Shown here: piece after piece, positions 1 through 64,000 of the stretch
Numbering within the stretch: position 1 is the first letter of the stretch
Layout: each line of letters begins with the position of its first letter
Assembly (NCBI GenBank): GCA_965208125.1
Contig: OZ242320.1
Span: forward strand, 512,001 to 576,000
Length of the DNA stretch: 64,000 nt
Direction: 5' to 3'
From: Candidatus Latescibacterota bacterium
GTDB lineage: Bacteria > Latescibacterota > UBA2968
Program-made: the position numbers and the translations under genes
The notes under the pieces: model-generated
The model's database searches: none
Told to the model about the DNA's origin: nothing
What the model saw: only the letters and a program-made list of their open reading frames with translations

Positions 1-619
1 CCTTACCGGCAGAGATCTTTTCTCCATCTGTAATAACACCCGTAACCGCATCATCCTGGATACATAGCTGATCAACCCCAGCGTGTTTAACCACAAGCCC
101 CTTCGCTTCGGCAGCCCTATGCAGTGCAGCCGCCAGAAGCCGACCATCCACGCGGGCGGCATCGCGGTAGAAAATCGCACCGCGCACATCTCCCAGAGCG
201 GGAAAGCGTCTGCGCGCCTCATCCGAAGAAATCTCGTACAAATCTTCCTCAGCCGGTTCACCGCGTTGATCCCGGCGGTTAAAAATATGCTGTCGCGCAA
301 GAGCAAAAGACTCTATCTCGTCATAAGAAACAGCGACAAGCATCATCCCACAAGTTGCAAACCCCGTCTCCCCATCCTGCTCCGCCTGCAAATTATCCAC
401 CAATTGTGGATAATATACGGAAGCAAACGCGGCAAGACGCAACCAGGGATCTGGATCGCGGGTATTGGTAGCAGGCGAAAGAATACCCGCACCAGCATCC
501 GTAGCGCGGCCAGCATCTCTCCGGTCAACGAGCAGAGTCTTCGCGCCGTCGCACACCAGATGATACGCAGCAGAAATCCCGACAACACCGCCGCCGATAA
601 CAATAGCGTCATAAGTCAT
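1..619 (-). CDS. FAD-dependent oxidoreductase, DAO/glycine oxidase family (3' end outside window)
   Basis: Manual translation from ATG at 619: MTYDAIVIGGGVVGISAAYHLV...GRATDAGAGILSP, with GxGxxG and DAO-type motif; absent from the ORF track because it runs off the edge. Confidence 0.85.
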   Translation of the reverse strand, partial: MTYDAIVIGGGVVGISAAYHLVCDGAKTLLVDRRDAGRATDAGAGILSPATNTRDPDPWLRLAAFASVYYPQLVDNLQAEQDGETGFATCGMMLVAVSYDEIESFALARQHIFNRRDQRGEPAEEDLYEISSDEARRRFPALGDVRGAIFYRDAARVDGRLLAAALHRAAEAKGLVVKHAGVDQLCIQDDAVTGVITDGEKISAGK

Positions 620-638
620 TTTTTCATCTCTTTCCGTA

Positions 639-1481
639 TTATCCCCTCAGACCCCATATCTCAGCCGCCGTCCCGCCCAGAATGCGTTCTATATCCCCAT
701 CCGTCAGAAAGGGCAACCCCTCGCGAATAAGACGCAGTTCATCAGCAAGCGTGGGCCACTTGTGCCTGACCCGGTGATACCCGGGGTAACCAGTCCCCCA
801 GACCGTACGCCGAGCAGTAAAAACCGCCAGCGCCGCCTCAATATACGGATGCACATCTTCGTACGGATAAACTTTTTGCGAACGTCCAGCCACATCCGAA
901 AGTTTAAAAAACACATTGTCAAAACGCGCCAGATCCAGAACAGGCTGATATTTAGCAAGCGGACGATCTATTTGCGGGTACCCCATATGGTCCAGGATAA
1001 GAACAGTATCCGGACACCGCCGCGCAATGGCAGCGACCTGATCCGCGTGTTCGGGCCGCAAATGAAACTGAATAACAGCATCGAGCGCCGCGATCTCTTC
1101 CCACATCGGACCGTTCTGCTCCGTAAGCAGAATCTTCTCATCGGGATAGTACATCGGATGCAACCGGAACCCAACCAGACCGCGCTCCCGGATCCAGTAG
1201 CGCACCTGCTCGGCATTATCGGGATCCTGGGGATCAACAAGACCATGCCCGACAAACCGATCCGGATACCGAACCACAGAATCCGCGATATAACCGTTAT
1301 CCCACGTGGACCAACTCGTCTGCACGAGCACCGTCCAATCCACCCCTTCGGCATCCATATCAGCCAAAAGTTCTTCAGCAGTACCCGGCTCATCCGGATA
1401 GCTATTCCACGTCGGCGCAGTGGGACCAACCGGATACTTATCCGAAATTTCCCAGATGTGAACGTGCGTATCTACAATCAT
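639..1481 (-). CDS. Amidohydrolase_2 family metal-dependent hydrolase (lactonase-like)
   Basis: DTHVHIW, GFRLH, LDHMG and WGTGYP motifs; 280 aa. Confidence 0.85.
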   Translation of the reverse strand: MIVDTHVHIWEISDKYPVGPTAPTWNSYPDEPGTAEELLADMDAEGVDWTVLVQTSWSTWDNGYIADSVVRYPDRFVGHGLVDPQDPDNAEQVRYWIRERGLVGFRLHPMYYPDEKILLTEQNGPMWEEIAALDAVIQFHLRPEHADQVAAIARRCPDTVLILDHMGYPQIDRPLAKYQPVLDLARFDNVFFKLSDVAGRSQKVYPYEDVHPYIEAALAVFTARRTVWGTGYPGYHRVRHKWPTLADELRLIREGLPFLTDGDIERILGGTAAEIWGLRG

Positions 1482-1501
1482 AAAGAAGTCCTATAAGAAG
1501 C

Positions 1502-1524
1502 AAAAGCCCGATAGAATCGGGCTT
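1502..1524. terminator. Hairpin/terminator, AAAAGCCCGAT family copy 1
   Basis: AAGCCCGAT-aga-ATCGGGCTT. Confidence 0.6.
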
Positions 1525-1567
1525 ATTCATATAATTTGCGGGATGTGCATAATTCCATATAACCGCG

Positions 1568-1813
1568 TCACGCACCCAACGCTTGCTCAAACGCCTCAAG
1601 GCTGGACACCTGAACCGCCGAGCGAAGCAACTGCTTGAGACGTTGCAAATCCGTAATGGTCGTAAGGTGAGCAGATAGGTGTTCTGATTCGTGTAGATCA
1701 AATCGAATCTCCAACACCGTGATAATATTTTTTATGGCGTAGCCTCTTTCCCTTTGCTCTCTGCCTTGTTGGATGAGTTGTTTTACAAAGGATGACTCAA
1801 AGACGAGGTCCAT
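1568..1813 (-). CDS. Orphan Rpn C-terminal small protein (RpnS-like, 81 aa); frame stays open upstream to 2032 through degenerate Rpn linker copies
   Basis: SD AGAGGAGGA 4 nt before ATG at 1813; VLEIRF...LKQLLRSAVQVSSLEAF is homologous to the C-terminus of 2044..2931. Confidence 0.7.
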   Translation of the reverse strand: MDLVFESSFVKQLIQQGREQRERGYAIKNIITVLEIRFDLHESEHLSAHLTTITDLQRLKQLLRSAVQVSSLEAFEQALGA

Positions 1814-2043
1814 GAGATCCTCCTCTACGAGTACTTTACAAATGGTTTCAGCGTCGTACAACCTCCCGCAGAAGAATGCTCTAATTGCGAAAAAGTCAGC
1901 CTTAGTTGACCGATCCATACAAGTGGTTTCAGCCCTGTTCTTCGATCCGCTCAAGATCTCCTTACACGCGAGATAATCAGCCTTAGCTGACCGATTCGTA
2001 TGGACGTGACGCGGTGTTTTCGCGTCAGGCATTGTAACCCTCC

Positions 2044-2298
2044 TTAATCTGCTTCATCTAATATTTGCTGAAATGCCTCGAGGCTGGACACCTGAACTGC
2101 CGAGCGAAGCAACTGCTTGAGATGGTACAAATCTGTGACGGCCGCTATGCGAGCAGATAGGGGATCTGTTTCAGGTAGATCGAATCGAATTTCCAGCACC
2201 TCGATGATATCGGCAATAGCGCGGTCTCTCTCCCCGCGCTCAATGCCTTGCTTCATAATGTATTGTGCAGACAATGATTCGCGCATAATGGCATCCAT
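2044..2298 (-). CDS. Predicted internal in-frame small protein (RpnS-like antitoxin, 84 aa)
   Basis: Intragenic SD CAGGAGGG-tctt-ATG (MDAIMRES...) at the same relative position as the orphan copy's start. Confidence 0.6.
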   Translation of the reverse strand: MDAIMRESLSAQYIMKQGIERGERDRAIADIIEVLEIRFDLPETDPLSARIAAVTDLYHLKQLLRSAVQVSSLEAFQQILDEAD

Positions 2299-2931
2299 AA
2301 GACCCTCCTGTAATAGAATACGATTGATAAGTGTCGGATCATACGCTAACCCACTCAATATCATCAACCTGCCTAAAAAGTCAACCTTTATTGATTCATC
2401 CACCCGCAAAGTATTCGCGGCGTCAACACAGTGACGCAGCCACGCCTCTGAATCTATGCCAACAGGACGCTTCATCAACGATGCAAATGGAAACAAGCCC
2501 GAAGGTCCGCCATCGAGAATGTCCTGTCCGTCTATTTCACTGAGCCGAATCACTGTGTATTTGATCACAACGGGATGGCCGGACATTTTATGAACAAAGT
2601 GCCCCGGATCGCGCCGACCTGCATTGCGCCGCAAGTAGATCACACTGGAATAAATCGGCAGGTCGTGCTGCTCAATCGCACGTATCATATAGCCCGCCAT
2701 GCGCAGCGGCATAGACGGATCGTCAGCCGTTTGAAACTCCGTATGGATCAACGCCTCCTCACCTGCGATAAGGACGCGGATGAGGCTGTCCATGTGTCGT
2801 GTTTCAACGGTGTTTTGCTCTGTGTCGAGGATGTCGAGGACTTCTACATCGTCCTGTCCGAATGTGAGGCGGATGAAGTCTTTGGGGTAGGTTTGGATGA
2901 GGTCTTTAGAGATGGTGTCATATTCGGCCAT
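2044..2931 (-). CDS. Rpn family recombination-promoting nuclease/putative transposase (PD-(D/E)xK)
   Basis: YDTISKDLI N-terminus, RHMDSL...IHTEFQT, LRMAGY, C-terminal GIERGE/LEIRF tail. Confidence 0.85.
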   Translation of the reverse strand: MAEYDTISKDLIQTYPKDFIRLTFGQDDVEVLDILDTEQNTVETRHMDSLIRVLIAGEEALIHTEFQTADDPSMPLRMAGYMIRAIEQHDLPIYSSVIYLRRNAGRRDPGHFVHKMSGHPVVIKYTVIRLSEIDGQDILDGGPSGLFPFASLMKRPVGIDSEAWLRHCVDAANTLRVDESIKVDFLGRLMILSGLAYDPTLINRILLQEGLMDAIMRESLSAQYIMKQGIERGERDRAIADIIEVLEIRFDLPETDPLSARIAAVTDLYHLKQLLRSAVQVSSLEAFQQILDEAD

Positions 2932-2974
2932 GTGAGATGCCTCGCGTCTGATGGGTGAATTTGATCAGACACAA

Positions 2975-2991
2975 AGCAAATATCAAGCCAA
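2975..2991 (-). promoter_or_regulatory. Candidate sigma54 -24/-12 promoter for rpn
   Basis: TTGGCTTGATATTTGCT (GG-N10-GC) about 45 bp upstream of the ATG. Confidence 0.45.
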
Positions 2992-3262
2992 CATCACAGA
3001 AATTGAGCGATAAATTGTGTGGACAGAAACTCAAGTACCCTCATCAGGCTTTTAATATGCTGTATTACGCCCCTAACTTGAATGTACGGATCGCCTTTGG
3101 AGGCACATATAAACGGAACGCACTGGGATACAAAAGTGTACGTTTTGATCCATGAATGATGAGGTATCGTGAAAGATTTTTACATTTTAAAAAGTAGTGG
3201 TCTGCTGTGAATCAGTCTCCAGCATTGTACTTAATGGCTTTTTAGGATTGGCTGATGGCATA

Positions 3263-3301
3263 AACAAAAGCCCGATGGATAACCAGTCCACCGGGCTTTT
3301 T
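3263..3301. terminator. Hairpin/terminator, AAAAGCCCGAT family copy 2
   Basis: AACAAAAGCCCGATGGA-taaccag-TCCACCGGGCTTTTT; A- and T-tracts on both sides. Confidence 0.7.
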
Positions 3302-3317
3302 CATTTTTTTATAAATC

Positions 3318-4424
3318 TCACTCATAAGTCCACCCGCAGTGAAATCCTTGCTGCTCTGCAATCGACATAAGAGGCTCCAGGGTTCTTCGATAGGCAAATC
3401 TCAATTTTTCAAAATTCAGAGTGTCCTCGGGTTTATCAATATGCAGATCTGTAATATAAGGCCCCACATCCTTTTCCCATTTGTTATTGCTAAAAATGTC
3501 CCGGGTAATAGACAGCGCGTCGCACTGGGTTTTAGCCAAGCAGTCAATGTAGATTTCTGATGGAAGACGATCACTTTTTGAACTATTTGCCTGGGGATCA
3601 ACGGGAATGAGATTCCACAACTGATTGTGCGCCACAAATTTCCAAGGCAAAAAGTGATCCAATGCATAATCGCTATGTACCTCTTTTCCGGTGTAAATAC
3701 ATTGGATATTCGTTTTGTTAATAACAGTTTTCCAAAACTTTCGCTGTGTATTAAGAGGCTCCCTCCGATCAGGAGGAAACAATTTTTGCGTCACAGCAGG
3801 AATATTGGGGTTGCGCCGCTGCATATAATCTGCCCAGTGCCACAGTGCCCAGCCCTCAAGAATTGTTAGATGTTGCTCTAAATAAGCAATCCAGTCTGGA
3901 TGCAAAAAAATACATTTTCGAGTACCGTCAAAACGGAAGAGAGGGCGTCGTTTCTGAAAATGTTCAGCAGCAAGTTCGACAATTTTCTGATCTACCTTTT
4001 TTCTCAACAAACTGGTTTCTTCGAGAAAAAACGGACGCAAAATTCGATAGGGGACATAGCGCATCAATTTGAAATCCAGCATTTCACCATAAAAGGCAAG
4101 GTGTTTTCGCAAATCATTGCGCCCCGTTTTAGACAGCAAATTTTTATCATTATCAAAATTTGGAATCCGTCCCAAAACGGAAGGAATTTTATCCTGAATA
4201 CCAAATGACAGTTTAAAAAAGACGTGCGGGTACCAGGCAGTAACCAGCATCTCAATCTCTATATCTCTCAGTGAAATGCCGTCATCAATCTCGAAATCTC
4301 TATCCTTTAGCAGAGTCAATAGAGAAAGAAAAAATAGATACTTGTACGAATTGGTCGTATTCCTGAACAATCCACTGAGTGCTGCAATATTAAGTTGATC
4401 TGAATGTGGTAATTGCTGAGTCAT
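3318..4424 (-). CDS. HNH endonuclease with N-terminal helical domain (putative restriction/defence)
   Basis: CIYTG...LDHFLPW...HNQLWNLIP...NSSKSDRLP; N-terminal NSYKYLFFLSLL; AT-rich. Confidence 0.8.
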   Translation of the reverse strand: MTQQLPHSDQLNIAALSGLFRNTTNSYKYLFFLSLLTLLKDRDFEIDDGISLRDIEIEMLVTAWYPHVFFKLSFGIQDKIPSVLGRIPNFDNDKNLLSKTGRNDLRKHLAFYGEMLDFKLMRYVPYRILRPFFLEETSLLRKKVDQKIVELAAEHFQKRRPLFRFDGTRKCIFLHPDWIAYLEQHLTILEGWALWHWADYMQRRNPNIPAVTQKLFPPDRREPLNTQRKFWKTVINKTNIQCIYTGKEVHSDYALDHFLPWKFVAHNQLWNLIPVDPQANSSKSDRLPSEIYIDCLAKTQCDALSITRDIFSNNKWEKDVGPYITDLHIDKPEDTLNFEKLRFAYRRTLEPLMSIAEQQGFHCGWTYE

Positions 4425-4573
4425 AAAGGTTCAATCCGATTGGCGAACTGGTGAATCTCCTCCGCCTCACCAGAGATAAAGAGAATTTGTCGCCCGCGAT
4501 ACCGATGCCCGGCAGGCACTAATCAATATACTCAAGGGGTTGAGATTCCACAAGTTGACAGACAGATCCACAC

Positions 4574-4615
4574 AACAAAAGCCCAATGGATAACTGGACC
4601 CACCGGGCTTTTTTT
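4574..4615. terminator. Hairpin/terminator, AAAAGCCCGAT family copy 3
   Basis: AACAAAAGCCCAATGGATAACTGGACCCACCGGGCTTTTTTT, near-copy of 3263..3301. Confidence 0.7.
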
Positions 4616-4632
4616 ATTTTCCTTATCTCAAT

Positions 4633-7089
4633 CTATTCATGCCGCAACGCTTCCACCGGATTGGACAGCGCCGCACGAAGGGCGTGGAAACTCACAGTAA
4701 ACAACGCAATCGCCAAGGCAACCGCGCCACTCAACACAAATATCCACCACGAAAGATCCGTGCGATAGGCAAAACCCTCCAGCCAACTTCGCATGGCAAA
4801 ATACGCAACCGGCCATGCAAACAGATTTGCAATCAAAACCATAATTGCAAATGTCCTGGAAATCAGCATCACAATATTTGACACACTCGCACCCAAAACC
4901 TTTCGCACCCCAATCTCTTTCACGCGCTGCTCAACCGTAAATGCCGCAAGGCCAAACAGACCCATACACGCGAGCAAAATCGCCATCCCCGAAGAGAGCA
5001 ATGTCAGCGCCTGCGCCCGTTGTTCTGCAGAGTACATATATTCAAACTGCTGGTCCCACATCATATATTCAAAAGGCTGATCTGCGGGAGCGAATCGCTT
5101 CCAGGTCTTTTTAAAAAAAGCGAGTGTCTCTTCCATCCCCTCGGCTTTGACGCGCACGCCCAAACTGTAAAATTGCTGGTGCCGAAGCGTCAGCGCAACA
5201 GGACCAATTTCTTCTTGCAACGGACCGTAGTGAAAGTCCCGCACAACGCCAATCACCGTCCCCTTCCGATTTCTCTCCCGATCAACCCACTCAAAAGACT
5301 TGCCAATAGGATCATCCCAGCCGAGCCGCGCAACAGCCGTTTCATTGATAATAAACGCTTTTGACGTATCTGTGGGAAATGCAATCGGATCAAATTTGCG
5401 TCCTTCTACCAGCCCAATTTGAAACACATCGAGATAATCTTCATCGACCTCCAGAAGCGGCATGCGCCAGTCTGTGTCCTCGTGTCCCTCTGCTCGAATC
5501 GTTCGAATAATACCCCCACTCCATCCAACCCGCCAGCGATAAGCCGTTGCTTCAAGCGCGTTCGGATGGGCGAGGAATGCCTCTTTCACCGTAGCATAAC
5601 GGGCGGCGAGCTTTTGCTCCGGATCCAATTTTGTTTCCTGATCGAGAACAAATATGGGCATGAGCACCATCTGCTCCATATTAAAACCCAGATGCTTATT
5701 TTTAATATAATCGAGTTGCCGATAGATCACCCCCGTACTCGCGAGCAGAGTAATTGAAATTGCAAACTGCGCCACCACCAATCCTCTTCGAATCCACTGC
5801 CCCCGAGAACCCGCGCGAAACGCCCCCTTTAGTGTCTCTGTGGGTTCATACGCCGAAAGAAAAAATGCGGGATAAACACCGGCCAACAGCCCGACGAATA
5901 CGGCAATACCAATCAGGGCCATTGTGAGCAACGGATCACTCGACAAATTCAACTCGAGTTGCTTAAAGAAAAAGGCGTTAAACTCGGGGAGCACGAGTTC
6001 GACGGCACTAAGCGCGAGCACAAGCGCGACCAATGCCGTGAGAACAGACTCACCCAAAAACTGACCCATAAGTTGTGAGCGATACGCCCCCGACACCTTT
6101 CGCAAACCCACCTCGTGCGCCCTGCGAGCCGATTGTGCCGTCGTCAAATTAGTAAAATTGATACATCCAATCGCAAGCACCAGAACTGCAATAGCACCAA
6201 ACTGATAAACGCGGTCAATATCGCCGTACCAATCCAGATCATAGTCCTTCCTCGAATAGAGATAAATGCGATTGAGAGGCTGGAGATGATACGCATTTGT
6301 ACGCGCAATCTCTGCCCCCATATAGCGATTCATAAATTCGGGAAGCTTCGCGGACAGCGCCTTTGGGTCAGCTCCTTCTCGCAGCAAAACATACGTATTG
6401 ACCGGACGCCAGCCATCGGTAGGTATCCAATCTTCCCAGAGATATTTCGCGCCTTCGGACGAAAAACTGCCTATTCCGATATAATCGATATAATCGGTTT
6501 CTCCGTAGCGGCTGAGTGTAGAGTTGCGGGGCACATCTTTTATTATAGCAGTGATGGTGCGCTCGCCTCCGTGATGCTTGCTTTCAGAGGTGATGGTCTT
6601 GCCAATCGGGTCTTCGTCTCCAAATAACCGCTTTGCCGCCGATTCCGTTATGGCAATCGCATTGGGATTGGGAAAAGCGGTCTCGAGACTGCCGCGCACA
6701 AATGGAAAATCGAAAATTTCAAACATCTCGGGATCGGCAATACAGATACTCAGTGGAAATTCTTTTTCTCTCAGGCTTACGTCTATGAAATCAATCCATA
6801 CGCGCACGGCTTTTTCCACCTCGGGAAAATCTCGCTCAAGTGCCCCTGCCAGCGCGCCCGACGTATCGGGCAAATAATTCGATTGTCCCCCAGCCTTAGT
6901 CTCCCGCATCACGCGATAAATCCGATCTCCTTTTGCATGCCAACTGTCAAAACTCAACTCGTCCTGAATATAGAGCACGATCAAAATGCACGTCCCCAGA
7001 CCAATGGCAAGCCCCAGAATATTGATAGCGCTAAAGGTCTTTTGCCGCTTGAGATTTCTCAGTGCGATAATCAGGTAATTTCTAAACAC
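4633..7089 (-). CDS. Duplicated MacB/FtsX-type ABC permease (orphan, ADOP-like)
   Basis: NYLIIALRNL, EVGLRKVSGA, EIGVRKVLGA, NPVEALRHE; 818 aa with two FtsX repeats. Confidence 0.92.
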   Translation of the reverse strand: MFRNYLIIALRNLKRQKTFSAINILGLAIGLGTCILIVLYIQDELSFDSWHAKGDRIYRVMRETKAGGQSNYLPDTSGALAGALERDFPEVEKAVRVWIDFIDVSLREKEFPLSICIADPEMFEIFDFPFVRGSLETAFPNPNAIAITESAAKRLFGDEDPIGKTITSESKHHGGERTITAIIKDVPRNSTLSRYGETDYIDYIGIGSFSSEGAKYLWEDWIPTDGWRPVNTYVLLREGADPKALSAKLPEFMNRYMGAEIARTNAYHLQPLNRIYLYSRKDYDLDWYGDIDRVYQFGAIAVLVLAIGCINFTNLTTAQSARRAHEVGLRKVSGAYRSQLMGQFLGESVLTALVALVLALSAVELVLPEFNAFFFKQLELNLSSDPLLTMALIGIAVFVGLLAGVYPAFFLSAYEPTETLKGAFRAGSRGQWIRRGLVVAQFAISITLLASTGVIYRQLDYIKNKHLGFNMEQMVLMPIFVLDQETKLDPEQKLAARYATVKEAFLAHPNALEATAYRWRVGWSGGIIRTIRAEGHEDTDWRMPLLEVDEDYLDVFQIGLVEGRKFDPIAFPTDTSKAFIINETAVARLGWDDPIGKSFEWVDRERNRKGTVIGVVRDFHYGPLQEEIGPVALTLRHQQFYSLGVRVKAEGMEETLAFFKKTWKRFAPADQPFEYMMWDQQFEYMYSAEQRAQALTLLSSGMAILLACMGLFGLAAFTVEQRVKEIGVRKVLGASVSNIVMLISRTFAIMVLIANLFAWPVAYFAMRSWLEGFAYRTDLSWWIFVLSGAVALAIALFTVSFHALRAALSNPVEALRHE

Positions 7090-7187
7090 GATAATCCTCC
7101 CCGTTACAAGTAGAACGAATTAAAAACTATTAACCCATTAGACACACCTGGTAAATAATGGGGTGGAAAGTTTTTCACCCAAAATGA

Positions 7188-7204
7188 AGCAATTTCTGTG
7201 CCAA
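7188..7204 (-). promoter_or_regulatory. sigma54 promoter
   Basis: TTGGCAC-AGAAA-TTGCT matches TGGCAC-N5-TTGC exactly. Confidence 0.8.
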
Positions 7205-7266
7205 AATCCTCTTCTCTATGTTTTACAAGGAGTTATAAAAATTAGTGCCATGGGCACAGTTCAATA

Positions 7267-7306
7267 AGTGTCCGATTTTGATACAGTAGTGTCCGAAAAT
7301 GAACAC
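7267..7306. promoter_or_regulatory. Tandem enhancer-like (bEBP UAS) sites
   Basis: AGTGTCCGATTTTGATAC and AGTGTCCGAAAATGAACAC, 21 bp apart; IHF-like TTACAA-N4-TTA near 7223. Confidence 0.6.
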
Positions 7307-7318
7307 CTGAAATAAAAA

Positions 7319-7349
7319 CAGGCACATTGTTTTGATTGCAATGTGCCTG
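7319..7349 (-). terminator. Intrinsic terminator
   Basis: CAGGCACATTG-N9-CAATGTGCCTG with T-tract on the minus strand. Confidence 0.7.
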
Positions 7350-7379
7350 CTGTATTATCCGTTTTAAACCACACAACAT

Positions 7380-9164
7380 TCAAATCACCAACATCTTCAC
7401 CTCGTGTTTCTTAGCGAAATATACGTCATTTCCCATCACAGGACCGGGGATTTGGAAAGCGTCTTCTTCCTCGTACAGAAGCGTAATAGCGCGGTGGGCT
7501 GGATCGAACGCATAAAAAGACCCCGTCGTAAAACCGTATATCTTCCCATCTGGTCCATTCTGAAGCCCCAGATCCAGCGGACGATCATCTAAGGGAATCG
7601 CATAGAGAAACGCCCGCGAAACAGGATCAAACGCAAACAGAACAGGACCTTCATCGCCCAGAGCAGTCCCGTACAGTAAACCATTCTCACCGACAACAAG
7701 CGCATTAATCGCTGAAATGTGCCTATCGAGCGTACCCTCCCACGCCTTCTCCTCCCGTTCATAATCCCACAAAAACAACACCGCCTGTGAAACCCGCGGA
7801 CGGGTACCGGATCCGCCGTTAATCGTCGTCCCCACCGCGAGCAAATCCTGGCGAGACAGCCATGCCAGCGACCAGCAACTCGCCTCCCCGGCGATATCGC
7901 GGTAAGACCCAAACTGCTCCGTACCCGGATCGAACCACGACAGCGGACCACCCCACAAACCGTAATCCGGAACAGACGCGATCCACACCCGCCCCATCGG
8001 ACCCGTCACCAGCGCACGGGGACGATAGGACACCTCATCTACACGCCCCAAATCGCGCGGATTGCTATCAGCCGCCACCCCAAAACGATACGCACGCGAA
8101 GGATCATACACCGACAGCCTCGCACCGGGATAAGAACAAATATAGAGCTTCCCGTCCAAATTCCCCATCGAATACGCCTCACCAGTCGCCGTTGAACAAA
8201 CCCCCAGATCCATCATCTCGCCCGAAGAAGGCACAAAGCGGAACAAATGCAATGGCAAAATACTCGACCCGTATATATTGTCATCCGGACCGCGGTGCAT
8301 CAAAAACAACTCGCTCCCCGCCGATTTGTATGAAATAGGCAATCGCCTCGTCGCGCCCGTCCTGGGATGCGTAATCCCAACCACGCGGTACATCTGCGTA
8401 TCCCGATCAGCAAAATCAACAACCGCGCCATCGGACATCGTCGGCAACGGCGCAGGCTCGGGAAGCGACGCCACCCGAACCGCCTCAAACCCTTCCAGAC
8501 GAAAATTGCCCTCGGACGACGCGATATAAAGCACCCCATCGGACGCCCGCATCAACACCGACGCCCCACCATCCTCCTTTGTCACAACCGATCCTACCGC
8601 CTTCCGAACACCCGTCCTCGGGTCCAGCACCACCACATGGGGCCGCGTCATCTTAATCTCGCATGCAATCGTCCCATCGGGCGCACACATCGGATAACAA
8701 TACATATCCGTCTCATCCATCCGTCCATACCGCACAAACACACCCGTCCTCGGATCGTAACTCGTCAACCCCGCCGAACCGTAACACCCGATCCACAGCA
8801 CCCCCTGGGCATCCTCATCAATACGACATGGAAACGTATCATCCGGCAAATTAATCGCCCCCAAATTATCCAACCGCCCCGTCTTTGCATCATAACAAAA
8901 CAAATACCCTGCGTACGCCGCCCCAATATAAATCACACCACTTCGACTCAGCAGCGTCGCCGTCGGATAATGCGCCGAAGGCAGCGTCGCCGTCACCTGA
9001 TCCGTATCACCCATAACCGGATCTATCTTCACCACCATAAAACCATCTGCCTGCTGGCCCATCACAGCCACCAGACAATCGCGACCCTCTGCATCCAGCG
9101 TCGGGAAAATACGCACCCAATTCACACTGCGAATCGGCACGCCAAGAGTATGGACAGAAGACAC
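7380..9164 (-). CDS. Hypothetical beta-propeller repeat protein
   Basis: Repeated G(x)IYIG/LFxYDP/GPDGKIYG blades; 594 aa; no signal peptide. Confidence 0.7.
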   Translation of the reverse strand: MSSVHTLGVPIRSVNWVRIFPTLDAEGRDCLVAVMGQQADGFMVVKIDPVMGDTDQVTATLPSAHYPTATLLSRSGVIYIGAAYAGYLFCYDAKTGRLDNLGAINLPDDTFPCRIDEDAQGVLWIGCYGSAGLTSYDPRTGVFVRYGRMDETDMYCYPMCAPDGTIACEIKMTRPHVVVLDPRTGVRKAVGSVVTKEDGGASVLMRASDGVLYIASSEGNFRLEGFEAVRVASLPEPAPLPTMSDGAVVDFADRDTQMYRVVGITHPRTGATRRLPISYKSAGSELFLMHRGPDDNIYGSSILPLHLFRFVPSSGEMMDLGVCSTATGEAYSMGNLDGKLYICSYPGARLSVYDPSRAYRFGVAADSNPRDLGRVDEVSYRPRALVTGPMGRVWIASVPDYGLWGGPLSWFDPGTEQFGSYRDIAGEASCWSLAWLSRQDLLAVGTTINGGSGTRPRVSQAVLFLWDYEREEKAWEGTLDRHISAINALVVGENGLLYGTALGDEGPVLFAFDPVSRAFLYAIPLDDRPLDLGLQNGPDGKIYGFTTGSFYAFDPAHRAITLLYEEEDAFQIPGPVMGNDVYFAKKHEVKMLVI

Positions 9165-9217
9165 GACACACCCCCAAAAAATATGGGATGACCCGTTATT
9201 GGATCATCCCAAAGAAA

Positions 9218-11410
9218 TCAAAACTGATATTCCCGCTTAGTCTTTTTAGGTTGACTGGGAGTCGGCAAAGACTGCGGATTCGAAGTATGTATGTGACACG
9301 GGCGTTTGGGTTCAGTACCCGGCTTAAACACCTCCGTATAGCGCTTAGAACAATAAATAGACGCCACTTCATAAGTATCGCCACAAACCTCCACCTCTGG
9401 AATATCCTCCGGCAACACAAAATCTTCAACCGGCAACTGAAGTACCGTGTGCGCGCGCCACATAAACTCCGCCCAAATCGGCAACGCCACAGCCGCGCCC
9501 GTCATTCGTCTGCCCATCGACACCTTGGAATCAAACCCCACCCACACCCCACACACAATCTGCGGCGTAAACCCGATAAACCACGCATCGGCATACTCCT
9601 GCGTTGTCCCCGTCTTTCCCGCGGCGGGACGACGAAATCCATAAGCCGTGCGCGCACTCCGCCCCGTACCCGTCAAAACCGCGTAATTTTCACCCGCCCG
9701 CATATCCAGAATCGACTGCATCAGATTCACAGTCACAGCCGCAGTCTCCTCGCTCAACACAACCTGTTCGCGTCCCTGTATATTCTCCTCGAGCACATTG
9801 CCATTCTTATCCTCAATCTTCAAAATCGACATCGGCGTCACGCGAATACCCTTATTCGCCAGCGTCCCATAAGCCGACGCCAATTCCAACAACTCGACCT
9901 CACTCGTCCCCATCCCCAAAGATAAAACCGGTTGAATCTGCGAATCAATCCCCATCTTCATCGCGTAATCCACCGCCGTCTTCGGTCCCACTGCTTGCAA
10001 CACCTGAGTCGTCACCACATTGCGAGAACCGGCAAGCCCCTCGCGCATCGTCATCCACCCCAAAAATTTTCGGTCGTAATTCTCCGGCTGCCAATACGTC
10101 CCGTCATACATCTTAATCGACACAGCTGTATCGGGTAACCGCCACGTCGGCGTATGGCCCTCATCAACCGCAGCCGTATAAATAAAAGGCTTAAAAGAAG
10201 ACCCCGGCTGACGCATAGCCTGCGTTGCGCGATTGAACTTACTCTCTTCAAAATTGCGCCCGCCCACCATCGCCAGAATATGTCCCGTATGCGGATCCAG
10301 CGCCACCAGCGCCCCCTGCAACACCAGATTGGCCAGCGTATCCTCATGCGTCTTAATCTTCGCAAAAAATGCCGCCCCCGGGGGATCGCGCTTCCAATTG
10401 TCAGCCACGCGATCTTTCAGCCGCCCCATCAAATTGCTCGACACCACATCTTCCGCGACCTCTTGCAACCGACTATCCAGCGTCGTAGTAACAGTCGCGC
10501 CATCGTAAAGCACACTCAGCCCATAGGTATGCTCCAAATACTTGCGGATATCCTCTGTAAAATAAGGCGCTTCTCCCGTCTCCTCGCGATTCTCCTTCAA
10601 AACAATCGGACGCTGAGCAATCGAATCGTATTCCGCCGCCGTAATCCTACCCGACGCCCGCAAATTGTACAACACCACATTATTGCGCCTATCCAGCGAG
10701 CGCTCGGGATGATAAATCGGCGAATAGGGCGTCGGCCCCTTCAAAAGCCCGACCAACAACGCACCCTCCTCCAGCGTCAAACGCTCCACATCCTTCCCAA
10801 AAAAACGACGCGTAGCAGTCTGAATACCATAAGCACTATTGCCAAAATACATCTGATTAAAATACATCGTAATAATTTCGCGCTTGGTATAGGTGCGCTC
10901 CAAAAGCACGGCAGTCATCTGCTCCTGAATTTTGCGCTTCCACGTTGGATCCAGCGTCAAAAAAATATTGCGCGCCAGTTGTTGTGTCAGCGTACTCGCA
11001 CCGTGTCCCTTTAAGGTACCCGACGTATAAACATTGCGGAACACCACGCGGATAATATCGGGAACACTCACACCCCAATGCCCCCAAAAACGCTGATCTT
11101 CCGTGACAATCAGAGCGTCAATCACAGCGCTCGGCAATTGCTCAAACGCAATGGGATCGCGCCTCTGCACCCAGAACTTCTTCAACTCCACCCCATCTCG
11201 AGAAAAAATATTAGTCGTCTGCGCGGGATCCACATCCTCTAACTTATCAAAAGACGGCAAGCCATCTTTGTACCCATAAATCACCGCAACAGCAATGCCC
11301 AAATACCCCACCACACAAATCGCACAATAGATCGCCATACGGGAAAGATGGGGCCTTATCCCGTAGATTATCTGATCGATATAGGGTCTTATCTTATCTA
11401 TCTTGATCAT
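9218..11410 (-). CDS. mrcA: Class A penicillin-binding protein 1A
   Basis: N-terminal TM; GT motifs EDQRF and GASTLTQQ; TP motifs SSFK, SRN, KTGT. Confidence 0.92.
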   Translation of the reverse strand: MIKIDKIRPYIDQIIYGIRPHLSRMAIYCAICVVGYLGIAVAVIYGYKDGLPSFDKLEDVDPAQTTNIFSRDGVELKKFWVQRRDPIAFEQLPSAVIDALIVTEDQRFWGHWGVSVPDIIRVVFRNVYTSGTLKGHGASTLTQQLARNIFLTLDPTWKRKIQEQMTAVLLERTYTKREIITMYFNQMYFGNSAYGIQTATRRFFGKDVERLTLEEGALLVGLLKGPTPYSPIYHPERSLDRRNNVVLYNLRASGRITAAEYDSIAQRPIVLKENREETGEAPYFTEDIRKYLEHTYGLSVLYDGATVTTTLDSRLQEVAEDVVSSNLMGRLKDRVADNWKRDPPGAAFFAKIKTHEDTLANLVLQGALVALDPHTGHILAMVGGRNFEESKFNRATQAMRQPGSSFKPFIYTAAVDEGHTPTWRLPDTAVSIKMYDGTYWQPENYDRKFLGWMTMREGLAGSRNVVTTQVLQAVGPKTAVDYAMKMGIDSQIQPVLSLGMGTSEVELLELASAYGTLANKGIRVTPMSILKIEDKNGNVLEENIQGREQVVLSEETAAVTVNLMQSILDMRAGENYAVLTGTGRSARTAYGFRRPAAGKTGTTQEYADAWFIGFTPQIVCGVWVGFDSKVSMGRRMTGAAVALPIWAEFMWRAHTVLQLPVEDFVLPEDIPEVEVCGDTYEVASIYCSKRYTEVFKPGTEPKRPCHIHTSNPQSLPTPSQPKKTKREYQF

Positions 11411-11416
11411 CCTGAT

Positions 11417-13024
11417 CTATTCCGGATAAAGCCACGGTACGCGGCTGATGAGATAATCGCGCTGTTCCTCCATCATCACCTCAATCACAGCAGGACCTTC
11501 CAAACCCAGCGTATCCGCAAAAACCGCTTCAAAACGATCGGGATCATCCACGCGGATACCCCTTGCACCCAGTGATCGCGCCAGATCTGCAAGACGAGGC
11601 GTCTTCATATCCGTATCGATCACCCGACCATCAAAAGCCTTTGCCTGCGCGCCGCGAATCGCCGAAAGACTGCCATCATTGGAAACAACCGAAATCGTCC
11701 CAATACCGTGTTCGGCCGCAGTAGCGAGTTCACTCGCCGTCATCTGAAACCCGCCATCGCCACAAAACGCGACAACCTCCTGATCTGGACACGCGAGCTT
11801 CGCGCCAATAGCAGCGGGAACAGCAAACCCCAGCGTAACCGAATGACTGGGATAGAGAAACGTACGCGGAATAGTAATCGGATACTCGTCAAACGCGCGA
11901 TACCCAATAGACGTAACATCCACCACAATAATCGTATCCTCTGGAAGCGAACTGCGCGTAACGCCCATAATCGGCACCGGCGCGCGATTGGACGCGGCCT
12001 CGGCCCGCGTGCGATCAATAAAATCGTCCCAGTCAGCCGCATAACCAGCCGCCACATCGGCGAGTTGGGGAATCGATTGCGCCAGATCACCCGAAGCACC
12101 CACCTCAATCGGATACTCGCGCCCAAGCTCTCGCGGATCGGGATCGAGTTGAACCTTGCGATCCGGCAGCGGAAGCGACCAGCTCCGCGTATCGATCTGC
12201 GTAAAGCGACAGCCAATCGCCAGCAGCAAATCCGCCCTACCGAGAATGGCCTTACCCGCCTGCGCCGAACAATGCCCCACAGTCAGGGGATGACCATCTG
12301 GCATAACCCCCTTCCCCAAACGGGAATAAACAACTGGAATATTGAGCCCCTCTGCGAGAGAACGGAGCGCATCGGTAGCATTGGCGTGAATAACCGCACT
12401 ACCCGCCAGAATAACTGGACGCTTCGCCGTGCGCAGCACCGCAGCCACGCGATCAATATCCACACTATCGGGACAAAGGCAATCCCCCTCAACCACAGGT
12501 GGAATATCCGCCATACCCTCCTCTGCGGCCACATCGGTCGGTATTTCAATAACTGCAGGACCGGGACGCGGGGCACGCAGTGCCTTGAACGCACCCACAA
12601 CAGCATCGGGAATTTCAGCAACAGACCTGGGACGCGCAAAAAAGTGCGTAATCGACTTAAAAAAAGTCTCCTGATCCAGACCGTGAAAACACTTGGCGCG
12701 ATCCCGCCCGTCAAAAGCAACCTCTGTCCCCCCGGTAATCAACAGCACGGGAACGCAATCCGTATGGGCATCTACCAGACCCGTAGAGGCATTTGTCGAA
12801 CCGGGACCCGGAACAGTAAGCGCGACACCAACGCGCCCAGACGCGCGCGCATACCCATTCGCAATCAGCGTCGCGCCCTGTTCGTGGCGGATGAGCAGAT
12901 GGCGAATACCACCAGCGCGCAGCACCGCGTCGTAAAGATGAATATTCTGATTGCCGGGCATACCCGTAAGCGTATCAACGCCCTGCGCTTTCAGACTCTG
13001 GATAAGTACATCAGCACCGGTCAT
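11417..13024 (-). CDS. Thiamine pyrophosphate-binding enzyme (acetolactate synthase-like)
   Basis: RHEQGA, GPGSTN and GDGGF...SNDG motifs. Confidence 0.88.
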   Translation of the reverse strand: MTGADVLIQSLKAQGVDTLTGMPGNQNIHLYDAVLRAGGIRHLLIRHEQGATLIANGYARASGRVGVALTVPGPGSTNASTGLVDAHTDCVPVLLITGGTEVAFDGRDRAKCFHGLDQETFFKSITHFFARPRSVAEIPDAVVGAFKALRAPRPGPAVIEIPTDVAAEEGMADIPPVVEGDCLCPDSVDIDRVAAVLRTAKRPVILAGSAVIHANATDALRSLAEGLNIPVVYSRLGKGVMPDGHPLTVGHCSAQAGKAILGRADLLLAIGCRFTQIDTRSWSLPLPDRKVQLDPDPRELGREYPIEVGASGDLAQSIPQLADVAAGYAADWDDFIDRTRAEAASNRAPVPIMGVTRSSLPEDTIIVVDVTSIGYRAFDEYPITIPRTFLYPSHSVTLGFAVPAAIGAKLACPDQEVVAFCGDGGFQMTASELATAAEHGIGTISVVSNDGSLSAIRGAQAKAFDGRVIDTDMKTPRLADLARSLGARGIRVDDPDRFEAVFADTLGLEGPAVIEVMMEEQRDYLISRVPWLYPE

Positions 13025-13036
13025 AAAAAATTCCTT

Positions 13037-14122
13037 TCAACGCACAAAAAGATCGAAATATTCTGCAGCAGTCTTACCCCAGGTAAACTCAGAACGCACA
13101 TAATTGCGGGCTTCGCGTTCTATTTCCTCGCGCTCTGATGCAGACAACTGGAAAAATGCGTGAATCTGATCGACAAACGCCTGGTAATCATTTGGCGGAA
13201 TCAGATACCCCCCCTTGCTAACACTCTCCGTAAGAGCATCCACAGCAAAAGCGACAACGGGCGTAGCATCGTACATACATTCGAGAGGAGCGATACCAAA
13301 TCCCTCCACATCGTTGGGATAGGGCACATTGGGCATAATAAACAAATCGGCTTCGCGCCTGACAAAACCCAATTCTTCATCGCTAAGATAAAGCAGCAAC
13401 ACCCGATCTTGAAGACCATTTTCTTCCCAAATCTCGCGAATGCGCTCGGCATCTGGGCCAGAACCGCTAACGATCAATTTGATATCTCGATCGAGCAAAG
13501 GCACGCCGCATTCCAAAAATTTGGCCACGCCTTTTCGGGGCACTTGCCTGCCGAAATTTAGAAGAATTTTGTCCCGTCCAAATTGAATACCGTGTTTGTC
13601 CTCAAATCGCGCCTTGAGTGTCTCGCGCCGTACTTCGGGAATATTCGGCGGATCGATCCCGTTATAGACAATATCAATCTTTTCAGCAGACACGCCCCCC
13701 TGAATAGTAATCGCCCTGGTAATTTGACTAACGACAGCCACCCTGTCGCAAAACGAAACACCACAACGCATCATGCGGCTAAATATCGGATTGGAATACG
13801 TCATTTCCAATCCGTGAATCGTCACCACAAAACGCATGCGCGTAAACAGCCTTAGAAATGGCGCAATAGAACAAATCACACCATCGCTAAAATAAATTGC
13901 ATCCACCCGCCTGAAAATAATAGAAAAAAAAGAAATAAAAAACGCATAAGGCACAAACCAGATAAGATGCAAAAGCGAGTCTCTACCCAATGCGACCAGT
14001 CTTACCGAACACATCTCAACCAAGCGGTAATAGAGATTATAACAAAACGTCTCCACACCACCCACACTGGGCGGATAGCGGCGCGCGAGAAAAAGGATGC
14101 GGAAATTATTTGAAGAAGACAT
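13037..14122 (-). CDS. Glycosyltransferase family 4
   Basis: YPPSVGGVE, RKG, EGFGIAPLE. Confidence 0.9.
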   Translation of the reverse strand: MSSSNNFRILFLARRYPPSVGGVETFCYNLYYRLVEMCSVRLVALGRDSLLHLIWFVPYAFFISFFSIIFRRVDAIYFSDGVICSIAPFLRLFTRMRFVVTIHGLEMTYSNPIFSRMMRCGVSFCDRVAVVSQITRAITIQGGVSAEKIDIVYNGIDPPNIPEVRRETLKARFEDKHGIQFGRDKILLNFGRQVPRKGVAKFLECGVPLLDRDIKLIVSGSGPDAERIREIWEENGLQDRVLLLYLSDEELGFVRREADLFIMPNVPYPNDVEGFGIAPLECMYDATPVVAFAVDALTESVSKGGYLIPPNDYQAFVDQIHAFFQLSASEREEIEREARNYVRSEFTWGKTAAEYFDLFVR

Positions 14123-14124
14123 AA

Positions 14125-15180
14125 CTATGCAAGATCCCCCTGCTCGTTGCGCTGGACGAGTTCTCGTTCTGCCCGCTCGCGGTCCGCAGTGTTTTCAAGC
14201 GGAAAAACAGTCGCGCCGGGACAGGGTTTGGGATACAAAAAGCGACTGGCACCGGCCTGCTTCATCGCCTCGACAACGGGTTTTGTGTCACACGCAAGCG
14301 CGATAATCGTGCCGCCACCCCCTGCGCCAGCGAGCTTCGCGCCCAGTGCGCCACCATCCAATGCAGCCTGAATCAGCCGCTCATTTTCCGGACCCGATCC
14401 CCCCAGATCGCGCTGAATCTCGTGGTTCTCAATCATAAGCGCGCCCAGATGCGCCCAATCTTTGGCGAGAATCGCGCGTTTGCCCATACGCGCCAGATGG
14501 GCAATCCGCAAATAACAACGCCTGACCTCTCTATCGCCCTCCAACCAGCGCTCTCGAATCGGCAGATGAACAGTACCCGACGAACGCTGGACACCCGTAT
14601 GCCCCAACACAAAAGGATAATCCTCGACATATTCGTGGAGCGGTTCAACAGTCGCATAAGGTTCATCGCCAAATGCGCGGTAAAACTGCTTGCCATTAAA
14701 ATCCATATAATTCAAACCGCCAAACATGCACATATACGCATCTTGATACCCGCATAAAGCCATATAGTTCAATTCAATATGTCGCGCCATCTCAGCGCAA
14801 AAAAAAGGATGCTCGTCGCGTCCTATAAATGCAAAAATCGCATTGAGAATAGACACACTCATAGCCGACGAACTGGAAAGCCCGGCGGCAAAGGGCACAT
14901 TGCACGCCCAGCGCAGAGAAAATTTCGCACTGCCGAGATCCAAAAAATGGACAATAGCCCTGGCCACATCAAAATAGCCGCCATCCGGATACAGATCTTC
15001 GGGGCGATGCACTTCAAAGCGCTGCCCGGCAACCTCAAAACTGAGCACATCGGCAGGCTCAATCAGAACCGCGGCGCGTTCTCGCGTCGAACACGAAATA
15101 ACACTGCCGCCGTACATATCGGTGGGATTTCCAATAATGCCACAGCGCCCCGGGGCAGTGGAAAGAAACGCAGAGGTCAT
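14125..15180 (-). CDS. GHMP family sugar kinase (glucuronokinase-like)
   Basis: PGRCGIIGNPTD, PFAAGLSSSSA, GYQD, AKLAGAGGGG. Confidence 0.85.
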   Translation of the reverse strand: MTSAFLSTAPGRCGIIGNPTDMYGGSVISCSTRERAAVLIEPADVLSFEVAGQRFEVHRPEDLYPDGGYFDVARAIVHFLDLGSAKFSLRWACNVPFAAGLSSSSAMSVSILNAIFAFIGRDEHPFFCAEMARHIELNYMALCGYQDAYMCMFGGLNYMDFNGKQFYRAFGDEPYATVEPLHEYVEDYPFVLGHTGVQRSSGTVHLPIRERWLEGDREVRRCYLRIAHLARMGKRAILAKDWAHLGALMIENHEIQRDLGGSGPENERLIQAALDGGALGAKLAGAGGGGTIIALACDTKPVVEAMKQAGASRFLYPKPCPGATVFPLENTADRERAERELVQRNEQGDLA

Positions 15181-16100
15181 TAGAATTGTCTCAGGCGCTT
15201 TTGCAGGTACTGGCGGATAAGGTACCCATAGCGCTGATCAAAGAGAGTAAAATCGATGAAAGATTTAAAATACGATTCAAAATCGCCGATATCATAGCGC
15301 AATTCTTCGGGATACAACTTGATACAGCGAACAGTATGTCCCATTTTGATAAGCGTCGAAATCGCATCTGTCAGCTCGAGCTTGCCCCTGTAACTGGGAG
15401 ATGTGCGTTTGAGAGCGGTAAAAATTTCGGGATTAAAAATATAACGCGCGGCCACGCCGAGATTGCTCGGTGCATTTTCCGGGGCGGGCTTCTCCACAAT
15501 ATGTGCGATTTCAAAATCGTCTTCAGACTCACCGTTCACAGGCTCGACAATACCATAATGGTTTTCTTCGCCCTGAGGCACTTCGACAACCGCAATAGTA
15601 CAACTGGACCCATTTTCTCGGTGCGATTTGATCATCCGCCGCACGAGACCCGCATGATTGCCCGACTTGATAATCGTATCGCCAAACGCAACCACAAAAG
15701 GCTCACCTGCAACAAAATCTTCAGCCCTGCTAATGGCATCCCCTATACCCCCGGGCGTAATATGCCCGGTGGGAATAATTTGTCGCGTATAAAAAAATTT
15801 AACCCCTTCTCTTTCGTAATCAAGCTCATCAAGTGTGTGATCGCTCTCCGAGAGATAATTCTGCAATTCCGGATCTCGGTCAAAGTGATCTTCTATCGTG
15901 CGCTTGTCCTTTCCCGTCACAAAAAGTATCTTCTTTAACCCTTGCTCAACCACCTCTTCAACCACATACTGAACCACGGGTTTTCGCCCCACGGGCAACA
16001 TCTCCTTGGGCTGAGACTTGGTGGCGGGCAACAGACTCGTGCCCAATCCAGCAACCGGAATAACGACTTTTTCAATCTCCATAGCGCGATGTTCCTCCAA
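15180..16100 (-). CDS. galU: UTP--sugar-1-phosphate uridylyltransferase (GalU-like)
   Basis: VIPVAGLGT..LPATKSQPKEMLPV, IVEKP, ELTDAI. Confidence 0.82.
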   Translation of the reverse strand: MEEHRAMEIEKVVIPVAGLGTSLLPATKSQPKEMLPVGRKPVVQYVVEEVVEQGLKKILFVTGKDKRTIEDHFDRDPELQNYLSESDHTLDELDYEREGVKFFYTRQIIPTGHITPGGIGDAISRAEDFVAGEPFVVAFGDTIIKSGNHAGLVRRMIKSHRENGSSCTIAVVEVPQGEENHYGIVEPVNGESEDDFEIAHIVEKPAPENAPSNLGVAARYIFNPEIFTALKRTSPSYRGKLELTDAISTLIKMGHTVRCIKLYPEELRYDIGDFESYFKSFIDFTLFDQRYGYLIRQYLQKRLRQF

Positions 16101-16111
16101 ATGCCAAACGC

Positions 16112-16140
16112 TTGACAGAGTGCAATTTGTCCTTTAGAAT
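16112..16140 (+). promoter_or_regulatory. sigma70 promoter
   Basis: TTGACA-17bp-TAGAAT. Confidence 0.65.
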
Positions 16141-16195
16141 ATCAGTAAAAAATAACAGGAGAAACTTGTAGAACGCAAGGTAAAAGAACTTCATC

Positions 16196-17155
16196 ATGTT
16201 AAACAAACAAATAACAGACTCTCGCGCGTGGACTTCTGAGACAATTGATGCGCCTTCTGACTGGTATTACACCTTATCCGAACGCTATTTATCTGCTCTC
16301 GATAGCGGAGTGCAAAAACATGCGGGCGCAATCTCTGATCTACGCGTTCCCGACACCATCGCCTGTGCATCGTGTCTCCAGCCCGTTCTGGACGCATTGC
16401 ACACCGGACGCGGATTTGCCATCATCGAGCACTTGCCTGTCGAACATTACACGCTGGACGAAGCGCGAGCCGCATATTGGATGATCGGGCAATGTTTGGG
16501 CGTACCCTTTGAACAAAATATTGAAGGCACACTACTCTACGATGTGCGGGACACCGGGCGAGATGTAAAAACGGGCGCGCGTTTTTCTGTAACCAATGCA
16601 GAAAGTTCTTTTCACACAGATGGCGCATTCGGAACACAAGTACCCGAAATAGTCGGCCTGTTATGTATCAAAACCGCGCGGTCGGGTGGGCGCAGTCAAC
16701 TGATCAGTGCCTGTGCAGTACACAATATATTACACCGACAAGCGCCCGATGTTCTAAACACACTTTACTCATCTTTCTATTTTGATCGACGGGGGCAATT
16801 TCTCCAGAGCGAAGCACCTGTAAAAAAAACCCCTGTGTTTTCCTGGGATAAACAAACACTAATGATGCGCTACCTGCATTATTATATCCAGGAGGGACAT
16901 CGAGAAGCAGGAGTGCCACTCACATCGGAACAAAAGCGCGCACTACAAGCCATTGAAGACATATTAAAGCGTCCCGAAATGTGCGTGGAATTTGATCTCG
17001 CACCCGGACAAATGCTATTTACCAACAACAACTGGATCCTGCACAATCGAACGGCATTTGAAGACCATTCAGACCCGGACCAAAGACGGCATTACGTGCG
17101 CCTTTGGTTGATGCAAAAGGACAATGTAGATGGCTGCATTGAGAACCGCGATTGA
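16196..17155 (+). CDS. TauD/TfdA family Fe/2-oxoglutarate dioxygenase
   Basis: FHTD...LHNRTAF...RHYVRLW. Confidence 0.9.
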   Translation: MLNKQITDSRAWTSETIDAPSDWYYTLSERYLSALDSGVQKHAGAISDLRVPDTIACASCLQPVLDALHTGRGFAIIEHLPVEHYTLDEARAAYWMIGQCLGVPFEQNIEGTLLYDVRDTGRDVKTGARFSVTNAESSFHTDGAFGTQVPEIVGLLCIKTARSGGRSQLISACAVHNILHRQAPDVLNTLYSSFYFDRRGQFLQSEAPVKKTPVFSWDKQTLMMRYLHYYIQEGHREAGVPLTSEQKRALQAIEDILKRPEMCVEFDLAPGQMLFTNNNWILHNRTAFEDHSDPDQRRHYVRLWLMQKDNVDGCIENRD

Positions 17156-18254
17156 AGACCGCAAAAGCCGGTGGCAGCTCAGCCTGTTGTTGGGCGAGCA
17201 GGCTGTCAGTGGTCTCGGTGTGGTAAAAAAACACATGCAGATCGATTCTGCTGTTGTGAAAATGGGTGGCATTGCTGGTGTATGGACGGATATCAATCAT
17301 CGCCGGAAAGGATATGCCAGTCAGGCCATGTGGGAATCAATTGCATTGATGGAGCACCAGGGCTGCGACATGAGCATTTTGTTTGGTATTGACGATTTTT
17401 ACCATCGATATGGGTATGCCGTGGTATTTGCCAATCAGTCTATGTGGTTGAAAACATCGCAATTATTGTCGCTGAACGGCCCTTTGAAAGCGCGGAGAGG
17501 GCGCAGGGCTGATCACGAGGCAATGCGCCGATTGTACAGAAATTACAATGCCGCGCGCTCAGGCATGGACGCACGTCAAAAGAACTGGAAGCCGAGATGG
17601 TATATGCCAGGCCTGGGCAAAGATACGGTTCGCCGTGCGGGAAAATTTCTGGTGGTGTATGACGCTCGGGACCGGGTGCGTGGATATGCAGTTTACGACA
17701 TACAAGCGGGGCGCACTGTGGTAGCAGAAGTGTGCGGCAAGGACCGCGAAGCACTTGCCTCTGTTGGGAAAACCATCGCAAGACGAGCAAAACGTGCAGG
17801 CGCTGAAGAAGTACTCTTTCATCTGCCTTGCGATGATCCATTTATCTCGCTATGCATACCCCTGGGATGTGCGTGTTTGATCGCGTATCCGTTTAATCAA
17901 AGCGCAATGGGACGCATTATCCATCTGAATCGTCTGATGAAAAAATTGCTGCCCGTATTCCAAAAACGATGGGCGCACTCGGAATTGAATTGGACAGGTG
18001 AATTTGCCATTGATACGGACGTTGGGCGCGTGGGCTTCGAGATTTCCGGGTCGGATATTGTCATGGCCGATGTTGGTGGCCGCGCCCAGGTGTCAATGTC
18101 TCAAATGACGTTGACACAACTGGTAATGGGGTATCGACAGGTAGTAGATATTGCTTATAATGAGAAAATAAAAATATCCAGACAACTGCTACCCGTGCTG
18201 GATATCCTATTTCCCAAAGGCAATCCGTATATGTGGTGGACAGATCGATTTTAG
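17130..18254 (+). CDS. Eis-like double GNAT acetyltransferase with SCP2-like C-terminus
   Basis: GGIAGVWT..HRRKGYAS, FYHRYGY, LTQLVMG, C-terminal DRF. Confidence 0.85.
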   Translation: MAALRTAIEDRKSRWQLSLLLGEQAVSGLGVVKKHMQIDSAVVKMGGIAGVWTDINHRRKGYASQAMWESIALMEHQGCDMSILFGIDDFYHRYGYAVVFANQSMWLKTSQLLSLNGPLKARRGRRADHEAMRRLYRNYNAARSGMDARQKNWKPRWYMPGLGKDTVRRAGKFLVVYDARDRVRGYAVYDIQAGRTVVAEVCGKDREALASVGKTIARRAKRAGAEEVLFHLPCDDPFISLCIPLGCACLIAYPFNQSAMGRIIHLNRLMKKLLPVFQKRWAHSELNWTGEFAIDTDVGRVGFEISGSDIVMADVGGRAQVSMSQMTLTQLVMGYRQVVDIAYNEKIKISRQLLPVLDILFPKGNPYMWWTDRF

Positions 18255-18272
18255 ATAAGAAAGGAGAGAGCA

Positions 18273-19145
18273 ATGTCAACCTTCACAGTCGGCTTACTGA
18301 GTCCCGGCGATATGGGCCATGTCGTTGGACAGGTGGCGATTGCCAATGGCGCCCGGGTAATAACCTGCCTGAATGGCCGCAGCGAGCGCACGCGCAAACT
18401 CGCAGAAATAGCGGGAATCGAAGACGTGCCCACATATTCCGACCTCGTGCGCGAAGCTTCACTCGTAATATGCATTCTCGTCCCCGCAGCATCAGAATCG
18501 GTAGCCGCTCGCGTGGCTGACGCCCTGAAAGAAACGAATGAACAGATTGTATATACCGATTGCAATGCAATAGCCCCGGCAACCACTGTGCGCATTGGCA
18601 AAACAATTGAAAACGCGGACAGTGTATTTGTCGATGCGGGTATTATCGGCGGACCGCCGCGCCAGCCTGGGGGTACGCGGTTTTACTGTTCTGGCCCAGA
18701 CACATCGGTCTTTGAAAAACTGAACGATTACGGGCTGGACGTGCGAAAAGTAGGCGATGAAATCGGACAGGCGTCGGGATTGAAAATGTGCTATGCCGCG
18801 CAGACCAAAGGAACGACCGCGCTGCAAACAGAATTGCTCATCGCCGCGCGGCGCATGGGCCTGTACGAAGGATTGATCGCAGAGTGGGAAATGAGTCAGC
18901 AAGACCGGTTGGCGGGCATGGAGCGGGGCTTGCCGGGAATGCCGACCAAAGCAAAGCGGTGGATAGGCGAAATGGAAGAAATCGCCAAAACCTTCGGCGA
19001 TTTGGGACTCACGCCCAAAATATACGAAGGCGCTGCAGACATGTACCGACTCGTCAGCGAAACACCACTGGCAGACGAAGCACCTGAAACGCGAGACAGG
19101 AGCCGAACACTCGCGCAGGTCATCGATATTTTGTCTGAGGAATAA
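18273..19145 (+). CDS. NAD(P)-dependent oxidoreductase, DUF1932/6PGD-like
   Basis: SPGDMG, DCNAIAP, IIGGPP, ASGLKMCYA, RWIGEMEEIA. Confidence 0.85.
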   Translation: MSTFTVGLLSPGDMGHVVGQVAIANGARVITCLNGRSERTRKLAEIAGIEDVPTYSDLVREASLVICILVPAASESVAARVADALKETNEQIVYTDCNAIAPATTVRIGKTIENADSVFVDAGIIGGPPRQPGGTRFYCSGPDTSVFEKLNDYGLDVRKVGDEIGQASGLKMCYAAQTKGTTALQTELLIAARRMGLYEGLIAEWEMSQQDRLAGMERGLPGMPTKAKRWIGEMEEIAKTFGDLGLTPKIYEGAADMYRLVSETPLADEAPETRDRSRTLAQVIDILSEE

Positions 19146-19159
19146 AAAAGTAAATAGAT

Positions 19160-19390
19160 CTAAAGACTATTCCACTCTTGAGCAGAAATACCGCGTTCGA
19201 GCTTGTCTTCGACCTGAGCGAGCAATTTTCGCAATTGAGGAACAGAATAATCGTCGTTGCGGGGAATGACCTGCTTGTGAGATCCGAGACGCATCACAAA
19301 ATGACGCGTACCCGGTTCGGGAGGATCGAAACCGAGCACTCGAAGTTTTCGGACAAACTCTCTGCGTTTACACGGAAACCACCTATTCAT
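19160..19390 (-). CDS. hicA: HicA family toxin
   Basis: RKLRVLGF..GTRHFVM...VIP; 76 aa. Confidence 0.85.
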   Translation of the reverse strand: MNRWFPCKRREFVRKLRVLGFDPPEPGTRHFVMRLGSHKQVIPRNDDYSVPQLRKLLAQVEDKLERGISAQEWNSL

Positions 19391-19638
19391 TGGATTACTA
19401 CTGCCTGCGCATTAAGGTCAACACCATTAATAACAGGCAGTTCATCACCATGACGCAACGCAGAAAGAATCCAATCATGAAGTGCTGCCTTGAGTTCCTG
19501 ACGGCATTCTTCAAGTGTCTGTCCAAAAGCAATCGTCCCTGGACATTTGGGAATCTCTCCAAAGAATGAGTTATCATCCAACTCTTCATAGATGGCGTAT
19601 GTTAATGCCGCATTGATGTAATCCTGAACCATCCTCAT
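19387..19638 (-). CDS. hicB: HicB family antitoxin (short, no DNA-binding domain)
   Basis: GEIPKCPGTIAFGQTLEEC...GDELP; 4-nt overlap with hicA. Confidence 0.85.
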   Translation of the reverse strand: MRMVQDYINAALTYAIYEELDDNSFFGEIPKCPGTIAFGQTLEECRQELKAALHDWILSALRHGDELPVINGVDLNAQAVVIQ

Positions 19639-19767
19639 CTCCTTTGAAGTGTTTGGTAAGTTTACGCGATTTGTGAAGTGATAGCAAGGAATATCCCGTC
19701 TTCTATCAAATGTAGAAGGGGATTTTATTTTTTATTTATTTTTTATAAACATATGCCCAATGGTAAA

Positions 19768-19796
19768 TTGACTTTTCGATTGTGACAAGCTATATT
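19768..19796 (+). promoter_or_regulatory. sigma70 promoter
   Basis: TTGACT-17bp-TATATT. Confidence 0.6.
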
Positions 19797-19841
19797 ACGC
19801 GTTTTAAAAAATAGTGGGTAAATTTAAACCGGGAGATGTAA

Positions 19842-20879
19842 GTGAAAGCAGCACAAATCGTCGCACCCAGACGCATTGTGGTCGTCGAAACAGACGAACC
19901 ACAACTCCTGGGCGCCGGGCAAGTAAAAATTCAACTCGAAAGGGCGTGTCTTTGCGGTTCAGACGTGCCATTATGGGATTACGATCACAACGAACTGGCA
20001 GAAAGGGCGCGGCTCAATCCGCGCAAAGCAAAACGCGCACCATTTGTCGATTACGTCAACGGAGACCCGTATCCCCTGCGCGTCGGCCTCTCAATTCACG
20101 AATGCCTGGGCACAGTCGTTGAATCGACATCTGACCAATTTCAAACCGGCGATTTTGTCCTTGCATTACCCGACGCACAAAGAGGACTATGCGAATATAT
20201 CTGCGCCCCCGATAGCCGAACCATTCCCCTGCCAAAAGGCGCAGTACCCGACGAGCAAATTCTGATGACCCAACCCCTGGGCACAGTCGTATGGGCGTGT
20301 CAAAAACTCGGCAACATCGTCAATAGCGATGTGGTAATTGTCGGACAAGGCCCTATGGGATTGATGTTCACGCGCATGCTGGCCAATCTGGGTGCGCGAA
20401 GAGTAATTGGACTCGACAAATTGGACTACCGCTTACACACCGCAAAAAAAATGCACGCAACCCATACCGTCAACGTCGATCAAGACGATCCCGTGGAAGC
20501 CATCCGCGAGATCACAAACGGCAAAATGGCGGACCTGGTAGTCGAAGCAGTCGGTCATCAGACAAAAACGCTCAATTCGTGCATGAAACTCGTGCGCCAT
20601 ATGGGCACACTGCTGTGCTTTGGCGTACCCGACGATGCGTATTACCCATTTGCATATCCCGAATTTTTCAGATTAAATCTCAACCTGATCTCCACAGTCG
20701 GTCCCAATGTGGTGCCCAACTTTTCTCTTGCCCGAGATCTGATCGCACAAGGACGTGTTGACATGGCACCTCTGGTAACGCATGTGTTGCCCTTTGAAGA
20801 TATTCAGTACGGGTATGAGTTATTTACCGATCGCCGCGATGGGGCCATTAAAGTGGTTATCGATTACAATTCGCTGTGA
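19842..20879 (+). CDS. Zn-dependent medium-chain dehydrogenase
   Basis: CLCGSD, IHE, GQGPMG; structural-Zn cysteine lobe absent. Confidence 0.88.
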   Translation: MKAAQIVAPRRIVVVETDEPQLLGAGQVKIQLERACLCGSDVPLWDYDHNELAERARLNPRKAKRAPFVDYVNGDPYPLRVGLSIHECLGTVVESTSDQFQTGDFVLALPDAQRGLCEYICAPDSRTIPLPKGAVPDEQILMTQPLGTVVWACQKLGNIVNSDVVIVGQGPMGLMFTRMLANLGARRVIGLDKLDYRLHTAKKMHATHTVNVDQDDPVEAIREITNGKMADLVVEAVGHQTKTLNSCMKLVRHMGTLLCFGVPDDAYYPFAYPEFFRLNLNLISTVGPNVVPNFSLARDLIAQGRVDMAPLVTHVLPFEDIQYGYELFTDRRDGAIKVVIDYNSL

Positions 20880-20928
20880 ACCTGACCAGCGGAACAACTT
20901 TGACAAACACAAAAGGGGGTTTTTACTT

Positions 20929-22515
20929 GTGGCAGCAATGTTTGAATACGGCGCAGTAGTTGGACAACCCGAATCCGATTCTGCCGCTGTAAGCATATTG
21001 AGAAAGGGTGGTAATGCCGTCGATGCCGCTGTTACAGCAGCATTTCTCGCCTGTGTTCTATCACCTAAATCGTGCGGAATTGGAGGTTATGGCGGCGCGA
21101 TGACCGCCTATATTGGCGACGAAGTCGTCTGTGTTGACTTTAATACAGTCGCACCCAAAGAGGCCCATGACAGGATGTTTCGCGTAACGCGTTCCGATGG
21201 GCGATTTGGTTCTGCTGTCAGCGGTTATGCGAATTCAATCGGTTATAAGGCCATCTCAGTTCCCGGTGTACTGGCAGGTCTTGGACTGGCCCTGGAAAAA
21301 TTCGGCAAAATGCCACTATCCGAAGTACTCGCACCTGCTATTCGCGCCTGTGAACGCGGGTTTCGGGTATCTGCAAATTACGCTACGGGCGTTGCTCGAA
21401 GCGAAGCGCGCATTCGCGAGTTTCCAGAAACAACCCGCTTATTGATGATCAGTGGCGAAGTGCCCAAAGGCGGAGACCGTGCACAAAACCCCTATTTGGG
21501 CAGAATGCTCAGTCAGGTTGCAGAAAAAGGCGTGCGTGAATTTTATGAGGGACGCATCGCAGAGCGCATTGTCAAACATATTCAGGATAACGGTGGCATT
21601 TTAACCCGAGATGATCTGGCAAATTACGAAGCCCAGGTCGTTAACCCTGTACAAACGGCTTGTATGGAATACGATGTGTACAGCTCGCCCCTTTGTAGTG
21701 CCGGATTGAGCCTGGCGCAAATGTGTGCCATTGCCGACGAAGCCGAATTAGATCTCTACGAGCGGGACTCCGCCCGGTTGGCCCATGGCATGGTCGAAAT
21801 TATTCGCGCAGCCTGGATGGACCGATACCGGCATTTTGGCGATCCAAAGCAAATGCCGGTAGATACAGACATGCTGATGTCGGATATCAATATCGGTGCA
21901 AATGCCAAAGAAATTGCCACTTATATTGCCGAAGGAAAACGCGGACAATCGCTACTACGACCGTTTTACACGGGTGGTACGACGCATATTTGCACAATAG
22001 ACGCGCAAAGCAATATGGTCGCCCTGACCCTCACACACGGACCGGGCTATGGCTCTCTTGTAACAATTCCCCGCATGGGCTTGTTGATGAATGCGGGCAT
22101 GTCGCGGTTTGACCCCGGTTCGGGCTTAAAAAACTCAATTGCCCCCGGCAAATCACCGATCATGAACATGACCCCAACCATTGTATTGCAAGATGGCGAA
22201 CCCGTCCTGACTGTGGGTGCGTCCGGCGGTACGCGTATCCCCTCGTCTGTCTTTCAGGTTTTAGCGCGAAGGCTGGTACTCGACGAAGATCCCGAATGGT
22301 CAATCGCAGCCCCTCGGGTGCACTCAGAGGGCAATGAATGGGTAAGCATAGAAGAAGAATTCGGCGAGGCCGCACCAGATTATCTGAGTTCAGTCGGATA
22401 TAAAATTAACAAAAAGGGCGCGGCTGCCGCCAGTGTCCGAATGATTGAGATCGTTGAAGAGGGATTGCTGGCCATGTACGATCCGCGCATGAAGGCGCGA
22501 GAAAAAGGGTATTAA
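20929..22515 (+). CDS. Gamma-glutamyltransferase family Ntn hydrolase (cytoplasmic)
   Basis: GGNAVDAAV, GIGGYGG, VPG, nucleophile TTH, GGTRI; start re-assigned to GTG 20929 (or ATG 20938). Confidence 0.85.
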   Translation: MAAMFEYGAVVGQPESDSAAVSILRKGGNAVDAAVTAAFLACVLSPKSCGIGGYGGAMTAYIGDEVVCVDFNTVAPKEAHDRMFRVTRSDGRFGSAVSGYANSIGYKAISVPGVLAGLGLALEKFGKMPLSEVLAPAIRACERGFRVSANYATGVARSEARIREFPETTRLLMISGEVPKGGDRAQNPYLGRMLSQVAEKGVREFYEGRIAERIVKHIQDNGGILTRDDLANYEAQVVNPVQTACMEYDVYSSPLCSAGLSLAQMCAIADEAELDLYERDSARLAHGMVEIIRAAWMDRYRHFGDPKQMPVDTDMLMSDINIGANAKEIATYIAEGKRGQSLLRPFYTGGTTHICTIDAQSNMVALTLTHGPGYGSLVTIPRMGLLMNAGMSRFDPGSGLKNSIAPGKSPIMNMTPTIVLQDGEPVLTVGASGGTRIPSSVFQVLARRLVLDEDPEWSIAAPRVHSEGNEWVSIEEEFGEAAPDYLSSVGYKINKKGAAAASVRMIEIVEEGLLAMYDPRMKAREKGY

Positions 22516-22517
22516 AT

Positions 22518-22546
22518 GTAGGTGGCGGTTTGAAACCGCCACCTAC
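22518..22546. repeat. GTAG-type REP-like perfect palindrome
   Basis: GTAGGTGGCGGTTT-G-AAACCGCCACCTAC, just after a stop codon. Confidence 0.7.
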
Positions 22547-22596
22547 CCTCACGTCTTACTTCTTACGTCTCACCTTTTTAGCTGGAGATAAATCAC

Positions 22597-23715
22597 ATGG
22601 AAAGATATCCTTTTGGCAGCGGGCGTCCCGATCCGTCATCGTTTCCCAAGCGGGAATTGGCCGAAGCCGCCATGCGTATCTTGCCCGAGATGGGCAATGA
22701 ACTGGCACTTTATCCCGGCACATTGGGATATCAACCGATGCGACAGGTCCTGGCTGACCGCTTGTTGCGACGCGAAGGGATCGCCCCTCCCGTAGAAGAA
22801 ATCGCATTGACCAATGGCTCAATGCAGCCCGTGACCTTAATGGCGCAGATGTTTATCGATCAACCCGGCGACGGCGTCATCATGGAGGAATTTTGCTATT
22901 CCGGCACAATTGGCGCATATAACAAAGAAGGCGCAGAATTGGTGGGCATTCCCGTAGATGAGCACGGCATGCGCATGGACGCGCTGTCCGACGAATTAAA
23001 AAAACGGGGCGCCAATGGAAAACTGCCCAAATTCATTTATGTACTCGCAACATTTCAAAATCCCACAGGTGCGATTATGCCCCTCGAACGGCGAAAAGAA
23101 CTGTTGCAAATAGCCGCACAGTACGAGATCCCCGTCGTCGAAGACCACTGTTATGCAGACACGGTGTACGAAGACGATTATTACGTACCTTCCCTCTATA
23201 CCCTCCCAGCAGAAGTGCCCGTAGTACATATTGAATCCCTCTCCAAAATTTTGGGTCCAGGTGTGCGCCTGGGGTGCTTTTTTACCAAACAACCCCTCCT
23301 CGGCAAAATTTTACAAATTCGTCGAGATGGCGGCACGAGTTCGCTCGCCGCAGCCATTGTGTACGAATACTTCCGCGAGCACCTGTGGACCCATGTCAAT
23401 AACATCAACGCAATCGTAAAAGAAAAGCGCGACTTGATGTTTGAAATGCTGGGACAATCTCCCGACGCTTTTGAATGGTTCAGCCGTCCCAAAGGCGGAT
23501 TATTTATCTGGGTCAAATTGCCCGATGCCACCGATGTGATCGAATGCGAACAAATCGCCGAATCCCGCGGAATCGACTACGCCACCGGCAAGGCATTTCA
23601 CGTACACCACGACGACGTCCCCTACCTGCGCCTCGCATTTGGCTACGCATCACTCGCACAAATCCGAGAAGGCATACCCAAGCTGGCAGAATGCGTCATG
23701 GCAACGCAGAAGTAA
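22597..23715 (+). CDS. PLP-dependent aminotransferase class I (LysN/ARO8-like)
   Basis: FQNPTG, EDHCY, SLSKILGPGVRLG, LRLAF. Confidence 0.9.
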   Translation: MERYPFGSGRPDPSSFPKRELAEAAMRILPEMGNELALYPGTLGYQPMRQVLADRLLRREGIAPPVEEIALTNGSMQPVTLMAQMFIDQPGDGVIMEEFCYSGTIGAYNKEGAELVGIPVDEHGMRMDALSDELKKRGANGKLPKFIYVLATFQNPTGAIMPLERRKELLQIAAQYEIPVVEDHCYADTVYEDDYYVPSLYTLPAEVPVVHIESLSKILGPGVRLGCFFTKQPLLGKILQIRRDGGTSSLAAAIVYEYFREHLWTHVNNINAIVKEKRDLMFEMLGQSPDAFEWFSRPKGGLFIWVKLPDATDVIECEQIAESRGIDYATGKAFHVHHDDVPYLRLAFGYASLAQIREGIPKLAECVMATQK

Positions 23716-23731
23716 AAAACAGGAGTTCTAT

Positions 23732-24523
23732 GTGAGCGCACCACCAATCCCAGAGCGTCCACCCATCCCGGGTGTCAGACACATCGTCGCAATTGCCAGT
23801 GGCAAAGGCGGTGTGGGCAAAACGACAACCGCGTCAAATCTGGCTGTGGCAATGGCACAGTCGGGACACGCGGTGGGATTGATGGATGCGGATATTTACG
23901 GACCCAATGTACCGATCATGATGGGCAGCAAAGCGCAGCCCCAGATGACACCGGAACAAAAAATTGAACCCCTTGAGCTGTACGGTGTAAAAATGGTATC
24001 TCTGGGATTAATCGCAGGCGATGGTGTGCCCATTATCTGGCGCGGACCAATGCTGGCCAAAATGGTGACCCAATTCGTGCGCGACGTGGCCTGGGCACCG
24101 CTCGATTGTCTGGTCATCGACTTGCCCCCGGGCACCGGCGATGTGCAACTGACCCTGACCCAATCGACCCCTTTGGATGGCGCTGTCATCGTAACGACAC
24201 CACCTCTGGTCGCCCTGGAAGATGTGCGGCGCGGCGTCGAAATGTTTCACACCGTTGAAGTACCCGTACTCGGTGTAATTGAAAACATGAGCACTTATAT
24301 ATGCAGCAAGTGCGGCACAGAAACACCGATCTTTGGTCAGGGAGGTGGCGAACGCACAGCAAAAGCCTATCGCGTGCCGTTTTTGGGCGCGATACCCCTG
24401 CATCTGCAGGTACAAATGGGAAGTGACACAGGAGAGCCGATTGTAGCCTCTGATCCCGACTCGCCTCTGGCAAAGATATACCGCGGCATCGCCGATAGCA
24501 TCTGGCAATCGCTGGAGATGTGA
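23732..24523 (+). CDS. mrp: Mrp/ApbC/NBP35 Fe-S cluster carrier ATPase
   Basis: SGKGGVGKT, DADIYGP, WRGPM, DLPPGTGD, ENMS..CxxC; SD AGGAG before GTG 23732. Confidence 0.92.
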   Translation: MSAPPIPERPPIPGVRHIVAIASGKGGVGKTTTASNLAVAMAQSGHAVGLMDADIYGPNVPIMMGSKAQPQMTPEQKIEPLELYGVKMVSLGLIAGDGVPIIWRGPMLAKMVTQFVRDVAWAPLDCLVIDLPPGTGDVQLTLTQSTPLDGAVIVTTPPLVALEDVRRGVEMFHTVEVPVLGVIENMSTYICSKCGTETPIFGQGGGERTAKAYRVPFLGAIPLHLQVQMGSDTGEPIVASDPDSPLAKIYRGIADSIWQSLEM

Positions 24524-24589
24524 AAACTGCATCCACAATCGCGTATCGCAAAAAGGCGATCATTATGCGGGTGTTTTTTAATTTCTCTC

Positions 24590-24618
24590 TTGAAAACTAT
24601 ACATTCGTTCAGTATATT
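24590..24618 (+). promoter_or_regulatory. sigma70 promoter of the RND operon
   Basis: TTGAAA-17bp-TATATT. Confidence 0.55.
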
Positions 24619-24702
24619 TAATAATGTTTTCCGAAACCAGTCTTCCCACTGGTGCGTCAAAGGTCTTGTAGAATTCAGGCATATTCCAACCTGTGAGGAT
24701 AA

Positions 24703-25953
24703 ATGATGTTGCAGCGTATATCGGTTATACTCGGAATTCTAATTCTTCTCTGGGCGTTTTCGGGGTGCAGTGAAGAAGCCACTGCTGACAAGGCATCTTC
24801 TGATAGCACGGCAAAGACCAGTTCTGCCAAAGCTGATTCTGCCAAAACTGATTCTGCCAAAGTTGCCGCAAGGAAGCAGCGCACCAAACAACCGAATCCA
24901 AAGGCCAAAAAGCAACCAAATCCCAGGCGCCAAAATCAAAAACCGAGAGTCGCCGAAGGGGTACCCGTAAAAGTATCTGTCGTGGGAACGGGCAAAATCT
25001 CCCAGCACGTGCTCTATAGCTCCGCAGTAGAAGCCGAAGAAACCATCGATATTTACGCGCGAGGCTCCGGATTGGTGCGGCGCGTACTGGTCGAAGAAGG
25101 AGAGCGTGTGCGCGAGGGCCAGGTGCTGATCGAACTGGTTGACGACGAATTAAAGCTCAACGAAGCCGAGGCAAAATTGGCGTATCAGAAGCTGGAAAGT
25201 CAGCTCAAACGAAAAGAAGAGTTATTTAACCGACAACTCCTGGCAAAAGAAGAATACGAAGACCTCAAAATCAATGTTGAACAGAGCAAAATTCGGTGGG
25301 AACGCGCCCGATTATCCCTCGATTACGCGCGCGTGCGTGCGCCGGTAAGCGGAGTCATATCAAGACGCTCGGTCAAGCTGGGCGACCGCATTGGTGCCAG
25401 CACAAAGCTCTACGAAATGGTCAACTTGAGTCGCTTGATCGCGTATGTACACGTGCCGGGACAGGGCATGCACAATTTGGCGGTTGGACAGCCTGCACTC
25501 ATAACAACAGATTTCTTACCCGGTACAAAATTTGAAGGAAAAATATTGCGTATCAGTCCAGTGGTCGATCCCAATACAGGTACATTTAAAGTAACTCTGG
25601 AACTGAAATCAAAGAATCGGCTGCTGCGACCAGGCATGTTTGTCAATGCACACATCGTCACAGCGACCCACCCCCATGCTGTCCTCGTACCCAAGCGAGC
25701 TGTGGTGTACGACGACGGCATGCCGCATGTATTTGTCGTATCGGACAGCACAGTCAATAAAGTGCGCTTTGAAATGGGTTTTGACGACACCGAATTTGTC
25801 GAGGCGCTCGCGGGCGTAAAAAAAGGCGATCAGATAGTCGTGGTGGGACAAAACGGTTTGAAGGATAAAGCCAAAGTGCGAATCATCGAAGGTGAAGGTT
25901 TGCGCATTCCCGCGAAGCCCGACTCAACTGAGGAACAAGCAGAGAAGACGTGA
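24703..25953 (+). CDS. RND efflux periplasmic adaptor (lipoprotein)
   Basis: Lipobox FSGC, VEEGERV, RAPVSG, LRPGMF; DSAK repeats. Confidence 0.92.
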   Translation: MMLQRISVILGILILLWAFSGCSEEATADKASSDSTAKTSSAKADSAKTDSAKVAARKQRTKQPNPKAKKQPNPRRQNQKPRVAEGVPVKVSVVGTGKISQHVLYSSAVEAEETIDIYARGSGLVRRVLVEEGERVREGQVLIELVDDELKLNEAEAKLAYQKLESQLKRKEELFNRQLLAKEEYEDLKINVEQSKIRWERARLSLDYARVRAPVSGVISRRSVKLGDRIGASTKLYEMVNLSRLIAYVHVPGQGMHNLAVGQPALITTDFLPGTKFEGKILRISPVVDPNTGTFKVTLELKSKNRLLRPGMFVNAHIVTATHPHAVLVPKRAVVYDDGMPHVFVVSDSTVNKVRFEMGFDDTEFVEALAGVKKGDQIVVVGQNGLKDKAKVRIIEGEGLRIPAKPDSTEEQAEKT

Positions 25954-25990
25954 TGAGGTATCTTGTGTTTACCCGTCGTGATGTGAAAAT

Positions 25991-26035
25991 AGCGAATCGC
26001 AGACTTAATATGTGGGCGGTTCGCTGATTTTTTTT
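25991..26035 (+). terminator. Intra-operon hairpin with T-tract
   Basis: AGCGAATCGC...GCGGTTCGCT followed by T8. Confidence 0.45.
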
Positions 26036-26049
26036 ATGCGGAGCGATAC

Positions 26050-29000
26050 ATGCAGAACAATGTGGAATCGGAAGCTCGGGACAATGTAAAACGGAACTTT
26101 TCTCACACATTTGAGATTACGACCCGGCGGCCCGTAGCGATTTTTATGGTGGTCCTGGCCGTTGCCGTATTTGGCTATGTGTCTTATCAGCAACTGCCGC
26201 TAAATATGATGCCCGACATTTCATATCCAACGCTAACAGTGCGTACCGAATATCCCGATACCGCGCCCGAGGAAGTTGAAAATTTGATCTCAAGGCCAAT
26301 TGAACAGCGCCTGGGGGTCGTGAGCAACCTCGTAAGCATTACATCGATTTCCAGACCTGGCCTGTCCGATGTGATTTTGGAATTTGGCTGGGATACCGAT
26401 ATGAATGACGCCGTGCAAACAGTGCGCGAAAACCTCGACCGTCTCAATTTGCCGCGCGGTGTCAATCGCCCGTTGATCTTGCGCTACGACCCCACGCAAG
26501 ATCCGATAATGCGCGTGGGGATTTACGGCAACGAGAATATGTATGCGCTGCGCTATATTGCCGAAGAAGAAATCAAGCAAGAACTGGAGGCACTCAAAGG
26601 CGTAGCCGCAGCGCGTGTGAAAGGCGGACTCGAAGAAGAGATTCGGGTTGAAATCAGCGAACGGCAATTGGCGCTGATGGGCCTCAATATCAACACCATC
26701 AACCGGCGGTTACAAGAGGAAAATGTCAACCTGGCTGGCGGCAGCTTGTTGGATGGACAGACACAGTACCTCGTGCGTACGCTAAATGAATTTCGCACCA
26801 TTGACGAAATTGCCAATCTGGTAGTAGGCGACCGCAACAATATTGAAATTCGGGTAAAGGATGTGGGGCGGGTTTATCGCACGCACAAAGAGCGGGAGAT
26901 CATCACGCGGGTCAATGGTGTAGAAAGTGTAGAAATCGAAATTTTTAAGGAAGCCGACGCCAATATCGTGGCGACAGCACAGCGCGTGCGCGACCGCCTG
27001 TTTGGTACACCCGAACAATTGGAATACATAGAAAAACTCAAAGCGGGTGAAATTGAAGAAGCCAAAGCCAATGACCGGCGGGAACAGGTGCGACAATTTG
27101 TACAGCTAAAAGAGATGACGAGTTTTATCGCCTTTACATTGCCCGAAGGCGTGGCTATGGAACTGCTGTCCGATCAATCCACATTTATTGAATCATCGGT
27201 CAATGAGGTCAAGCAAACCGCGCTGATAGGCGGGTTATTGGCGATACTGGTCCTGTACATATTCCTTCGCAATCCATCTCACACGGCTATTGTGGGACTC
27301 GCCATCCCAATTTCAATTGTGGCGACATTTGCCCCTATGAACATTTTTGGCGTATCCCTGAATATCATGTCTCTGGGCGGGTTGGCACTCGGTATTGGAA
27401 TGCTGGTTGACAATGCCATTGTCGTATTGGAAAGCATTTTTCGATGTCGCGAAGAAGGCGACGATATGATTTCAGCCACCATCCGGGGGACCGGAGAAGT
27501 CGGCGGGGCGGTTTTTGCATCCACGCTGACAACTGTGGCGGTATTTTTTCCCATTGTATTTGTCGAAGGCGTGGCCGGACAGATTTTTGGCGATATGGCA
27601 CTAACCGTTGTGTTTTCACTCCTGGCGTCTCTGGGCGTCGCACTATTTTTCATTCCCATGCTGGCTTCTCGGCAAGTGCATTTGTCACGCGGTGATAGCG
27701 AAGAACAGGGCGGGCGTCTGATGCAGTCTGAAGTATTGCAGTTGCGTTCGGTCACGTGGTTCCTCGAGGGCATGGGCCTGAAAAAAAGAGGCGAAAACGC
27801 ACTTAAATATCACGCCATGAATTCTCGCACGCTGTTGATGCGCGTACCAACCGGCTTTGCCTACTTGTTAGGCGAATACGTCATTCGCACATTGTGGCTT
27901 GCAAGTGTAATCGCTATCGTAGCACTCAAAGCCGTATTTACCGTATTGGCGGTTCTTCTATACCCCATTATCTATCCCGGATGGGGATTTTATTGTTGGC
28001 TCGGTTCTGGACCATTATGGCGTCGGGAAATAAATCGCCTGTGGAGATCTTTGTGCGCCTGGACTGAGGAGCGCGACCTGTTTGGCAAAGCATGGGTGCG
28101 GATAATATGGGACGATTTGCTGGCATTTGTGACACCTCAAAATTTGGGACGCGACCTGAGTGTGCAAACGAAATGGACAGGCAGGACATTGAAGCGTCTG
28201 TTCGGCTGGGTTTGGAAACGCGCGGTCTGGAAGCGCGTCCTGGCAATCGCGCCCGTGCTCCTGGCCGCGATAGGTCTTTTGTTGCTATTTGTTCTCGGCG
28301 CAGTTTATTTTCTTCTTCGATTCCTGATCTTTACCACACTCATCCTGGTCGGCAAAATATTGATTTTAACGCTCATGTTTGTGTTTTTAACCGGATTGGT
28401 TGCATTGCTGGTGGTCGCTCTTGTCTTGTTGCCCCTCCTCGCGCCAGTGCTATTTTTGTTTGAGCGCGGTTTTGCAGCCATTCGACGCGCTTACACGCCT
28501 TTTATCCGCTGGGCTTTGCACAACAGACTGAGCATTATAGCGGGTGCTGTGGTACCTTTTGCAATATGCTGGATGGTCTTGTTGCCCCGATTGGGCAATG
28601 AATTGATCCCGCAGGTACATCAGGGCGAATTTAATGTGGATATTGGTTTACCCGTGGGCACGCCGCTTGAAATGACCGACGAAACCCTGAAACTCATCGA
28701 ATCGCGGGTGATGGATGCATATGATGTGGGCGCGGTTTCTTCGACAATCGGTGTGGATAAAACCGACATCGCATCGTCTGATCAAGGCGAGCACACCGGG
28801 GTTGTTTCTGTAGTACTGGAGGATATCGAAACAGAAGGACGAGAAAATGTACTGGCGAGTTGGGGACAGGACCTGCTGACATTGCCCATACGTATTTGGG
28901 GCGGCATTAGAGGGGAAAGCGTTTTGGCACAGCGCGAAGACGCATTGATGACTGATTTGCGAAACAGGCTCTCGGATTTGCCGCAGGTAAAAGCCGATTT

Positions 29001-30090
29001 TTCACGCCCCGCACTATTTAGTTTTAAGACGCCTATAGAGGTGGAAATCCGCGGTTATGATTTGCCAACACTGACCCAATTGGGGCGTGAAGCCGAGCGG
29101 GTGATGAGCGAAATTCCCGGACTTTACGACGTGAAATCGAGCCTTCAGCGCGGTAACCCTGAAGTGCAAATCGTCTATAAGCGCGACTTATTGGCCAAAT
29201 ACAACTTAAATGTGCGTCAGGTCGCCTCGCTGGTGCGCGAAAAAGTACAGGGCAATGTGGTAACGCGATTTCGGGAAGCCGACCGGCGTATTGATGTGCT
29301 GGTACGCGTAGATGAAGCCGACCGCGCCGGAGTAACTGAGTTGCGTCGGCTGGTGGTGAACCCGGGGCGACAGCAAGTGCCCATTCGCCTATCTGCGGTG
29401 GCCGACATCGAAGTACACGAAGGGCCCAGTGAAATTCGGCGTATAGATCAACAGCGCGCGGTTCTGATTTCAGCCAATGTGAGCGGTATAGACCTGGGAA
29501 CGATGACCGCTATGATTCAGCAAGCATTGGAAACAATGGAAGTTCCCCAGGATGTATCAATGGTCATTGGCGGGCAAAACAAGGAAATGGAGACATCTTT
29601 GAACAGTTTGACCTTTGCATTGGGTCTCGCAATTTTTCTCGTGTACATCGTAATGGCCTCGCAATTTGAATCATTTCTCCATCCATTCGTAATTATGTTT
29701 AGCATTCCCCTGGCACTGATTGGCGTAATTGTCATTTTGTTCCTCACCGGTATATCCCTTTCCGTAGTGGTCTTTTTGGGCGTTATCATGCTGGCGGGCA
29801 TTGTCGTAAACAATGCCATCGTACTCGTAGATTATATCAACCACCTGCGGCGCAGTGGAATGTCTAAATTGGAAGCAATTGTCCAGGCTGGCGAAGTGCG
29901 GTTGCGCCCCATCTTGATGACCACATCGACAACTGTGCTGGGATTATTGCCCATGGCACTCGGCCTGGGCGATGGCGCAGAAATCCGCACGCCAATGGCG
30001 ATCACCGTCGTGGCCGGACTAATCAGTTCCACACTTTTGACACTGGTAATTATACCAACCGTATATTCTCTAATGGATCGCAGCCAGTAG
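26050..30090 (+). CDS. RND efflux transporter permease (AcrB/SwrC-like), extended
   Basis: GMLVDNAIVVLE, GIVVNNAIVLVD, RLRPILMT; 1346 aa. Confidence 0.92.
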   Translation: MQNNVESEARDNVKRNFSHTFEITTRRPVAIFMVVLAVAVFGYVSYQQLPLNMMPDISYPTLTVRTEYPDTAPEEVENLISRPIEQRLGVVSNLVSITSISRPGLSDVILEFGWDTDMNDAVQTVRENLDRLNLPRGVNRPLILRYDPTQDPIMRVGIYGNENMYALRYIAEEEIKQELEALKGVAAARVKGGLEEEIRVEISERQLALMGLNINTINRRLQEENVNLAGGSLLDGQTQYLVRTLNEFRTIDEIANLVVGDRNNIEIRVKDVGRVYRTHKEREIITRVNGVESVEIEIFKEADANIVATAQRVRDRLFGTPEQLEYIEKLKAGEIEEAKANDRREQVRQFVQLKEMTSFIAFTLPEGVAMELLSDQSTFIESSVNEVKQTALIGGLLAILVLYIFLRNPSHTAIVGLAIPISIVATFAPMNIFGVSLNIMSLGGLALGIGMLVDNAIVVLESIFRCREEGDDMISATIRGTGEVGGAVFASTLTTVAVFFPIVFVEGVAGQIFGDMALTVVFSLLASLGVALFFIPMLASRQVHLSRGDSEEQGGRLMQSEVLQLRSVTWFLEGMGLKKRGENALKYHAMNSRTLLMRVPTGFAYLLGEYVIRTLWLASVIAIVALKAVFTVLAVLLYPIIYPGWGFYCWLGSGPLWRREINRLWRSLCAWTEERDLFGKAWVRIIWDDLLAFVTPQNLGRDLSVQTKWTGRTLKRLFGWVWKRAVWKRVLAIAPVLLAAIGLLLLFVLGAVYFLLRFLIFTTLILVGKILILTLMFVFLTGLVALLVVALVLLPLLAPVLFLFERGFAAIRRAYTPFIRWALHNRLSIIAGAVVPFAICWMVLLPRLGNELIPQVHQGEFNVDIGLPVGTPLEMTDETLKLIESRVMDAYDVGAVSSTIGVDKTDIASSDQGEHTGVVSVVLEDIETEGRENVLASWGQDLLTLPIRIWGGIRGESVLAQREDALMTDLRNRLSDLPQVKADFSRPALFSFKTPIEVEIRGYDLPTLTQLGREAERVMSEIPGLYDVKSSLQRGNPEVQIVYKRDLLAKYNLNVRQVASLVREKVQGNVVTRFREADRRIDVLVRVDEADRAGVTELRRLVVNPGRQQVPIRLSAVADIEVHEGPSEIRRIDQQRAVLISANVSGIDLGTMTAMIQQALETMEVPQDVSMVIGGQNKEMETSLNSLTFALGLAIFLVYIVMASQFESFLHPFVIMFSIPLALIGVIVILFLTGISLSVVVFLGVIMLAGIVVNNAIVLVDYINHLRRSGMSKLEAIVQAGEVRLRPILMTTSTTVLGLLPMALGLGDGAEIRTPMAITVVAGLISSTLLTLVIIPTVYSLMDRSQ

Positions 30091-30111
30091 GGACAGACGC
30101 CTGTGCCCACC
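30087..30111. repeat. Degenerate GTAG REP-like hairpin
   Basis: GTAGGGACAG-ACGC-CTGTGCCCACC overlapping the stop codon. Confidence 0.4.
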
Positions 30112-30306
30112 CGCAGTTATCAGTCCCCATCCCTGCTGTACTCCCCGATTTTTTTCCAATTGACTTTTGGCAACTTTCCATTTTCTTAAACACTTGAAAT
30201 TTTTTTGTGGTAAGGCAAGCAAAAACTCGGTAACTTTTTGGGCGTTTTTTCGTCTAACCCTTGTAACAACGATAGTCACCTCATTTGTAGCAATATGGAG
30301 ATTTGA

Positions 30307-31680
30307 ATGATGCGTTTTAGATATATCGCAATATTGGCAATTGTCTTTGCCCATGTGAATACAAGTGCCCAGGAAGAGCGACGGGAAATGCGCCTGACGC
30401 TAAATGAGTGTGTGGAGATCGCGCTGACGAGCAGTGCCCAAATTGAGCAATTTAAGTACACGGTTGCGATTGCTGAGACCCAGGTAGATAATGCGCGAAA
30501 TAATTTTTTCCCGACTAATTCTACGATGACCTGGGGGCTCAATCGAAGTGTTCAGGGACCGCGTGAAGGACAAGTTCTGGATCAGACGACCGGTACGCTG
30601 GTGCAGTTATTGGGGGAAGATCGAATTGGTGGTGGGCAGAACTTCAGAATTGGTGGACTGTCAATGCCCATTTATGACGGTCAGATTATCTCCCAGCTAT
30701 CGAGCGCGAAAAACAGTCTGATGCAAACGCAAATGCAACAAGCTGGCACTCGTCAAACGATCATTTTTCAAACCAAACAGCGCTACTTTCTATTGTTACA
30801 AGCCATTAAATTATTGGAAGTCCAGCAAGAGCGCGTACGAGTATCTGAAGAAAGCCTGCGCAGGGCAGAGACATTGTATGAGATTGGGTCCGCGGCAATT
30901 TTACAGGTGACGAATGCAAGATCGAATCTGGCGGGTTTGCGCGCAACCCTGATTCAGCGAGAAAATGCCGTGAGCATCGCTCAGTCAAACCTGGCATTTA
31001 CAATGGGCCTGGGCACAGATGTAGATATTATTCCATCAGAAGAAGAGTTTGAACTTCTGACTCCGAAATATTCTTTTTCTGATGCACTATCTATCGCACT
31101 TGCAGAACACCCCGACATTTTGGGTACCAAGTACAGTATGCTGGCATCCCGAGACACTTATAATGCGACGAGAAAGAGTTTGTACCATCCCAGAATAACG
31201 ATGAGCACGGGTGCTTATAGCTGGAGCATTGGTAAGGATGAGGAATTTGGCGGTATAGAAGACATATTCCTCAAGAACTATAACTATAGTTTTAGTATCG
31301 GCGTGACTATGCCCCTATTTAACTTCAATACGAGCATCAACCTGAAACGTCAAAAGCTACAGTATTTGCGCAGCCAGGAACAGTTAGACCAGGCCAAACG
31401 ACAAAAAGCATTGGACCTTCGACTGCGCTATCTCAACCTGGAGCGCTTTCGGAGATTGATCGAAGCAAATGAAGTGGCAGTACAAGCGGCTGAAGAAAAT
31501 TTTAAGCTGGAAGAAGAGCGATATAATTTTGGCGGGGGAACTTTTCTGGAACGATTGACCGCTCAACGCGATTTGTTTGATGCGCGCAATAATCTCGTGC
31601 AGTCAAAATACAACTATCTGATTGAAATGGCGAATTTGGAAAACGAAGTCGGCACACCTGTTGTCGGAAATCCTGAATAA
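30307..31680 (+). CDS. TolC family outer membrane channel
   Basis: Signal peptide, LTLNECVEIAL, MPIYDG, MPLFNF, two OEP repeats. Confidence 0.9.
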   Translation: MMRFRYIAILAIVFAHVNTSAQEERREMRLTLNECVEIALTSSAQIEQFKYTVAIAETQVDNARNNFFPTNSTMTWGLNRSVQGPREGQVLDQTTGTLVQLLGEDRIGGGQNFRIGGLSMPIYDGQIISQLSSAKNSLMQTQMQQAGTRQTIIFQTKQRYFLLLQAIKLLEVQQERVRVSEESLRRAETLYEIGSAAILQVTNARSNLAGLRATLIQRENAVSIAQSNLAFTMGLGTDVDIIPSEEEFELLTPKYSFSDALSIALAEHPDILGTKYSMLASRDTYNATRKSLYHPRITMSTGAYSWSIGKDEEFGGIEDIFLKNYNYSFSIGVTMPLFNFNTSINLKRQKLQYLRSQEQLDQAKRQKALDLRLRYLNLERFRRLIEANEVAVQAAEENFKLEEERYNFGGGTFLERLTAQRDLFDARNNLVQSKYNYLIEMANLENEVGTPVVGNPE

Positions 31681-31695
31681 TACGGAGGCGAGTTT

Positions 31696-32154
31696 ATGGG
31701 TATGTTTTATCGAACTGGTGTGGGATTGGTTGCGGCTGCTCTGATCTTGAGCATGGCTGTACCTGCCCAGGCTGTGGGTAAAGACTTTTTGATGCGATCA
31801 AAATTTCACAGCGCGCTGATGTTTGGCCTGGGTGGCGTTCTGGTTAAGCAAGCAGTCGATGCAAAAAAAGAGGCCAATGATGCTTATGATCTTTACAAAC
31901 AAGCCGGTACCTCTGCATTAGCACGAGAATTTTACGATAATTCCAAGCGCCATGACACCCGCGCCGCGGTATTGGGCGTTGCCGGTGGCGCAGCGATTCT
32001 TTTTTCCGTGCATCTGTTTCTAAAAGAAGACGAGAGTGGTTTACCGCCTCCGAAGATGGATCGAGGCATCGTGAACATCAAGGGCGTAGCATTAGATATA
32101 AAAGGCGATGTGTTTCAGAGAAAGATGCAGGTACAGTTAAAAAAAGGATTTTGA
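31696..32154 (+). CDS. Hypothetical exported/membrane protein
   Basis: SD GGAGG, signal peptide, two hydrophobic helices, C-terminal F. Confidence 0.7.
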   Translation: MGMFYRTGVGLVAAALILSMAVPAQAVGKDFLMRSKFHSALMFGLGGVLVKQAVDAKKEANDAYDLYKQAGTSALAREFYDNSKRHDTRAAVLGVAGGAAILFSVHLFLKEDESGLPPPKMDRGIVNIKGVALDIKGDVFQRKMQVQLKKGF

Positions 32155-32165
32155 AGAAACAAAAC

Positions 32166-32206
32166 AAAAAAAGGGTCAATGCTCGCGTGAGTGTTGACCC
32201 TTTTTT
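32166..32206 (+). terminator. Intrinsic terminator
   Basis: AAAAAAAGGGTCAA...TTGACCCTTTTTT. Confidence 0.8.
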
Positions 32207-32233
32207 GCATGGTATTAGTGGAGGGCGTTTGAC

Positions 32234-32728
32234 ATGCCGTCGGGTAAGACACATACGCGGATTGATCTTTTTTTGCTGATAATCATCATCGGCATAGGGG
32301 CCTGTTTTTGGGGATCCCTCGTCGAATATTTCGGACGCGATGAAATGGTCGAATACGGAACTGTTTTTGTGATTGCCTATTTATTTGGCACGTTTTTATT
32401 ATCGCCCGATCTGGACTTAAAGGCCAGTGATCCATTGAAGAACTGGGGGATTTTGCGTTTGCTGTGGCGGCCTTATTCCCATATTTTTAAACACAGAGGA
32501 CTTTCTCATACGCCGATTGTGGGCACCCTGACCCGGGTGCTTTATATTTTCATAGTTGTGTACGCACTCGCAGCTATAGCCAACGCATTCTTTGATCTGG
32601 GTTGGAAAATGTCGTTTAACGACTTGAAGGACATGAATTTCAAAATCGTAATATGGGCACTTGCGGGGTTGTGTTTGCCCGATCTTTTTCACATTTTGGC
32701 CGATCACACACTTAAAAACGCCCGTTGA
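32234..32728 (+). CDS. DUF2227 putative metal-binding membrane protein
   Basis: MPSGKTH, LSPDLD, HRGLSH, HILAD. Confidence 0.85.
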   Translation: MPSGKTHTRIDLFLLIIIIGIGACFWGSLVEYFGRDEMVEYGTVFVIAYLFGTFLLSPDLDLKASDPLKNWGILRLLWRPYSHIFKHRGLSHTPIVGTLTRVLYIFIVVYALAAIANAFFDLGWKMSFNDLKDMNFKIVIWALAGLCLPDLFHILADHTLKNAR

Positions 32729-32753
32729 CTTCTGGTTTAGTGCCCCTTATATT
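32725..32753 (+). promoter_or_regulatory. sigma70 promoter
   Basis: TTGACT-17bp-TATATT, 11 nt before GTG. Confidence 0.55.
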
Positions 32754-32764
32754 GCACATCCGCT

Positions 32765-33619
32765 GTGCTCAAAGCATTGGGAGACAGGTTGAACTGGCAA
32801 CGCAAAAATTTTTCAGTGCTGGTCATTCCAGACGATGGTTCAAGGACCCTGAAGTTTAAGCTCAGTTATCACATGCTATTGGGGATAGGTCTGGGATCGG
32901 CCTTTGCGCTGTGTATGGTATTTATCGGTCTGTTTTTTTTATGGGAAGCCCTATATTGGAAACGCACCGCACAAATGCTTGAACAGGACAATGAGCGCCT
33001 GTACGCCGATGTTACTCGCGTGGATGAATTGGCGCAAGTGGTAACGCGCATGAAGGTCGGAGAGCAAACACTGCGTTCTATATTGGCCAGTCACACCGGC
33101 TTGTCGCCAACACCCGTTGAAGCACGGTACCTTGAAGGTGACTATGCAGTTGCAACGCTATTGGTGCAAAACAAGCCGCGTGGTGGTCTGGATATGCACT
33201 GGGTTCCCGCAATCTGGCCTGTATCCCCTTCTGTTGGATGGGTGGCACGCGAGTTTGAAGCGAGTGACAATTGCGTCAGCGTGCTATCTCCGACGGGCAT
33301 ATTCAAAAATCGCCATTCGGGGATTGATATCGCAGCCAGTGAAGGGACGCCTGTGCAGGCCACAGCCGATGGACAGGTGACATTTGCAGATTTCGATCCC
33401 GAGTTCGGATATATGGTGGTTATTGATCACGGTGGCATTTATACAACGCGATATGGTCACAATCGCACACTGCTGGTCAAAGAAGGAGAGTATGTTGGAC
33501 AAGGGCAATACGTTGCACTGGTGGGTACCTCAACGCAAAGCCGTGAGCCTCATTTACACTATGAAGTTATCGAAGGGGGACGGGCATGCAATCCGCGCGA
33601 TTTCTTACCTCGAAAATAG
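32765..33619 (+). CDS. M23 family metallopeptidase with N-terminal TM and coiled coil
   Basis: HSGIDIA, YGH, PHLHYE. Confidence 0.9.
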   Translation: MLKALGDRLNWQRKNFSVLVIPDDGSRTLKFKLSYHMLLGIGLGSAFALCMVFIGLFFLWEALYWKRTAQMLEQDNERLYADVTRVDELAQVVTRMKVGEQTLRSILASHTGLSPTPVEARYLEGDYAVATLLVQNKPRGGLDMHWVPAIWPVSPSVGWVAREFEASDNCVSVLSPTGIFKNRHSGIDIAASEGTPVQATADGQVTFADFDPEFGYMVVIDHGGIYTTRYGHNRTLLVKEGEYVGQGQYVALVGTSTQSREPHLHYEVIEGGRACNPRDFLPRK

Positions 33620-34089
33620 CGAAGTTTAACAAACAGAACCACGTAGAAGCCATCAATACGATTGTAGGCGAGAAATCGGTTGTGGAAGGGTATTTTGAGA
33701 TCGCCGATAGCATTCGCGTAGATGGAACTTTTCGCGGGAAAATTACGTCTTCTGGTTCACTGATCGTCAGTGCTCAGGGAGAGATAGATGCCGATTTGAT
33801 CCGGGTAAAAGATGCGGTTGTTGACGGATGCGTCAAAGGGCCTCTGGATGCCTCGCACTCAGTAAGGCTTGGCCCCAGTGCTGAAGTTGATGGCGACATT
33901 ACAACTCAGGTACTGATAGTCGAAAAGGGTGCTGTATTGCGCGGGACCTGTACTGTAGCACCCAATTCTGTAGATATAGAAAAGCAGGAAGATAACAAAG
34001 AGAAGCAGGAAGAGGTCGATATAGAAAAGCAAGAAGACGAAGACAGGGATATAAAAAAGCAAGAGGAGGTCGAGCAGGTAGCAGATTGA
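33586..34089 (+). CDS. Bactofilin (polymer-forming cytoskeletal protein) with acidic repeat tail
   Basis: TIVGEKSVVEG, IRVDG..GKI, VDGDI, IVEKGAVLRG; start position uncertain. Confidence 0.82.
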   Translation: MQSARFLTSKIAKFNKQNHVEAINTIVGEKSVVEGYFEIADSIRVDGTFRGKITSSGSLIVSAQGEIDADLIRVKDAVVDGCVKGPLDASHSVRLGPSAEVDGDITTQVLIVEKGAVLRGTCTVAPNSVDIEKQEDNKEKQEEVDIEKQEDEDRDIKKQEEVEQVAD

Positions 34090-34106
34090 TCGACACTGCG
34101 ATAAAC

Positions 34107-34138
34107 AAAAAACGCGCGTTTATGACGCGCGTTTTTTT
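34107..34138. terminator. Bidirectional terminator
   Basis: A6-CGCGCGT-ttatg-ACGCGCG-T7 between convergent genes. Confidence 0.85.
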
Positions 34139-34182
34139 ATTGCCTATTCCCAGATGGCTGACCCGCTGATACTAAATCGTAT

Positions 34183-35478
34183 TCAGCACAGGCTTTGATA
34201 ACGACCATTGGGCAAAAGACGCTGTGCATTGTGTTGGCTGAGCTTAACCTCCATTAAAACATCGTTGCCCTTGTAGTCCGTGTGCAAAACTTCGCCAATT
34301 CGGTAGAGTTCTGACAGGAGCTTGCCCTCGCGTTGCGGAATCTGCACCCTGAGCGTCAGACGGTCACCCTCAAGATAGTTGTAGATCGCCCACCTCAAAT
34401 CTTCGAGTCCCTCGCCCGTTTCAGCGGAAAGCCAGACAGCATCGGGATATGTCGCTATCAGATATTCGCGTCGGGTCTGATCTTCTAACAGATCATTTTT
34501 GTTAAACACCATCATCGTCGGCCTGTTGGCTACGTCGAGTTCGCCAAGCACCTCAATCACCGTGGCGATATGTTCTTCACAAGCTGGATGGCTGACATCA
34601 ACAACGTGAAGCAAAAGATCGGCTTCAATTGCTTCTTCGAGGGTACTGTGAAAAGAAGCGATCAGATGGTGGGGCAGCTTTTTGATAAAACCAACAGTAT
34701 CGGACAACAGAATATCGCGGTTATAACCAAGAGAGACGCGCCGCGTAGTGGAATCGAGGGTGGCAAAGAGCCGATCCTCAATCAAGACATTGGCGCCGGA
34801 AAGGGCACGCATAAGCGTAGATTTGCCCGCATTGGTATAGCCGACAAGTGCTGTGCGAAAAATATCGGTGCGTTGTTTGCGGGCAACCGCGCGTTGTCTG
34901 GCAATGCGGTCAAGTGCTTGCTTGAGGACGGTAATGCGGCGATTGGTCGCACGTCGATCCACCTCGAGCTGCGTTTCACCTGGACCGCGCGTACCCACCC
35001 CCCCAGTGCTACCAGTACCGCCGGCCTGCCGCGAAAGATGGGTCCATTGACGGGTCAATCTGGGCAACATATAGATGAGTTGGGCCAACTCGACCTGTGT
35101 TTGCGCCTCTCGGGTTCTGGCGCGGCTGGCAAAAATATCCAGAATAAGTCGGCTGCGATCGATAATTTTAACTTCAAGCAGAGTTTCGAGATTGCGGGTT
35201 TGTGCCGGCGAGAGGTCTTCGTCAAAAATAACGACCTGGGCATTGCATTCTGTGACCTGTTCGACGAGTTCTTCTGCCTTGCCGCGACCAATCAGGTACG
35301 CAGAGTCTCTCTGCCGGCGTTCCTGAAGCACCTGCACTGCAACATCAACACCCGCCGTATCCGCCAAAAGCCCGAGTTCATCAAGCGTGTCCTGTGCTTC
35401 GTCCAGTGAAATGCCGGGCAGCGCAAGCCCGACGAGTATGCCCCGCTCAAGCGCGTGTTCTTTTGTGAGATCGTACAT
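34183..35478 (-). CDS. hflX: GTPase HflX
   Basis: GPGETQLE, GYTNAGKS, LFATLD, DTVGF, NKND. Confidence 0.97.
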   Translation of the reverse strand: MYDLTKEHALERGILVGLALPGISLDEAQDTLDELGLLADTAGVDVAVQVLQERRQRDSAYLIGRGKAEELVEQVTECNAQVVIFDEDLSPAQTRNLETLLEVKIIDRSRLILDIFASRARTREAQTQVELAQLIYMLPRLTRQWTHLSRQAGGTGSTGGVGTRGPGETQLEVDRRATNRRITVLKQALDRIARQRAVARKQRTDIFRTALVGYTNAGKSTLMRALSGANVLIEDRLFATLDSTTRRVSLGYNRDILLSDTVGFIKKLPHHLIASFHSTLEEAIEADLLLHVVDVSHPACEEHIATVIEVLGELDVANRPTMMVFNKNDLLEDQTRREYLIATYPDAVWLSAETGEGLEDLRWAIYNYLEGDRLTLRVQIPQREGKLLSELYRIGEVLHTDYKGNDVLMEVKLSQHNAQRLLPNGRYQSLC

Positions 35479-35517
35479 AGTAGTGTTTAAGTAAGTGTGA
35501 TAATGTTATTGTAACTC

Positions 35518-36069
35518 TCATGCATCCATCTGCGTGGATGCACTGTGAGATAGCCCATCTAACGTCTTAGAAGCTGTCTTAAAATTCGGTCTTATAATAG
35601 ACGCAATCTCTTCCGCCCGTTCCCATGATACGGTCACCTTCTGCTTCAAACCCCCATCTTTTGGCTGTAAGGCAGCGATATGCGGAGGTCCACTCCCCCA
35701 GTTGCTCGACTTTCGCCGAGGTACAACATGCATGTGAAAATGCGGCACCTCCTGCAAACTGGCCACGCCATTATTCTGATAGACCGTAATCCCATCCGGG
35801 TTGAAAGTTTTAACAAGCGCTTCCGCTGCTATACGGACCGTCTTCATAATTTCGCCAGCCTCATCATCCGTCAAATCCAATATCGTCGGCGCATGGCGGC
35901 GAGGAACAACGAGAAGCTGACCGATTTCAAACTGCCTGGGATTGAGCAACGCAAGCGTCTTTTCAGTCGCATGGATAACATGCCTTTTTTCACCGCGTCC
36001 GGCAACTATTTCACAAAATGGACAGGGATCCCACGTCGGCATCTCAAATGAGGCAACAGTATCACTCAT
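35518..36069 (-). CDS. HIT family hydrolase
   Basis: CPFC, QEVPHFHMHVVPR. Confidence 0.9.
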   Translation of the reverse strand: MSDTVASFEMPTWDPCPFCEIVAGRGEKRHVIHATEKTLALLNPRQFEIGQLLVVPRRHAPTILDLTDDEAGEIMKTVRIAAEALVKTFNPDGITVYQNNGVASLQEVPHFHMHVVPRRKSSNWGSGPPHIAALQPKDGGLKQKVTVSWERAEEIASIIRPNFKTASKTLDGLSHSASTQMDA

Positions 36070-36983
36070 CTTTCATCCTCATCTCGTCCGCTTTGATTCA
36101 GTCTCCCCCAGTGCTTTTGTCGCACCAATGGCATCCAGCCAAACCGATTGTAGAACCTTCCCGCGCCTGCTTCTTCGTCCTCCCGTGCAACGGAAAGCAC
36201 CACCCTGTCGCACTTAGCCAGCCGCAACCATTCAACAGCGTGACGGACAACCCACGAACCGACTCTCTGATTTCGCATAGATTTGATCGTCTCAACCTCC
36301 GAAAGCTCCGCCCATCCTGTCAATGCGGGCAACAGACCGCCTTCGGTGAGATCTGAAATACACTCACACTGCCCAACGTTTCGTCCATCGAGCCGAGCGA
36401 CAAATCGCGTACCGAATCTCCCCACATCGCGATGAATCGTCATACCTTTTACTGGCGGCTTACCAGGAGCAGAGATACCAGTCAGCGTGCCACCATAGAC
36501 GGATTCGTCAACATCCTCATTCGATGAATAACCAAATTGCTCCATCAGACCGATTATGTGTGGCCAAACATCCGGCACTCCTAAGCAAATTGGAACCGAT
36601 AGACCATTCCCCCAGATCTTCTCGTCCTTGACCTGCCAGGCATCCATTTGGCACCGGCACTCCTTCAGAACTGCCGCCCCAGCTTCACGCTCTCCTGGAC
36701 GGAACAAAAACCAGGCAATATCTCCAACACCCTTCCAGCGCGTGTCATCGCCGTATCGGAGGAGATGCGCCGCCGCGCAAACGCGATCGTTGACGATTCC
36801 AACAATGGACTTTCTTTCAACAACCCAGGGATCAACAATAGCCTCCTTCGGATTCCTCTTCAGGTGCTCCCAAAAGTAATCTGGCGTCAAGCTCCACCCG
36901 GGTATCACGGTACTGAGATGACTATTCACAAGATCCATGACCTGGGGCAGATGAAAACGATCAAGAGGTGCTATTTGTACCAT
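36066..36983 (-). CDS. Tandem GNAT acetyltransferase
   Basis: MRNQRVGS, RFYNRFGW. Confidence 0.75.
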   Translation of the reverse strand: MVQIAPLDRFHLPQVMDLVNSHLSTVIPGWSLTPDYFWEHLKRNPKEAIVDPWVVERKSIVGIVNDRVCAAAHLLRYGDDTRWKGVGDIAWFLFRPGEREAGAAVLKECRCQMDAWQVKDEKIWGNGLSVPICLGVPDVWPHIIGLMEQFGYSSNEDVDESVYGGTLTGISAPGKPPVKGMTIHRDVGRFGTRFVARLDGRNVGQCECISDLTEGGLLPALTGWAELSEVETIKSMRNQRVGSWVVRHAVEWLRLAKCDRVVLSVAREDEEAGAGRFYNRFGWMPLVRQKHWGRLNQSGRDEDER

Positions 36984-37001
36984 GCGTAATCCCAAAACGT
37001 T

Positions 37002-37721
37002 TTATGTATTATGAGGGCTATGGAAGTCTAACAAAGCATCTATGTACGCACCAGCGGATTTACGCAAGCGTTCAAACCGCTCTTTGGAAATAGGCCCCTG
37101 ATCTTCTTTGACACACAAATCTGATATAATGCGAATACCGACATATTTGATCTCGTTAATCGCACAAACATCCACAATAGCCGCTGACTCCCAATTCACA
37201 GCTATGGCACCACTCTCTACGGCGATTCTATCTCGCACCTCGCGGTCATAGATATCCATATCTCCGCAAATCACGGAAGATTTCCTGACCGTAGCGCCCG
37301 AATTATTTTTTGATAGACACATTGCGAACCTGTCTATCGAAGCGGAAGAGGCATCGAAGAGGCATCCTCTCCATTCATCTTGCTCGCTCTGAATCTCTGG
37401 CCTATTTGGTACATCGTGCTCAGAAACACCAGTGATTACGACAATGTCTCCAATACGTAAAAAATCTACCAGACCACCCGCAAATCCAAACTCGAAAAAT
37501 GTATCTACCTTATACTTGTCTATGATCATCTGACACATCGAAGCCGCTCGCACCTTGCCCATCCCCGACTGCATTATGACCCACTTCTCATCTCCATCGC
37601 ACCATGCAAACTGCAACCTGCCATTCCAGTCAACCGAATCGCTCGCATCATGTCCCAGAACATCGAGAAGCGCCCGCGTCTCATCTGCGTAAGCTGTCAT
37701 AACGCACAGCTTTGAACTCAT
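37002..37721 (-). CDS. MTA/SAH nucleosidase-like (PNP_UDP_1)
   Basis: SGMGKV, GFAGG, NWESAA, IRIISD. Confidence 0.85.
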   Translation of the reverse strand: MSSKLCVMTAYADETRALLDVLGHDASDSVDWNGRLQFAWCDGDEKWVIMQSGMGKVRAASMCQMIIDKYKVDTFFEFGFAGGLVDFLRIGDIVVITGVSEHDVPNRPEIQSEQDEWRGCLFDASSASIDRFAMCLSKNNSGATVRKSSVICGDMDIYDREVRDRIAVESGAIAVNWESAAIVDVCAINEIKYVGIRIISDLCVKEDQGPISKERFERLRKSAGAYIDALLDFHSPHNT

Positions 37722-37736
37722 AGATATATCTCCATT

Positions 37737-38210
37737 TCATCGCAATAATTTCTCAAAAGAAACAATAGTCATTCTCTCGTTAATCTCTCGAGTGCCTCCA
37801 GTTCTCCTATATCCCATTTTCTCATAAAAATAACAGTTGCCTTCCTCTTGCAGAATCGTCTCAAGCTCCCAGCACTCCGCATCAACAACGCCCTCAACAA
37901 GTGCCAGAGCATCCTGGCCATACCCCTTCCCCTGATGCTCTGGAATAATAAACATGGGACTAACTCTCGCTCGTCTCACCTCATCATCGTAGATAATTCT
38001 GATCGCTCCGATTTGCACACCATCGAGCATAATAAAGTAGTAAGTGGTATGGGGCTGCTTTAATCTGTCGATAACCCGTTCAACATCTTCATTGGCCGGA
38101 TTCGTATCGTAATCCCGATACTTATGGAGCAGTGGCAAAAATGACGCAACCTGAAGTCGGTGAATAGCTGCGGCATCTCTAATAGATGCTTTCTTTAAAC
38201 TGATTCGCAT
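37737..38210 (-). CDS. GNAT acetyltransferase
   Basis: PEHQGKGYG, FYEKMGY; start MRISL at 38210. Confidence 0.88.
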   Translation of the reverse strand: MRISLKKASIRDAAAIHRLQVASFLPLLHKYRDYDTNPANEDVERVIDRLKQPHTTYYFIMLDGVQIGAIRIIYDDEVRRARVSPMFIIPEHQGKGYGQDALALVEGVVDAECWELETILQEEGNCYFYEKMGYRRTGGTREINERMTIVSFEKLLR

Positions 38211-38214
38211 AAGT

Positions 38215-38766
38215 TCACCTATTTTTCCGCGCCTCCCATTCATCACGCAATAAACCACACCATACCATGTTTTTAAATTCGCCTCTTAGATAGATATCCT
38301 GGCGCAGGACACCTTCACGGACCATTCCGAGCTTCTCCATTACCCGGAGAGAACCGACATTTCTCTCATCGGCTGCAGCGCGAATGCGATTCAAATCTGG
38401 ATAGGCTGAAAACGATTCGTCGATAACAGCACCCGCGGCTTCCGTAGTCAGTCCTTTTCCCCAAAAGCGTCGGGCAATGCTATAGCCCATTTCGCCAACG
38501 CGATTATCAAAATCAAATCCAATATTAATCCCACCAATAACAGAACCAGCGTGTTCAATCGCCCAGGATATGCGTGTTTTGCGATCCTGCAACAGTTGAC
38601 CTGCCACAAATTTTTCGGCATCTGCTCTCGTGTAGGGTTGGGGAACCGGGAGAAAGCGCGCCCATTCCGGATCGGATGCGTATGACAGAACATCCTCAAC
38701 ATCCACAAGGCTAAACACCCTGAGTATCAATCGGTCTGTTTTAATAAGTTCCGACAGCATTTTCAT
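38215..38766 (-). CDS. RimJ/RimL-type GNAT
   Basis: IKTDRLILR, FWGKGLTTEA, NVGSLRVMEKLGM. Confidence 0.92.
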   Translation of the reverse strand: MKMLSELIKTDRLILRVFSLVDVEDVLSYASDPEWARFLPVPQPYTRADAEKFVAGQLLQDRKTRISWAIEHAGSVIGGINIGFDFDNRVGEMGYSIARRFWGKGLTTEAAGAVIDESFSAYPDLNRIRAAADERNVGSLRVMEKLGMVREGVLRQDIYLRGEFKNMVWCGLLRDEWEARKNR

Positions 38767-38780
38767 ATCTCTCTTTTTCT

Positions 38781-39401
38781 TCAGAGCACATCCTCATTTA
38801 ACCACCTGAGAAAACTCTCGTCATTGGTGTATTGATAGGCAAAACCACCACAACCTCTGAACAACTCAGGCTCCTTGCTGCCATCTTCGATTAAGAGACT
38901 ATTTCCATAGTGAATATCATCCCCCAGAGCTTCAAATGCAATGGGCCAGAGTGCGCGCTTGTCGATTTCTCCGTAATCGGAAGAATTGATAATCACATCA
39001 AATTTCTCGTCCAATCCATGCTCTGGAACAACGACATCTGAAAAAACATCCATATTGGCAGTTACAATCGCTGTTCGTCTCCCTTGACTTCTCTGCGTCA
39101 GTGCGAAATTCAAAACTACCTCATTAAAGTCAAGATCCTTGCATCCCAACTCCATAGTTTCCAAAACCGCAGAAATATCCATATTTGCGTGATCGGAGAC
39201 AATGGCCGCAATATCTCTAAGACTCAAGGCATTCGTCATCCACATCCTGCAGATATGCCGATTGGCGAACACATGCTCTTGAATAATATCATGCCACTCG
39301 GGACATTCTGGCGGGGATACCTTGAAATAGAGATCCGAAGACAACGTAAAACCGAAATCGAAAACAATGCACTTGAACTTGCTCAGATCACCGACCTTCA
39401 T
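38781..39401 (-). CDS. HAD-superfamily-like protein
   Basis: IVFDFGFTL, IVTAN, LLIEDG. Confidence 0.7.
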   Translation of the reverse strand: MKVGDLSKFKCIVFDFGFTLSSDLYFKVSPPECPEWHDIIQEHVFANRHICRMWMTNALSLRDIAAIVSDHANMDISAVLETMELGCKDLDFNEVVLNFALTQRSQGRRTAIVTANMDVFSDVVVPEHGLDEKFDVIINSSDYGEIDKRALWPIAFEALGDDIHYGNSLLIEDGSKEPELFRGCGGFAYQYTNDESFLRWLNEDVL

Positions 39402-39416
39402 TTCTCACAGCCTTTT

Positions 39417-39478
39417 GACTGAACTCCTGGGATAGCCTCGAAATAGTGAAGGCATCACTCTACAAATAGGGATTCAAT
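39417..39478. repeat. 62-bp direct repeat, copy 1
   Basis: GACTGAACTCCTGGGATAGCC...GGGATTCAAT; 60/62 identical to 43582..43643. Confidence 0.95.
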
Positions 39479-40300
39479 AGCTCTGACAACACCAGGTACG
39501 TACTGCTCAAAGCCGTAATTCAGAGCAAAGAAGACAACAAAAAAGAGCTTTCGCTTTGACTCATAATCCACCCTCGTCCAGAAGTTCTCCCCCAACGGCA
39601 ATTGGTAGTGTTCAACCATATCCTCGGCAAACTGCTTCCCGAACCTGCGGTAAAATATTGCGAAATCAGCAGCCGGATCGCTGAGACTCAAATCGCCGAA
39701 ATCAATCACCCCAACAATCTTCGAGTGTGCCTCATCAATCAGGACATTGTTGGTACCAAAATCCGAATGAGCAATGACGTTCTGATATGTGGCAGACGCG
39801 ACTTTTGGTATTGCTCGTTGGAAGTAGTCTTCGGCTTTCTCCCGAGTATGGCCTCGCAGGAGCGGAGACACGGCAGGCCATAATTCCCGCCAAAAATCTT
39901 TACCCCCAAATGGAGCAACCTTGATATGCTGGTGTTCGAATGCAACGGCGTGAAGGCAAGACAGAAAATTACCCAAAGCTTCTGCCGTGGATTTTCTCTC
40001 CTTCTGATCGAGATTCTGAAATATCGCCTCAGAAAACTTGACCCCCTCTATCTTTTCATAAGCTATGTAGTTGTTACCCGAGTACTGTATTTCCGGGATC
40101 TGTAAAGGTGAGTCTTTCTGGAAAAGGGGTAGAAAAGCCTGTTCAACAGCAAGCTGAGTATTTGATAGATCTCGAACAAAACGGAATATCCACTTCGCAT
40201 TTACTTCCAAAACCACATTCGTCCAGCCTTCATCCAACTGAATAATGGATTCTACAGGCTCAGTTAGCGCATTCCGAACAATTGATTCGTACGTCTGCAT
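39455..40300 (-). CDS. Aminoglycoside phosphotransferase family (APH(2'')-like)
   Basis: EGWTN, WIFRF, HSDFGTNN, VIDFGD..DPAADF. Confidence 0.88.
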   Translation of the reverse strand: MQTYESIVRNALTEPVESIIQLDEGWTNVVLEVNAKWIFRFVRDLSNTQLAVEQAFLPLFQKDSPLQIPEIQYSGNNYIAYEKIEGVKFSEAIFQNLDQKERKSTAEALGNFLSCLHAVAFEHQHIKVAPFGGKDFWRELWPAVSPLLRGHTREKAEDYFQRAIPKVASATYQNVIAHSDFGTNNVLIDEAHSKIVGVIDFGDLSLSDPAADFAIFYRRFGKQFAEDMVEHYQLPLGENFWTRVDYESKRKLFFVVFFALNYGFEQYVPGVVRAIESLFVE

Positions 40301-40509
40301 GCGATTTAGCTGAAATACGCGTAATCCCCAAGTCCTTCAGGCTTGGGATGTAACGCGCTAAAATTTCTGGGGCGGTGCTTTAGCCTGGGGCATATCGCGA
40401 ATATGCGATATGGGTGGTGAATCAACCAGACTATTCGAATAATTCTACATGACAATATGCTATGTATTTGTTAGATTTAACCTATACAACCTAACACAAG
40501 GGGTTGATC

Positions 40510-40923
40510 GTGAAGTTGAAAAGTCCTGACATGAAATATCACACCTCGCACAGTGCAGTTTTCAGTTGCCATTATCATGTTGTCTGGTGTACCAAATATC
40601 GACGCCAAGTGCTGTCTGTTGACATGCAAACCCGACTGAAAGACTTATTGCTTGAGAAGCAGTGCGAATATGGCTATGAAGTGCAAGGTTGTGAAATCTT
40701 GTCTGATCATGTTCATTTGCTTCTTTCTGTTACGCCGTCAAAGCCAGTGAGTAGTGTTGTAGGCAGGCTCAAAAGCTATACGGCTCATATTCTGCGGTCT
40801 GAATATCCAGAACTTAAAAGCAGATTGCCGTCTTTGTGGACGCGGAGTAAGTTTGTAGCAACCGCTGGCGAAGTGACGCTTGGAGTTCTGAAACGCTACG
40901 TTGAAAATCAAAAGGGCGTATAG
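40510..40923 (+). CDS. tnpA: Y1 HUH transposase TnpA
   Basis: YHVVWCTKYRR, DHVHLL, LWTRS, RYVENQ. Confidence 0.95.
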   Translation: MKLKSPDMKYHTSHSAVFSCHYHVVWCTKYRRQVLSVDMQTRLKDLLLEKQCEYGYEVQGCEILSDHVHLLLSVTPSKPVSSVVGRLKSYTAHILRSEYPELKSRLPSLWTRSKFVATAGEVTLGVLKRYVENQKGV

Positions 40924-42029
40924 TGGACTATATAACTTACAAATTCAAGCTGTATTCGGCGTGTGACCGAAATCGGTATCTGCACTATGAGATAGACGCC
41001 TTTGCTGGCGTGTATAACCACTTCATTGCTTTGATTAAGCGATACTATCAGCGATACAGCAAGTATCCGAACAAGTATGCACTGAAGAGGCATCTGACAA
41101 AACTAAAAAAAACTAAGCGATTTGGTCATTGGAGTGCGCTACCGTCTCAGGCATTGCAAGATGTGGTATTTCGCATAGATTTTGGCTACCAGAAGTTCTT
41201 TGCCAGAGACAACAAGCGACCGCCCACTTTCAGATCACGCTTCCGGTATCAGTCCTATACCCTGACGCAAGCAGGATACAAATTCCTTGAGCGTAACAAA
41301 GTGCGTATCGGCAAGCGTATATTTCGCTATCACAAAAGCAGAAACTTCGATGTAGAAAGTATCAAGACGGTCACAATCAAGCGTGACCGTGTAGGCGACT
41401 TGTGGCTATGTGTTGTTGCAAAGGCTGAAGGTATCAAGTCATTCATTGTCAAGAACGGTAAAACCGCAGGCTTTGACTTCGGCTTGAAAACCTACCTGAC
41501 GGCCTCAGACGCCACACGAACACAATCGCCTTTGTTCTTTTCTCGCAACGCCAGACAGGCCAAAAAAGCCAACCGCAATCTGTCACGTAAGCAGAAGAGT
41601 AGCAACAACCGTCATAGAGCAAGAGTGAACCTTGCCAGAGTGCATCGGCGCGTAGCGAATCAGCGCAGGGACTATCACTGGCAACTTGCCCATCAACTGT
41701 GCAAAGACTATGATGTAATGTGCTTTGAAACGCTGAACATCAAAGCCATGCAACAGTTGTGGGGCAAAAAGATTAACGATCTGGGATTCTCGAACTTCTT
41801 GGTCACCCTCAAATATGTCGCACAAAAGACAGGCAAAACAGTTCGGCAAATTGACCAGTGGCTACCCACGTCTAAGACTTGCTCCGCATGTGGCACTGTC
41901 AAAGAAAATCTTGAATTGCGAGAAAGAACATTTCATTGTTGCGAATGTGGTCTTGAAATAGATAGAGATCTCAACGCAGCGATAAACATTCACAGGTGGG
42001 GGCGTCCGCCTATGGCGGAGGCAGCGTAA
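40923..42029 (+). CDS. tnpB: RNA-guided endonuclease TnpB
   Basis: RuvC GFDFG / FETL / DRDLNAAINI; CxxC..CxxC zinc finger. Confidence 0.95.
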   Translation: MDYITYKFKLYSACDRNRYLHYEIDAFAGVYNHFIALIKRYYQRYSKYPNKYALKRHLTKLKKTKRFGHWSALPSQALQDVVFRIDFGYQKFFARDNKRPPTFRSRFRYQSYTLTQAGYKFLERNKVRIGKRIFRYHKSRNFDVESIKTVTIKRDRVGDLWLCVVAKAEGIKSFIVKNGKTAGFDFGLKTYLTASDATRTQSPLFFSRNARQAKKANRNLSRKQKSSNNRHRARVNLARVHRRVANQRRDYHWQLAHQLCKDYDVMCFETLNIKAMQQLWGKKINDLGFSNFLVTLKYVAQKTGKTVRQIDQWLPTSKTCSACGTVKENLELRERTFHCCECGLEIDRDLNAAINIHRWGRPPMAEAA

Positions 42030-42142
42030 GACCAGACTTGCATAGCTGGCTACTGCCGTTGATACCACAATCCCTGCTGAAGCAAAGAGAATCCCAATGC
42101 TTCAGCTTTGGGAGTATGTCAATCTCTCCACTTATCGCGCGG
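41950..42142 (+). ncRNA. Predicted TnpB omegaRNA (reRNA) with flank-derived guide; 5' end approximate
   Basis: Established architecture: overlaps tnpB 3' end, scaffold ends at RE TCAA (42122), guide TCTCTCCACTTATCGCGCGG. Confidence 0.6.
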
Positions 42143-42853
42143 ATGGGCCCGGAAGTTGAATTCTCCTCTATTGAGCGTCTCATCAAATTGAACAAGAGCC
42201 TTGATTACCTTTTTGCGGGCATCTGCCATAAACGGATTCAGCAATTGCGTCTCTCTGTATGTGGAAGGCGAGTTCGTTTTCAGGTGTTCAATCAATTGCA
42301 GGAGAAACCTGCCTGCTCCAGATGGCAACTTCTCGCGCTCTTCCTCCGGTAGATAGAGTTCAAGAGCCATCCCAATAAAATGCGCCATACCAGGACCTGT
42401 TCTGCGATCTTCATCTTCTGCAGTCCTGGGAATCAGCTTACAACCCATACGCTTCAGGCATGCTGATATCTCGGGATCCGCTTTTCCAAATAGGGATATA
42501 TTGCCTGGACCAAGATGCGATAGTCCAAACCTCTCTCGATTCAATATTGATAGTTCCTTATCTGCAGCAAGTCGTGCTGTGCAACAATCAATCACAACGC
42601 AATCAGATTTGGCATGCTCATTGATCTTCGGAACCCATTTGCCAAGTGCCCAAACGGGAATAGCCAGAAAAATAACATCTGCCCCGGAAAGACTTTCAGT
42701 ATTGTTGCTTGACTGCCGCACTCCAACATCGACCAGTTCAGAGCTTATATCGCGACTCGAAATAACCTCGACCTGAAATCGATCCGCGAATGCATTTACT
42801 GCCTGCTTTCCCATTCTGCCGAAACCGATTATGCAAAGTCTCTTACTTGCCAT
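42119..42853 (-). CDS. Prephenate dehydrogenase-like NAD(P)-binding protein
   Basis: IIGFGRMG, IFLAIP, VIDCCT, ETQLLNPF. Confidence 0.65.
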   Translation of the reverse strand: MASKRLCIIGFGRMGKQAVNAFADRFQVEVISSRDISSELVDVGVRQSSNNTESLSGADVIFLAIPVWALGKWVPKINEHAKSDCVVIDCCTARLAADKELSILNRERFGLSHLGPGNISLFGKADPEISACLKRMGCKLIPRTAEDEDRRTGPGMAHFIGMALELYLPEEEREKLPSGAGRFLLQLIEHLKTNSPSTYRETQLLNPFMADARKKVIKALVQFDETLNRGEFNFRAHPRDKWRD

Positions 42854-42887
42854 TACAAATGATGTCCTTTATGTGAACTTTTGCTAT

Positions 42888-43580
42888 TCATATCGCCTGC
42901 TCAATCCAGTTGGGAAGATGCAAAACCAGATCATTCATTATCCTCTCTGTATTTTCTACATAAATCTGCACATTGCCTTCATAAGCCTCGCCGCCTTCAG
43001 CCCCCACCAAATCTGTAACCCCGCGTAAAATGAGACATCTGACCTTATTTCGGTTTGCTACCCAGGCAATTGCGCCCGACTCCCAATCCCCTGCTACTGC
43101 ACCATATTTGGACTTCAAAACCGAAATATCTTCTGCCACCAGATCGCGGTCTGCTGATACCAGAACAGTTCTCAACACGGGATGGGGATATGGCTCACTT
43201 AACCACGAAAGATCAATCTCAGTTGTATAATCTCTGATCGCTTCCTCGGCATCCAACATCTGCTCGACAATATCATAGACAACCGTACACTCAACCAGCA
43301 CAATCGTATCCTTCTCAACCCCGCTTTCAAATCCACCGCAAGTCCCCAAATTCACCACGAGATTTGGAGACCATCGATCAATAGCATATTGTGCTGATGC
43401 AGCCGCCGAAATCTTACCCCATCCTCCGTGAAAAAATAGAACTGACTGTTGCCCACCTTTAATGTCAAGGTGCGTCTCAAACCATTGTCCATAAGGAGAT
43501 ACTTGTAGGTCAGCATCGGGAAAAATTCTCCCGATAGAATCCCATTCAATATTGGCTGAAATGATCACAACAACAAACAT
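42888..43580 (-). CDS. MTA/SAH nucleosidase-like (PNP_UDP_1)
   Basis: GGWGKISAA, NLGTCGG, DWESGA, LRGVTD. Confidence 0.85.
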   Translation of the reverse strand: MFVVVIISANIEWDSIGRIFPDADLQVSPYGQWFETHLDIKGGQQSVLFFHGGWGKISAAASAQYAIDRWSPNLVVNLGTCGGFESGVEKDTIVLVECTVVYDIVEQMLDAEEAIRDYTTEIDLSWLSEPYPHPVLRTVLVSADRDLVAEDISVLKSKYGAVAGDWESGAIAWVANRNKVRCLILRGVTDLVGAEGGEAYEGNVQIYVENTERIMNDLVLHLPNWIEQAI

Positions 43581-43581
43581 A

Positions 43582-43643
43582 GACTAAACTCTTGGGATAG
43601 CCTCGAAATAGTGAAGGCATCACTCTACAAATAGGGATTCAAT
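43582..43643. repeat. 62-bp direct repeat, copy 2 (orphan APH 3' end plus RBS)
   Basis: Encodes IESLFVE* with no upstream APH body; ends 1 nt before the nucleosidase ATG. Confidence 0.95.
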
Positions 43644-43801
43644 TTTCAGTCTCCAACTTGATTCCATACATTGGCTGCATACATTAAGCCTATTTCGGGA
43701 CTACGAAGATTTACTAATATTGTGACAACTTTAGCGGCAAAATGGTTTCTATATTGAAAAATATATCTACGATACAGGAACCAAAAATGGCGTGGGCTGG
43801 T

Positions 43802-44824
43802 TTACCCAGCTACGCCATGCAGGTGCTCTACATCGGAAACCGCCGCACTCAGGAAATCAGGCGTCCTGGGATGTAGAAGGCGGCCACAGTCCCAGAAAAA
43901 CCTTATCCCCCGGAGACTCGCGACAATTGACAGTATCTTCTCCTCTACAGGTGATAACTCCATAAGGGGCTTTTCAATGACGGTCTCGTAGGAACATCGA
44001 AAAGCATCAACATACCCGGGTTCGAAATGCTCTGAACCCGGCTTGACCACATATTCCCCTTCAGCTTGCCGCAGGTCATGGGCTGCCGTCCCCCATCCGG
44101 CCGATTGGAAGTCATGGACATTTGAAATACGCAGTGAGTTGCCGTTCTCCACAAGCACGTTGTGGAGTCCTGCTTCTCCCCACAGGAATACGTTATCGCC
44201 ATGCACCCTGACTTCGGGCACCGGGTCCGTGGCGACCAATAGCCTGCCCCAGAGTTCCGGCAGGGTTGCCGCCATGGAGGAAACCAATACCTCGTCTCCA
44301 AACATTGCTTCCTGGATTGTCTCTTCCCATGACGCAAGATCTCTCTCCGTCTGAGATTGAAGTTCGTCTGGACACTGTTGGCTGTGAATATGTGCCACTA
44401 TTTGTCCCAGTAGTGCGCCCAACTGCAACCGCTGTGCTCGAGATGCGTCCAGGTAGTAACTGAGTCCCGACTTCCCCAACTCGCATGGGATCAAAAGACA
44501 TTCTGATTCTCCATCGCCATCGTACACCAGAGATTCAGACACCGGAACACCGGCGACGCCGCGCAATGCCTTTGTGGCGACGAACTCGGTTTTCAAACTG
44601 AAACCGAGGGATTGGCGAAACTGTATCTTCAAGATCACCCGTCCGTGGACGCGAGTCTCCACCAGAAAAATCTGGTTTGTGAAATTAGTCTCCAGACGCC
44701 TGATCGACCGGGACGAGCTGAAACCATGTTTCTCGAAAAGCGCATCGATCTGTGCGCGGGTTACATCCGGCTTATCGCGGAATAGAGCACGGATATCCTT
44801 CATGCTGGCGAGTCTTGTTACCAT
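43802..44824 (-). CDS. APH/kinase-like phosphotransferase fold protein, divergent
   Basis: VILKI, IVAHIH, WGEAGLHNVLV, HDFQSA; catalytic HxD is WGE. Confidence 0.65.
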   Translation of the reverse strand: MVTRLASMKDIRALFRDKPDVTRAQIDALFEKHGFSSSRSIRRLETNFTNQIFLVETRVHGRVILKIQFRQSLGFSLKTEFVATKALRGVAGVPVSESLVYDGDGESECLLIPCELGKSGLSYYLDASRAQRLQLGALLGQIVAHIHSQQCPDELQSQTERDLASWEETIQEAMFGDEVLVSSMAATLPELWGRLLVATDPVPEVRVHGDNVFLWGEAGLHNVLVENGNSLRISNVHDFQSAGWGTAAHDLRQAEGEYVVKPGSEHFEPGYVDAFRCSYETVIEKPLMELSPVEEKILSIVASLRGIRFFWDCGRLLHPRTPDFLSAAVSDVEHLHGVAG

Positions 44825-44884
44825 GCGGTGCTGTCTCCGCGGGATATTCTGACTGATTTGTTATGCAGACAGCCCAAGGAAGTG

Positions 44885-45319
44885 CTATAAATGTGAGTCA
44901 CGCGCTCGTATCAGATTATCTACTCCGTATTTCCCCGAACCGATAACCACAAACATCCCTGTAATAACCAGGTACAGAAATGCCATCTCCTTTGTGCTAA
45001 ATGGATCTGCTGCATGTTGAAAGAACGCGGCCACCAACATGGTAAACCATATAAAAAATGCCCCTGGCCGCGTGAGTAAACCCAGTGCCAACAGTAGCCC
45101 GCCGCCAAACTCCGAAAAGGCTGCCATCCAGGCAAAAAACTCGGGAACAGGAAACCCCAGATCTCCCGTAATGGTCACAAACCGCTCGGAAGGTGGGATC
45201 TTCCCCAATCCATGTCCCAATGCCATACTCAACCCTACAAACACCCTGAGAATCGCCAACCCGACATTTGCCGGGATCGACTCAATAACCGATCCACCAA
45301 ATAAAAGTCGCTTAATCAT
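44885..45319 (-). CDS. DoxX family membrane protein
   Basis: ILRVFVG, HGLGK, EFGGGLL..LGLLTR, GSGKYGVD; SD GGAGG. Confidence 0.92.
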   Translation of the reverse strand: MIKRLLFGGSVIESIPANVGLAILRVFVGLSMALGHGLGKIPPSERFVTITGDLGFPVPEFFAWMAAFSEFGGGLLLALGLLTRPGAFFIWFTMLVAAFFQHAADPFSTKEMAFLYLVITGMFVVIGSGKYGVDNLIRARDSHL

Positions 45320-45334
45320 ATTCAACCTCCTAAT

Positions 45335-45400
45335 TAAGGTTCACCGCCCTTTTCTCAGAGAGTTCAATACCGTATTTCCACTCCTGAGCATTACATACCC
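45335..45400 (-). pseudogene. Fragment of an AadA/DUF4111-like nucleotidyltransferase 3' region
   Basis: AQEWKYGIEL vs ALAWKYGIEL; 19 bp identical to 51360..51378. Confidence 0.5.
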
Positions 45401-45409
45401 ACTATTCAA

Positions 45410-45535
45410 TCATTTTTCAGAGTTCGCAATAGAATTTTTGAGATCCTCATTTTCCAGGTCTTCAAGAGAATGAAGGTCAATCGGTATGAGAATCCCGTTT
45501 GCGATCCCAACTTTGAGATCAAGACTTAACCTCAT
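45410..45535 (-). pseudogene. 41-aa mini-ORF, probable internally deleted gene
   Basis: Starts 1 nt after the peptidase stop; MRLSLDL...IPIDLHSLEDLENEDLKNSI. Confidence 0.4.
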
Positions 45536-45536
45536 A

Positions 45537-47633
45537 TCACCCCTTGAGATATTGATTGAACCAGTTGAACACGCTTTCGTAATGATCCCTGGTATTCTCA
45601 GCCGACCAATTAGCAGGAACATGGCCCTCGCGTTGATATTCTCGCATTTCCACTCGTTTGCCAAGTCGCCTGAGACCGAGGAATGTCTCCCGTGCATTCA
45701 CCGATCCAGGTACATCTTTGGTTCCGCATATAACCAACACCGGCGCTTCGACCTGGTCGAAAGCAAAGATCGGCGAGTTCTCAATATACGCATCTCGTTT
45801 CTCCCAGAGACTGCCACCATTTCGCGCTTGCTTCCCCTCGCACCACCCTATTCTTGCTACATCTATAAGATAGGTACTGGTCATGTTGATTCCGAACGGC
45901 GCATTGGCAACCGCAGCGCGAAAAGCCCGTGTTTGCGTAACCAATGCCATCACACCATAAGCACCATAGCTGTGACCCCAAATACCGATTCGATTTTTGT
46001 CGGCAAAACCCATTTCTATGGCACGATTAACAGCAGGTAGTGTTACACCCACAATCTGCTCAATTGGATTATTGTCCTCCATAATCGAATCTGGATATAG
46101 TGCAGCATAACCGGCACTGGTGAGTAACCGCGCTTCCGAAGCATACCTATCGCGCCTTGAAAAATGACTCCCAGGATAGATAGTGACAACCATGGGGAGC
46201 TGGTCTCCCGCCCGAGTGTCTCTGGGAAGAAAAAGAGCCGCCTTCTGTACACGACCATTCGCGTCCTTAAACTCTATAACTTTGCGCACCGGTTGTTCCA
46301 CATCCTGTCGCCAGGGATTGGTCTTAAGTAGTGTAGTGGACTCTCCACCGTCGAGAGGGTATGCATGTACCGCCTCTCTGCCGCGAGCAAAAACGAAATG
46401 TTTGGATGCTATTAGAGTGAACTCATCAGGACTTGAAAGTGGCGCAGGACAAACCGTAGTTGTCTCGCCGGAAACAGAGTGAATGCGGACGATATATTTC
46501 AAGTTATCGCGTTTGTCAATTGCGTGGGCAAGAATATTGCCCTGATCGTCAGTACGAAGAACTGAATCACCGTACCGTTGCGCAATCACATTTATCCTCA
46601 TCTGAGTTGAATCCTTTAACAGCCGACGAATCTTACCGTCCTCAATAGAAAGATGATACAAACATCCTTTTTGGAGCCAAATCAGGCGCGTACCATCCTC
46701 GGTCCACCAGGGTATTTGAAAGTTACCCAGAGACGAAGTGAATTCTGCTACCCTTATAGGCCCAGTTGATCCGTCCGCCGGTGCGAAGTAGAGATGTTGA
46801 GGGTCACCCCACTTTCCACCGGTGACATAGGCAATTGTCTGACAATCGGGGGACCACGAGAAACGACAGGCATAACTGTTGACCGGTACTTCCCGAGCGA
46901 TCACATAAGACTCGCGACCATCAAGTGGGACAACAGTCACATCGGCAATAGTGTGGGGGCGATCCACCGGGTATGCAATTTGATTGAGAAGTGCGACAGC
47001 TTGCCCATCAGGAGCCATAGCCATACGCTGGGTATTGAATGTGTGACCAGACGCTAACTCTGTTACAATGCCTGAGCTTATCTCCACAACACCGACACAC
47101 TTATCAGTATCGGACAATTCAAAGACTGATCTATGCTGGTCTGATGCGGGCTGTTCCGGAGTGTATGATTGCACAATGATGTCAGGAGATTTTTTAGAAA
47201 CACGGGCATTCGGAATCAAAGGCACGATGATGCGGTGACCGTCAGGAGTCCATTGAGGAATGGTGCGCCACACGCGGATCACGGCGTTGGATACGAGGAA
47301 TACTTCGCGCGTCTGTCTGTTCCACAATCCAACACAGGCATGAGCATCTTGTGTCACGACACAGGCGGCAAGTATTTGTCCGTCTGGAGACCATTGGCCT
47401 GCCCAACTCATTCGCAGATCAGAAAACGGCTCTATGGACTCACCTGTTTCAACATCTATAAGGACAATGTATGCGCCGTTCACTTCACCATAATTGGCAT
47501 CGTCAGGCACGCGACGCTTCCCCCGGCTGAGTGTTACAGCAAGCAATCCGCCATCAGGCGAAAGATCCCACGGACAACGACTGGTAAACTGATTGACATT
47601 CAATAAGTCATCAACAGTGAATGCTCGCGACAT
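45537..47633 (-). CDS. S9 family peptidase with beta-propeller
   Basis: WSPDG repeats, GHSYG, GTKD, EGH. Confidence 0.9.
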   Translation of the reverse strand: MSRAFTVDDLLNVNQFTSRCPWDLSPDGGLLAVTLSRGKRRVPDDANYGEVNGAYIVLIDVETGESIEPFSDLRMSWAGQWSPDGQILAACVVTQDAHACVGLWNRQTREVFLVSNAVIRVWRTIPQWTPDGHRIIVPLIPNARVSKKSPDIIVQSYTPEQPASDQHRSVFELSDTDKCVGVVEISSGIVTELASGHTFNTQRMAMAPDGQAVALLNQIAYPVDRPHTIADVTVVPLDGRESYVIAREVPVNSYACRFSWSPDCQTIAYVTGGKWGDPQHLYFAPADGSTGPIRVAEFTSSLGNFQIPWWTEDGTRLIWLQKGCLYHLSIEDGKIRRLLKDSTQMRINVIAQRYGDSVLRTDDQGNILAHAIDKRDNLKYIVRIHSVSGETTTVCPAPLSSPDEFTLIASKHFVFARGREAVHAYPLDGGESTTLLKTNPWRQDVEQPVRKVIEFKDANGRVQKAALFLPRDTRAGDQLPMVVTIYPGSHFSRRDRYASEARLLTSAGYAALYPDSIMEDNNPIEQIVGVTLPAVNRAIEMGFADKNRIGIWGHSYGAYGVMALVTQTRAFRAAVANAPFGINMTSTYLIDVARIGWCEGKQARNGGSLWEKRDAYIENSPIFAFDQVEAPVLVICGTKDVPGSVNARETFLGLRRLGKRVEMREYQREGHVPANWSAENTRDHYESVFNWFNQYLKG

Positions 47634-47700
47634 ATTTATCTCTCCTGGGGCTTACTGCTGTTGAGCTTCTGTTAAAAAACGTCTGCTGTTCAAATTGCGA

Positions 47701-48435
47701 CTATGCCACAGCATCTCTGAATATCCCCGCTGTGGTCGATATAACCTCATCCCAAAGCCTGCGCCCCAACTCGGCACTCGCTCTGGTCGCATCACCAATG
47801 ACACCAGTATCTGAGTATTTTGAGAAATCGAGATGCGGATCATTCCAATCCACTTCTCTTGAACTGGACGAAGGGATGTTCTCAAGTCTAACCGTAGCCG
47901 GGCGTCTATACATGGCAATCGAAGTCGTGAAACTATCGGCATGACCACCTGGAACGCTGGGATCAGATACCCGGCACCAAATGTCGTGATATGGCAAGGA
48001 TGGAAGACAAGCCTTGCATCTTAGATGGAACTTCGCGTTGAATCTATTCACCGCCTCCTGAAGTCGATGCTCACCGCAGCCGCGCCAGACAACAACAGTC
48101 CCAAAGCCCTGTTCTGCCAGCGATTCAAGGACGAAATAGACATACGCTTCATGAACAACGTGCGGGATGTTGACATATCCCGAGCCAAAGCCCCGATGTT
48201 CGGGCGTGGGGCCAAACGGTATGGCTGGCAAAACCAGAGCACGCACATCGTGATAACGTGCCGCCTGCTGTGCAGCCTCCAGAGCAACGGCTTCCGCAAA
48301 CCATGTGTCGAAATCTACTGGCAAATGTGGACCCTGTTGCTCTGTGCATCCTGTGGGTACAATCGCCAGGCACCCAGCTTCTATAAGGTCCTTGATTTCT
48401 AAGTACGTATAATCAGTGAATTTATGAGAGTTCAT
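47701..48435 (-). CDS. Creatininase family amidohydrolase
   Basis: GCTEQQGPHLPVDFD, GGHAD, TGVIGD. Confidence 0.88.
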   Translation of the reverse strand: MNSHKFTDYTYLEIKDLIEAGCLAIVPTGCTEQQGPHLPVDFDTWFAEAVALEAAQQAARYHDVRALVLPAIPFGPTPEHRGFGSGYVNIPHVVHEAYVYFVLESLAEQGFGTVVVWRGCGEHRLQEAVNRFNAKFHLRCKACLPSLPYHDIWCRVSDPSVPGGHADSFTTSIAMYRRPATVRLENIPSSSSREVDWNDPHLDFSKYSDTGVIGDATRASAELGRRLWDEVISTTAGIFRDAVA

Positions 48436-48466
48436 TTTTTAGAGTTTTGATAGTCCTGAATGCTCC

Positions 48467-48541
48467 CCGTAGCGAGTTGTGCGGAGGCGCAAGCGCGACA
48501 CAACGAAAACCGCTGTGTTACACAATGTGCAACACAGCGTA
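48467..48541. repeat. Paired hairpins, attC-like remnant
   Basis: 29-bp palindrome 48511..48539 plus an adjacent GTTGTG..CACAAC stem. Confidence 0.5.
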
Positions 48542-48599
48542 CTGGCCATGGACAGCGTAATTCCATCTCATTGGATATTCAGTGGAAATAGACTGCCGA

Positions 48600-48860
48600 T
48601 CAAGCGGCTGTGGTCTGTCTAATTTCCCAACCGGGAAAAACGAGAACAGCCGGATGGCACTGCAACGCCCGAGCGAGTACCTTGGCGCGCTCAACTCCAA
48701 GCTGGATGCGGTTATTTTCGATGGCTGAAATAGTTGATTGGGGAATGCCTGTGCGTCTGGCAAGCTCGTTTTGACTAAACTCCTGAAGTTCGCGGATAAT
48801 ACGGACGGACTCACCTACGGATACCTCAATCTGCTTCCTGGCACGACGGTAATTTTTCAT
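48600..48860 (-). CDS. higA: Xre-HTH antitoxin (HigA-like)
   Basis: SQNELARRTGIPQSTISAIEN. Confidence 0.85.
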   Translation of the reverse strand: MKNYRRARKQIEVSVGESVRIIRELQEFSQNELARRTGIPQSTISAIENNRIQLGVERAKVLARALQCHPAVLVFPGWEIRQTTAA

Positions 48861-48861
48861 T

Positions 48862-49143
48862 TTACTGTCTCCGATAATCATGAGCGGTTAGACTTACAAC
48901 CTGCACGAGAACTCTGCTGGCTTCGGTTTTGTATATGACGCGGTAGTGGAGACCAAGCCGAGATGACCTGTGTCCTTGCCATTTTCCTCTCAGTGCTTCG
49001 TCATGAAATCCTTTGATAAGCCTCAAACCTTGAGGACCTGATATCATAACGATATCTTTCCATTTTTCGTAACGCTTGAGAATTTCCTGGGGCATAGATT
49101 TTATCTGCTTGCCCACCCTTCGATGCTCGAGAATAGTCCACAT
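48862..49143 (-). CDS. higB: RelE/HigB family mRNA interferase toxin
   Basis: FHDEALRGKWQGHRSSRL...YRVIY; upstream of the antitoxin. Confidence 0.85.
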   Translation of the reverse strand: MWTILEHRRVGKQIKSMPQEILKRYEKWKDIVMISGPQGLRLIKGFHDEALRGKWQGHRSSRLGLHYRVIYKTEASRVLVQVVSLTAHDYRRQ

Positions 49144-49178
49144 ACCATATAATATATAGATTATTTATGGTATGTCAA
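49140..49178 (-). promoter_or_regulatory. Leaderless higBA promoter with 10-bp inverted-repeat operator
   Basis: TTGACA-16bp-TATATT-7nt-ATG; ACATACCATA-N16-TATGGTATGT. Confidence 0.75.
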
Positions 49179-49238
49179 TTCGCTCCTACCAATCGTTGTA
49201 GATCGCATTAACCCACTATTAGGTGATACAAATATTTT

Positions 49239-49682
49239 TTACATCTTTCCTTCGTTGATCAAATCGATCGCAGAAGGTCCTGTTTGCACCTTGTAATATG
49301 TCCTTGCCCTGTCCGCGAAGTAATCCTTAATGCGCTCGACCTGCTTGGGGGACGTGTTGCTCGGGATACGATCTAAATGAAAATACTCAATCTGATCCGC
49401 CTCATCGGTAAGCTGGATTGTACCCCCTGTAACCTGGCAGAAAAATGACAACACGACCTCATTTTTATCTGGTTTACTATACACCCCACTGAGATGGACG
49501 GGCACAGCTTTCAAACCCGTTTCTTCTTCTATCTCTCGCACCAGAGCAGCCCACGGACTCTCGCCTGCCTCAACGCCCCCACCGGGCAAATTCCACAAAT
49601 CGAAGTCGCGTCGGTGGCACAGCAAGACGCGGTCTTTATCATCGGTAATAATTCCAAAAACGCCGATTGTAAACACAATCAA
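49239..49682 (-). CDS. NUDIX hydrolase
   Basis: LPGGGVEAGES..ALVREIEEETG. Confidence 0.92.
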   Translation of the reverse strand: MIVFTIGVFGIITDDKDRVLLCHRRDFDLWNLPGGGVEAGESPWAALVREIEEETGLKAVPVHLSGVYSKPDKNEVVLSFFCQVTGGTIQLTDEADQIEYFHLDRIPSNTSPKQVERIKDYFADRARTYYKVQTGPSAIDLINEGKM

Positions 49683-50224
49683 ATTTCCTTTTTGATATAT
49701 CGAACATATCCCAACTCGGCTTCGGAGATACCCAATCCATCCAGTTCACCTATTGGGACAAATGTCGCTTCCTCTTCATAGTCATCGGCGCACATTAAAC
49801 CTGGCACATATTTGGAAGCGCAGGCAGTGTAAACGATTTGAAAAAAGTGAGGATATGGGAACTGGAATCCAGGCGACTTCGGCTTGAGATGTTTCAGATG
49901 GATGAACCCCAGACGTGAGATAGATTCAATCGTCCAGCCTGTCTCCTCTGCAACTTCGCGGCGAAGTGTTTGTTCGAAAGTCTCGCCCTCTTCGCGACGA
50001 CCACCCGGCAAAATGTGGTTGCCCTTGCGATTCCTGAGTCCCAGAACAGAATCATGCTGAAAAACGAGACATCGAACAGAAGTTACAAACTCCTCTGGCG
50101 GCTGTTCATCGGAACAAAAATAACGCACGCGCAAAGGCATCGTCCCATCTGCCCACAGAGCTTCTGTCTCGTGAAAAGGAGTCTTACCCTTCAAAAATAT
50201 CTGTAAGTCTTCGTTATGATTCAA
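49679..50224 (-). CDS. NUDIX hydrolase
   Basis: LPGGRREEGETF..LRREVAEETG; likely TTG start overlapping the dcd stop. Confidence 0.85.
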   Translation of the reverse strand: MNHNEDLQIFLKGKTPFHETEALWADGTMPLRVRYFCSDEQPPEEFVTSVRCLVFQHDSVLGLRNRKGNHILPGGRREEGETFEQTLRREVAEETGWTIESISRLGFIHLKHLKPKSPGFQFPYPHFFQIVYTACASKYVPGLMCADDYEEEATFVPIGELDGLGISEAELGYVRYIKKEI

Positions 50225-50753
50225 TTCTATCCATACCTTTAAAATCGAGATACAAACGACTGGATTGAATACCCGTGTTATTTTGATACTTTCCACTTTT
50301 GTAGGTCTCGAAATCGCCATCCAGCGTATGGTAGTAAATCTGGCAGATTTCCACATTTGGATAGATCCGGATGGGTCGAATACAGAACATTTCCAAAGTC
50401 CAGTAGCCCGCGAAGCCCACATCGCCAAAACCTGCGGTTATGTGTACAAACAGCCCCAATCTGCCCACAGATGACCGCCCCTCAAGCATGGGAACATAAT
50501 TATTCGTTCTGGTAAATTCAACTGTCCTGCCAAGATAGAGCGTTTGGGGTTGCATCTCGTACCCATCATCCGGAATCTGAATAGATCGCGTGCGATTTTT
50601 CTTCTTCATATCGAGAACGCCATCCTCATATATCATGAGTTCATTGGCGAGTGAAAGATTATAGCTATTGGGGTTGAGCCTGGCGGGATCAAACGGTTGA
50701 ATAATAATGTCTTTTCCCATTCGCTCGTGAATCATTTTTCCCGATAAAATCAT
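50214..50753 (-). CDS. dcd: dCTP deaminase (trimeric dUTPase fold)
   Basis: MILSG, NPNSYNL, GRSSVGRLG, TAGFGDVGF.G.WTLE. Confidence 0.92.
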   Translation of the reverse strand: MILSGKMIHERMGKDIIIQPFDPARLNPNSYNLSLANELMIYEDGVLDMKKKNRTRSIQIPDDGYEMQPQTLYLGRTVEFTRTNNYVPMLEGRSSVGRLGLFVHITAGFGDVGFAGYWTLEMFCIRPIRIYPNVEICQIYYHTLDGDFETYKSGKYQNNTGIQSSRLYLDFKGMDRIES

Positions 50754-50767
50754 AACGCGCTCCCCGA

Positions 50768-51250
50768 CTATTCTACTTCAGGTAAATCTCTATACATGAT
50801 ATGCATATAATCTGTAAACCCATGTTTTCTCCAGAATGAATATCCAACGGTATTCATAGAAGCCACTCGCAGTTCAACTCTGTCTATTCTCAGAGATCGA
50901 AACCAATTCAACATCTCTTTTAGCATCAACTCTCCAATTCCTTTTCTCCTGTGTTCAGAAGAAACAGCCAAATCTTGAATAGTGCCACAGATTTGCTTGA
51001 TGAATACGGGAGGATATTTGTCAATCTTTGCTGTTCCGTAGCCCAATACCTTTGTATTCTCAACCGCTATAACCACGAGAGCATCCTCTGCCGAGATCAG
51101 TCTTGCCAGATTCTCACCCATGCTTTCTTCTGCACCCTCAGACAGAGTATATCTGGAATCAAACGGGACATGAAAATCCATGAGTTCTTTCCAGATCTCC
51201 AGTATAGCGGGTATATCAGATTTGTGAGCAGTAACAACTTCCATTTTCAT
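50768..51250 (-). CDS. GNAT acetyltransferase
   Basis: HRRKGIG, FWRKHGF; SD GGAGAGG. Confidence 0.9.
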   Translation of the reverse strand: MKMEVVTAHKSDIPAILEIWKELMDFHVPFDSRYTLSEGAEESMGENLARLISAEDALVVIAVENTKVLGYGTAKIDKYPPVFIKQICGTIQDLAVSSEHRRKGIGELMLKEMLNWFRSLRIDRVELRVASMNTVGYSFWRKHGFTDYMHIMYRDLPEVE

Positions 51251-52076
51251 CCTCTCCAATATACGATGCGTCATTGACCACCTGACTATATACTGCTGTT
51301 TTTGAAACCTCCGAAATTACGAAATCGAGAAAATCTATAGCCTCCTGTCTCGCGTCCAATTCAATACCGTATTTCCACGCCAGAGCTCTGCCTACCAAAT
51401 CACGCCACCTTTCTCCATAATCCTCCCGCACCCATGACGCAGCCATCTTCTTCGAGCCAACAACGGAGCAAATCACAGTATGCAGTATTCGACACAGATT
51501 CAGAATGAAATACGCTTCATGGTGGCTATCCCTAAACCACTCCGGAGTGAATTTTTTCGGTGCCCATTCCTGAAACAAATCTCGAACGCAGGCATTTCGC
51601 ACATCCTCAACATCAACCGGAGACAATAACTTCTTAAAACTCGGACCAAATAGCGCGATGGAATGGCTATAAAGAAAATATTTGTTGATTATCCATTCAT
51701 TCCCATAAGGTGCCTCTTCATAAAGAGTACAATCACCACCCCAGTACCACGGTCGAGGCTCCGTTGGAGGCATAACACATGGGAGCATATCAACAGGCGT
51801 ATAAGAACACTCTAACCGCCGCGCCCATTTCTCGAATTTTTCTTCTATCTCTCTGTGTAAACGTCCAATTGAATCGAGTTCACTTCGAGAAACAGGTCGA
51901 TGCACAATCACTGTAATATCAATATCACTGCTATGGTAGTTAAACGCCCCATGGGACAACGAGCCGGTCAGATATATCCCGAGTACATTTTCTCCGAGAG
52001 CAGGAAAAACGCTTTTAACGAAAAAATCTATAATCTCGTTCACATCGGGATATTTCGTAAGATTGCTTGCAGTCAT
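51216..52076 (-). CDS. AadA/ANT-like nucleotidyltransferase with DUF4111
   Basis: GIYLTGS..SSDIDI, ILNLCRI, SKKMAA.W. Confidence 0.85.
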   Translation of the reverse strand: MTASNLTKYPDVNEIIDFFVKSVFPALGENVLGIYLTGSLSHGAFNYHSSDIDITVIVHRPVSRSELDSIGRLHREIEEKFEKWARRLECSYTPVDMLPCVMPPTEPRPWYWGGDCTLYEEAPYGNEWIINKYFLYSHSIALFGPSFKKLLSPVDVEDVRNACVRDLFQEWAPKKFTPEWFRDSHHEAYFILNLCRILHTVICSVVGSKKMAASWVREDYGERWRDLVGRALAWKYGIELDARQEAIDFLDFVISEVSKTAVYSQVVNDASYIGEDENGSCYCSQI

Positions 52077-52137
52077 CGTCCTATCGTACGGAGAAATTAC
52101 TTGAATCATTCGGAACAGTTGATTGTTTCCATCTATA

Positions 52138-52683
52138 CTATAACTTGCGCTTCATGAACACCGCAACTTCACCATCGACATCACTATTGGTATAATAGGA
52201 CAGATCGACACCATCGACTTCAAAACCTACGCTGTGATAGAAATCAATGGCTGGCACATTGGTATTTTGAGTCTCACAAACCAAAATTCTCAGCCCTTCA
52301 GCTTTGGCGGCTTCCGCTATCTTCTCCATCAATTGCCTGCCAACACCCTTTCTCCTGTATGACTCGTCAACTCCAAATTCCCTGATCCATAGGCTCCTAT
52401 TCCACTCTATTTCTTCCGAAATTGCGATACCCACAAGTTGTTCAGCATCGTAGGCTCCCAGCGACAGACCACAATTGACAAGTTTGCTGTAGATCCTGAA
52501 ATCCTCTTTTGAGAACGACCAGTGTTTCACATAGGGTTCATCCAATTTTTGACGCTTAAAAATAAAACAGAACTCATCAGCGGTCTCAGTCTTAGACACC
52601 TGGTACCTATCATTTGAAACATACCCATCCATTATATATAGATCCTCGCGCCGTAGCTGCTCCAATTTTCTGATTTCGACCAT
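52138..52683 (-). CDS. GNAT, streptothricin acetyltransferase-like
   Basis: EWNRSL, YRRKGVG, ETQNTNVPAIDFY..GF..GVD. Confidence 0.85.
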   Translation of the reverse strand: MVEIRKLEQLRREDLYIMDGYVSNDRYQVSKTETADEFCFIFKRQKLDEPYVKHWSFSKEDFRIYSKLVNCGLSLGAYDAEQLVGIAISEEIEWNRSLWIREFGVDESYRRKGVGRQLMEKIAEAAKAEGLRILVCETQNTNVPAIDFYHSVGFEVDGVDLSYYTNSDVDGEVAVFMKRKL

Positions 52684-52717
52684 GTATCTCTTTCACCGGA
52701 TATTCATAAGTTTATTT

Positions 52718-53536
52718 TTATCTATTCTCTTCCAGCCAACCGACCGCGAAATCCACAACATCTCGTTGTGGCATGATCTGGCAACGCGCGAGACCAACCT
52801 TGCCGTGACGCACCACTTTCCCTGCATCTGACCGCAAAAAATCCTCACCGATGCGATCAAAATCCGAACTATCCAGCTCAACATCTTCAAAGGTAGCCCA
52901 TGTTCTTGAACCCGACTCAGAGATCGGTGCGCCCTCTTGCACAATGCGCCTGGTAGAAAAACTCGCCCGATATTCCGCAAGGTGCATAGACGTATTATTT
53001 CCGTGACCCACACCGAGAAGAAGGACAAAACCGTGCAAATCGTAGATTCTCGCAAGCGGTGAATGCTCGCCCATGCCAAAAGACAGTGAATGATCATCCA
53101 CGACATACGATGCTTGAGGTCCACAGGCACAAAATGAGTCCAGCGGATGTGAACTACGCAGAACCCCTCTCTGCTTGCGGAACGTCTCCGCAATAATACC
53201 CATAGCACGAGTTGGCGTAAGTGCCGGATCGTAAGCCGGCATAGTCTCGCGTATCACCGACCACCACGACCTGGGAACAGGGGGACTCTCCCACTTGCTC
53301 GGCTCACTCAGACCAGATGAGTGCGCGGGCATCACAAGCGTTCCAGTAGATCCCAGAACTTTCTGAAGCGCAATAACAACCGCCACGGCTCCTCCACACA
53401 CCCATCCCATCGCACTCAAAGACGAATGCACCAACACGACCATCCCCGGTCTAACGCCAAGCGCGCGAAGATCTGTCTGCAACGATTCAATCGTAGCGGG
53501 CATTTCTGTTTTTTCAACAACCTTGTCTTCACTCAT
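52718..53536 (-). CDS. AAC(3)/YokD family N-acetyltransferase
   Basis: VLVHSSLS, GTLVMP, RSSHP, NTSMHLAE. Confidence 0.92.
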   Translation of the reverse strand: MSEDKVVEKTEMPATIESLQTDLRALGVRPGMVVLVHSSLSAMGWVCGGAVAVVIALQKVLGSTGTLVMPAHSSGLSEPSKWESPPVPRSWWSVIRETMPAYDPALTPTRAMGIIAETFRKQRGVLRSSHPLDSFCACGPQASYVVDDHSLSFGMGEHSPLARIYDLHGFVLLLGVGHGNNTSMHLAEYRASFSTRRIVQEGAPISESGSRTWATFEDVELDSSDFDRIGEDFLRSDAGKVVRHGKVGLARCQIMPQRDVVDFAVGWLEENR

Positions 53537-53557
53537 TATTTTTTCCCACTGCACCAC

Positions 53558-53902
53558 CTATTTCGCTGCAATCACGACCATCTCCACAAGTGTATCTCCC
53601 TCCAATTTGACCTCCACACAGGCGCGCTGGGGCCAATTGTCGGCACCAATCCAAGCGTCCCAAACCGCATTGAGGACGGGTTTCTTTGACATATCTGTGA
53701 TATAGATCGTGACGGAAAGAAGACAAGACTTATCGGTTCCAGCCTCGGCGAGATTCGCATCCAACTGTTCGAGCGCCTGTTGAGTCTGACCCTTGAGATC
53801 TGTGGACACATCCGGTGCGGTGACAACTGTATAGACGATGCCATTGTGTTCAACGGACTTACTGCGACCAAATGCCTTTCCCGGATAGCGGTTGATGGCC
53901 AT
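53558..53902 (-). CDS. RidA family (YoaB-like)
   Basis: QTQQAL, NAVWDAW, PQRACV, VEM. Confidence 0.9.
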   Translation of the reverse strand: MAINRYPGKAFGRSKSVEHNGIVYTVVTAPDVSTDLKGQTQQALEQLDANLAEAGTDKSCLLSVTIYITDMSKKPVLNAVWDAWIGADNWPQRACVEVKLEGDTLVEMVVIAAK

Positions 53903-54155
53903 AAATGCTCCAATGGATAGCGGTTTTACAACATAAATTTTACTGATCTTGTGACAATTCTATCCACAAGATAGTTTCTGTGATGCACACGATAAGTTTT
54001 TTGGGAAGGACCAGGATGACTGGCGATAACGGTCTGCGGATTGCCGAACCTGACCGAAAGATAAGAGAAAGGTTGAGTGGGCTGAGTAAGGAAAGGATTG
54101 GGAATGGGTGTATTACATCTCCTTCTGGTGTGTAAGACCAGTCTCTTTCTCGTTT

Positions 54156-54896
54156 TTATTTTCGGCAAATGATAAAGTGTTCCATCCACAAATGCCAGAT
54201 ATAATCTACAGATCGAAAACCCGCCTCTTTTAGCCATTCAACCTGAAAAGAAAAACGAGATATCCGATCTCTCTCAGGACTGTCTTCATCTACCTGCTCA
54301 ATAATCTCACGCACCCGATTCGCCTCTTCAATATCAATCCCAGCTTCTTCGAACCTCTCTCCTCGGCGGAAATTGAGCCGCCTTCGCCCCAACTTATAAA
54401 CCTCGTCGTCAAAGCGCGTGGACATGGCATCGATCAAAAAGAACCAACCACCTGTCTCAAGCACATCGTAAATCTGCCTGAATATGCGGGCCTTATTCTC
54501 ATCTGTAAGATGATGGATAGTCGAAAACGATGCAACAAACTGAAAAGATCCCAAACCTTCTGGCAGCCCCTCATTGAGATCTTTCTGAAGAAACGCTACG
54601 CGATCTGAATGCGTGCCCATCTTCCGAGCCGCAAATCTCATCATCTCATCTGAAAAATCGATAGCCACACACGTTGCTTTTGGATATTTCATCAAAACAC
54701 AATTGAGAAATATACCCGTTCCGCATCCCAAATCGAGCATCCGAAATTCAGTCTGGTCATCAAACGGAATAAAATCCAGAGCCAGACTGTGATAAAATTC
54801 AAACATCTCAATCCGAATCGGCTGCAGGCGATCATAATCCTCAGCACGCGTTGAGAATTGAATACTTTGAGATTTCTGGATCTTTTGATTATCCAT
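54156..54896 (-). CDS. Class I SAM-dependent methyltransferase
   Basis: LDLGCGTG, IDFS, IHHL, WLKEAGF. Confidence 0.9.
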   Translation of the reverse strand: MDNQKIQKSQSIQFSTRAEDYDRLQPIRIEMFEFYHSLALDFIPFDDQTEFRMLDLGCGTGIFLNCVLMKYPKATCVAIDFSDEMMRFAARKMGTHSDRVAFLQKDLNEGLPEGLGSFQFVASFSTIHHLTDENKARIFRQIYDVLETGGWFFLIDAMSTRFDDEVYKLGRRRLNFRRGERFEEAGIDIEEANRVREIIEQVDEDSPERDRISRFSFQVEWLKEAGFRSVDYIWHLWMEHFIICRK

Positions 54897-54898
54897 TT

Positions 54899-56050
54899 TT
54901 ATCTCAAACCCCTGGGAGCCAACTCCCCGATAGAACTCTCCAACCCATCCTCCGTATCCTCCTGAACCCGTTTCACAGACTCTGGCAGCGGTGTGTCGAA
55001 TTGGTAGCCCGGATCAATCTCCTGCTTCTGCCAGGTCTCATACATCTCTCGCCACGCGCCCAAAAGCGTGCGCGGCTCTGGCATATCATCGGCGACCTCC
55101 CGGTATAACTTCTTGAGGTTATAGCACGGGACACCGGCATACATGTGATGCTCCAGATGCCAGTTCATCCGCCAATAGAGAAACTCCGCGAGTGGATTGA
55201 GCGTCATCGAACGCACGCATTTGCGAAAATCGGGGTCATTATCGCGCAGACCGCAGTGCTGTGGCAGACCGACAAAATAGACCCCCCAATTCCCGATAAA
55301 CGGAAAAAAGGTGACGAGAAGCGGCAGCATCCATAAATCCGTGGCGATAGAAACCGCCACCACCGATCCGTGAAAGAGAAGCAGCAGACGCGACCACCAC
55401 ACCGACTTGCGTTTCTCATCCGGCTGGTCCGCGTGCAAAGCCTGCAACCATTCGCGACTTGGACTCTCCGTGGAACCGATGATACCAAGCGCCGACTTAA
55501 TCGTCAAAAAAATCGTCGAAATCACCCCACCCTTGCCAAAGGTGCGTCCCGGTTGCGTAAAAATATTCACCGTAAACATCTGTAACAAAAAGGTCGGATC
55601 AACCGATGGTTTGAGCGGCAGCAATACCTCTCGGTCCCCCTCCGGATGCAGCGTATAGCGGTGGTGATAGGTATGGCTGGTGGCATAGTCGAACGGGTCC
55701 CACCAGCTCAAGAGACTAAACAAATACTTGAAAACCTTATTTAGCCACTTTGTGCGAAACACAGTACCGTGACCAAGCTCATGCGGAGCCACGCCCGAAA
55801 AAAAACTCCCGACTGTCCCGTGGGCGAAAAGCGCCACTGCAAATCCGAGCCAGTACTGTTGTGACCAGAACAGATATGTCAAAGCACCCGTACCCAAAAA
55901 TAACGCGAAGTGCCCCCCAGCCTGAAACCATCCCTGCAAATCGCTCCGTTTTGAAAGCGCGCGAAGTTTGGCGTGGTCAATAGGACATCTATACCACTCC
56001 ACCCGAAGACTTTTTCGCACATCAGCAAGTGGTTGATAGTTCGCGTCCAT
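54899..56050 (-). CDS. Fatty acid desaturase family (MocD-like)
   Basis: His boxes HELGH, HTYHH, HLEHH. Confidence 0.9.
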   Translation of the reverse strand: MDANYQPLADVRKSLRVEWYRCPIDHAKLRALSKRSDLQGWFQAGGHFALFLGTGALTYLFWSQQYWLGFAVALFAHGTVGSFFSGVAPHELGHGTVFRTKWLNKVFKYLFSLLSWWDPFDYATSHTYHHRYTLHPEGDREVLLPLKPSVDPTFLLQMFTVNIFTQPGRTFGKGGVISTIFLTIKSALGIIGSTESPSREWLQALHADQPDEKRKSVWWSRLLLLFHGSVVAVSIATDLWMLPLLVTFFPFIGNWGVYFVGLPQHCGLRDNDPDFRKCVRSMTLNPLAEFLYWRMNWHLEHHMYAGVPCYNLKKLYREVADDMPEPRTLLGAWREMYETWQKQEIDPGYQFDTPLPESVKRVQEDTEDGLESSIGELAPRGLR

Positions 56051-57350
56051 ATCTTTTTCCTTCTTTATTGATAACATCCAGAGCCTCTTTCACCTCACAC
56101 CACGGAACCTCATGGGGCAACCTATCCAACAGAACGGCTCTGGCCGCACAAACCCCAGCAGCCTGTCCCATTGCCACGGCATTTCCAGTCACCCGATAGC
56201 TCGAATGCGCTATAAAATCACCACTAATACAACGCCCTGCCATCAGCAAGCCATCGACATCCCGCGCGATCAGCGCCCTGAGTGGGATATCATAGGGCTG
56301 TGACCGATGCGGCTTGGCCTCCACGATCTTTGTTTTTTTCGGATCAGTCGAATGCACATCAATCCCCATCGTAACCCGACAGACCGCATCCTCGAACCGC
56401 GCACCCCGCAGAAGATCCTCCCCCGTCATCTCATACCGTCCGTGAATCCGCCGTCCCTCCCGAACACCAATCTGCGCGCCCGTTGACACCACGCGCATAT
56501 CCGACCATACACCGCCGTGCGCCCGCAAAGCAGCCACCTGTGTATGAATCTCTCGACGCGCGCGGATCGTCGCCTCTGTAATCGCATTGGCATCGTCGCA
56601 TTTCACGCCGTACTGATGATTCGCCATAAGCGCGAACAAATTATCCCTGATCCGAAATAACGTCGGATGACCATACGAAGGCGAAACACCGATCTCCTCC
56701 ATCAGCGCGAACAGCCGCTGCTTCGGCTCTGCCATAGACCCGCCCACATAGGGTTCGATCCGATCGAACTGCAACCCCGTAATCAACGCCATCAGACTCA
56801 TCGGCTGGACATCGCCTGTCTCCGGATGACCGACATCAAACCCACACCCGCAAAGTGCCCCCAGATCACCGTCACCAGTCGCATCGACAAAAGCCTTCGC
56901 ATGCCATGCTTCTCGACCGCTCTTGGACTCCGTAATCACGACCGAAAGCCTGTTCTCGCTATCCCGCGCTGCGCCAACCACGCGCGTCAACAGCCGAATA
57001 TCAACACCTGCCTCAACACACATCTCGTCGAGAAGCAACTTCATCTCTTCGACATCATACGCGTAGTTCTTTCCTTCAGGCGCGCGAAGCCTGCGCGCAT
57101 CCCGCGCATCGAGCCGAGACGTAATCTCCGCCATAATCCCGGGCTTGTCCGCCGAATCGATAATCCAACTCAACGCACCCGTCGTCCACACACCTCCCAG
57201 GCTACCGTGCAACTCGATCAGCCGCGTCCTGGCACCCTGCCGTGCACACGCAATCGCAGCGGCAATACCAGCCGGACCCCCGCCACAAACGACCACATCC
57301 ACATCTTCCACAATCGGAATGTCTCTTTTTTGTTCTCTATGGGTCAACAC
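56022..57350 (-). CDS. FAD-dependent oxidoreductase (FAD_oxidored)
   Basis: VVVCGGGPAG, DATGDGD, REGRRI, AGRCIS, MGQAAG; start GTG 57350. Confidence 0.88.
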   Translation of the reverse strand: MLTHREQKRDIPIVEDVDVVVCGGGPAGIAAAIACARQGARTRLIELHGSLGGVWTTGALSWIIDSADKPGIMAEITSRLDARDARRLRAPEGKNYAYDVEEMKLLLDEMCVEAGVDIRLLTRVVGAARDSENRLSVVITESKSGREAWHAKAFVDATGDGDLGALCGCGFDVGHPETGDVQPMSLMALITGLQFDRIEPYVGGSMAEPKQRLFALMEEIGVSPSYGHPTLFRIRDNLFALMANHQYGVKCDDANAITEATIRARREIHTQVAALRAHGGVWSDMRVVSTGAQIGVREGRRIHGRYEMTGEDLLRGARFEDAVCRVTMGIDVHSTDPKKTKIVEAKPHRSQPYDIPLRALIARDVDGLLMAGRCISGDFIAHSSYRVTGNAVAMGQAAGVCAARAVLLDRLPHEVPWCEVKEALDVINKEGKRYGRELSTTC

Positions 57351-57363
57351 GCCTACCTCCCGT

Positions 57364-59286
57364 TCAACTACAATACCTCTCCAGCCACGACAACATCCTA
57401 TCGAGATATTCCACGTGCAGTGCTGGATGACCGCTCCTTCTAAACCCGTGTGACGACTTTGGAAAGCGCACAAATTCCACCGTCTTGCCCTGTCGCTTCA
57501 ACGCGACAAAAAACTGCTCGGCCTGCTCGATTGGACAGCGATAGTCCTCCTCCCCGTGCATCAGCAACACCGGCGTCTGAACCTCAGACGCATACGTCAA
57601 CGGCGACCGCTCCACAAGAGCTTCCACATTCTCCAGAACCGAACCCTGCCACTGATTCTCCCCAAACGACACCCCGATATCCGACGTACCGTACATACTG
57701 TGCAAATTGATACACGGAGCACCGACCACTGCCGCCTTGAACCGGTGGTCGTGACCGACAATCCAGCTACTCATAAAACCGCCATAGCTATAGCCGTGAA
57801 CCCCCAACCGATCCGCATCCACATAGGACCGCTCGCACAGCAGATCAACCCCTGCCATCAGATCCAGAAAATCTTCCCCGCCCCAATCCCCCAGCACCGC
57901 CTTCAGAAACTCCGGTCCATAAGACGACGACCCCCTCGGATTCACAGCCAGCACAATATAGCCCGCACCCGCCAGAATTTGATGCGTAACATCGTACGAA
58001 TCCGAGAAACGGCCATTTGGTCCCCCGTGAATATCCAGCACCAGTGGATATGACCTCGCCTCGTCGAAATCCTGGGGAAACAGCACCCGTGCCTCAATCG
58101 TCTCCCCACCTCGCTCGAACACCAACTTCTCCACGCGCGCACCGGGATGCGCCTCCAAAAACCCGGCATTCACAGCCGTCACCGCGCGTTGACGCTTCGC
58201 ACCCACATCCATCACCACCACATCGCCCGGACAAACAGGCGAGGACATCACCATCGCGACATGCCCGCCCGTGCGGTCAACCGACAAACCCGTACAAACC
58301 TGACCACTCCCATCCAGGACTTCAATCTCCAGGGAAGGATCATCGGGATTCACCCGACACAAAAACGACTCACCCGCCCTATCACCAATAAACAATATCC
58401 CATCCCTCGGCGTCCAGCACCGCGGCGCAAGAGGTTGCACAACTGTATAAACATCACCCGCCAGGCACACCGGCGACTCGTCTTCCTCCAGCACAAACAG
58501 CCACGACTGCCTCGAATCCCACACATCCCCATCATGCGATCCCGCAACCACCAGCCGTTTCCCATCCGGCGACCATGCCACGGACTCCGCGCGGCTCAAC
58601 CCCTGCGACCAGCACTGCGACCTCCCACCCATCTTTTCCATCACATGCACCTCTGAACCCCGCATAAAATCGCGCCCCTCGACGCAATCTGTCACAAAAG
58701 CAATGCGGCTCCCATCGGGTGACCAGACCGGCGCCCCCTGGTCCCCTTCCCCATCCGTAATCTGCGTCGCTTCGCCCGTTACGACATCCACCAGAAACAA
58801 CTGCGAAAATGCATCGCCTCGCCAGCCACCCTCGTCATCGCGATACCGCACGCGACGGGCGACCTGCGTCCTCGGCACCTTCTCCTCGCCTTCTTCCACG
58901 CGATCTGGATCCACACGCGACACAACGATAAACTCTGAACCATCGGGCGACCACGCCATATCCTTCGCGCCATCGGGAAGCGCCGTCACCTGCCTCGCAT
59001 CCCCACCATCAACCGGCATTACCCAAACCTGCTTTTTATCATCCTCACCCGAACGCAAAAAAGCCAGAGACTTCCCATCAGCCGAAAGTCTGGGCGCTGT
59101 ATCTCCTTTTCCCACATCGACAGCATTCCCACCTGCAAGCGACTGCATCGCGATCTGCGACTCCCGCTTCATCATCTTCCTGTTGATCTCCTGCCGCACG
59201 AAAACCACAGCCGACCCATCCGCTGCGATCTCCACTGCGGATACTTCGATCAAATCGTACGTATGCTCGGGTTTAATTGGCGACAT
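57364..59286 (-). CDS. S9 acylaminoacyl-peptidase
   Basis: IHGGP, GYSYGG, EEDYRCP, SH. Confidence 0.92.
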   Translation of the reverse strand: MSPIKPEHTYDLIEVSAVEIAADGSAVVFVRQEINRKMMKRESQIAMQSLAGGNAVDVGKGDTAPRLSADGKSLAFLRSGEDDKKQVWVMPVDGGDARQVTALPDGAKDMAWSPDGSEFIVVSRVDPDRVEEGEEKVPRTQVARRVRYRDDEGGWRGDAFSQLFLVDVVTGEATQITDGEGDQGAPVWSPDGSRIAFVTDCVEGRDFMRGSEVHVMEKMGGRSQCWSQGLSRAESVAWSPDGKRLVVAGSHDGDVWDSRQSWLFVLEEDESPVCLAGDVYTVVQPLAPRCWTPRDGILFIGDRAGESFLCRVNPDDPSLEIEVLDGSGQVCTGLSVDRTGGHVAMVMSSPVCPGDVVVMDVGAKRQRAVTAVNAGFLEAHPGARVEKLVFERGGETIEARVLFPQDFDEARSYPLVLDIHGGPNGRFSDSYDVTHQILAGAGYIVLAVNPRGSSSYGPEFLKAVLGDWGGEDFLDLMAGVDLLCERSYVDADRLGVHGYSYGGFMSSWIVGHDHRFKAAVVGAPCINLHSMYGTSDIGVSFGENQWQGSVLENVEALVERSPLTYASEVQTPVLLMHGEEDYRCPIEQAEQFFVALKRQGKTVEFVRFPKSSHGFRRSGHPALHVEYLDRMLSWLERYCS

Positions 59287-59288
59287 AT

Positions 59289-60434
59289 CTATCTCCCACG
59301 CGACGTATAAACGCGACCGCCTTTAACAACCGCAACCGGCACCAGATTCCGCCGACCCGTCCGAACTTCTCCGCGCGAATCCTCAAGACGAAACGCTCCT
59401 TCTCGCAACTCAAACACCACAGCGTCCCCAAACGCCCCTTTCGCCAGCGTCCCCACCTCGCCCTTCATCCCAATCACCTCGGCAGGCACAGACGTCACGC
59501 GCGAGATCGCCTCTTCCATCGGCAGACCCAGATGCAAAAACTTTGTCACCACAGATGCGAGATCGTAAACAGGACCGTTTACATTGTAAATATGCAGATC
59601 CGATGAAATCGTAGTCGGCAGAACATCCTGCGACATTGCCGCCTCGACAATCCCCCACGAAAAAGATCCCGCCCCGTGTCCCACATCAAACACAACGCCT
59701 CGCTCAATCGCGTCCAGAACCGAATCGCGGATGCGACCTTCGCCATCGAGAATCCCACACGGAAAGTCGTGAAAACAATGCGTCAAAATATCTCCGCCCT
59801 TCATCACACCTAAAATATCGTCAATCGAATCGCACCACGCGTCCTGCGGATGCACCATAATCGGCAATCCAGCCGCATCTGCCGCCTCTCTCGCTCTGTG
59901 CAAAGGCAACATCCCGGACCGCTCGCTGACAATACTATTCCTCGTCAATCGAACCTTCACCCCGAGAACAATATCGCGGTGCTGTTCAATCATGCGGCAA
60001 GCCTTATCCACATCCGCGTATTCGGGAATCTCGAACTCGCCGATCTCGGCAGTCAGCATACCCTGCGACGAAATATTCATCTGCGCCAAAATCCGCGTCT
60101 CGCTCACATCGATCACATACTTCCGGAACCCCGGAAAAATATCTGCACCCGCAGATCCCGCATCGACCACAGTCGTCGCGCCTCGTGCAAGACATGTGGG
60201 ATCAGGCTCAATACCGAAATGGCTAACACCGGCAAACACATGGACGTGAATATCGATCAACCCCGGCGTCACCACACAACCCGCCGCGTCAATCACCTCG
60301 CGGGCATCGCCCGTATCCAGATCTTCCCCAACAGCAGCAACCATGCCCCCCACAAACGCCACATCCCGCACGCCACTGAGGTCTTCCGCCGGATCGACCA
60401 GCATCCCGCCCTTGATGAGCAAATCGTACTTCAT
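59289..60434 (-). CDS. Amidohydrolase/deacetylase (dihydroorotase-like)
   Basis: PGLIDIHVH, VDAGSAG, DVGHG, ISSDLH. Confidence 0.9.
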   Translation of the reverse strand: MKYDLLIKGGMLVDPAEDLSGVRDVAFVGGMVAAVGEDLDTGDAREVIDAAGCVVTPGLIDIHVHVFAGVSHFGIEPDPTCLARGATTVVDAGSAGADIFPGFRKYVIDVSETRILAQMNISSQGMLTAEIGEFEIPEYADVDKACRMIEQHRDIVLGVKVRLTRNSIVSERSGMLPLHRAREAADAAGLPIMVHPQDAWCDSIDDILGVMKGGDILTHCFHDFPCGILDGEGRIRDSVLDAIERGVVFDVGHGAGSFSWGIVEAAMSQDVLPTTISSDLHIYNVNGPVYDLASVVTKFLHLGLPMEEAISRVTSVPAEVIGMKGEVGTLAKGAFGDAVVFELREGAFRLEDSRGEVRTGRRNLVPVAVVKGGRVYTSRGR

Positions 60435-60464
60435 ACCAAACTCCCTTCTTGTAAACTCCTTCAC

Positions 60465-61247
60465 TCACCCGGCGTGTACGCGCGGCATGATCAGGCGGCG
60501 GTTGCGCGCCAGGGGCAACCCCGCAAAAGCGCAGCGGTTATTCCACTGATCTATAGCCGCGGCACTTTTGTATTCGTTAATAATGGCGTGACGGCCCCGC
60601 TGGGTATAGTTGTGCCCGGCCCGGTGTACCACCAGCACGTGAATAATCGCCACATCTCCGGGTTGCGCGCTCAAAACGACCGGACGTTCGGGAGCGATCA
60701 AATCATCTGCAATCGTATGGCCCTTATAGGTCGGAAACTCGCCCTCTCGATGGGAACCGGGCACCACCTCAGTAGCCCCGGCCTCAAAATCAGTGGGATC
60801 GAGATACGTGATGGCCGCAGCCAGATCTGGAATCGTGTGACGCTCATACGGCCAATCCTGATGCCAGCTCTGCGCGCAGAAAAAACCGGGTGGTTTATTG
60901 CGGATCTTCCCATTGTGAAAATCCAGATCAGGCCCCAAAAGATCGACCATAACCGAAACAATGCGCGGCTCGGTAAACTGATCGAACCAGTAGTCATCGG
61001 CCAGCGTCTGGTCCATCATACCCACCACATTCTTCGGATTAAAAGGATCGGGCTGATACCCCTCGGGCACCTCCATAAAACTGTAGCGCATATTTTGGGG
61101 GCGCCCTTCGGTGCGGATGACCAGATCGTGGAAACGGCCGCGCATCTCCTTCATTTCTCGGGAATTGTAAAAACCCTTCAGAAAAAGGAATCCATCGTCG
61201 TCAAAAGCGCGCTTCTGCTCTGGCGTCAGAATCAACAAATCGGACAT
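60465..61247 (-). CDS. Phytanoyl-CoA dioxygenase family
   Basis: WHQD, VPGSH, VHRAG. Confidence 0.9.
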   Translation of the reverse strand: MSDLLILTPEQKRAFDDDGFLFLKGFYNSREMKEMRGRFHDLVIRTEGRPQNMRYSFMEVPEGYQPDPFNPKNVVGMMDQTLADDYWFDQFTEPRIVSVMVDLLGPDLDFHNGKIRNKPPGFFCAQSWHQDWPYERHTIPDLAAAITYLDPTDFEAGATEVVPGSHREGEFPTYKGHTIADDLIAPERPVVLSAQPGDVAIIHVLVVHRAGHNYTQRGRHAIINEYKSAAAIDQWNNRCAFAGLPLARNRRLIMPRVHAG

Positions 61248-61300
61248 GACATAATCCTCCTACAGAATAAGCAAAGCCAACGTGATGAACAGGTGTTTCG

Positions 61301-62281
61301 TCAATGAGGATGGGTTAGTCCATGGAGAAAGGGCAGCAACAAGGCAATAGCAACGCTCACACCCAGACCGAAAGTAATCTTTGCGAAATCGGAAAGCACC
61401 AGCCGCGCCACATCTCGGCGGCGGCGGTGCCTCCCATTCCAGACGAGGGCGATCTCGCGCCCTGCCAGCAGACCGACAAAAACCCAGGTCGTGCTCATCG
61501 GGAGCTTGCTAACTTCCTTAAACAGGAATAGCACAATGCCGTAAATCAAATCTACAAAAGTCGCCGAACGGATATCAGTAGTATTCGTCTTCGTCAACAC
61601 CACCTTCTGGATCGCACCGCCATGCGTGTAAAAGATAATGGCTTGCATAGCCAACATAACGACGATGGATGCTATGAACCACTCCACAGCGATGTCTGGC
61701 GTGCGAGTAATCGGGTCGCGCGGCAGGAAAACATAGATATTGGCCAGATCCTGAATCAGCCACTGGCTCCAGAGAAAACCAGTTGAACACCACTGCGCCA
61801 CCACCCACCAGGGACTTTTCGGCCCCTCCGTTTGCCTGAAACGGGACTCTAACCCCCGCGTAACCAGCCTGTAAATAAAGATGGCGGCCACGAATGCCGT
61901 CGCATATCCAGCCAACGACTTGATCAGCATACTCGGCAATGCCTTTGGTGCAAACACCGTCAGAGTCAGGAATGTGGTACTGACTGGAATACCCCCGCGG
62001 GTCAGCAAAAGCAGTACAAAAGGCGGGATGCAGTAAACCCAGGTAAAATGGTCTGGCACTTCAATCGCCGTAAGCCTCCCGTACGAGACATCGCCGTCAT
62101 AAACCACCCACCCATACACGAGGACCACAGTCAGAATGCCGCCGCCAAAGAGCCACAGCACCCACCACGGACGGTGAGAATTGGAACTGAGAAACGTCCC
62201 CAGCGTCTGAATTGCGTCGTTGCCAACAATGGAATACGCGCCGAGCAAAAAGCCGACGACCATTAAAATCTCCAGACTCAT
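61301..62281 (-). CDS. PiT-like (phosphate/sulfate permease-related) membrane protein
   Basis: GNDAIQ, PVSTT, QDLAN, PMSTTW; multiple TMs. Confidence 0.7.
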   Translation of the reverse strand: MSLEILMVVGFLLGAYSIVGNDAIQTLGTFLSSNSHRPWWVLWLFGGGILTVVLVYGWVVYDGDVSYGRLTAIEVPDHFTWVYCIPPFVLLLLTRGGIPVSTTFLTLTVFAPKALPSMLIKSLAGYATAFVAAIFIYRLVTRGLESRFRQTEGPKSPWWVVAQWCSTGFLWSQWLIQDLANIYVFLPRDPITRTPDIAVEWFIASIVVMLAMQAIIFYTHGGAIQKVVLTKTNTTDIRSATFVDLIYGIVLFLFKEVSKLPMSTTWVFVGLLAGREIALVWNGRHRRRRDVARLVLSDFAKITFGLGVSVAIALLLPFLHGLTHPH

Positions 62282-62366
62282 AAATCCCCTCCCTATAAAG
62301 ATGTGTCAAATGTCCATTACCTGAGTCATGGCAGACATTCAACGAACGGTTGCGATGATAATGAGA

Positions 62367-63830
62367 TCACGCAATCGAAAAATCAAACCTGACATGCGAC
62401 TGATCGGGTGCAGCGGTAAATGTGACGATCGCTGTAGTACCTGTAATCTCAACTACTCGCTGTGTGATATCCGTCTCAATCCCAATCTCGAGACCATCCA
62501 GACGCCACACATCCTCTTCAAACACAGCAACATTTGGTGAAAAAATCTCAAACACAAACTCCCGCGGATGTCCAGCCTCTGTCTGCTGTTCACCTCTAAT
62601 CTCAGCCTCAATCGACAGACGGCCCGATTCCGCCTTTGCCGCAATCTGTCCAATATGCCGTAGCGCGAGCCAACCGGTTTCGCTATCTGACATGCGCCAG
62701 TGGATCGTCGCCGGATGATATTGGAAGCTCCGACCAGAATAGCCACCCGAATCCTCTGCACCGATCATGTAATGCTCATCCAGCCACGCGGTTGCAACGC
62801 GCTCATCCGTAATCCGTTTCTCAATACTTCGCGGATTCTCAAATGCCAAAAAAGCAGCAGCGATCTCTGGCGGCGTATCGACCCCGAGGATCGCAAGACA
62901 AGGTCCATAATTGAACTCTGCGTTAATCTCCTCTCCCCCCGGAAACGGCGTCACCTCACGGCCAAATGCGAGCCAGATATGCAAACTCGTAAGCGCAGTA
63001 TAGTGCTTCATATCCATCCCATAGCTGCGCGAAAAAGGCCCGCAGAGATTGCCCAATCCCGCGTGGTAATAGCGCGCAATATCCCGCCAGAGTTCTGCCT
63101 CCATATACGCGCCCAATTCGTGGAGCGCACTCTTCTTCAAATAGCGTCGCCAGAAACCGAGTGCGTAGAGATTCACACCGTAGTAGGTCGGTGAATTGTA
63201 CTCCTCAAAAGCATTATTCTGCGCGAACAAACGATAGACCTCACCGCCAAATTCCTCACCGTATAAAACCATCTCATCGTTTCCGATCCGCTCCCCAACC
63301 CATACGCACATCGCAGCCTTCATCAAAGCGATATTCGAATACGTCGGCGGACAGCGATCCGGTGGTTCGCCCACAACAGCCATCTCCAAAGACCGGATCA
63401 TGCGATCAATCAATCGCTGGGGCAACCGATCCTCATACTCCTCGAGCGCAGTCGCAAACCCAAGCCCGATAAACTGTCGCCAGTTCGGATCGTAAGCTCG
63501 CCACATCACGGCATCACCCTCTGACGGATGCGGCTCGCCCACATAGCGATAAAAAGTACCGTGGTATGGCGTCCCCGGCTCATCGAACTGATTATCGATA
63601 ATCGCATCAATCGTGCGACCTGCCTGTTCAACATCGTCACCCTGATTGCGCAGAAGAAGCCCCACCGCGAACCAGACCGAGTTCCGAACCATCAAAACCG
63701 CATCATTCCGGCGATGAGACCACAACAACGCGCTATCGGGGTCCCAGAACCCCTCTGACCACTCGAGCGACTCGGTTGCGAGATGTCTCGCATAAGGCGA
63801 CAGATCGGATAAAGAAATTCCTTCAGACAT
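62367..63830 (-). CDS. Hypothetical protein (alpha/alpha-toroid-like)
   Basis: 487-aa ORF; YDPNWRQF, EYNSPTY, GPFSRSYG. Confidence 0.7.
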   Translation of the reverse strand: MSEGISLSDLSPYARHLATESLEWSEGFWDPDSALLWSHRRNDAVLMVRNSVWFAVGLLLRNQGDDVEQAGRTIDAIIDNQFDEPGTPYHGTFYRYVGEPHPSEGDAVMWRAYDPNWRQFIGLGFATALEEYEDRLPQRLIDRMIRSLEMAVVGEPPDRCPPTYSNIALMKAAMCVWVGERIGNDEMVLYGEEFGGEVYRLFAQNNAFEEYNSPTYYGVNLYALGFWRRYLKKSALHELGAYMEAELWRDIARYYHAGLGNLCGPFSRSYGMDMKHYTALTSLHIWLAFGREVTPFPGGEEINAEFNYGPCLAILGVDTPPEIAAAFLAFENPRSIEKRITDERVATAWLDEHYMIGAEDSGGYSGRSFQYHPATIHWRMSDSETGWLALRHIGQIAAKAESGRLSIEAEIRGEQQTEAGHPREFVFEIFSPNVAVFEEDVWRLDGLEIGIETDITQRVVEITGTTAIVTFTAAPDQSHVRFDFSIA

Positions 63831-63918
63831 TGTGTGTTTCCATGTTCCAATTGGCGTTCTTCATAATATACGCTTTCATTGCAAATCGCTTACCGAAAAA
63901 ATTCCGTTAAAAAATGGG

Positions 63919-64000
63919 CTATGCCCCCTCCTTGTGTTGCCGCAACGCTTCGGCAATACGTGTAAAGCGCGTATCCTCGGGAAACTGTGCAAGCCATTCC
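63919..64000 (-). CDS. 3' end of an unknown CDS (truncated by window)
   Basis: EWLAQFPEDTRFTRIAEALRQHKEGA*. Confidence 0.5.
   Translation of the reverse strand, partial: EWLAQFPEDTRFTRIAEALRQHKEGA

Follow-up and report, generated by a model that had tools for sequence, protein, structure and literature searches.

A co-directional array of small genes beside hflX in a sponge-associated Latescibacterota genome, a possible attC-less relic of an integron-like cassette array

The genome of a sponge-associated member of the Latescibacterota (G000) carries, within the 64,000-nucleotide stretch of DNA that was analyzed (the window), a run of 24 minus-strand genes between hflX and a gene that Pfam assigns to the fatty acid desaturases (array 1; Table 1). 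Set among these genes are one doubtful ORF, one inserted IS200/IS605 element and one higBA-like pair. Pfam family matches were obtained for 28 of the 33 window ORFs submitted; those in array 1 include five GNATs that range from 168 to 309 aa and two members each of the PNP_UDP_1, APH and NUDIX families. An earlier sequence-only reading had described some 23 short, unrelated, AT-rich and mostly abutting genes on one strand, and this description holds in each respect: all-against-all BLASTP of 29 proteins yields only two weak pairs (22% and 28% identity), the GC content of 47.4% falls at the 2nd percentile of 20-kb windows in a genome that averages 51.2%, and 20 of the 26 junctions measure 60 nt or less. 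The neighboring hflX (TIGR03156, 448.9 bits, above the cut-off) is present in all 31 of the 31 genomes searched, and the fatty-acid-desaturase-family gene at the opposite edge occurs only in G000, G015 and locus L039, with a breakpoint pair at 54899/56067 in most comparisons and a breakpoint cluster at 54899 in 7 of 10 genomes.

Table 1. Positions, in window coordinates, of the genes and other features of array 1 and its borders.
Feature	Position	Strand	Basis or remark
hflX GTPase	34183-35478	-	Pfam GTP-bdg_N/M and MMR_HSR1; 3' end with respect to array transcription
Array 1	35518-54896	-	24 genes
HIT	35518-36069	-	Pfam
GNAT	36066-36995	-	Pfam
PNP_UDP_1 nucleosidase-like	37002-37721	-	Pfam
GNAT	37737-38258	-	Pfam
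Acetyltransf_3 GNAT	38215-38766	-	Pfam
unk206, unknown gene, 206 aa	38781-39401	-	
Repeat copy A	39417-39478	-	last 24 nt of APH281 and 38 nt of downstream spacer
APH281, APH-family phosphotransferase, 281 aa	39455-40300	-	Pfam APH
IS200/IS605 insertion	40310-42122	+	Pfam Y1_Tnp, OrfB_IS605, Cas12f1-like_TNB
tnpA of the insertion	40504-40923	+	opposite strand to array genes
tnpB of the insertion	end 42029	+	opposite strand to array genes
F420ox, NADP/F420-type oxidoreductase	42119-42853	-	Pfam
PNP230, second PNP_UDP_1 gene	42888-43580	-	Pfam
Repeat copy B	43582-43643	-	orphan 3' end of APH gene, in scar region 43582-43777
Asp/Glu-racemase stubs	43649-43708 and 43712-43777	-	after repeat copy B
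Second APH-family gene	43802-44824	-	Pfam
DoxX	44885-45325	-	Pfam
ArsR-type HTH stub, C-terminal 35 aa	45413-45517	-	tblastn, 66% identity
S9 peptidase	45537-47633	-	Pfam
Creatininase-family amidohydrolase	47701-48435	-	Pfam
Conserved non-coding segment	48464-48599	-	downstream of antitoxin
Terminator-like hairpin, 13 bp	48511-48539	-	within segment 48464-48599
higBA-like unit	48600-49178	-	toxin upstream of antitoxin
XRE-HTH antitoxin	48600-48881	-	Pfam HTH_3
RelE-like (RelE/StbE-family) toxin	48862-49143	-	TIGR02385 30.2 bits, above NCBIfam cut-off
Promoter-like site of the unit	49151-49178	-	11/12 positions match
NUDIX	49239-49682	-	Pfam
NUDIX	49679-about 50200	-	Pfam
dCTP deaminase	50214-50753	-	Pfam; TIGR02274 110.2 bits, above cut-off
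GNAT	50768-51274	-	Pfam
ANT/AadA-like	51216-52109	-	Pfam
GNAT	52138-52683	-	Pfam
AAC(3)-family	52718-53557	-	Pfam
RidA	53558-53902	-	Pfam
Doubtful ORF	53926-54237	-	dN/dS 0.60
Methyltransferase	54156-54896	-	Pfam
Fatty-acid-desaturase-family gene	54899-56077	-	variable member, upstream edge of array

The genes of 49239-54896 have dN/dS values of 0.05-0.25, apart from the doubtful ORF, and score under the cut-offs of the AAC(3), ANT and streptothricin models; APH281 likewise scores under the cut-off of every NCBIfam resistance model. The six genes closest to hflX (35518-39401), whose presence is variable among relatives, have dN/dS values of 0.09-0.25. The embedded pair is of the higBA kind, as had been proposed, in that a RelE/StbE-family toxin and an XRE-HTH antitoxin are accompanied by a promoter-like site and a hairpin of their own, and the unit occupies two alternative places among relatives. 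The IS200/IS605 insertion is shared with G015, and a contig of run X4 connects 40309 directly to 42123.

The duplicated junctions, orphan gene ends and read-through tails reported from the sequence are also present. A repeat search recovers one 62-nt direct repeat (family D1), the two copies of which are 97% identical, and no other repeat family in array 1; in G002 the repeat sequence connects a PNP230 remnant straight to APH281. The racemase gene that survives as stubs after repeat copy B is intact in G005 and near-complete (coverage at least 0.82) in G002, G008, G009, G013, G014, G015, G017 and G004, and 8 of 10 comparisons have a breakpoint at the stub (43711/43712). The ArsR-type HTH gene is intact at its stub's position in G006, and a full copy, 80% identical, lies in another array of G000 (array 2). 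Gene stubs are contained in three long gaps of array 1, and the NUDIX ORF 49679-50428 reads through for 215 nt into the dCTP deaminase gene.

Searches of the locus for the parts of an integron were negative. No recombinase or integrase was found among 62 window ORFs scanned, the window has no match to the IntI-like recombinase found elsewhere in the genome (see below), and the attC core pattern has no match in array 1. Models R1 and R2, run on the window with filters off, return nothing better than E 2.7 and nothing at a junction on the gene strand. A whole-genome nhmmer scan for attC-like sites places no hit in array 1, and the array-1 loci of relatives (25, with several genomes counted twice) have no nhmmer hit and one marginal CM hit (L039:1980-2073, 17.4 bits). 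The claim that an integrase is lacking is thus correct for the window and incorrect for the genome. G000 holds at least two further arrays (arrays 2 and 3) with the same kind of cargo, and array 3 ends at an IntI-like recombinase (L112:18012-18842), at a locus separate from those of the true XerC and XerD. The best NCBIfam match of this protein is the integron integrase model (196.9 bits, under the cut-off of 265), and its best PDB relative is IntI4 (2a3v), in a match that spans the N-terminal and catalytic parts with the C-terminal tail included. It differs from IntI proteins such as VchIntIA/IntI4 in being ~40 residues short at the IntI-specific domain, where only 25 residues align opposite residues 173-239 of IntI4 and positions 174-235 of the integrase model find no counterpart; this additional domain is called necessary for activity in a paper title in the reference list of PMC4792948. 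The recombinase further differs in being transcriptionally co-oriented with the cassettes and in carrying an extra N-terminal stretch of ~100 aa in G005. It occurs in only 2 of 21 genus genomes and is 5'-truncated in G000. The attC-like sites of the sister arrays, as called by a model built in this analysis rather than by IntegronFinder's, have invariant UAAC/GUUA boxes and compensatory change at 8 of 9 stem pairs. Their cells are paired in 84.8% of cases, as compared to 67% in shuffles (none of 500 reaches 84.8%) and 29-39% when the partner is slid, and two sites were found outside the training set.

Several observations tie these elements to array 1. The gene x15, which encodes a 249-aa UVR-motif protein, is found no more than ~3 kb from hflX in three of the four deep genus members and in 4 of 5 sister-family genomes, and its G000 orthologue is the immediate neighbor of the recombinase. 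The x15 side of the old hflX|x15 junction carries the recombinase and an attC-bearing array on the same strand. It is this outgroup synteny that suggests that arrays 1 and 3 may once have been contiguous. A single inversion does not explain the layout, since the genes that adjoin the FAD oxidoreductase in outgroups are found at 3.44-3.45 Mb in G000 rather than at the far end of array 3. Within array 1 of G006, tblastn, translation and BLASTP identify a 32-codon remnant that matches the recombinase C-terminus (14/32 identical, pairwise E 1e-7); G002, G004 and G005 have kept its tail, so that four relatives carry the decayed 3' end. This is a short remnant in the middle of the array, and G000 has only part of it: there, 48464-48518 is homologous to its first 18 codons (alignment A3) and the diagnostic tail is absent, the segment being cut at 48464. 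A Gp49 and HTH toxin-antitoxin pair of the pan-array also adjoins hflX in G001; in G018 only an antitoxin homologue of this pair does so.

Comparison with 10 congeners shows array 1 to be collinear, with gene-by-gene gaps in presence and a few copy-and-decay moves. Its dN/dS values (0.05-0.27) and dS values (0.10-0.45) are like those of the flanks (0.10/0.14 and 0.23-0.24, respectively). G005 and G009 retain the 3' end of GNAT309 upstream of HIT, and only fragments of F420ox and PNP230 are left in G002 and G008. From the collinear order, gene-wise gaps, stubs and flank-like divergence it follows that the array is old, vertically inherited and eroding rather than shuffling. It is also clade-specific: 17 of 21 genus genomes have a GNAT183 orthologue of 89-100% identity, matches elsewhere in the family do not exceed 41%, dCTP deaminase is found in none of the 4 deep genus members, and these four contain no array DNA apart from tnpB. 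The array genes are under purifying selection, and each one is individually dispensable.

Three other explanations bear on these data. A stable housekeeping operon that merely resembles cassette cargo would account for the single order of the common genes and their low dN/dS. It is refuted by the variation in content: the interval from hflX to the FAD oxidoreductase spans 4.2-20.5 kb in the 11 genomes with both on one contig, G009 has ~8 genes where its sister species G015 has ~27, every gene is absent from the deep genus members, and an internal terminator, a promoter, the IS and scars interrupt the array. The sequence-only reading had favored recombination at the stop-RBS-start junction itself, by an undescribed and active mechanism that moves single genes in and out, and had looked to conserved order, or to attC sites with an intI, as evidence to the contrary. 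Content does vary across relatives as it anticipated, and 38 of 67 breakpoint clusters are no farther than 30 nt from an ORF end (a 4.5-fold enrichment over the 8.5 expected; maximum 19 in 2000 draws). The one duplicated junction also speaks for such a mechanism, as do the species-dependent places of APH281 (between unk206 and F420ox in G000 and G015, between PNP230 and APH340 in G002), the racemase, APH340 (in G006) and a toxin-antitoxin unit, and the alternative joints at gene ends in metagenome contigs of one sample. Order, however, is largely conserved, and the locus has neither a regular attC nor an intI. The 26 junctions share no motif (the commonest 8-mer is in 3), the repeat pair stands by itself, 13 of the 67 clusters are located in gene interiors, over 100 nt into the gene, and many deletions have left 5' or 3' gene remnants behind. 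Where genes have relocated, internally deleted old copies remain, which points to copying and decay rather than excision; block identity between species is 75-95%, as in the flanks, and so gives no sign of recent exchange; and the alternative joints stem from co-occurring relatives of 90-95% likeness. We therefore regard ongoing recombination at junctions as very improbable.

The more serious rival is an ordinary accessory-gene hotspot, in which promoter-less foreign genes would have entered upstream of hflX by illegitimate recombination, and only co-directional insertions between genes survived, to leave an operon-like island that is now eroding. Such an island would have no historical tie to integron-like arrays, and similar cargo would reflect similar selection in the sponge. 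The G000 locus, which has neither attC-like site nor recombinase, is in keeping with this explanation, and AT-richness and clade-specificity fit any island. HIT relatives at 76-79% occur in unrelated gene contexts in records titled Poribacteria, and clean gene-boundary indels are also seen, if more rarely than in the array, in ordinary flanks (G006 and G014 lack the GNAT gene 17130-18254, and an insertion of 1.6-8 kb near 23715 is found in 5 of 5 genomes). What the hotspot leaves unexplained is the recombinase 3' remnant in array 1 of four relatives, the recombinase and same-strand attC-bearing array across the hflX|x15 junction, and the near-perfect co-orientation of ~24 unrelated small genes. 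We consider it possible but the less probable account. Our preferred reading, with a probability of about 0.55, is that array 1 is an attC-less, "domesticated" fossil of an integron-like cassette array, of which what look like better-preserved parts exist elsewhere in G000. The earlier suggestion of a heavily eroded CALIN thus gains circumstantial support from the attC-like sites of the sister arrays, the IntI-like recombinase, the x15 synteny and the remnant.

Flexible genomic islands, or hotspots, differ in content among close relatives at one site between conserved genes. Array 1 is likewise one chromosomal site of variable content, but it is strictly co-oriented, its spacers are tiny and its only mobile-element genes are those of one late IS. 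Like sedentary chromosomal integrons and CALINs, it consists of many small genes that point in one direction, are unrelated to each other and mostly have no promoter; it has a higher AT content than its host genome, differs among close relatives and contains similar cargo (GNAT, NUDIX, HIT, aminoglycoside-modifying-like genes, RidA, DoxX and embedded toxin-antitoxin units), and the G000 sister arrays add attC-like hairpins in which the outer boxes are conserved and the inner stems covary. It departs from them in having no detectable attC (spacers of 0-60 nt are too short for one), no integrase within 3.8 Mb, a fixed order and divergence equal to that of the core genome. A passage of Cury et al. 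2016 (PMC4889954) defines a CALIN as a cluster of attC sites without an integrase, and offers the speculation that those with highly degenerate attC sites could represent an intermediate on the way to stable retention of captured genes.

If array 1 is such a fossil, its assembly would have taken place where hflX and x15 once adjoined, in an ancestor common to one clade of sponge-associated Latescibacterota, and it would later have parted from the recombinase end, its recombination sites perhaps lost to the compaction by which all spacers here have been trimmed. Its present variation results from ordinary deletions, a few stub-leaving copy-and-decay relocations, the IS insertion and toxin-antitoxin units, and breakpoints pile up at gene ends because selection purges every event that harms a neighboring gene or its ribosome-binding region. 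The gain and loss of chromosomal integrons within the genus Treponema (PMC3607928) is a similar case, in that some species of a clade possess an integron platform that others have lost; here, the cassettes would outlive the platform and become fixed. The genes are probably read towards hflX in several transcription units and, to judge from their families, may serve as a store of small-molecule- and nucleotide-modifying enzymes, comprising acetyl-, phospho- and nucleotidyl-transferases, NUDIX, HIT and nucleosidase-like proteins and dCTP deaminase.

The Candidatus Latescibacterota genome examined here (G000) is a single contig of 5.75 Mb, and the sequence of the window is also present in public sequencing runs, some of which are labelled as sponge metagenomes. 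Array 1, the series of small genes between hflX and a desaturase-like gene, lies entirely on the minus strand with transcription towards hflX, the sole exception being an inserted IS200/IS605 element. A Pfam family could be assigned to 28 of 33 ORFs, and curated NCBIfam cut-offs were reached by only 3 of 27, i.e., HflX, the dCTP deaminase and RelE/StbE. When runs of 20 consecutive ORFs are ranked, array 1 is among the three most extreme stretches of short co-directional genes in the genome. The sequence-only reading had described these genes as unrelated, AT-rich, mostly abutting and interrupted by an embedded higBA, and in all four respects the description holds: only two weak pairs exist among the 29 proteins compared, the GC content is 47.4%, lower than the genome's 51.2% and at the 2nd percentile among 20-kb windows, 20 of 26 junctions measure 60 nt or less, and the gene for a RelE-superfamily toxin (TIGR02385, 30.2 bits vs a cut-off of 27.9) lies upstream of an XRE-HTH antitoxin gene (HTH_3, E 8e-15), which it overlaps by 20 nt, in the HigBA arrangement of type II toxin-antitoxin systems. 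This unit has promoter-like and terminator-like sites of its own; overall, however, the generic promoter scan stayed at chance level (25 found, 26.0 expected), as did the terminator scan, and an Rfam scan of window positions 34000-58000 at E 0.1 or better returned nothing except a sub-threshold Leu-leader match. Metatranscriptome contigs from two runs cover HIT, the 206-aa gene, APH340, DoxX, the creatininase gene, the toxin-antitoxin pair, the dCTP deaminase and RidA, and because strand, ends and level cannot be read from these contigs and DNA carry-over is possible, we make no claim of expression or operon structure.

Positions and contents of the features discussed (window positions, or contig positions where prefixed G000:C1; L-numbers are fetched loci)
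Feature	Position	Content or remark
HNH_4 gene	window 3318-4424	368-aa HNH_4 endonuclease-domain protein; most AT-rich kilobase (41.7% GC); neighbouring ORFs without family
RND efflux operon	window 24703-31680	HlyD-type adaptor, 1346-aa AcrB-family pump, outer-membrane factor; 2.5 kb from hflX
hflX	window 34183-35478	downstream border of array 1
Array 1	window 35518-54896	Pfam/NCBIfam: HIT, five GNATs, two PNP_UDP_1 (nucleosidase-like), two APH-family kinases, NADP/F420-type oxidoreductase, DoxX, S9 peptidase, creatininase-family hydrolase, RelE-like toxin and XRE antitoxin, two NUDIX, dCTP deaminase, AadA-like nucleotidyltransferase, AAC(3)-family acetyltransferase, RidA, methyltransferase; one 206-aa protein without family
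Desaturase-like gene	window 54899-56077	far border of array 1
Second hflX paralogue	G000:C1:2634046-2635263	49% identity; also in 11 of 30 other genomes, all crown-clade genus members
Array 2	G000:C1:~4,087,000-4,111,700 (L110, L111)	33 co-directional ORFs
Array 3	G000:C1:~4,328,000-4,368,000	GNATs, APH, methyltransferases, S9 peptidase, IS5; recombinase at end
Integron-like platform	G000:C1:4364211-4368842 (L112:14211-18842)	recombinase and three cassettes, co-directional
Full-length recombinase, G005	L116:12100-13230	376 aa; further attC-like sites at this locus

None of the aminoglycoside-, streptothricin- or macrolide-type enzymes of array 1 reaches the curated NCBIfam cut-off of a named resistance family (AAC(3) 200.7 vs 270, ANT(9) 47 vs 340, APH(2'') 74 vs 600, STAT 53 vs 420), and since every named model falls so far below its cut-off, "resistance-like" is to be taken here as a likeness of family and not of function. 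A defence-island reading is unsupported, PADLOC having returned no complete system; 6 of 25 proteins match single generic-domain models (HIT/ThsC, HTH, two NUDIX, RidA-like and methyltransferase), and the dCTP deaminase matches no PADLOC model. The only mobile genes at the locus are the tnpA and tnpB of the IS200/IS605 element, recognized by a Y1_Tnp match (E 3e-36), OrfB_IS605 and TNB domain matches and hairpin-forming ends in the sequence. On a metagenome contig (run X4) position 40309 is joined directly to 42123, so the element is a late insertion; because the APH gene already occupies its new place in a joint that is free of the IS, the IS is ruled out as the carrier of that relocated gene.

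No recombinase, reverse transcriptase or integrase was found among the 62 window ORFs scanned, the recombinase of array 3 has no match anywhere in the window, and TIGR02249 has no match over its cut-off genome-wide in G000. The claim that the array has no integrase therefore stands for the window and not for the genome, which encodes an IntI-like recombinase (196.9 bits of the 265 required) 3.8 Mb away, the best candidate there is for an intI that in a complete integron would lie beside the array. The absence of regular attC sites is upheld. A core pattern RYYYAAC...GTTRRRY, which we take to be the attC consensus, has no match in the 19.4 kb of array 1, our own models of attC-like sites (R1 and R2) give no credible match on the window with filters off, and an nhmmer profile finds none in array 1 of G000 or in the array-1 loci of relatives, where one marginal model match occurs (L039:1980-2073, 17.4 bits); cassettes followed each by an attC, as in a complete integron, are thus not what array 1 contains. 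Nor do the 26 junctions share a common motif, the commonest 8-mer occurring in 3, and the sole strong repeat is one 62-nt pair. A CALIN is defined, in a passage of Cury et al. (PMC4889954), as at least two attC sites with no integrase close by, and array 1, with no attC-like site by core pattern, R1/R2 or nhmmer, is not one as it stands today.

G000 contains at least two further small-gene arrays of this sort. Array 2 carries GNATs, NUDIX, AAC(3), MazF, SIR2, GrpB, glyoxalase and a FAD oxidoreductase paralogue, ends in one degenerate attC-like site, and varies gene by gene across the genus, with four of its larger genes scattered in deep species. Blocks of array 3 from different species often share 95-100% identity and stand in a partly changed order, which, unlike the pattern of array 1, suggests recent exchange. 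Each of the three cassettes of the platform at its end terminates in a 90-104-nt attC-like hairpin. For the adjoining tyrosine recombinase the best NCBIfam model is integron integrase and the best solved relative is IntI4 (2a3v), with genuine XerD and XerC being encoded elsewhere in G000. It differs from IntI in scoring below the family cut-off, in being co-directional with its cassettes and in lacking the IntI-specific additional domain, residues 173-239 of IntI4 standing opposite only 25 of its own. Two of the 21 genus genomes have the gene, full-length in G005 and 5'-truncated in G000, where it is about 142 residues shorter at the N-terminus than in G005, and fragments of it turn up here and there in arrays of further species.

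Downstream of the recombinase are attC-like sites. Five founding hairpins of 90-134 nt, located behind cassettes in G000 and G005, consist of outer TAAC/GTTA boxes and inner stems, with spacers of 4 vs 7 nt in four of the five. A covariance model built from them recovered another six, all on the gene strand and five of them within spacers, from the G005 locus and from arrays 2 and 3 of G000; a second model added one in G005, and the whole-genome nhmmer profile added one from outside the training set (4,139,650, E 0.005). The 8 matches of this profile with E <0.01 are all on the minus strand, in the interval 4.087-4.368 Mb. Among 11 aligned sites the UAAC/GUUA boxes are kept in 9-11, and of the 9 inner pairs 8 show compensatory substitutions in both partners; because the alignment was fitted to our own model, the covariation count is biased towards the structure. 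The likeness to the attC family (imperfect hairpin, conserved R''/R', variable but paired L''/L', asymmetric spacer) was likewise judged by this model, which defines the sites in place of IntegronFinder's. With 1 and 7 model matches, respectively, arrays 2 and 3 would qualify as CALIN if the sites are true attC. The match at 4139650-4139727 borders a run of short co-directional ORFs (4139747-4156555) that may be a fourth array. A non-coding segment of about 159 nt (L112:10665-10823) is present once more in G000 (4347889-4348019) and in two to three copies inside arrays of G042, G006 and G041. At L112:1541-1678 and L112:15186-16128 two related features were noted: an IS5-family element, with three identical copies in G000 and at least twelve in G015, and a MITE-like segment of about 139 nt with the end sequence of the IS, which is scattered in several genomes.

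In the genus, hflX and the FAD oxidoreductase gene that lies beyond array 1 share a contig in 11 genomes at a spacing of 4.2-20.5 kb, and a GNAT183 marker places the array in 17 of 21. The intervals were fetched and their ORFs clustered, so that 11 array-1 loci (10 relatives and G000) could be compared: shared genes keep one order while the missing subset differs from species to species, a pattern repeated in 14 loci from named records, some of which are the same genomes. The sequence-only reading had proposed that genes are gained, shuffled and lost by recombination at the stop-RBS-start junction itself, and its gene-sized modules are real, for of the 67 clusters of BLASTN block ends against 10 relatives, 38 are no more than 30 nt away from an ORF end, where 8.5 are expected and 19 was the maximum in 2000 random draws. 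Another 13 clusters lie more than 100 nt inside genes. Pieces of genes have been left behind. Upstream of HIT, G005 and G009 retain the 3'-terminal 25-50 nt of GNAT309, G013 has a GNAT173 stub, and in G002 and G008 the F420-type oxidoreductase and PNP230 genes are internally deleted; the long "spacers" of G000 are scars, one holding an APH 3' end with racemase stubs (43582-43777) and another the stub of an ArsR-HTH gene (45413-45517). The few changes of position (APH281, racemase, APH340 in G006 and the toxin-antitoxin unit) look like copy-then-decay; an internally deleted APH281 remains at the old site, and the copy at the new site is still accompanied by 38 nt of the spacer that used to lie downstream of the gene. 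On a tree of two flanking genes, GNAT309, PNP239 and others appear in scattered lineages, and this distribution together with the stubs implies repeated independent loss; the sister species G009 and G015 have the shortest and nearly the longest array, respectively. The 24 genes show dN/dS of 0.05-0.27 at dS 0.10-0.45 (hflX 0.10 and 0.24, oxidoreductase 0.14 and 0.23; the ORF at 53926-54237 has dN/dS 0.60), and block identity is 75-95%, mostly 87-95%, as in the flanks (87-94%). Clean whole-gene indels occur in the flanks too, far more rarely. In the left flank, an Acetyltransf_9 gene (window 17130-18254) is missing from G006 and G014 with ends clean at gene boundaries, and a variable spot near window position ~23715 has 1.6-8 kb extra in all five relatives searched. 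Array 1 is thus now an old, vertically inherited and selectively maintained set of individually dispensable genes that are lost by ordinary deletion. Stubs, copy-then-decay and flank-like dN/dS, dS and identity speak for erosion and not for ongoing shuffling, deletion with selection against harm to packed neighbours is enough to place breakpoints at gene ends, and a junction-targeted mechanism is highly improbable.

How the genes came to be there is a separate matter. Array 1 is absent from four deeper genus members, which have no array genes beside hflX or the oxidoreductase, no array DNA in their genomes apart from tnpB, no match (0 of 4) to the array-1 dCTP deaminase, and GNAT paralogues of only 34-35% identity; because of this absence, the pan-array of ~35-40 genes, some of them missing from G000, is inferred to have arrived on one branch, in one place and in one orientation. 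HIT relatives 76-79% identical occur in unrelated gene contexts in records titled Candidatus Poribacteria (L041-L043), and suggest either that the gene has passed between phyla of sponge symbionts or that bins are mislabelled; HIT was the single array gene matched in 21 Poribacteria/Dehalococcoidia loci, and ORF maps of 5 loci show no array like array 1 around it.

We favour, at roughly 55%, the reading that array 1 was the distal part of an integron-like cassette array which has since lost its sites and recombinase. A 249-aa UVR-motif gene (x15) follows hflX at a distance of up to about 3 kb in outgroups (deep genus members, 3 of 4; sister-family genomes, 4 of 5), and its orthologue in G000 immediately adjoins the recombinase, on the same strand as in those outgroups, so that arrays 1 and 3 occupy the two sides of the old hflX|x15 junction. 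Array 1 of G006 holds a 32-codon remnant that matches the recombinase C-terminus (14/32 identical, pairwise E 1e-7; E 0.003 by tblastn over 25 loci), whose tail is kept in G002, G004 and G005 and of which only the upstream 55 nt (48464-48518) are left in G000, cut by the creatininase-gene junction. Arrays 2/3 contain paralogues, at 63-80% identity, of the PIN and ArsR-HTH genes of array 1, one of these paralogues being followed by an attC-like site, and a Gp49 and HTH pair of the pan-array adjoins hflX in the deep species G001, with the antitoxin homologue only in G018. Against such a tie speak the site-less state of the window and the single marginal match in relatives, a recombinase that is not canonical IntI, attC calls that depend on our own model, and the failure of a single inversion splitting arrays 1 and 3 to reproduce the present layout. 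The alternative, an accessory-gene hotspot unrelated to the integron-like arrays, we consider less likely in view of the synteny and the remnant. The suggestion of an eroded CALIN accordingly survives in part, with ties to an IntI-like recombinase and attC-like arrays on its side and no attC-like site at array 1 itself.

Integrons are capture devices, and the fate of their cassettes after loss of the integrase has mostly been a matter of conjecture. A passage of Cury et al. (PMC4889954) raises the question as speculation, and no paper describing integrons in Latescibacterota genomes was found in the literature searched. We suggest, tentatively, that sponge-associated Latescibacterota may carry an undescribed integron-like class, with an IntI-nearest recombinase that lacks the IntI-specific domain and is co-directional with its cassettes, and with an attC family of its own, and that the arrays would span its whole life cycle: attC-bearing cassettes, 95-100% identical between species and partly re-ordered, in array 3, a stage with degenerate sites in array 2, and fully site-less, compacted and vertically fixed genes in array 1. 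Runs of integron-like cargo without attC need not signal a new mechanism. The genus provides a natural series, from attC-bearing to attC-less arrays and through full-length, truncated and fragmentary recombinase genes, which permits the loss of recombination sites, the rate at which single genes are shed and the cargo that is retained to be measured, and array 1, if the proposal is true, would be a documented case of captured cassettes becoming ordinary chromosomal genes.
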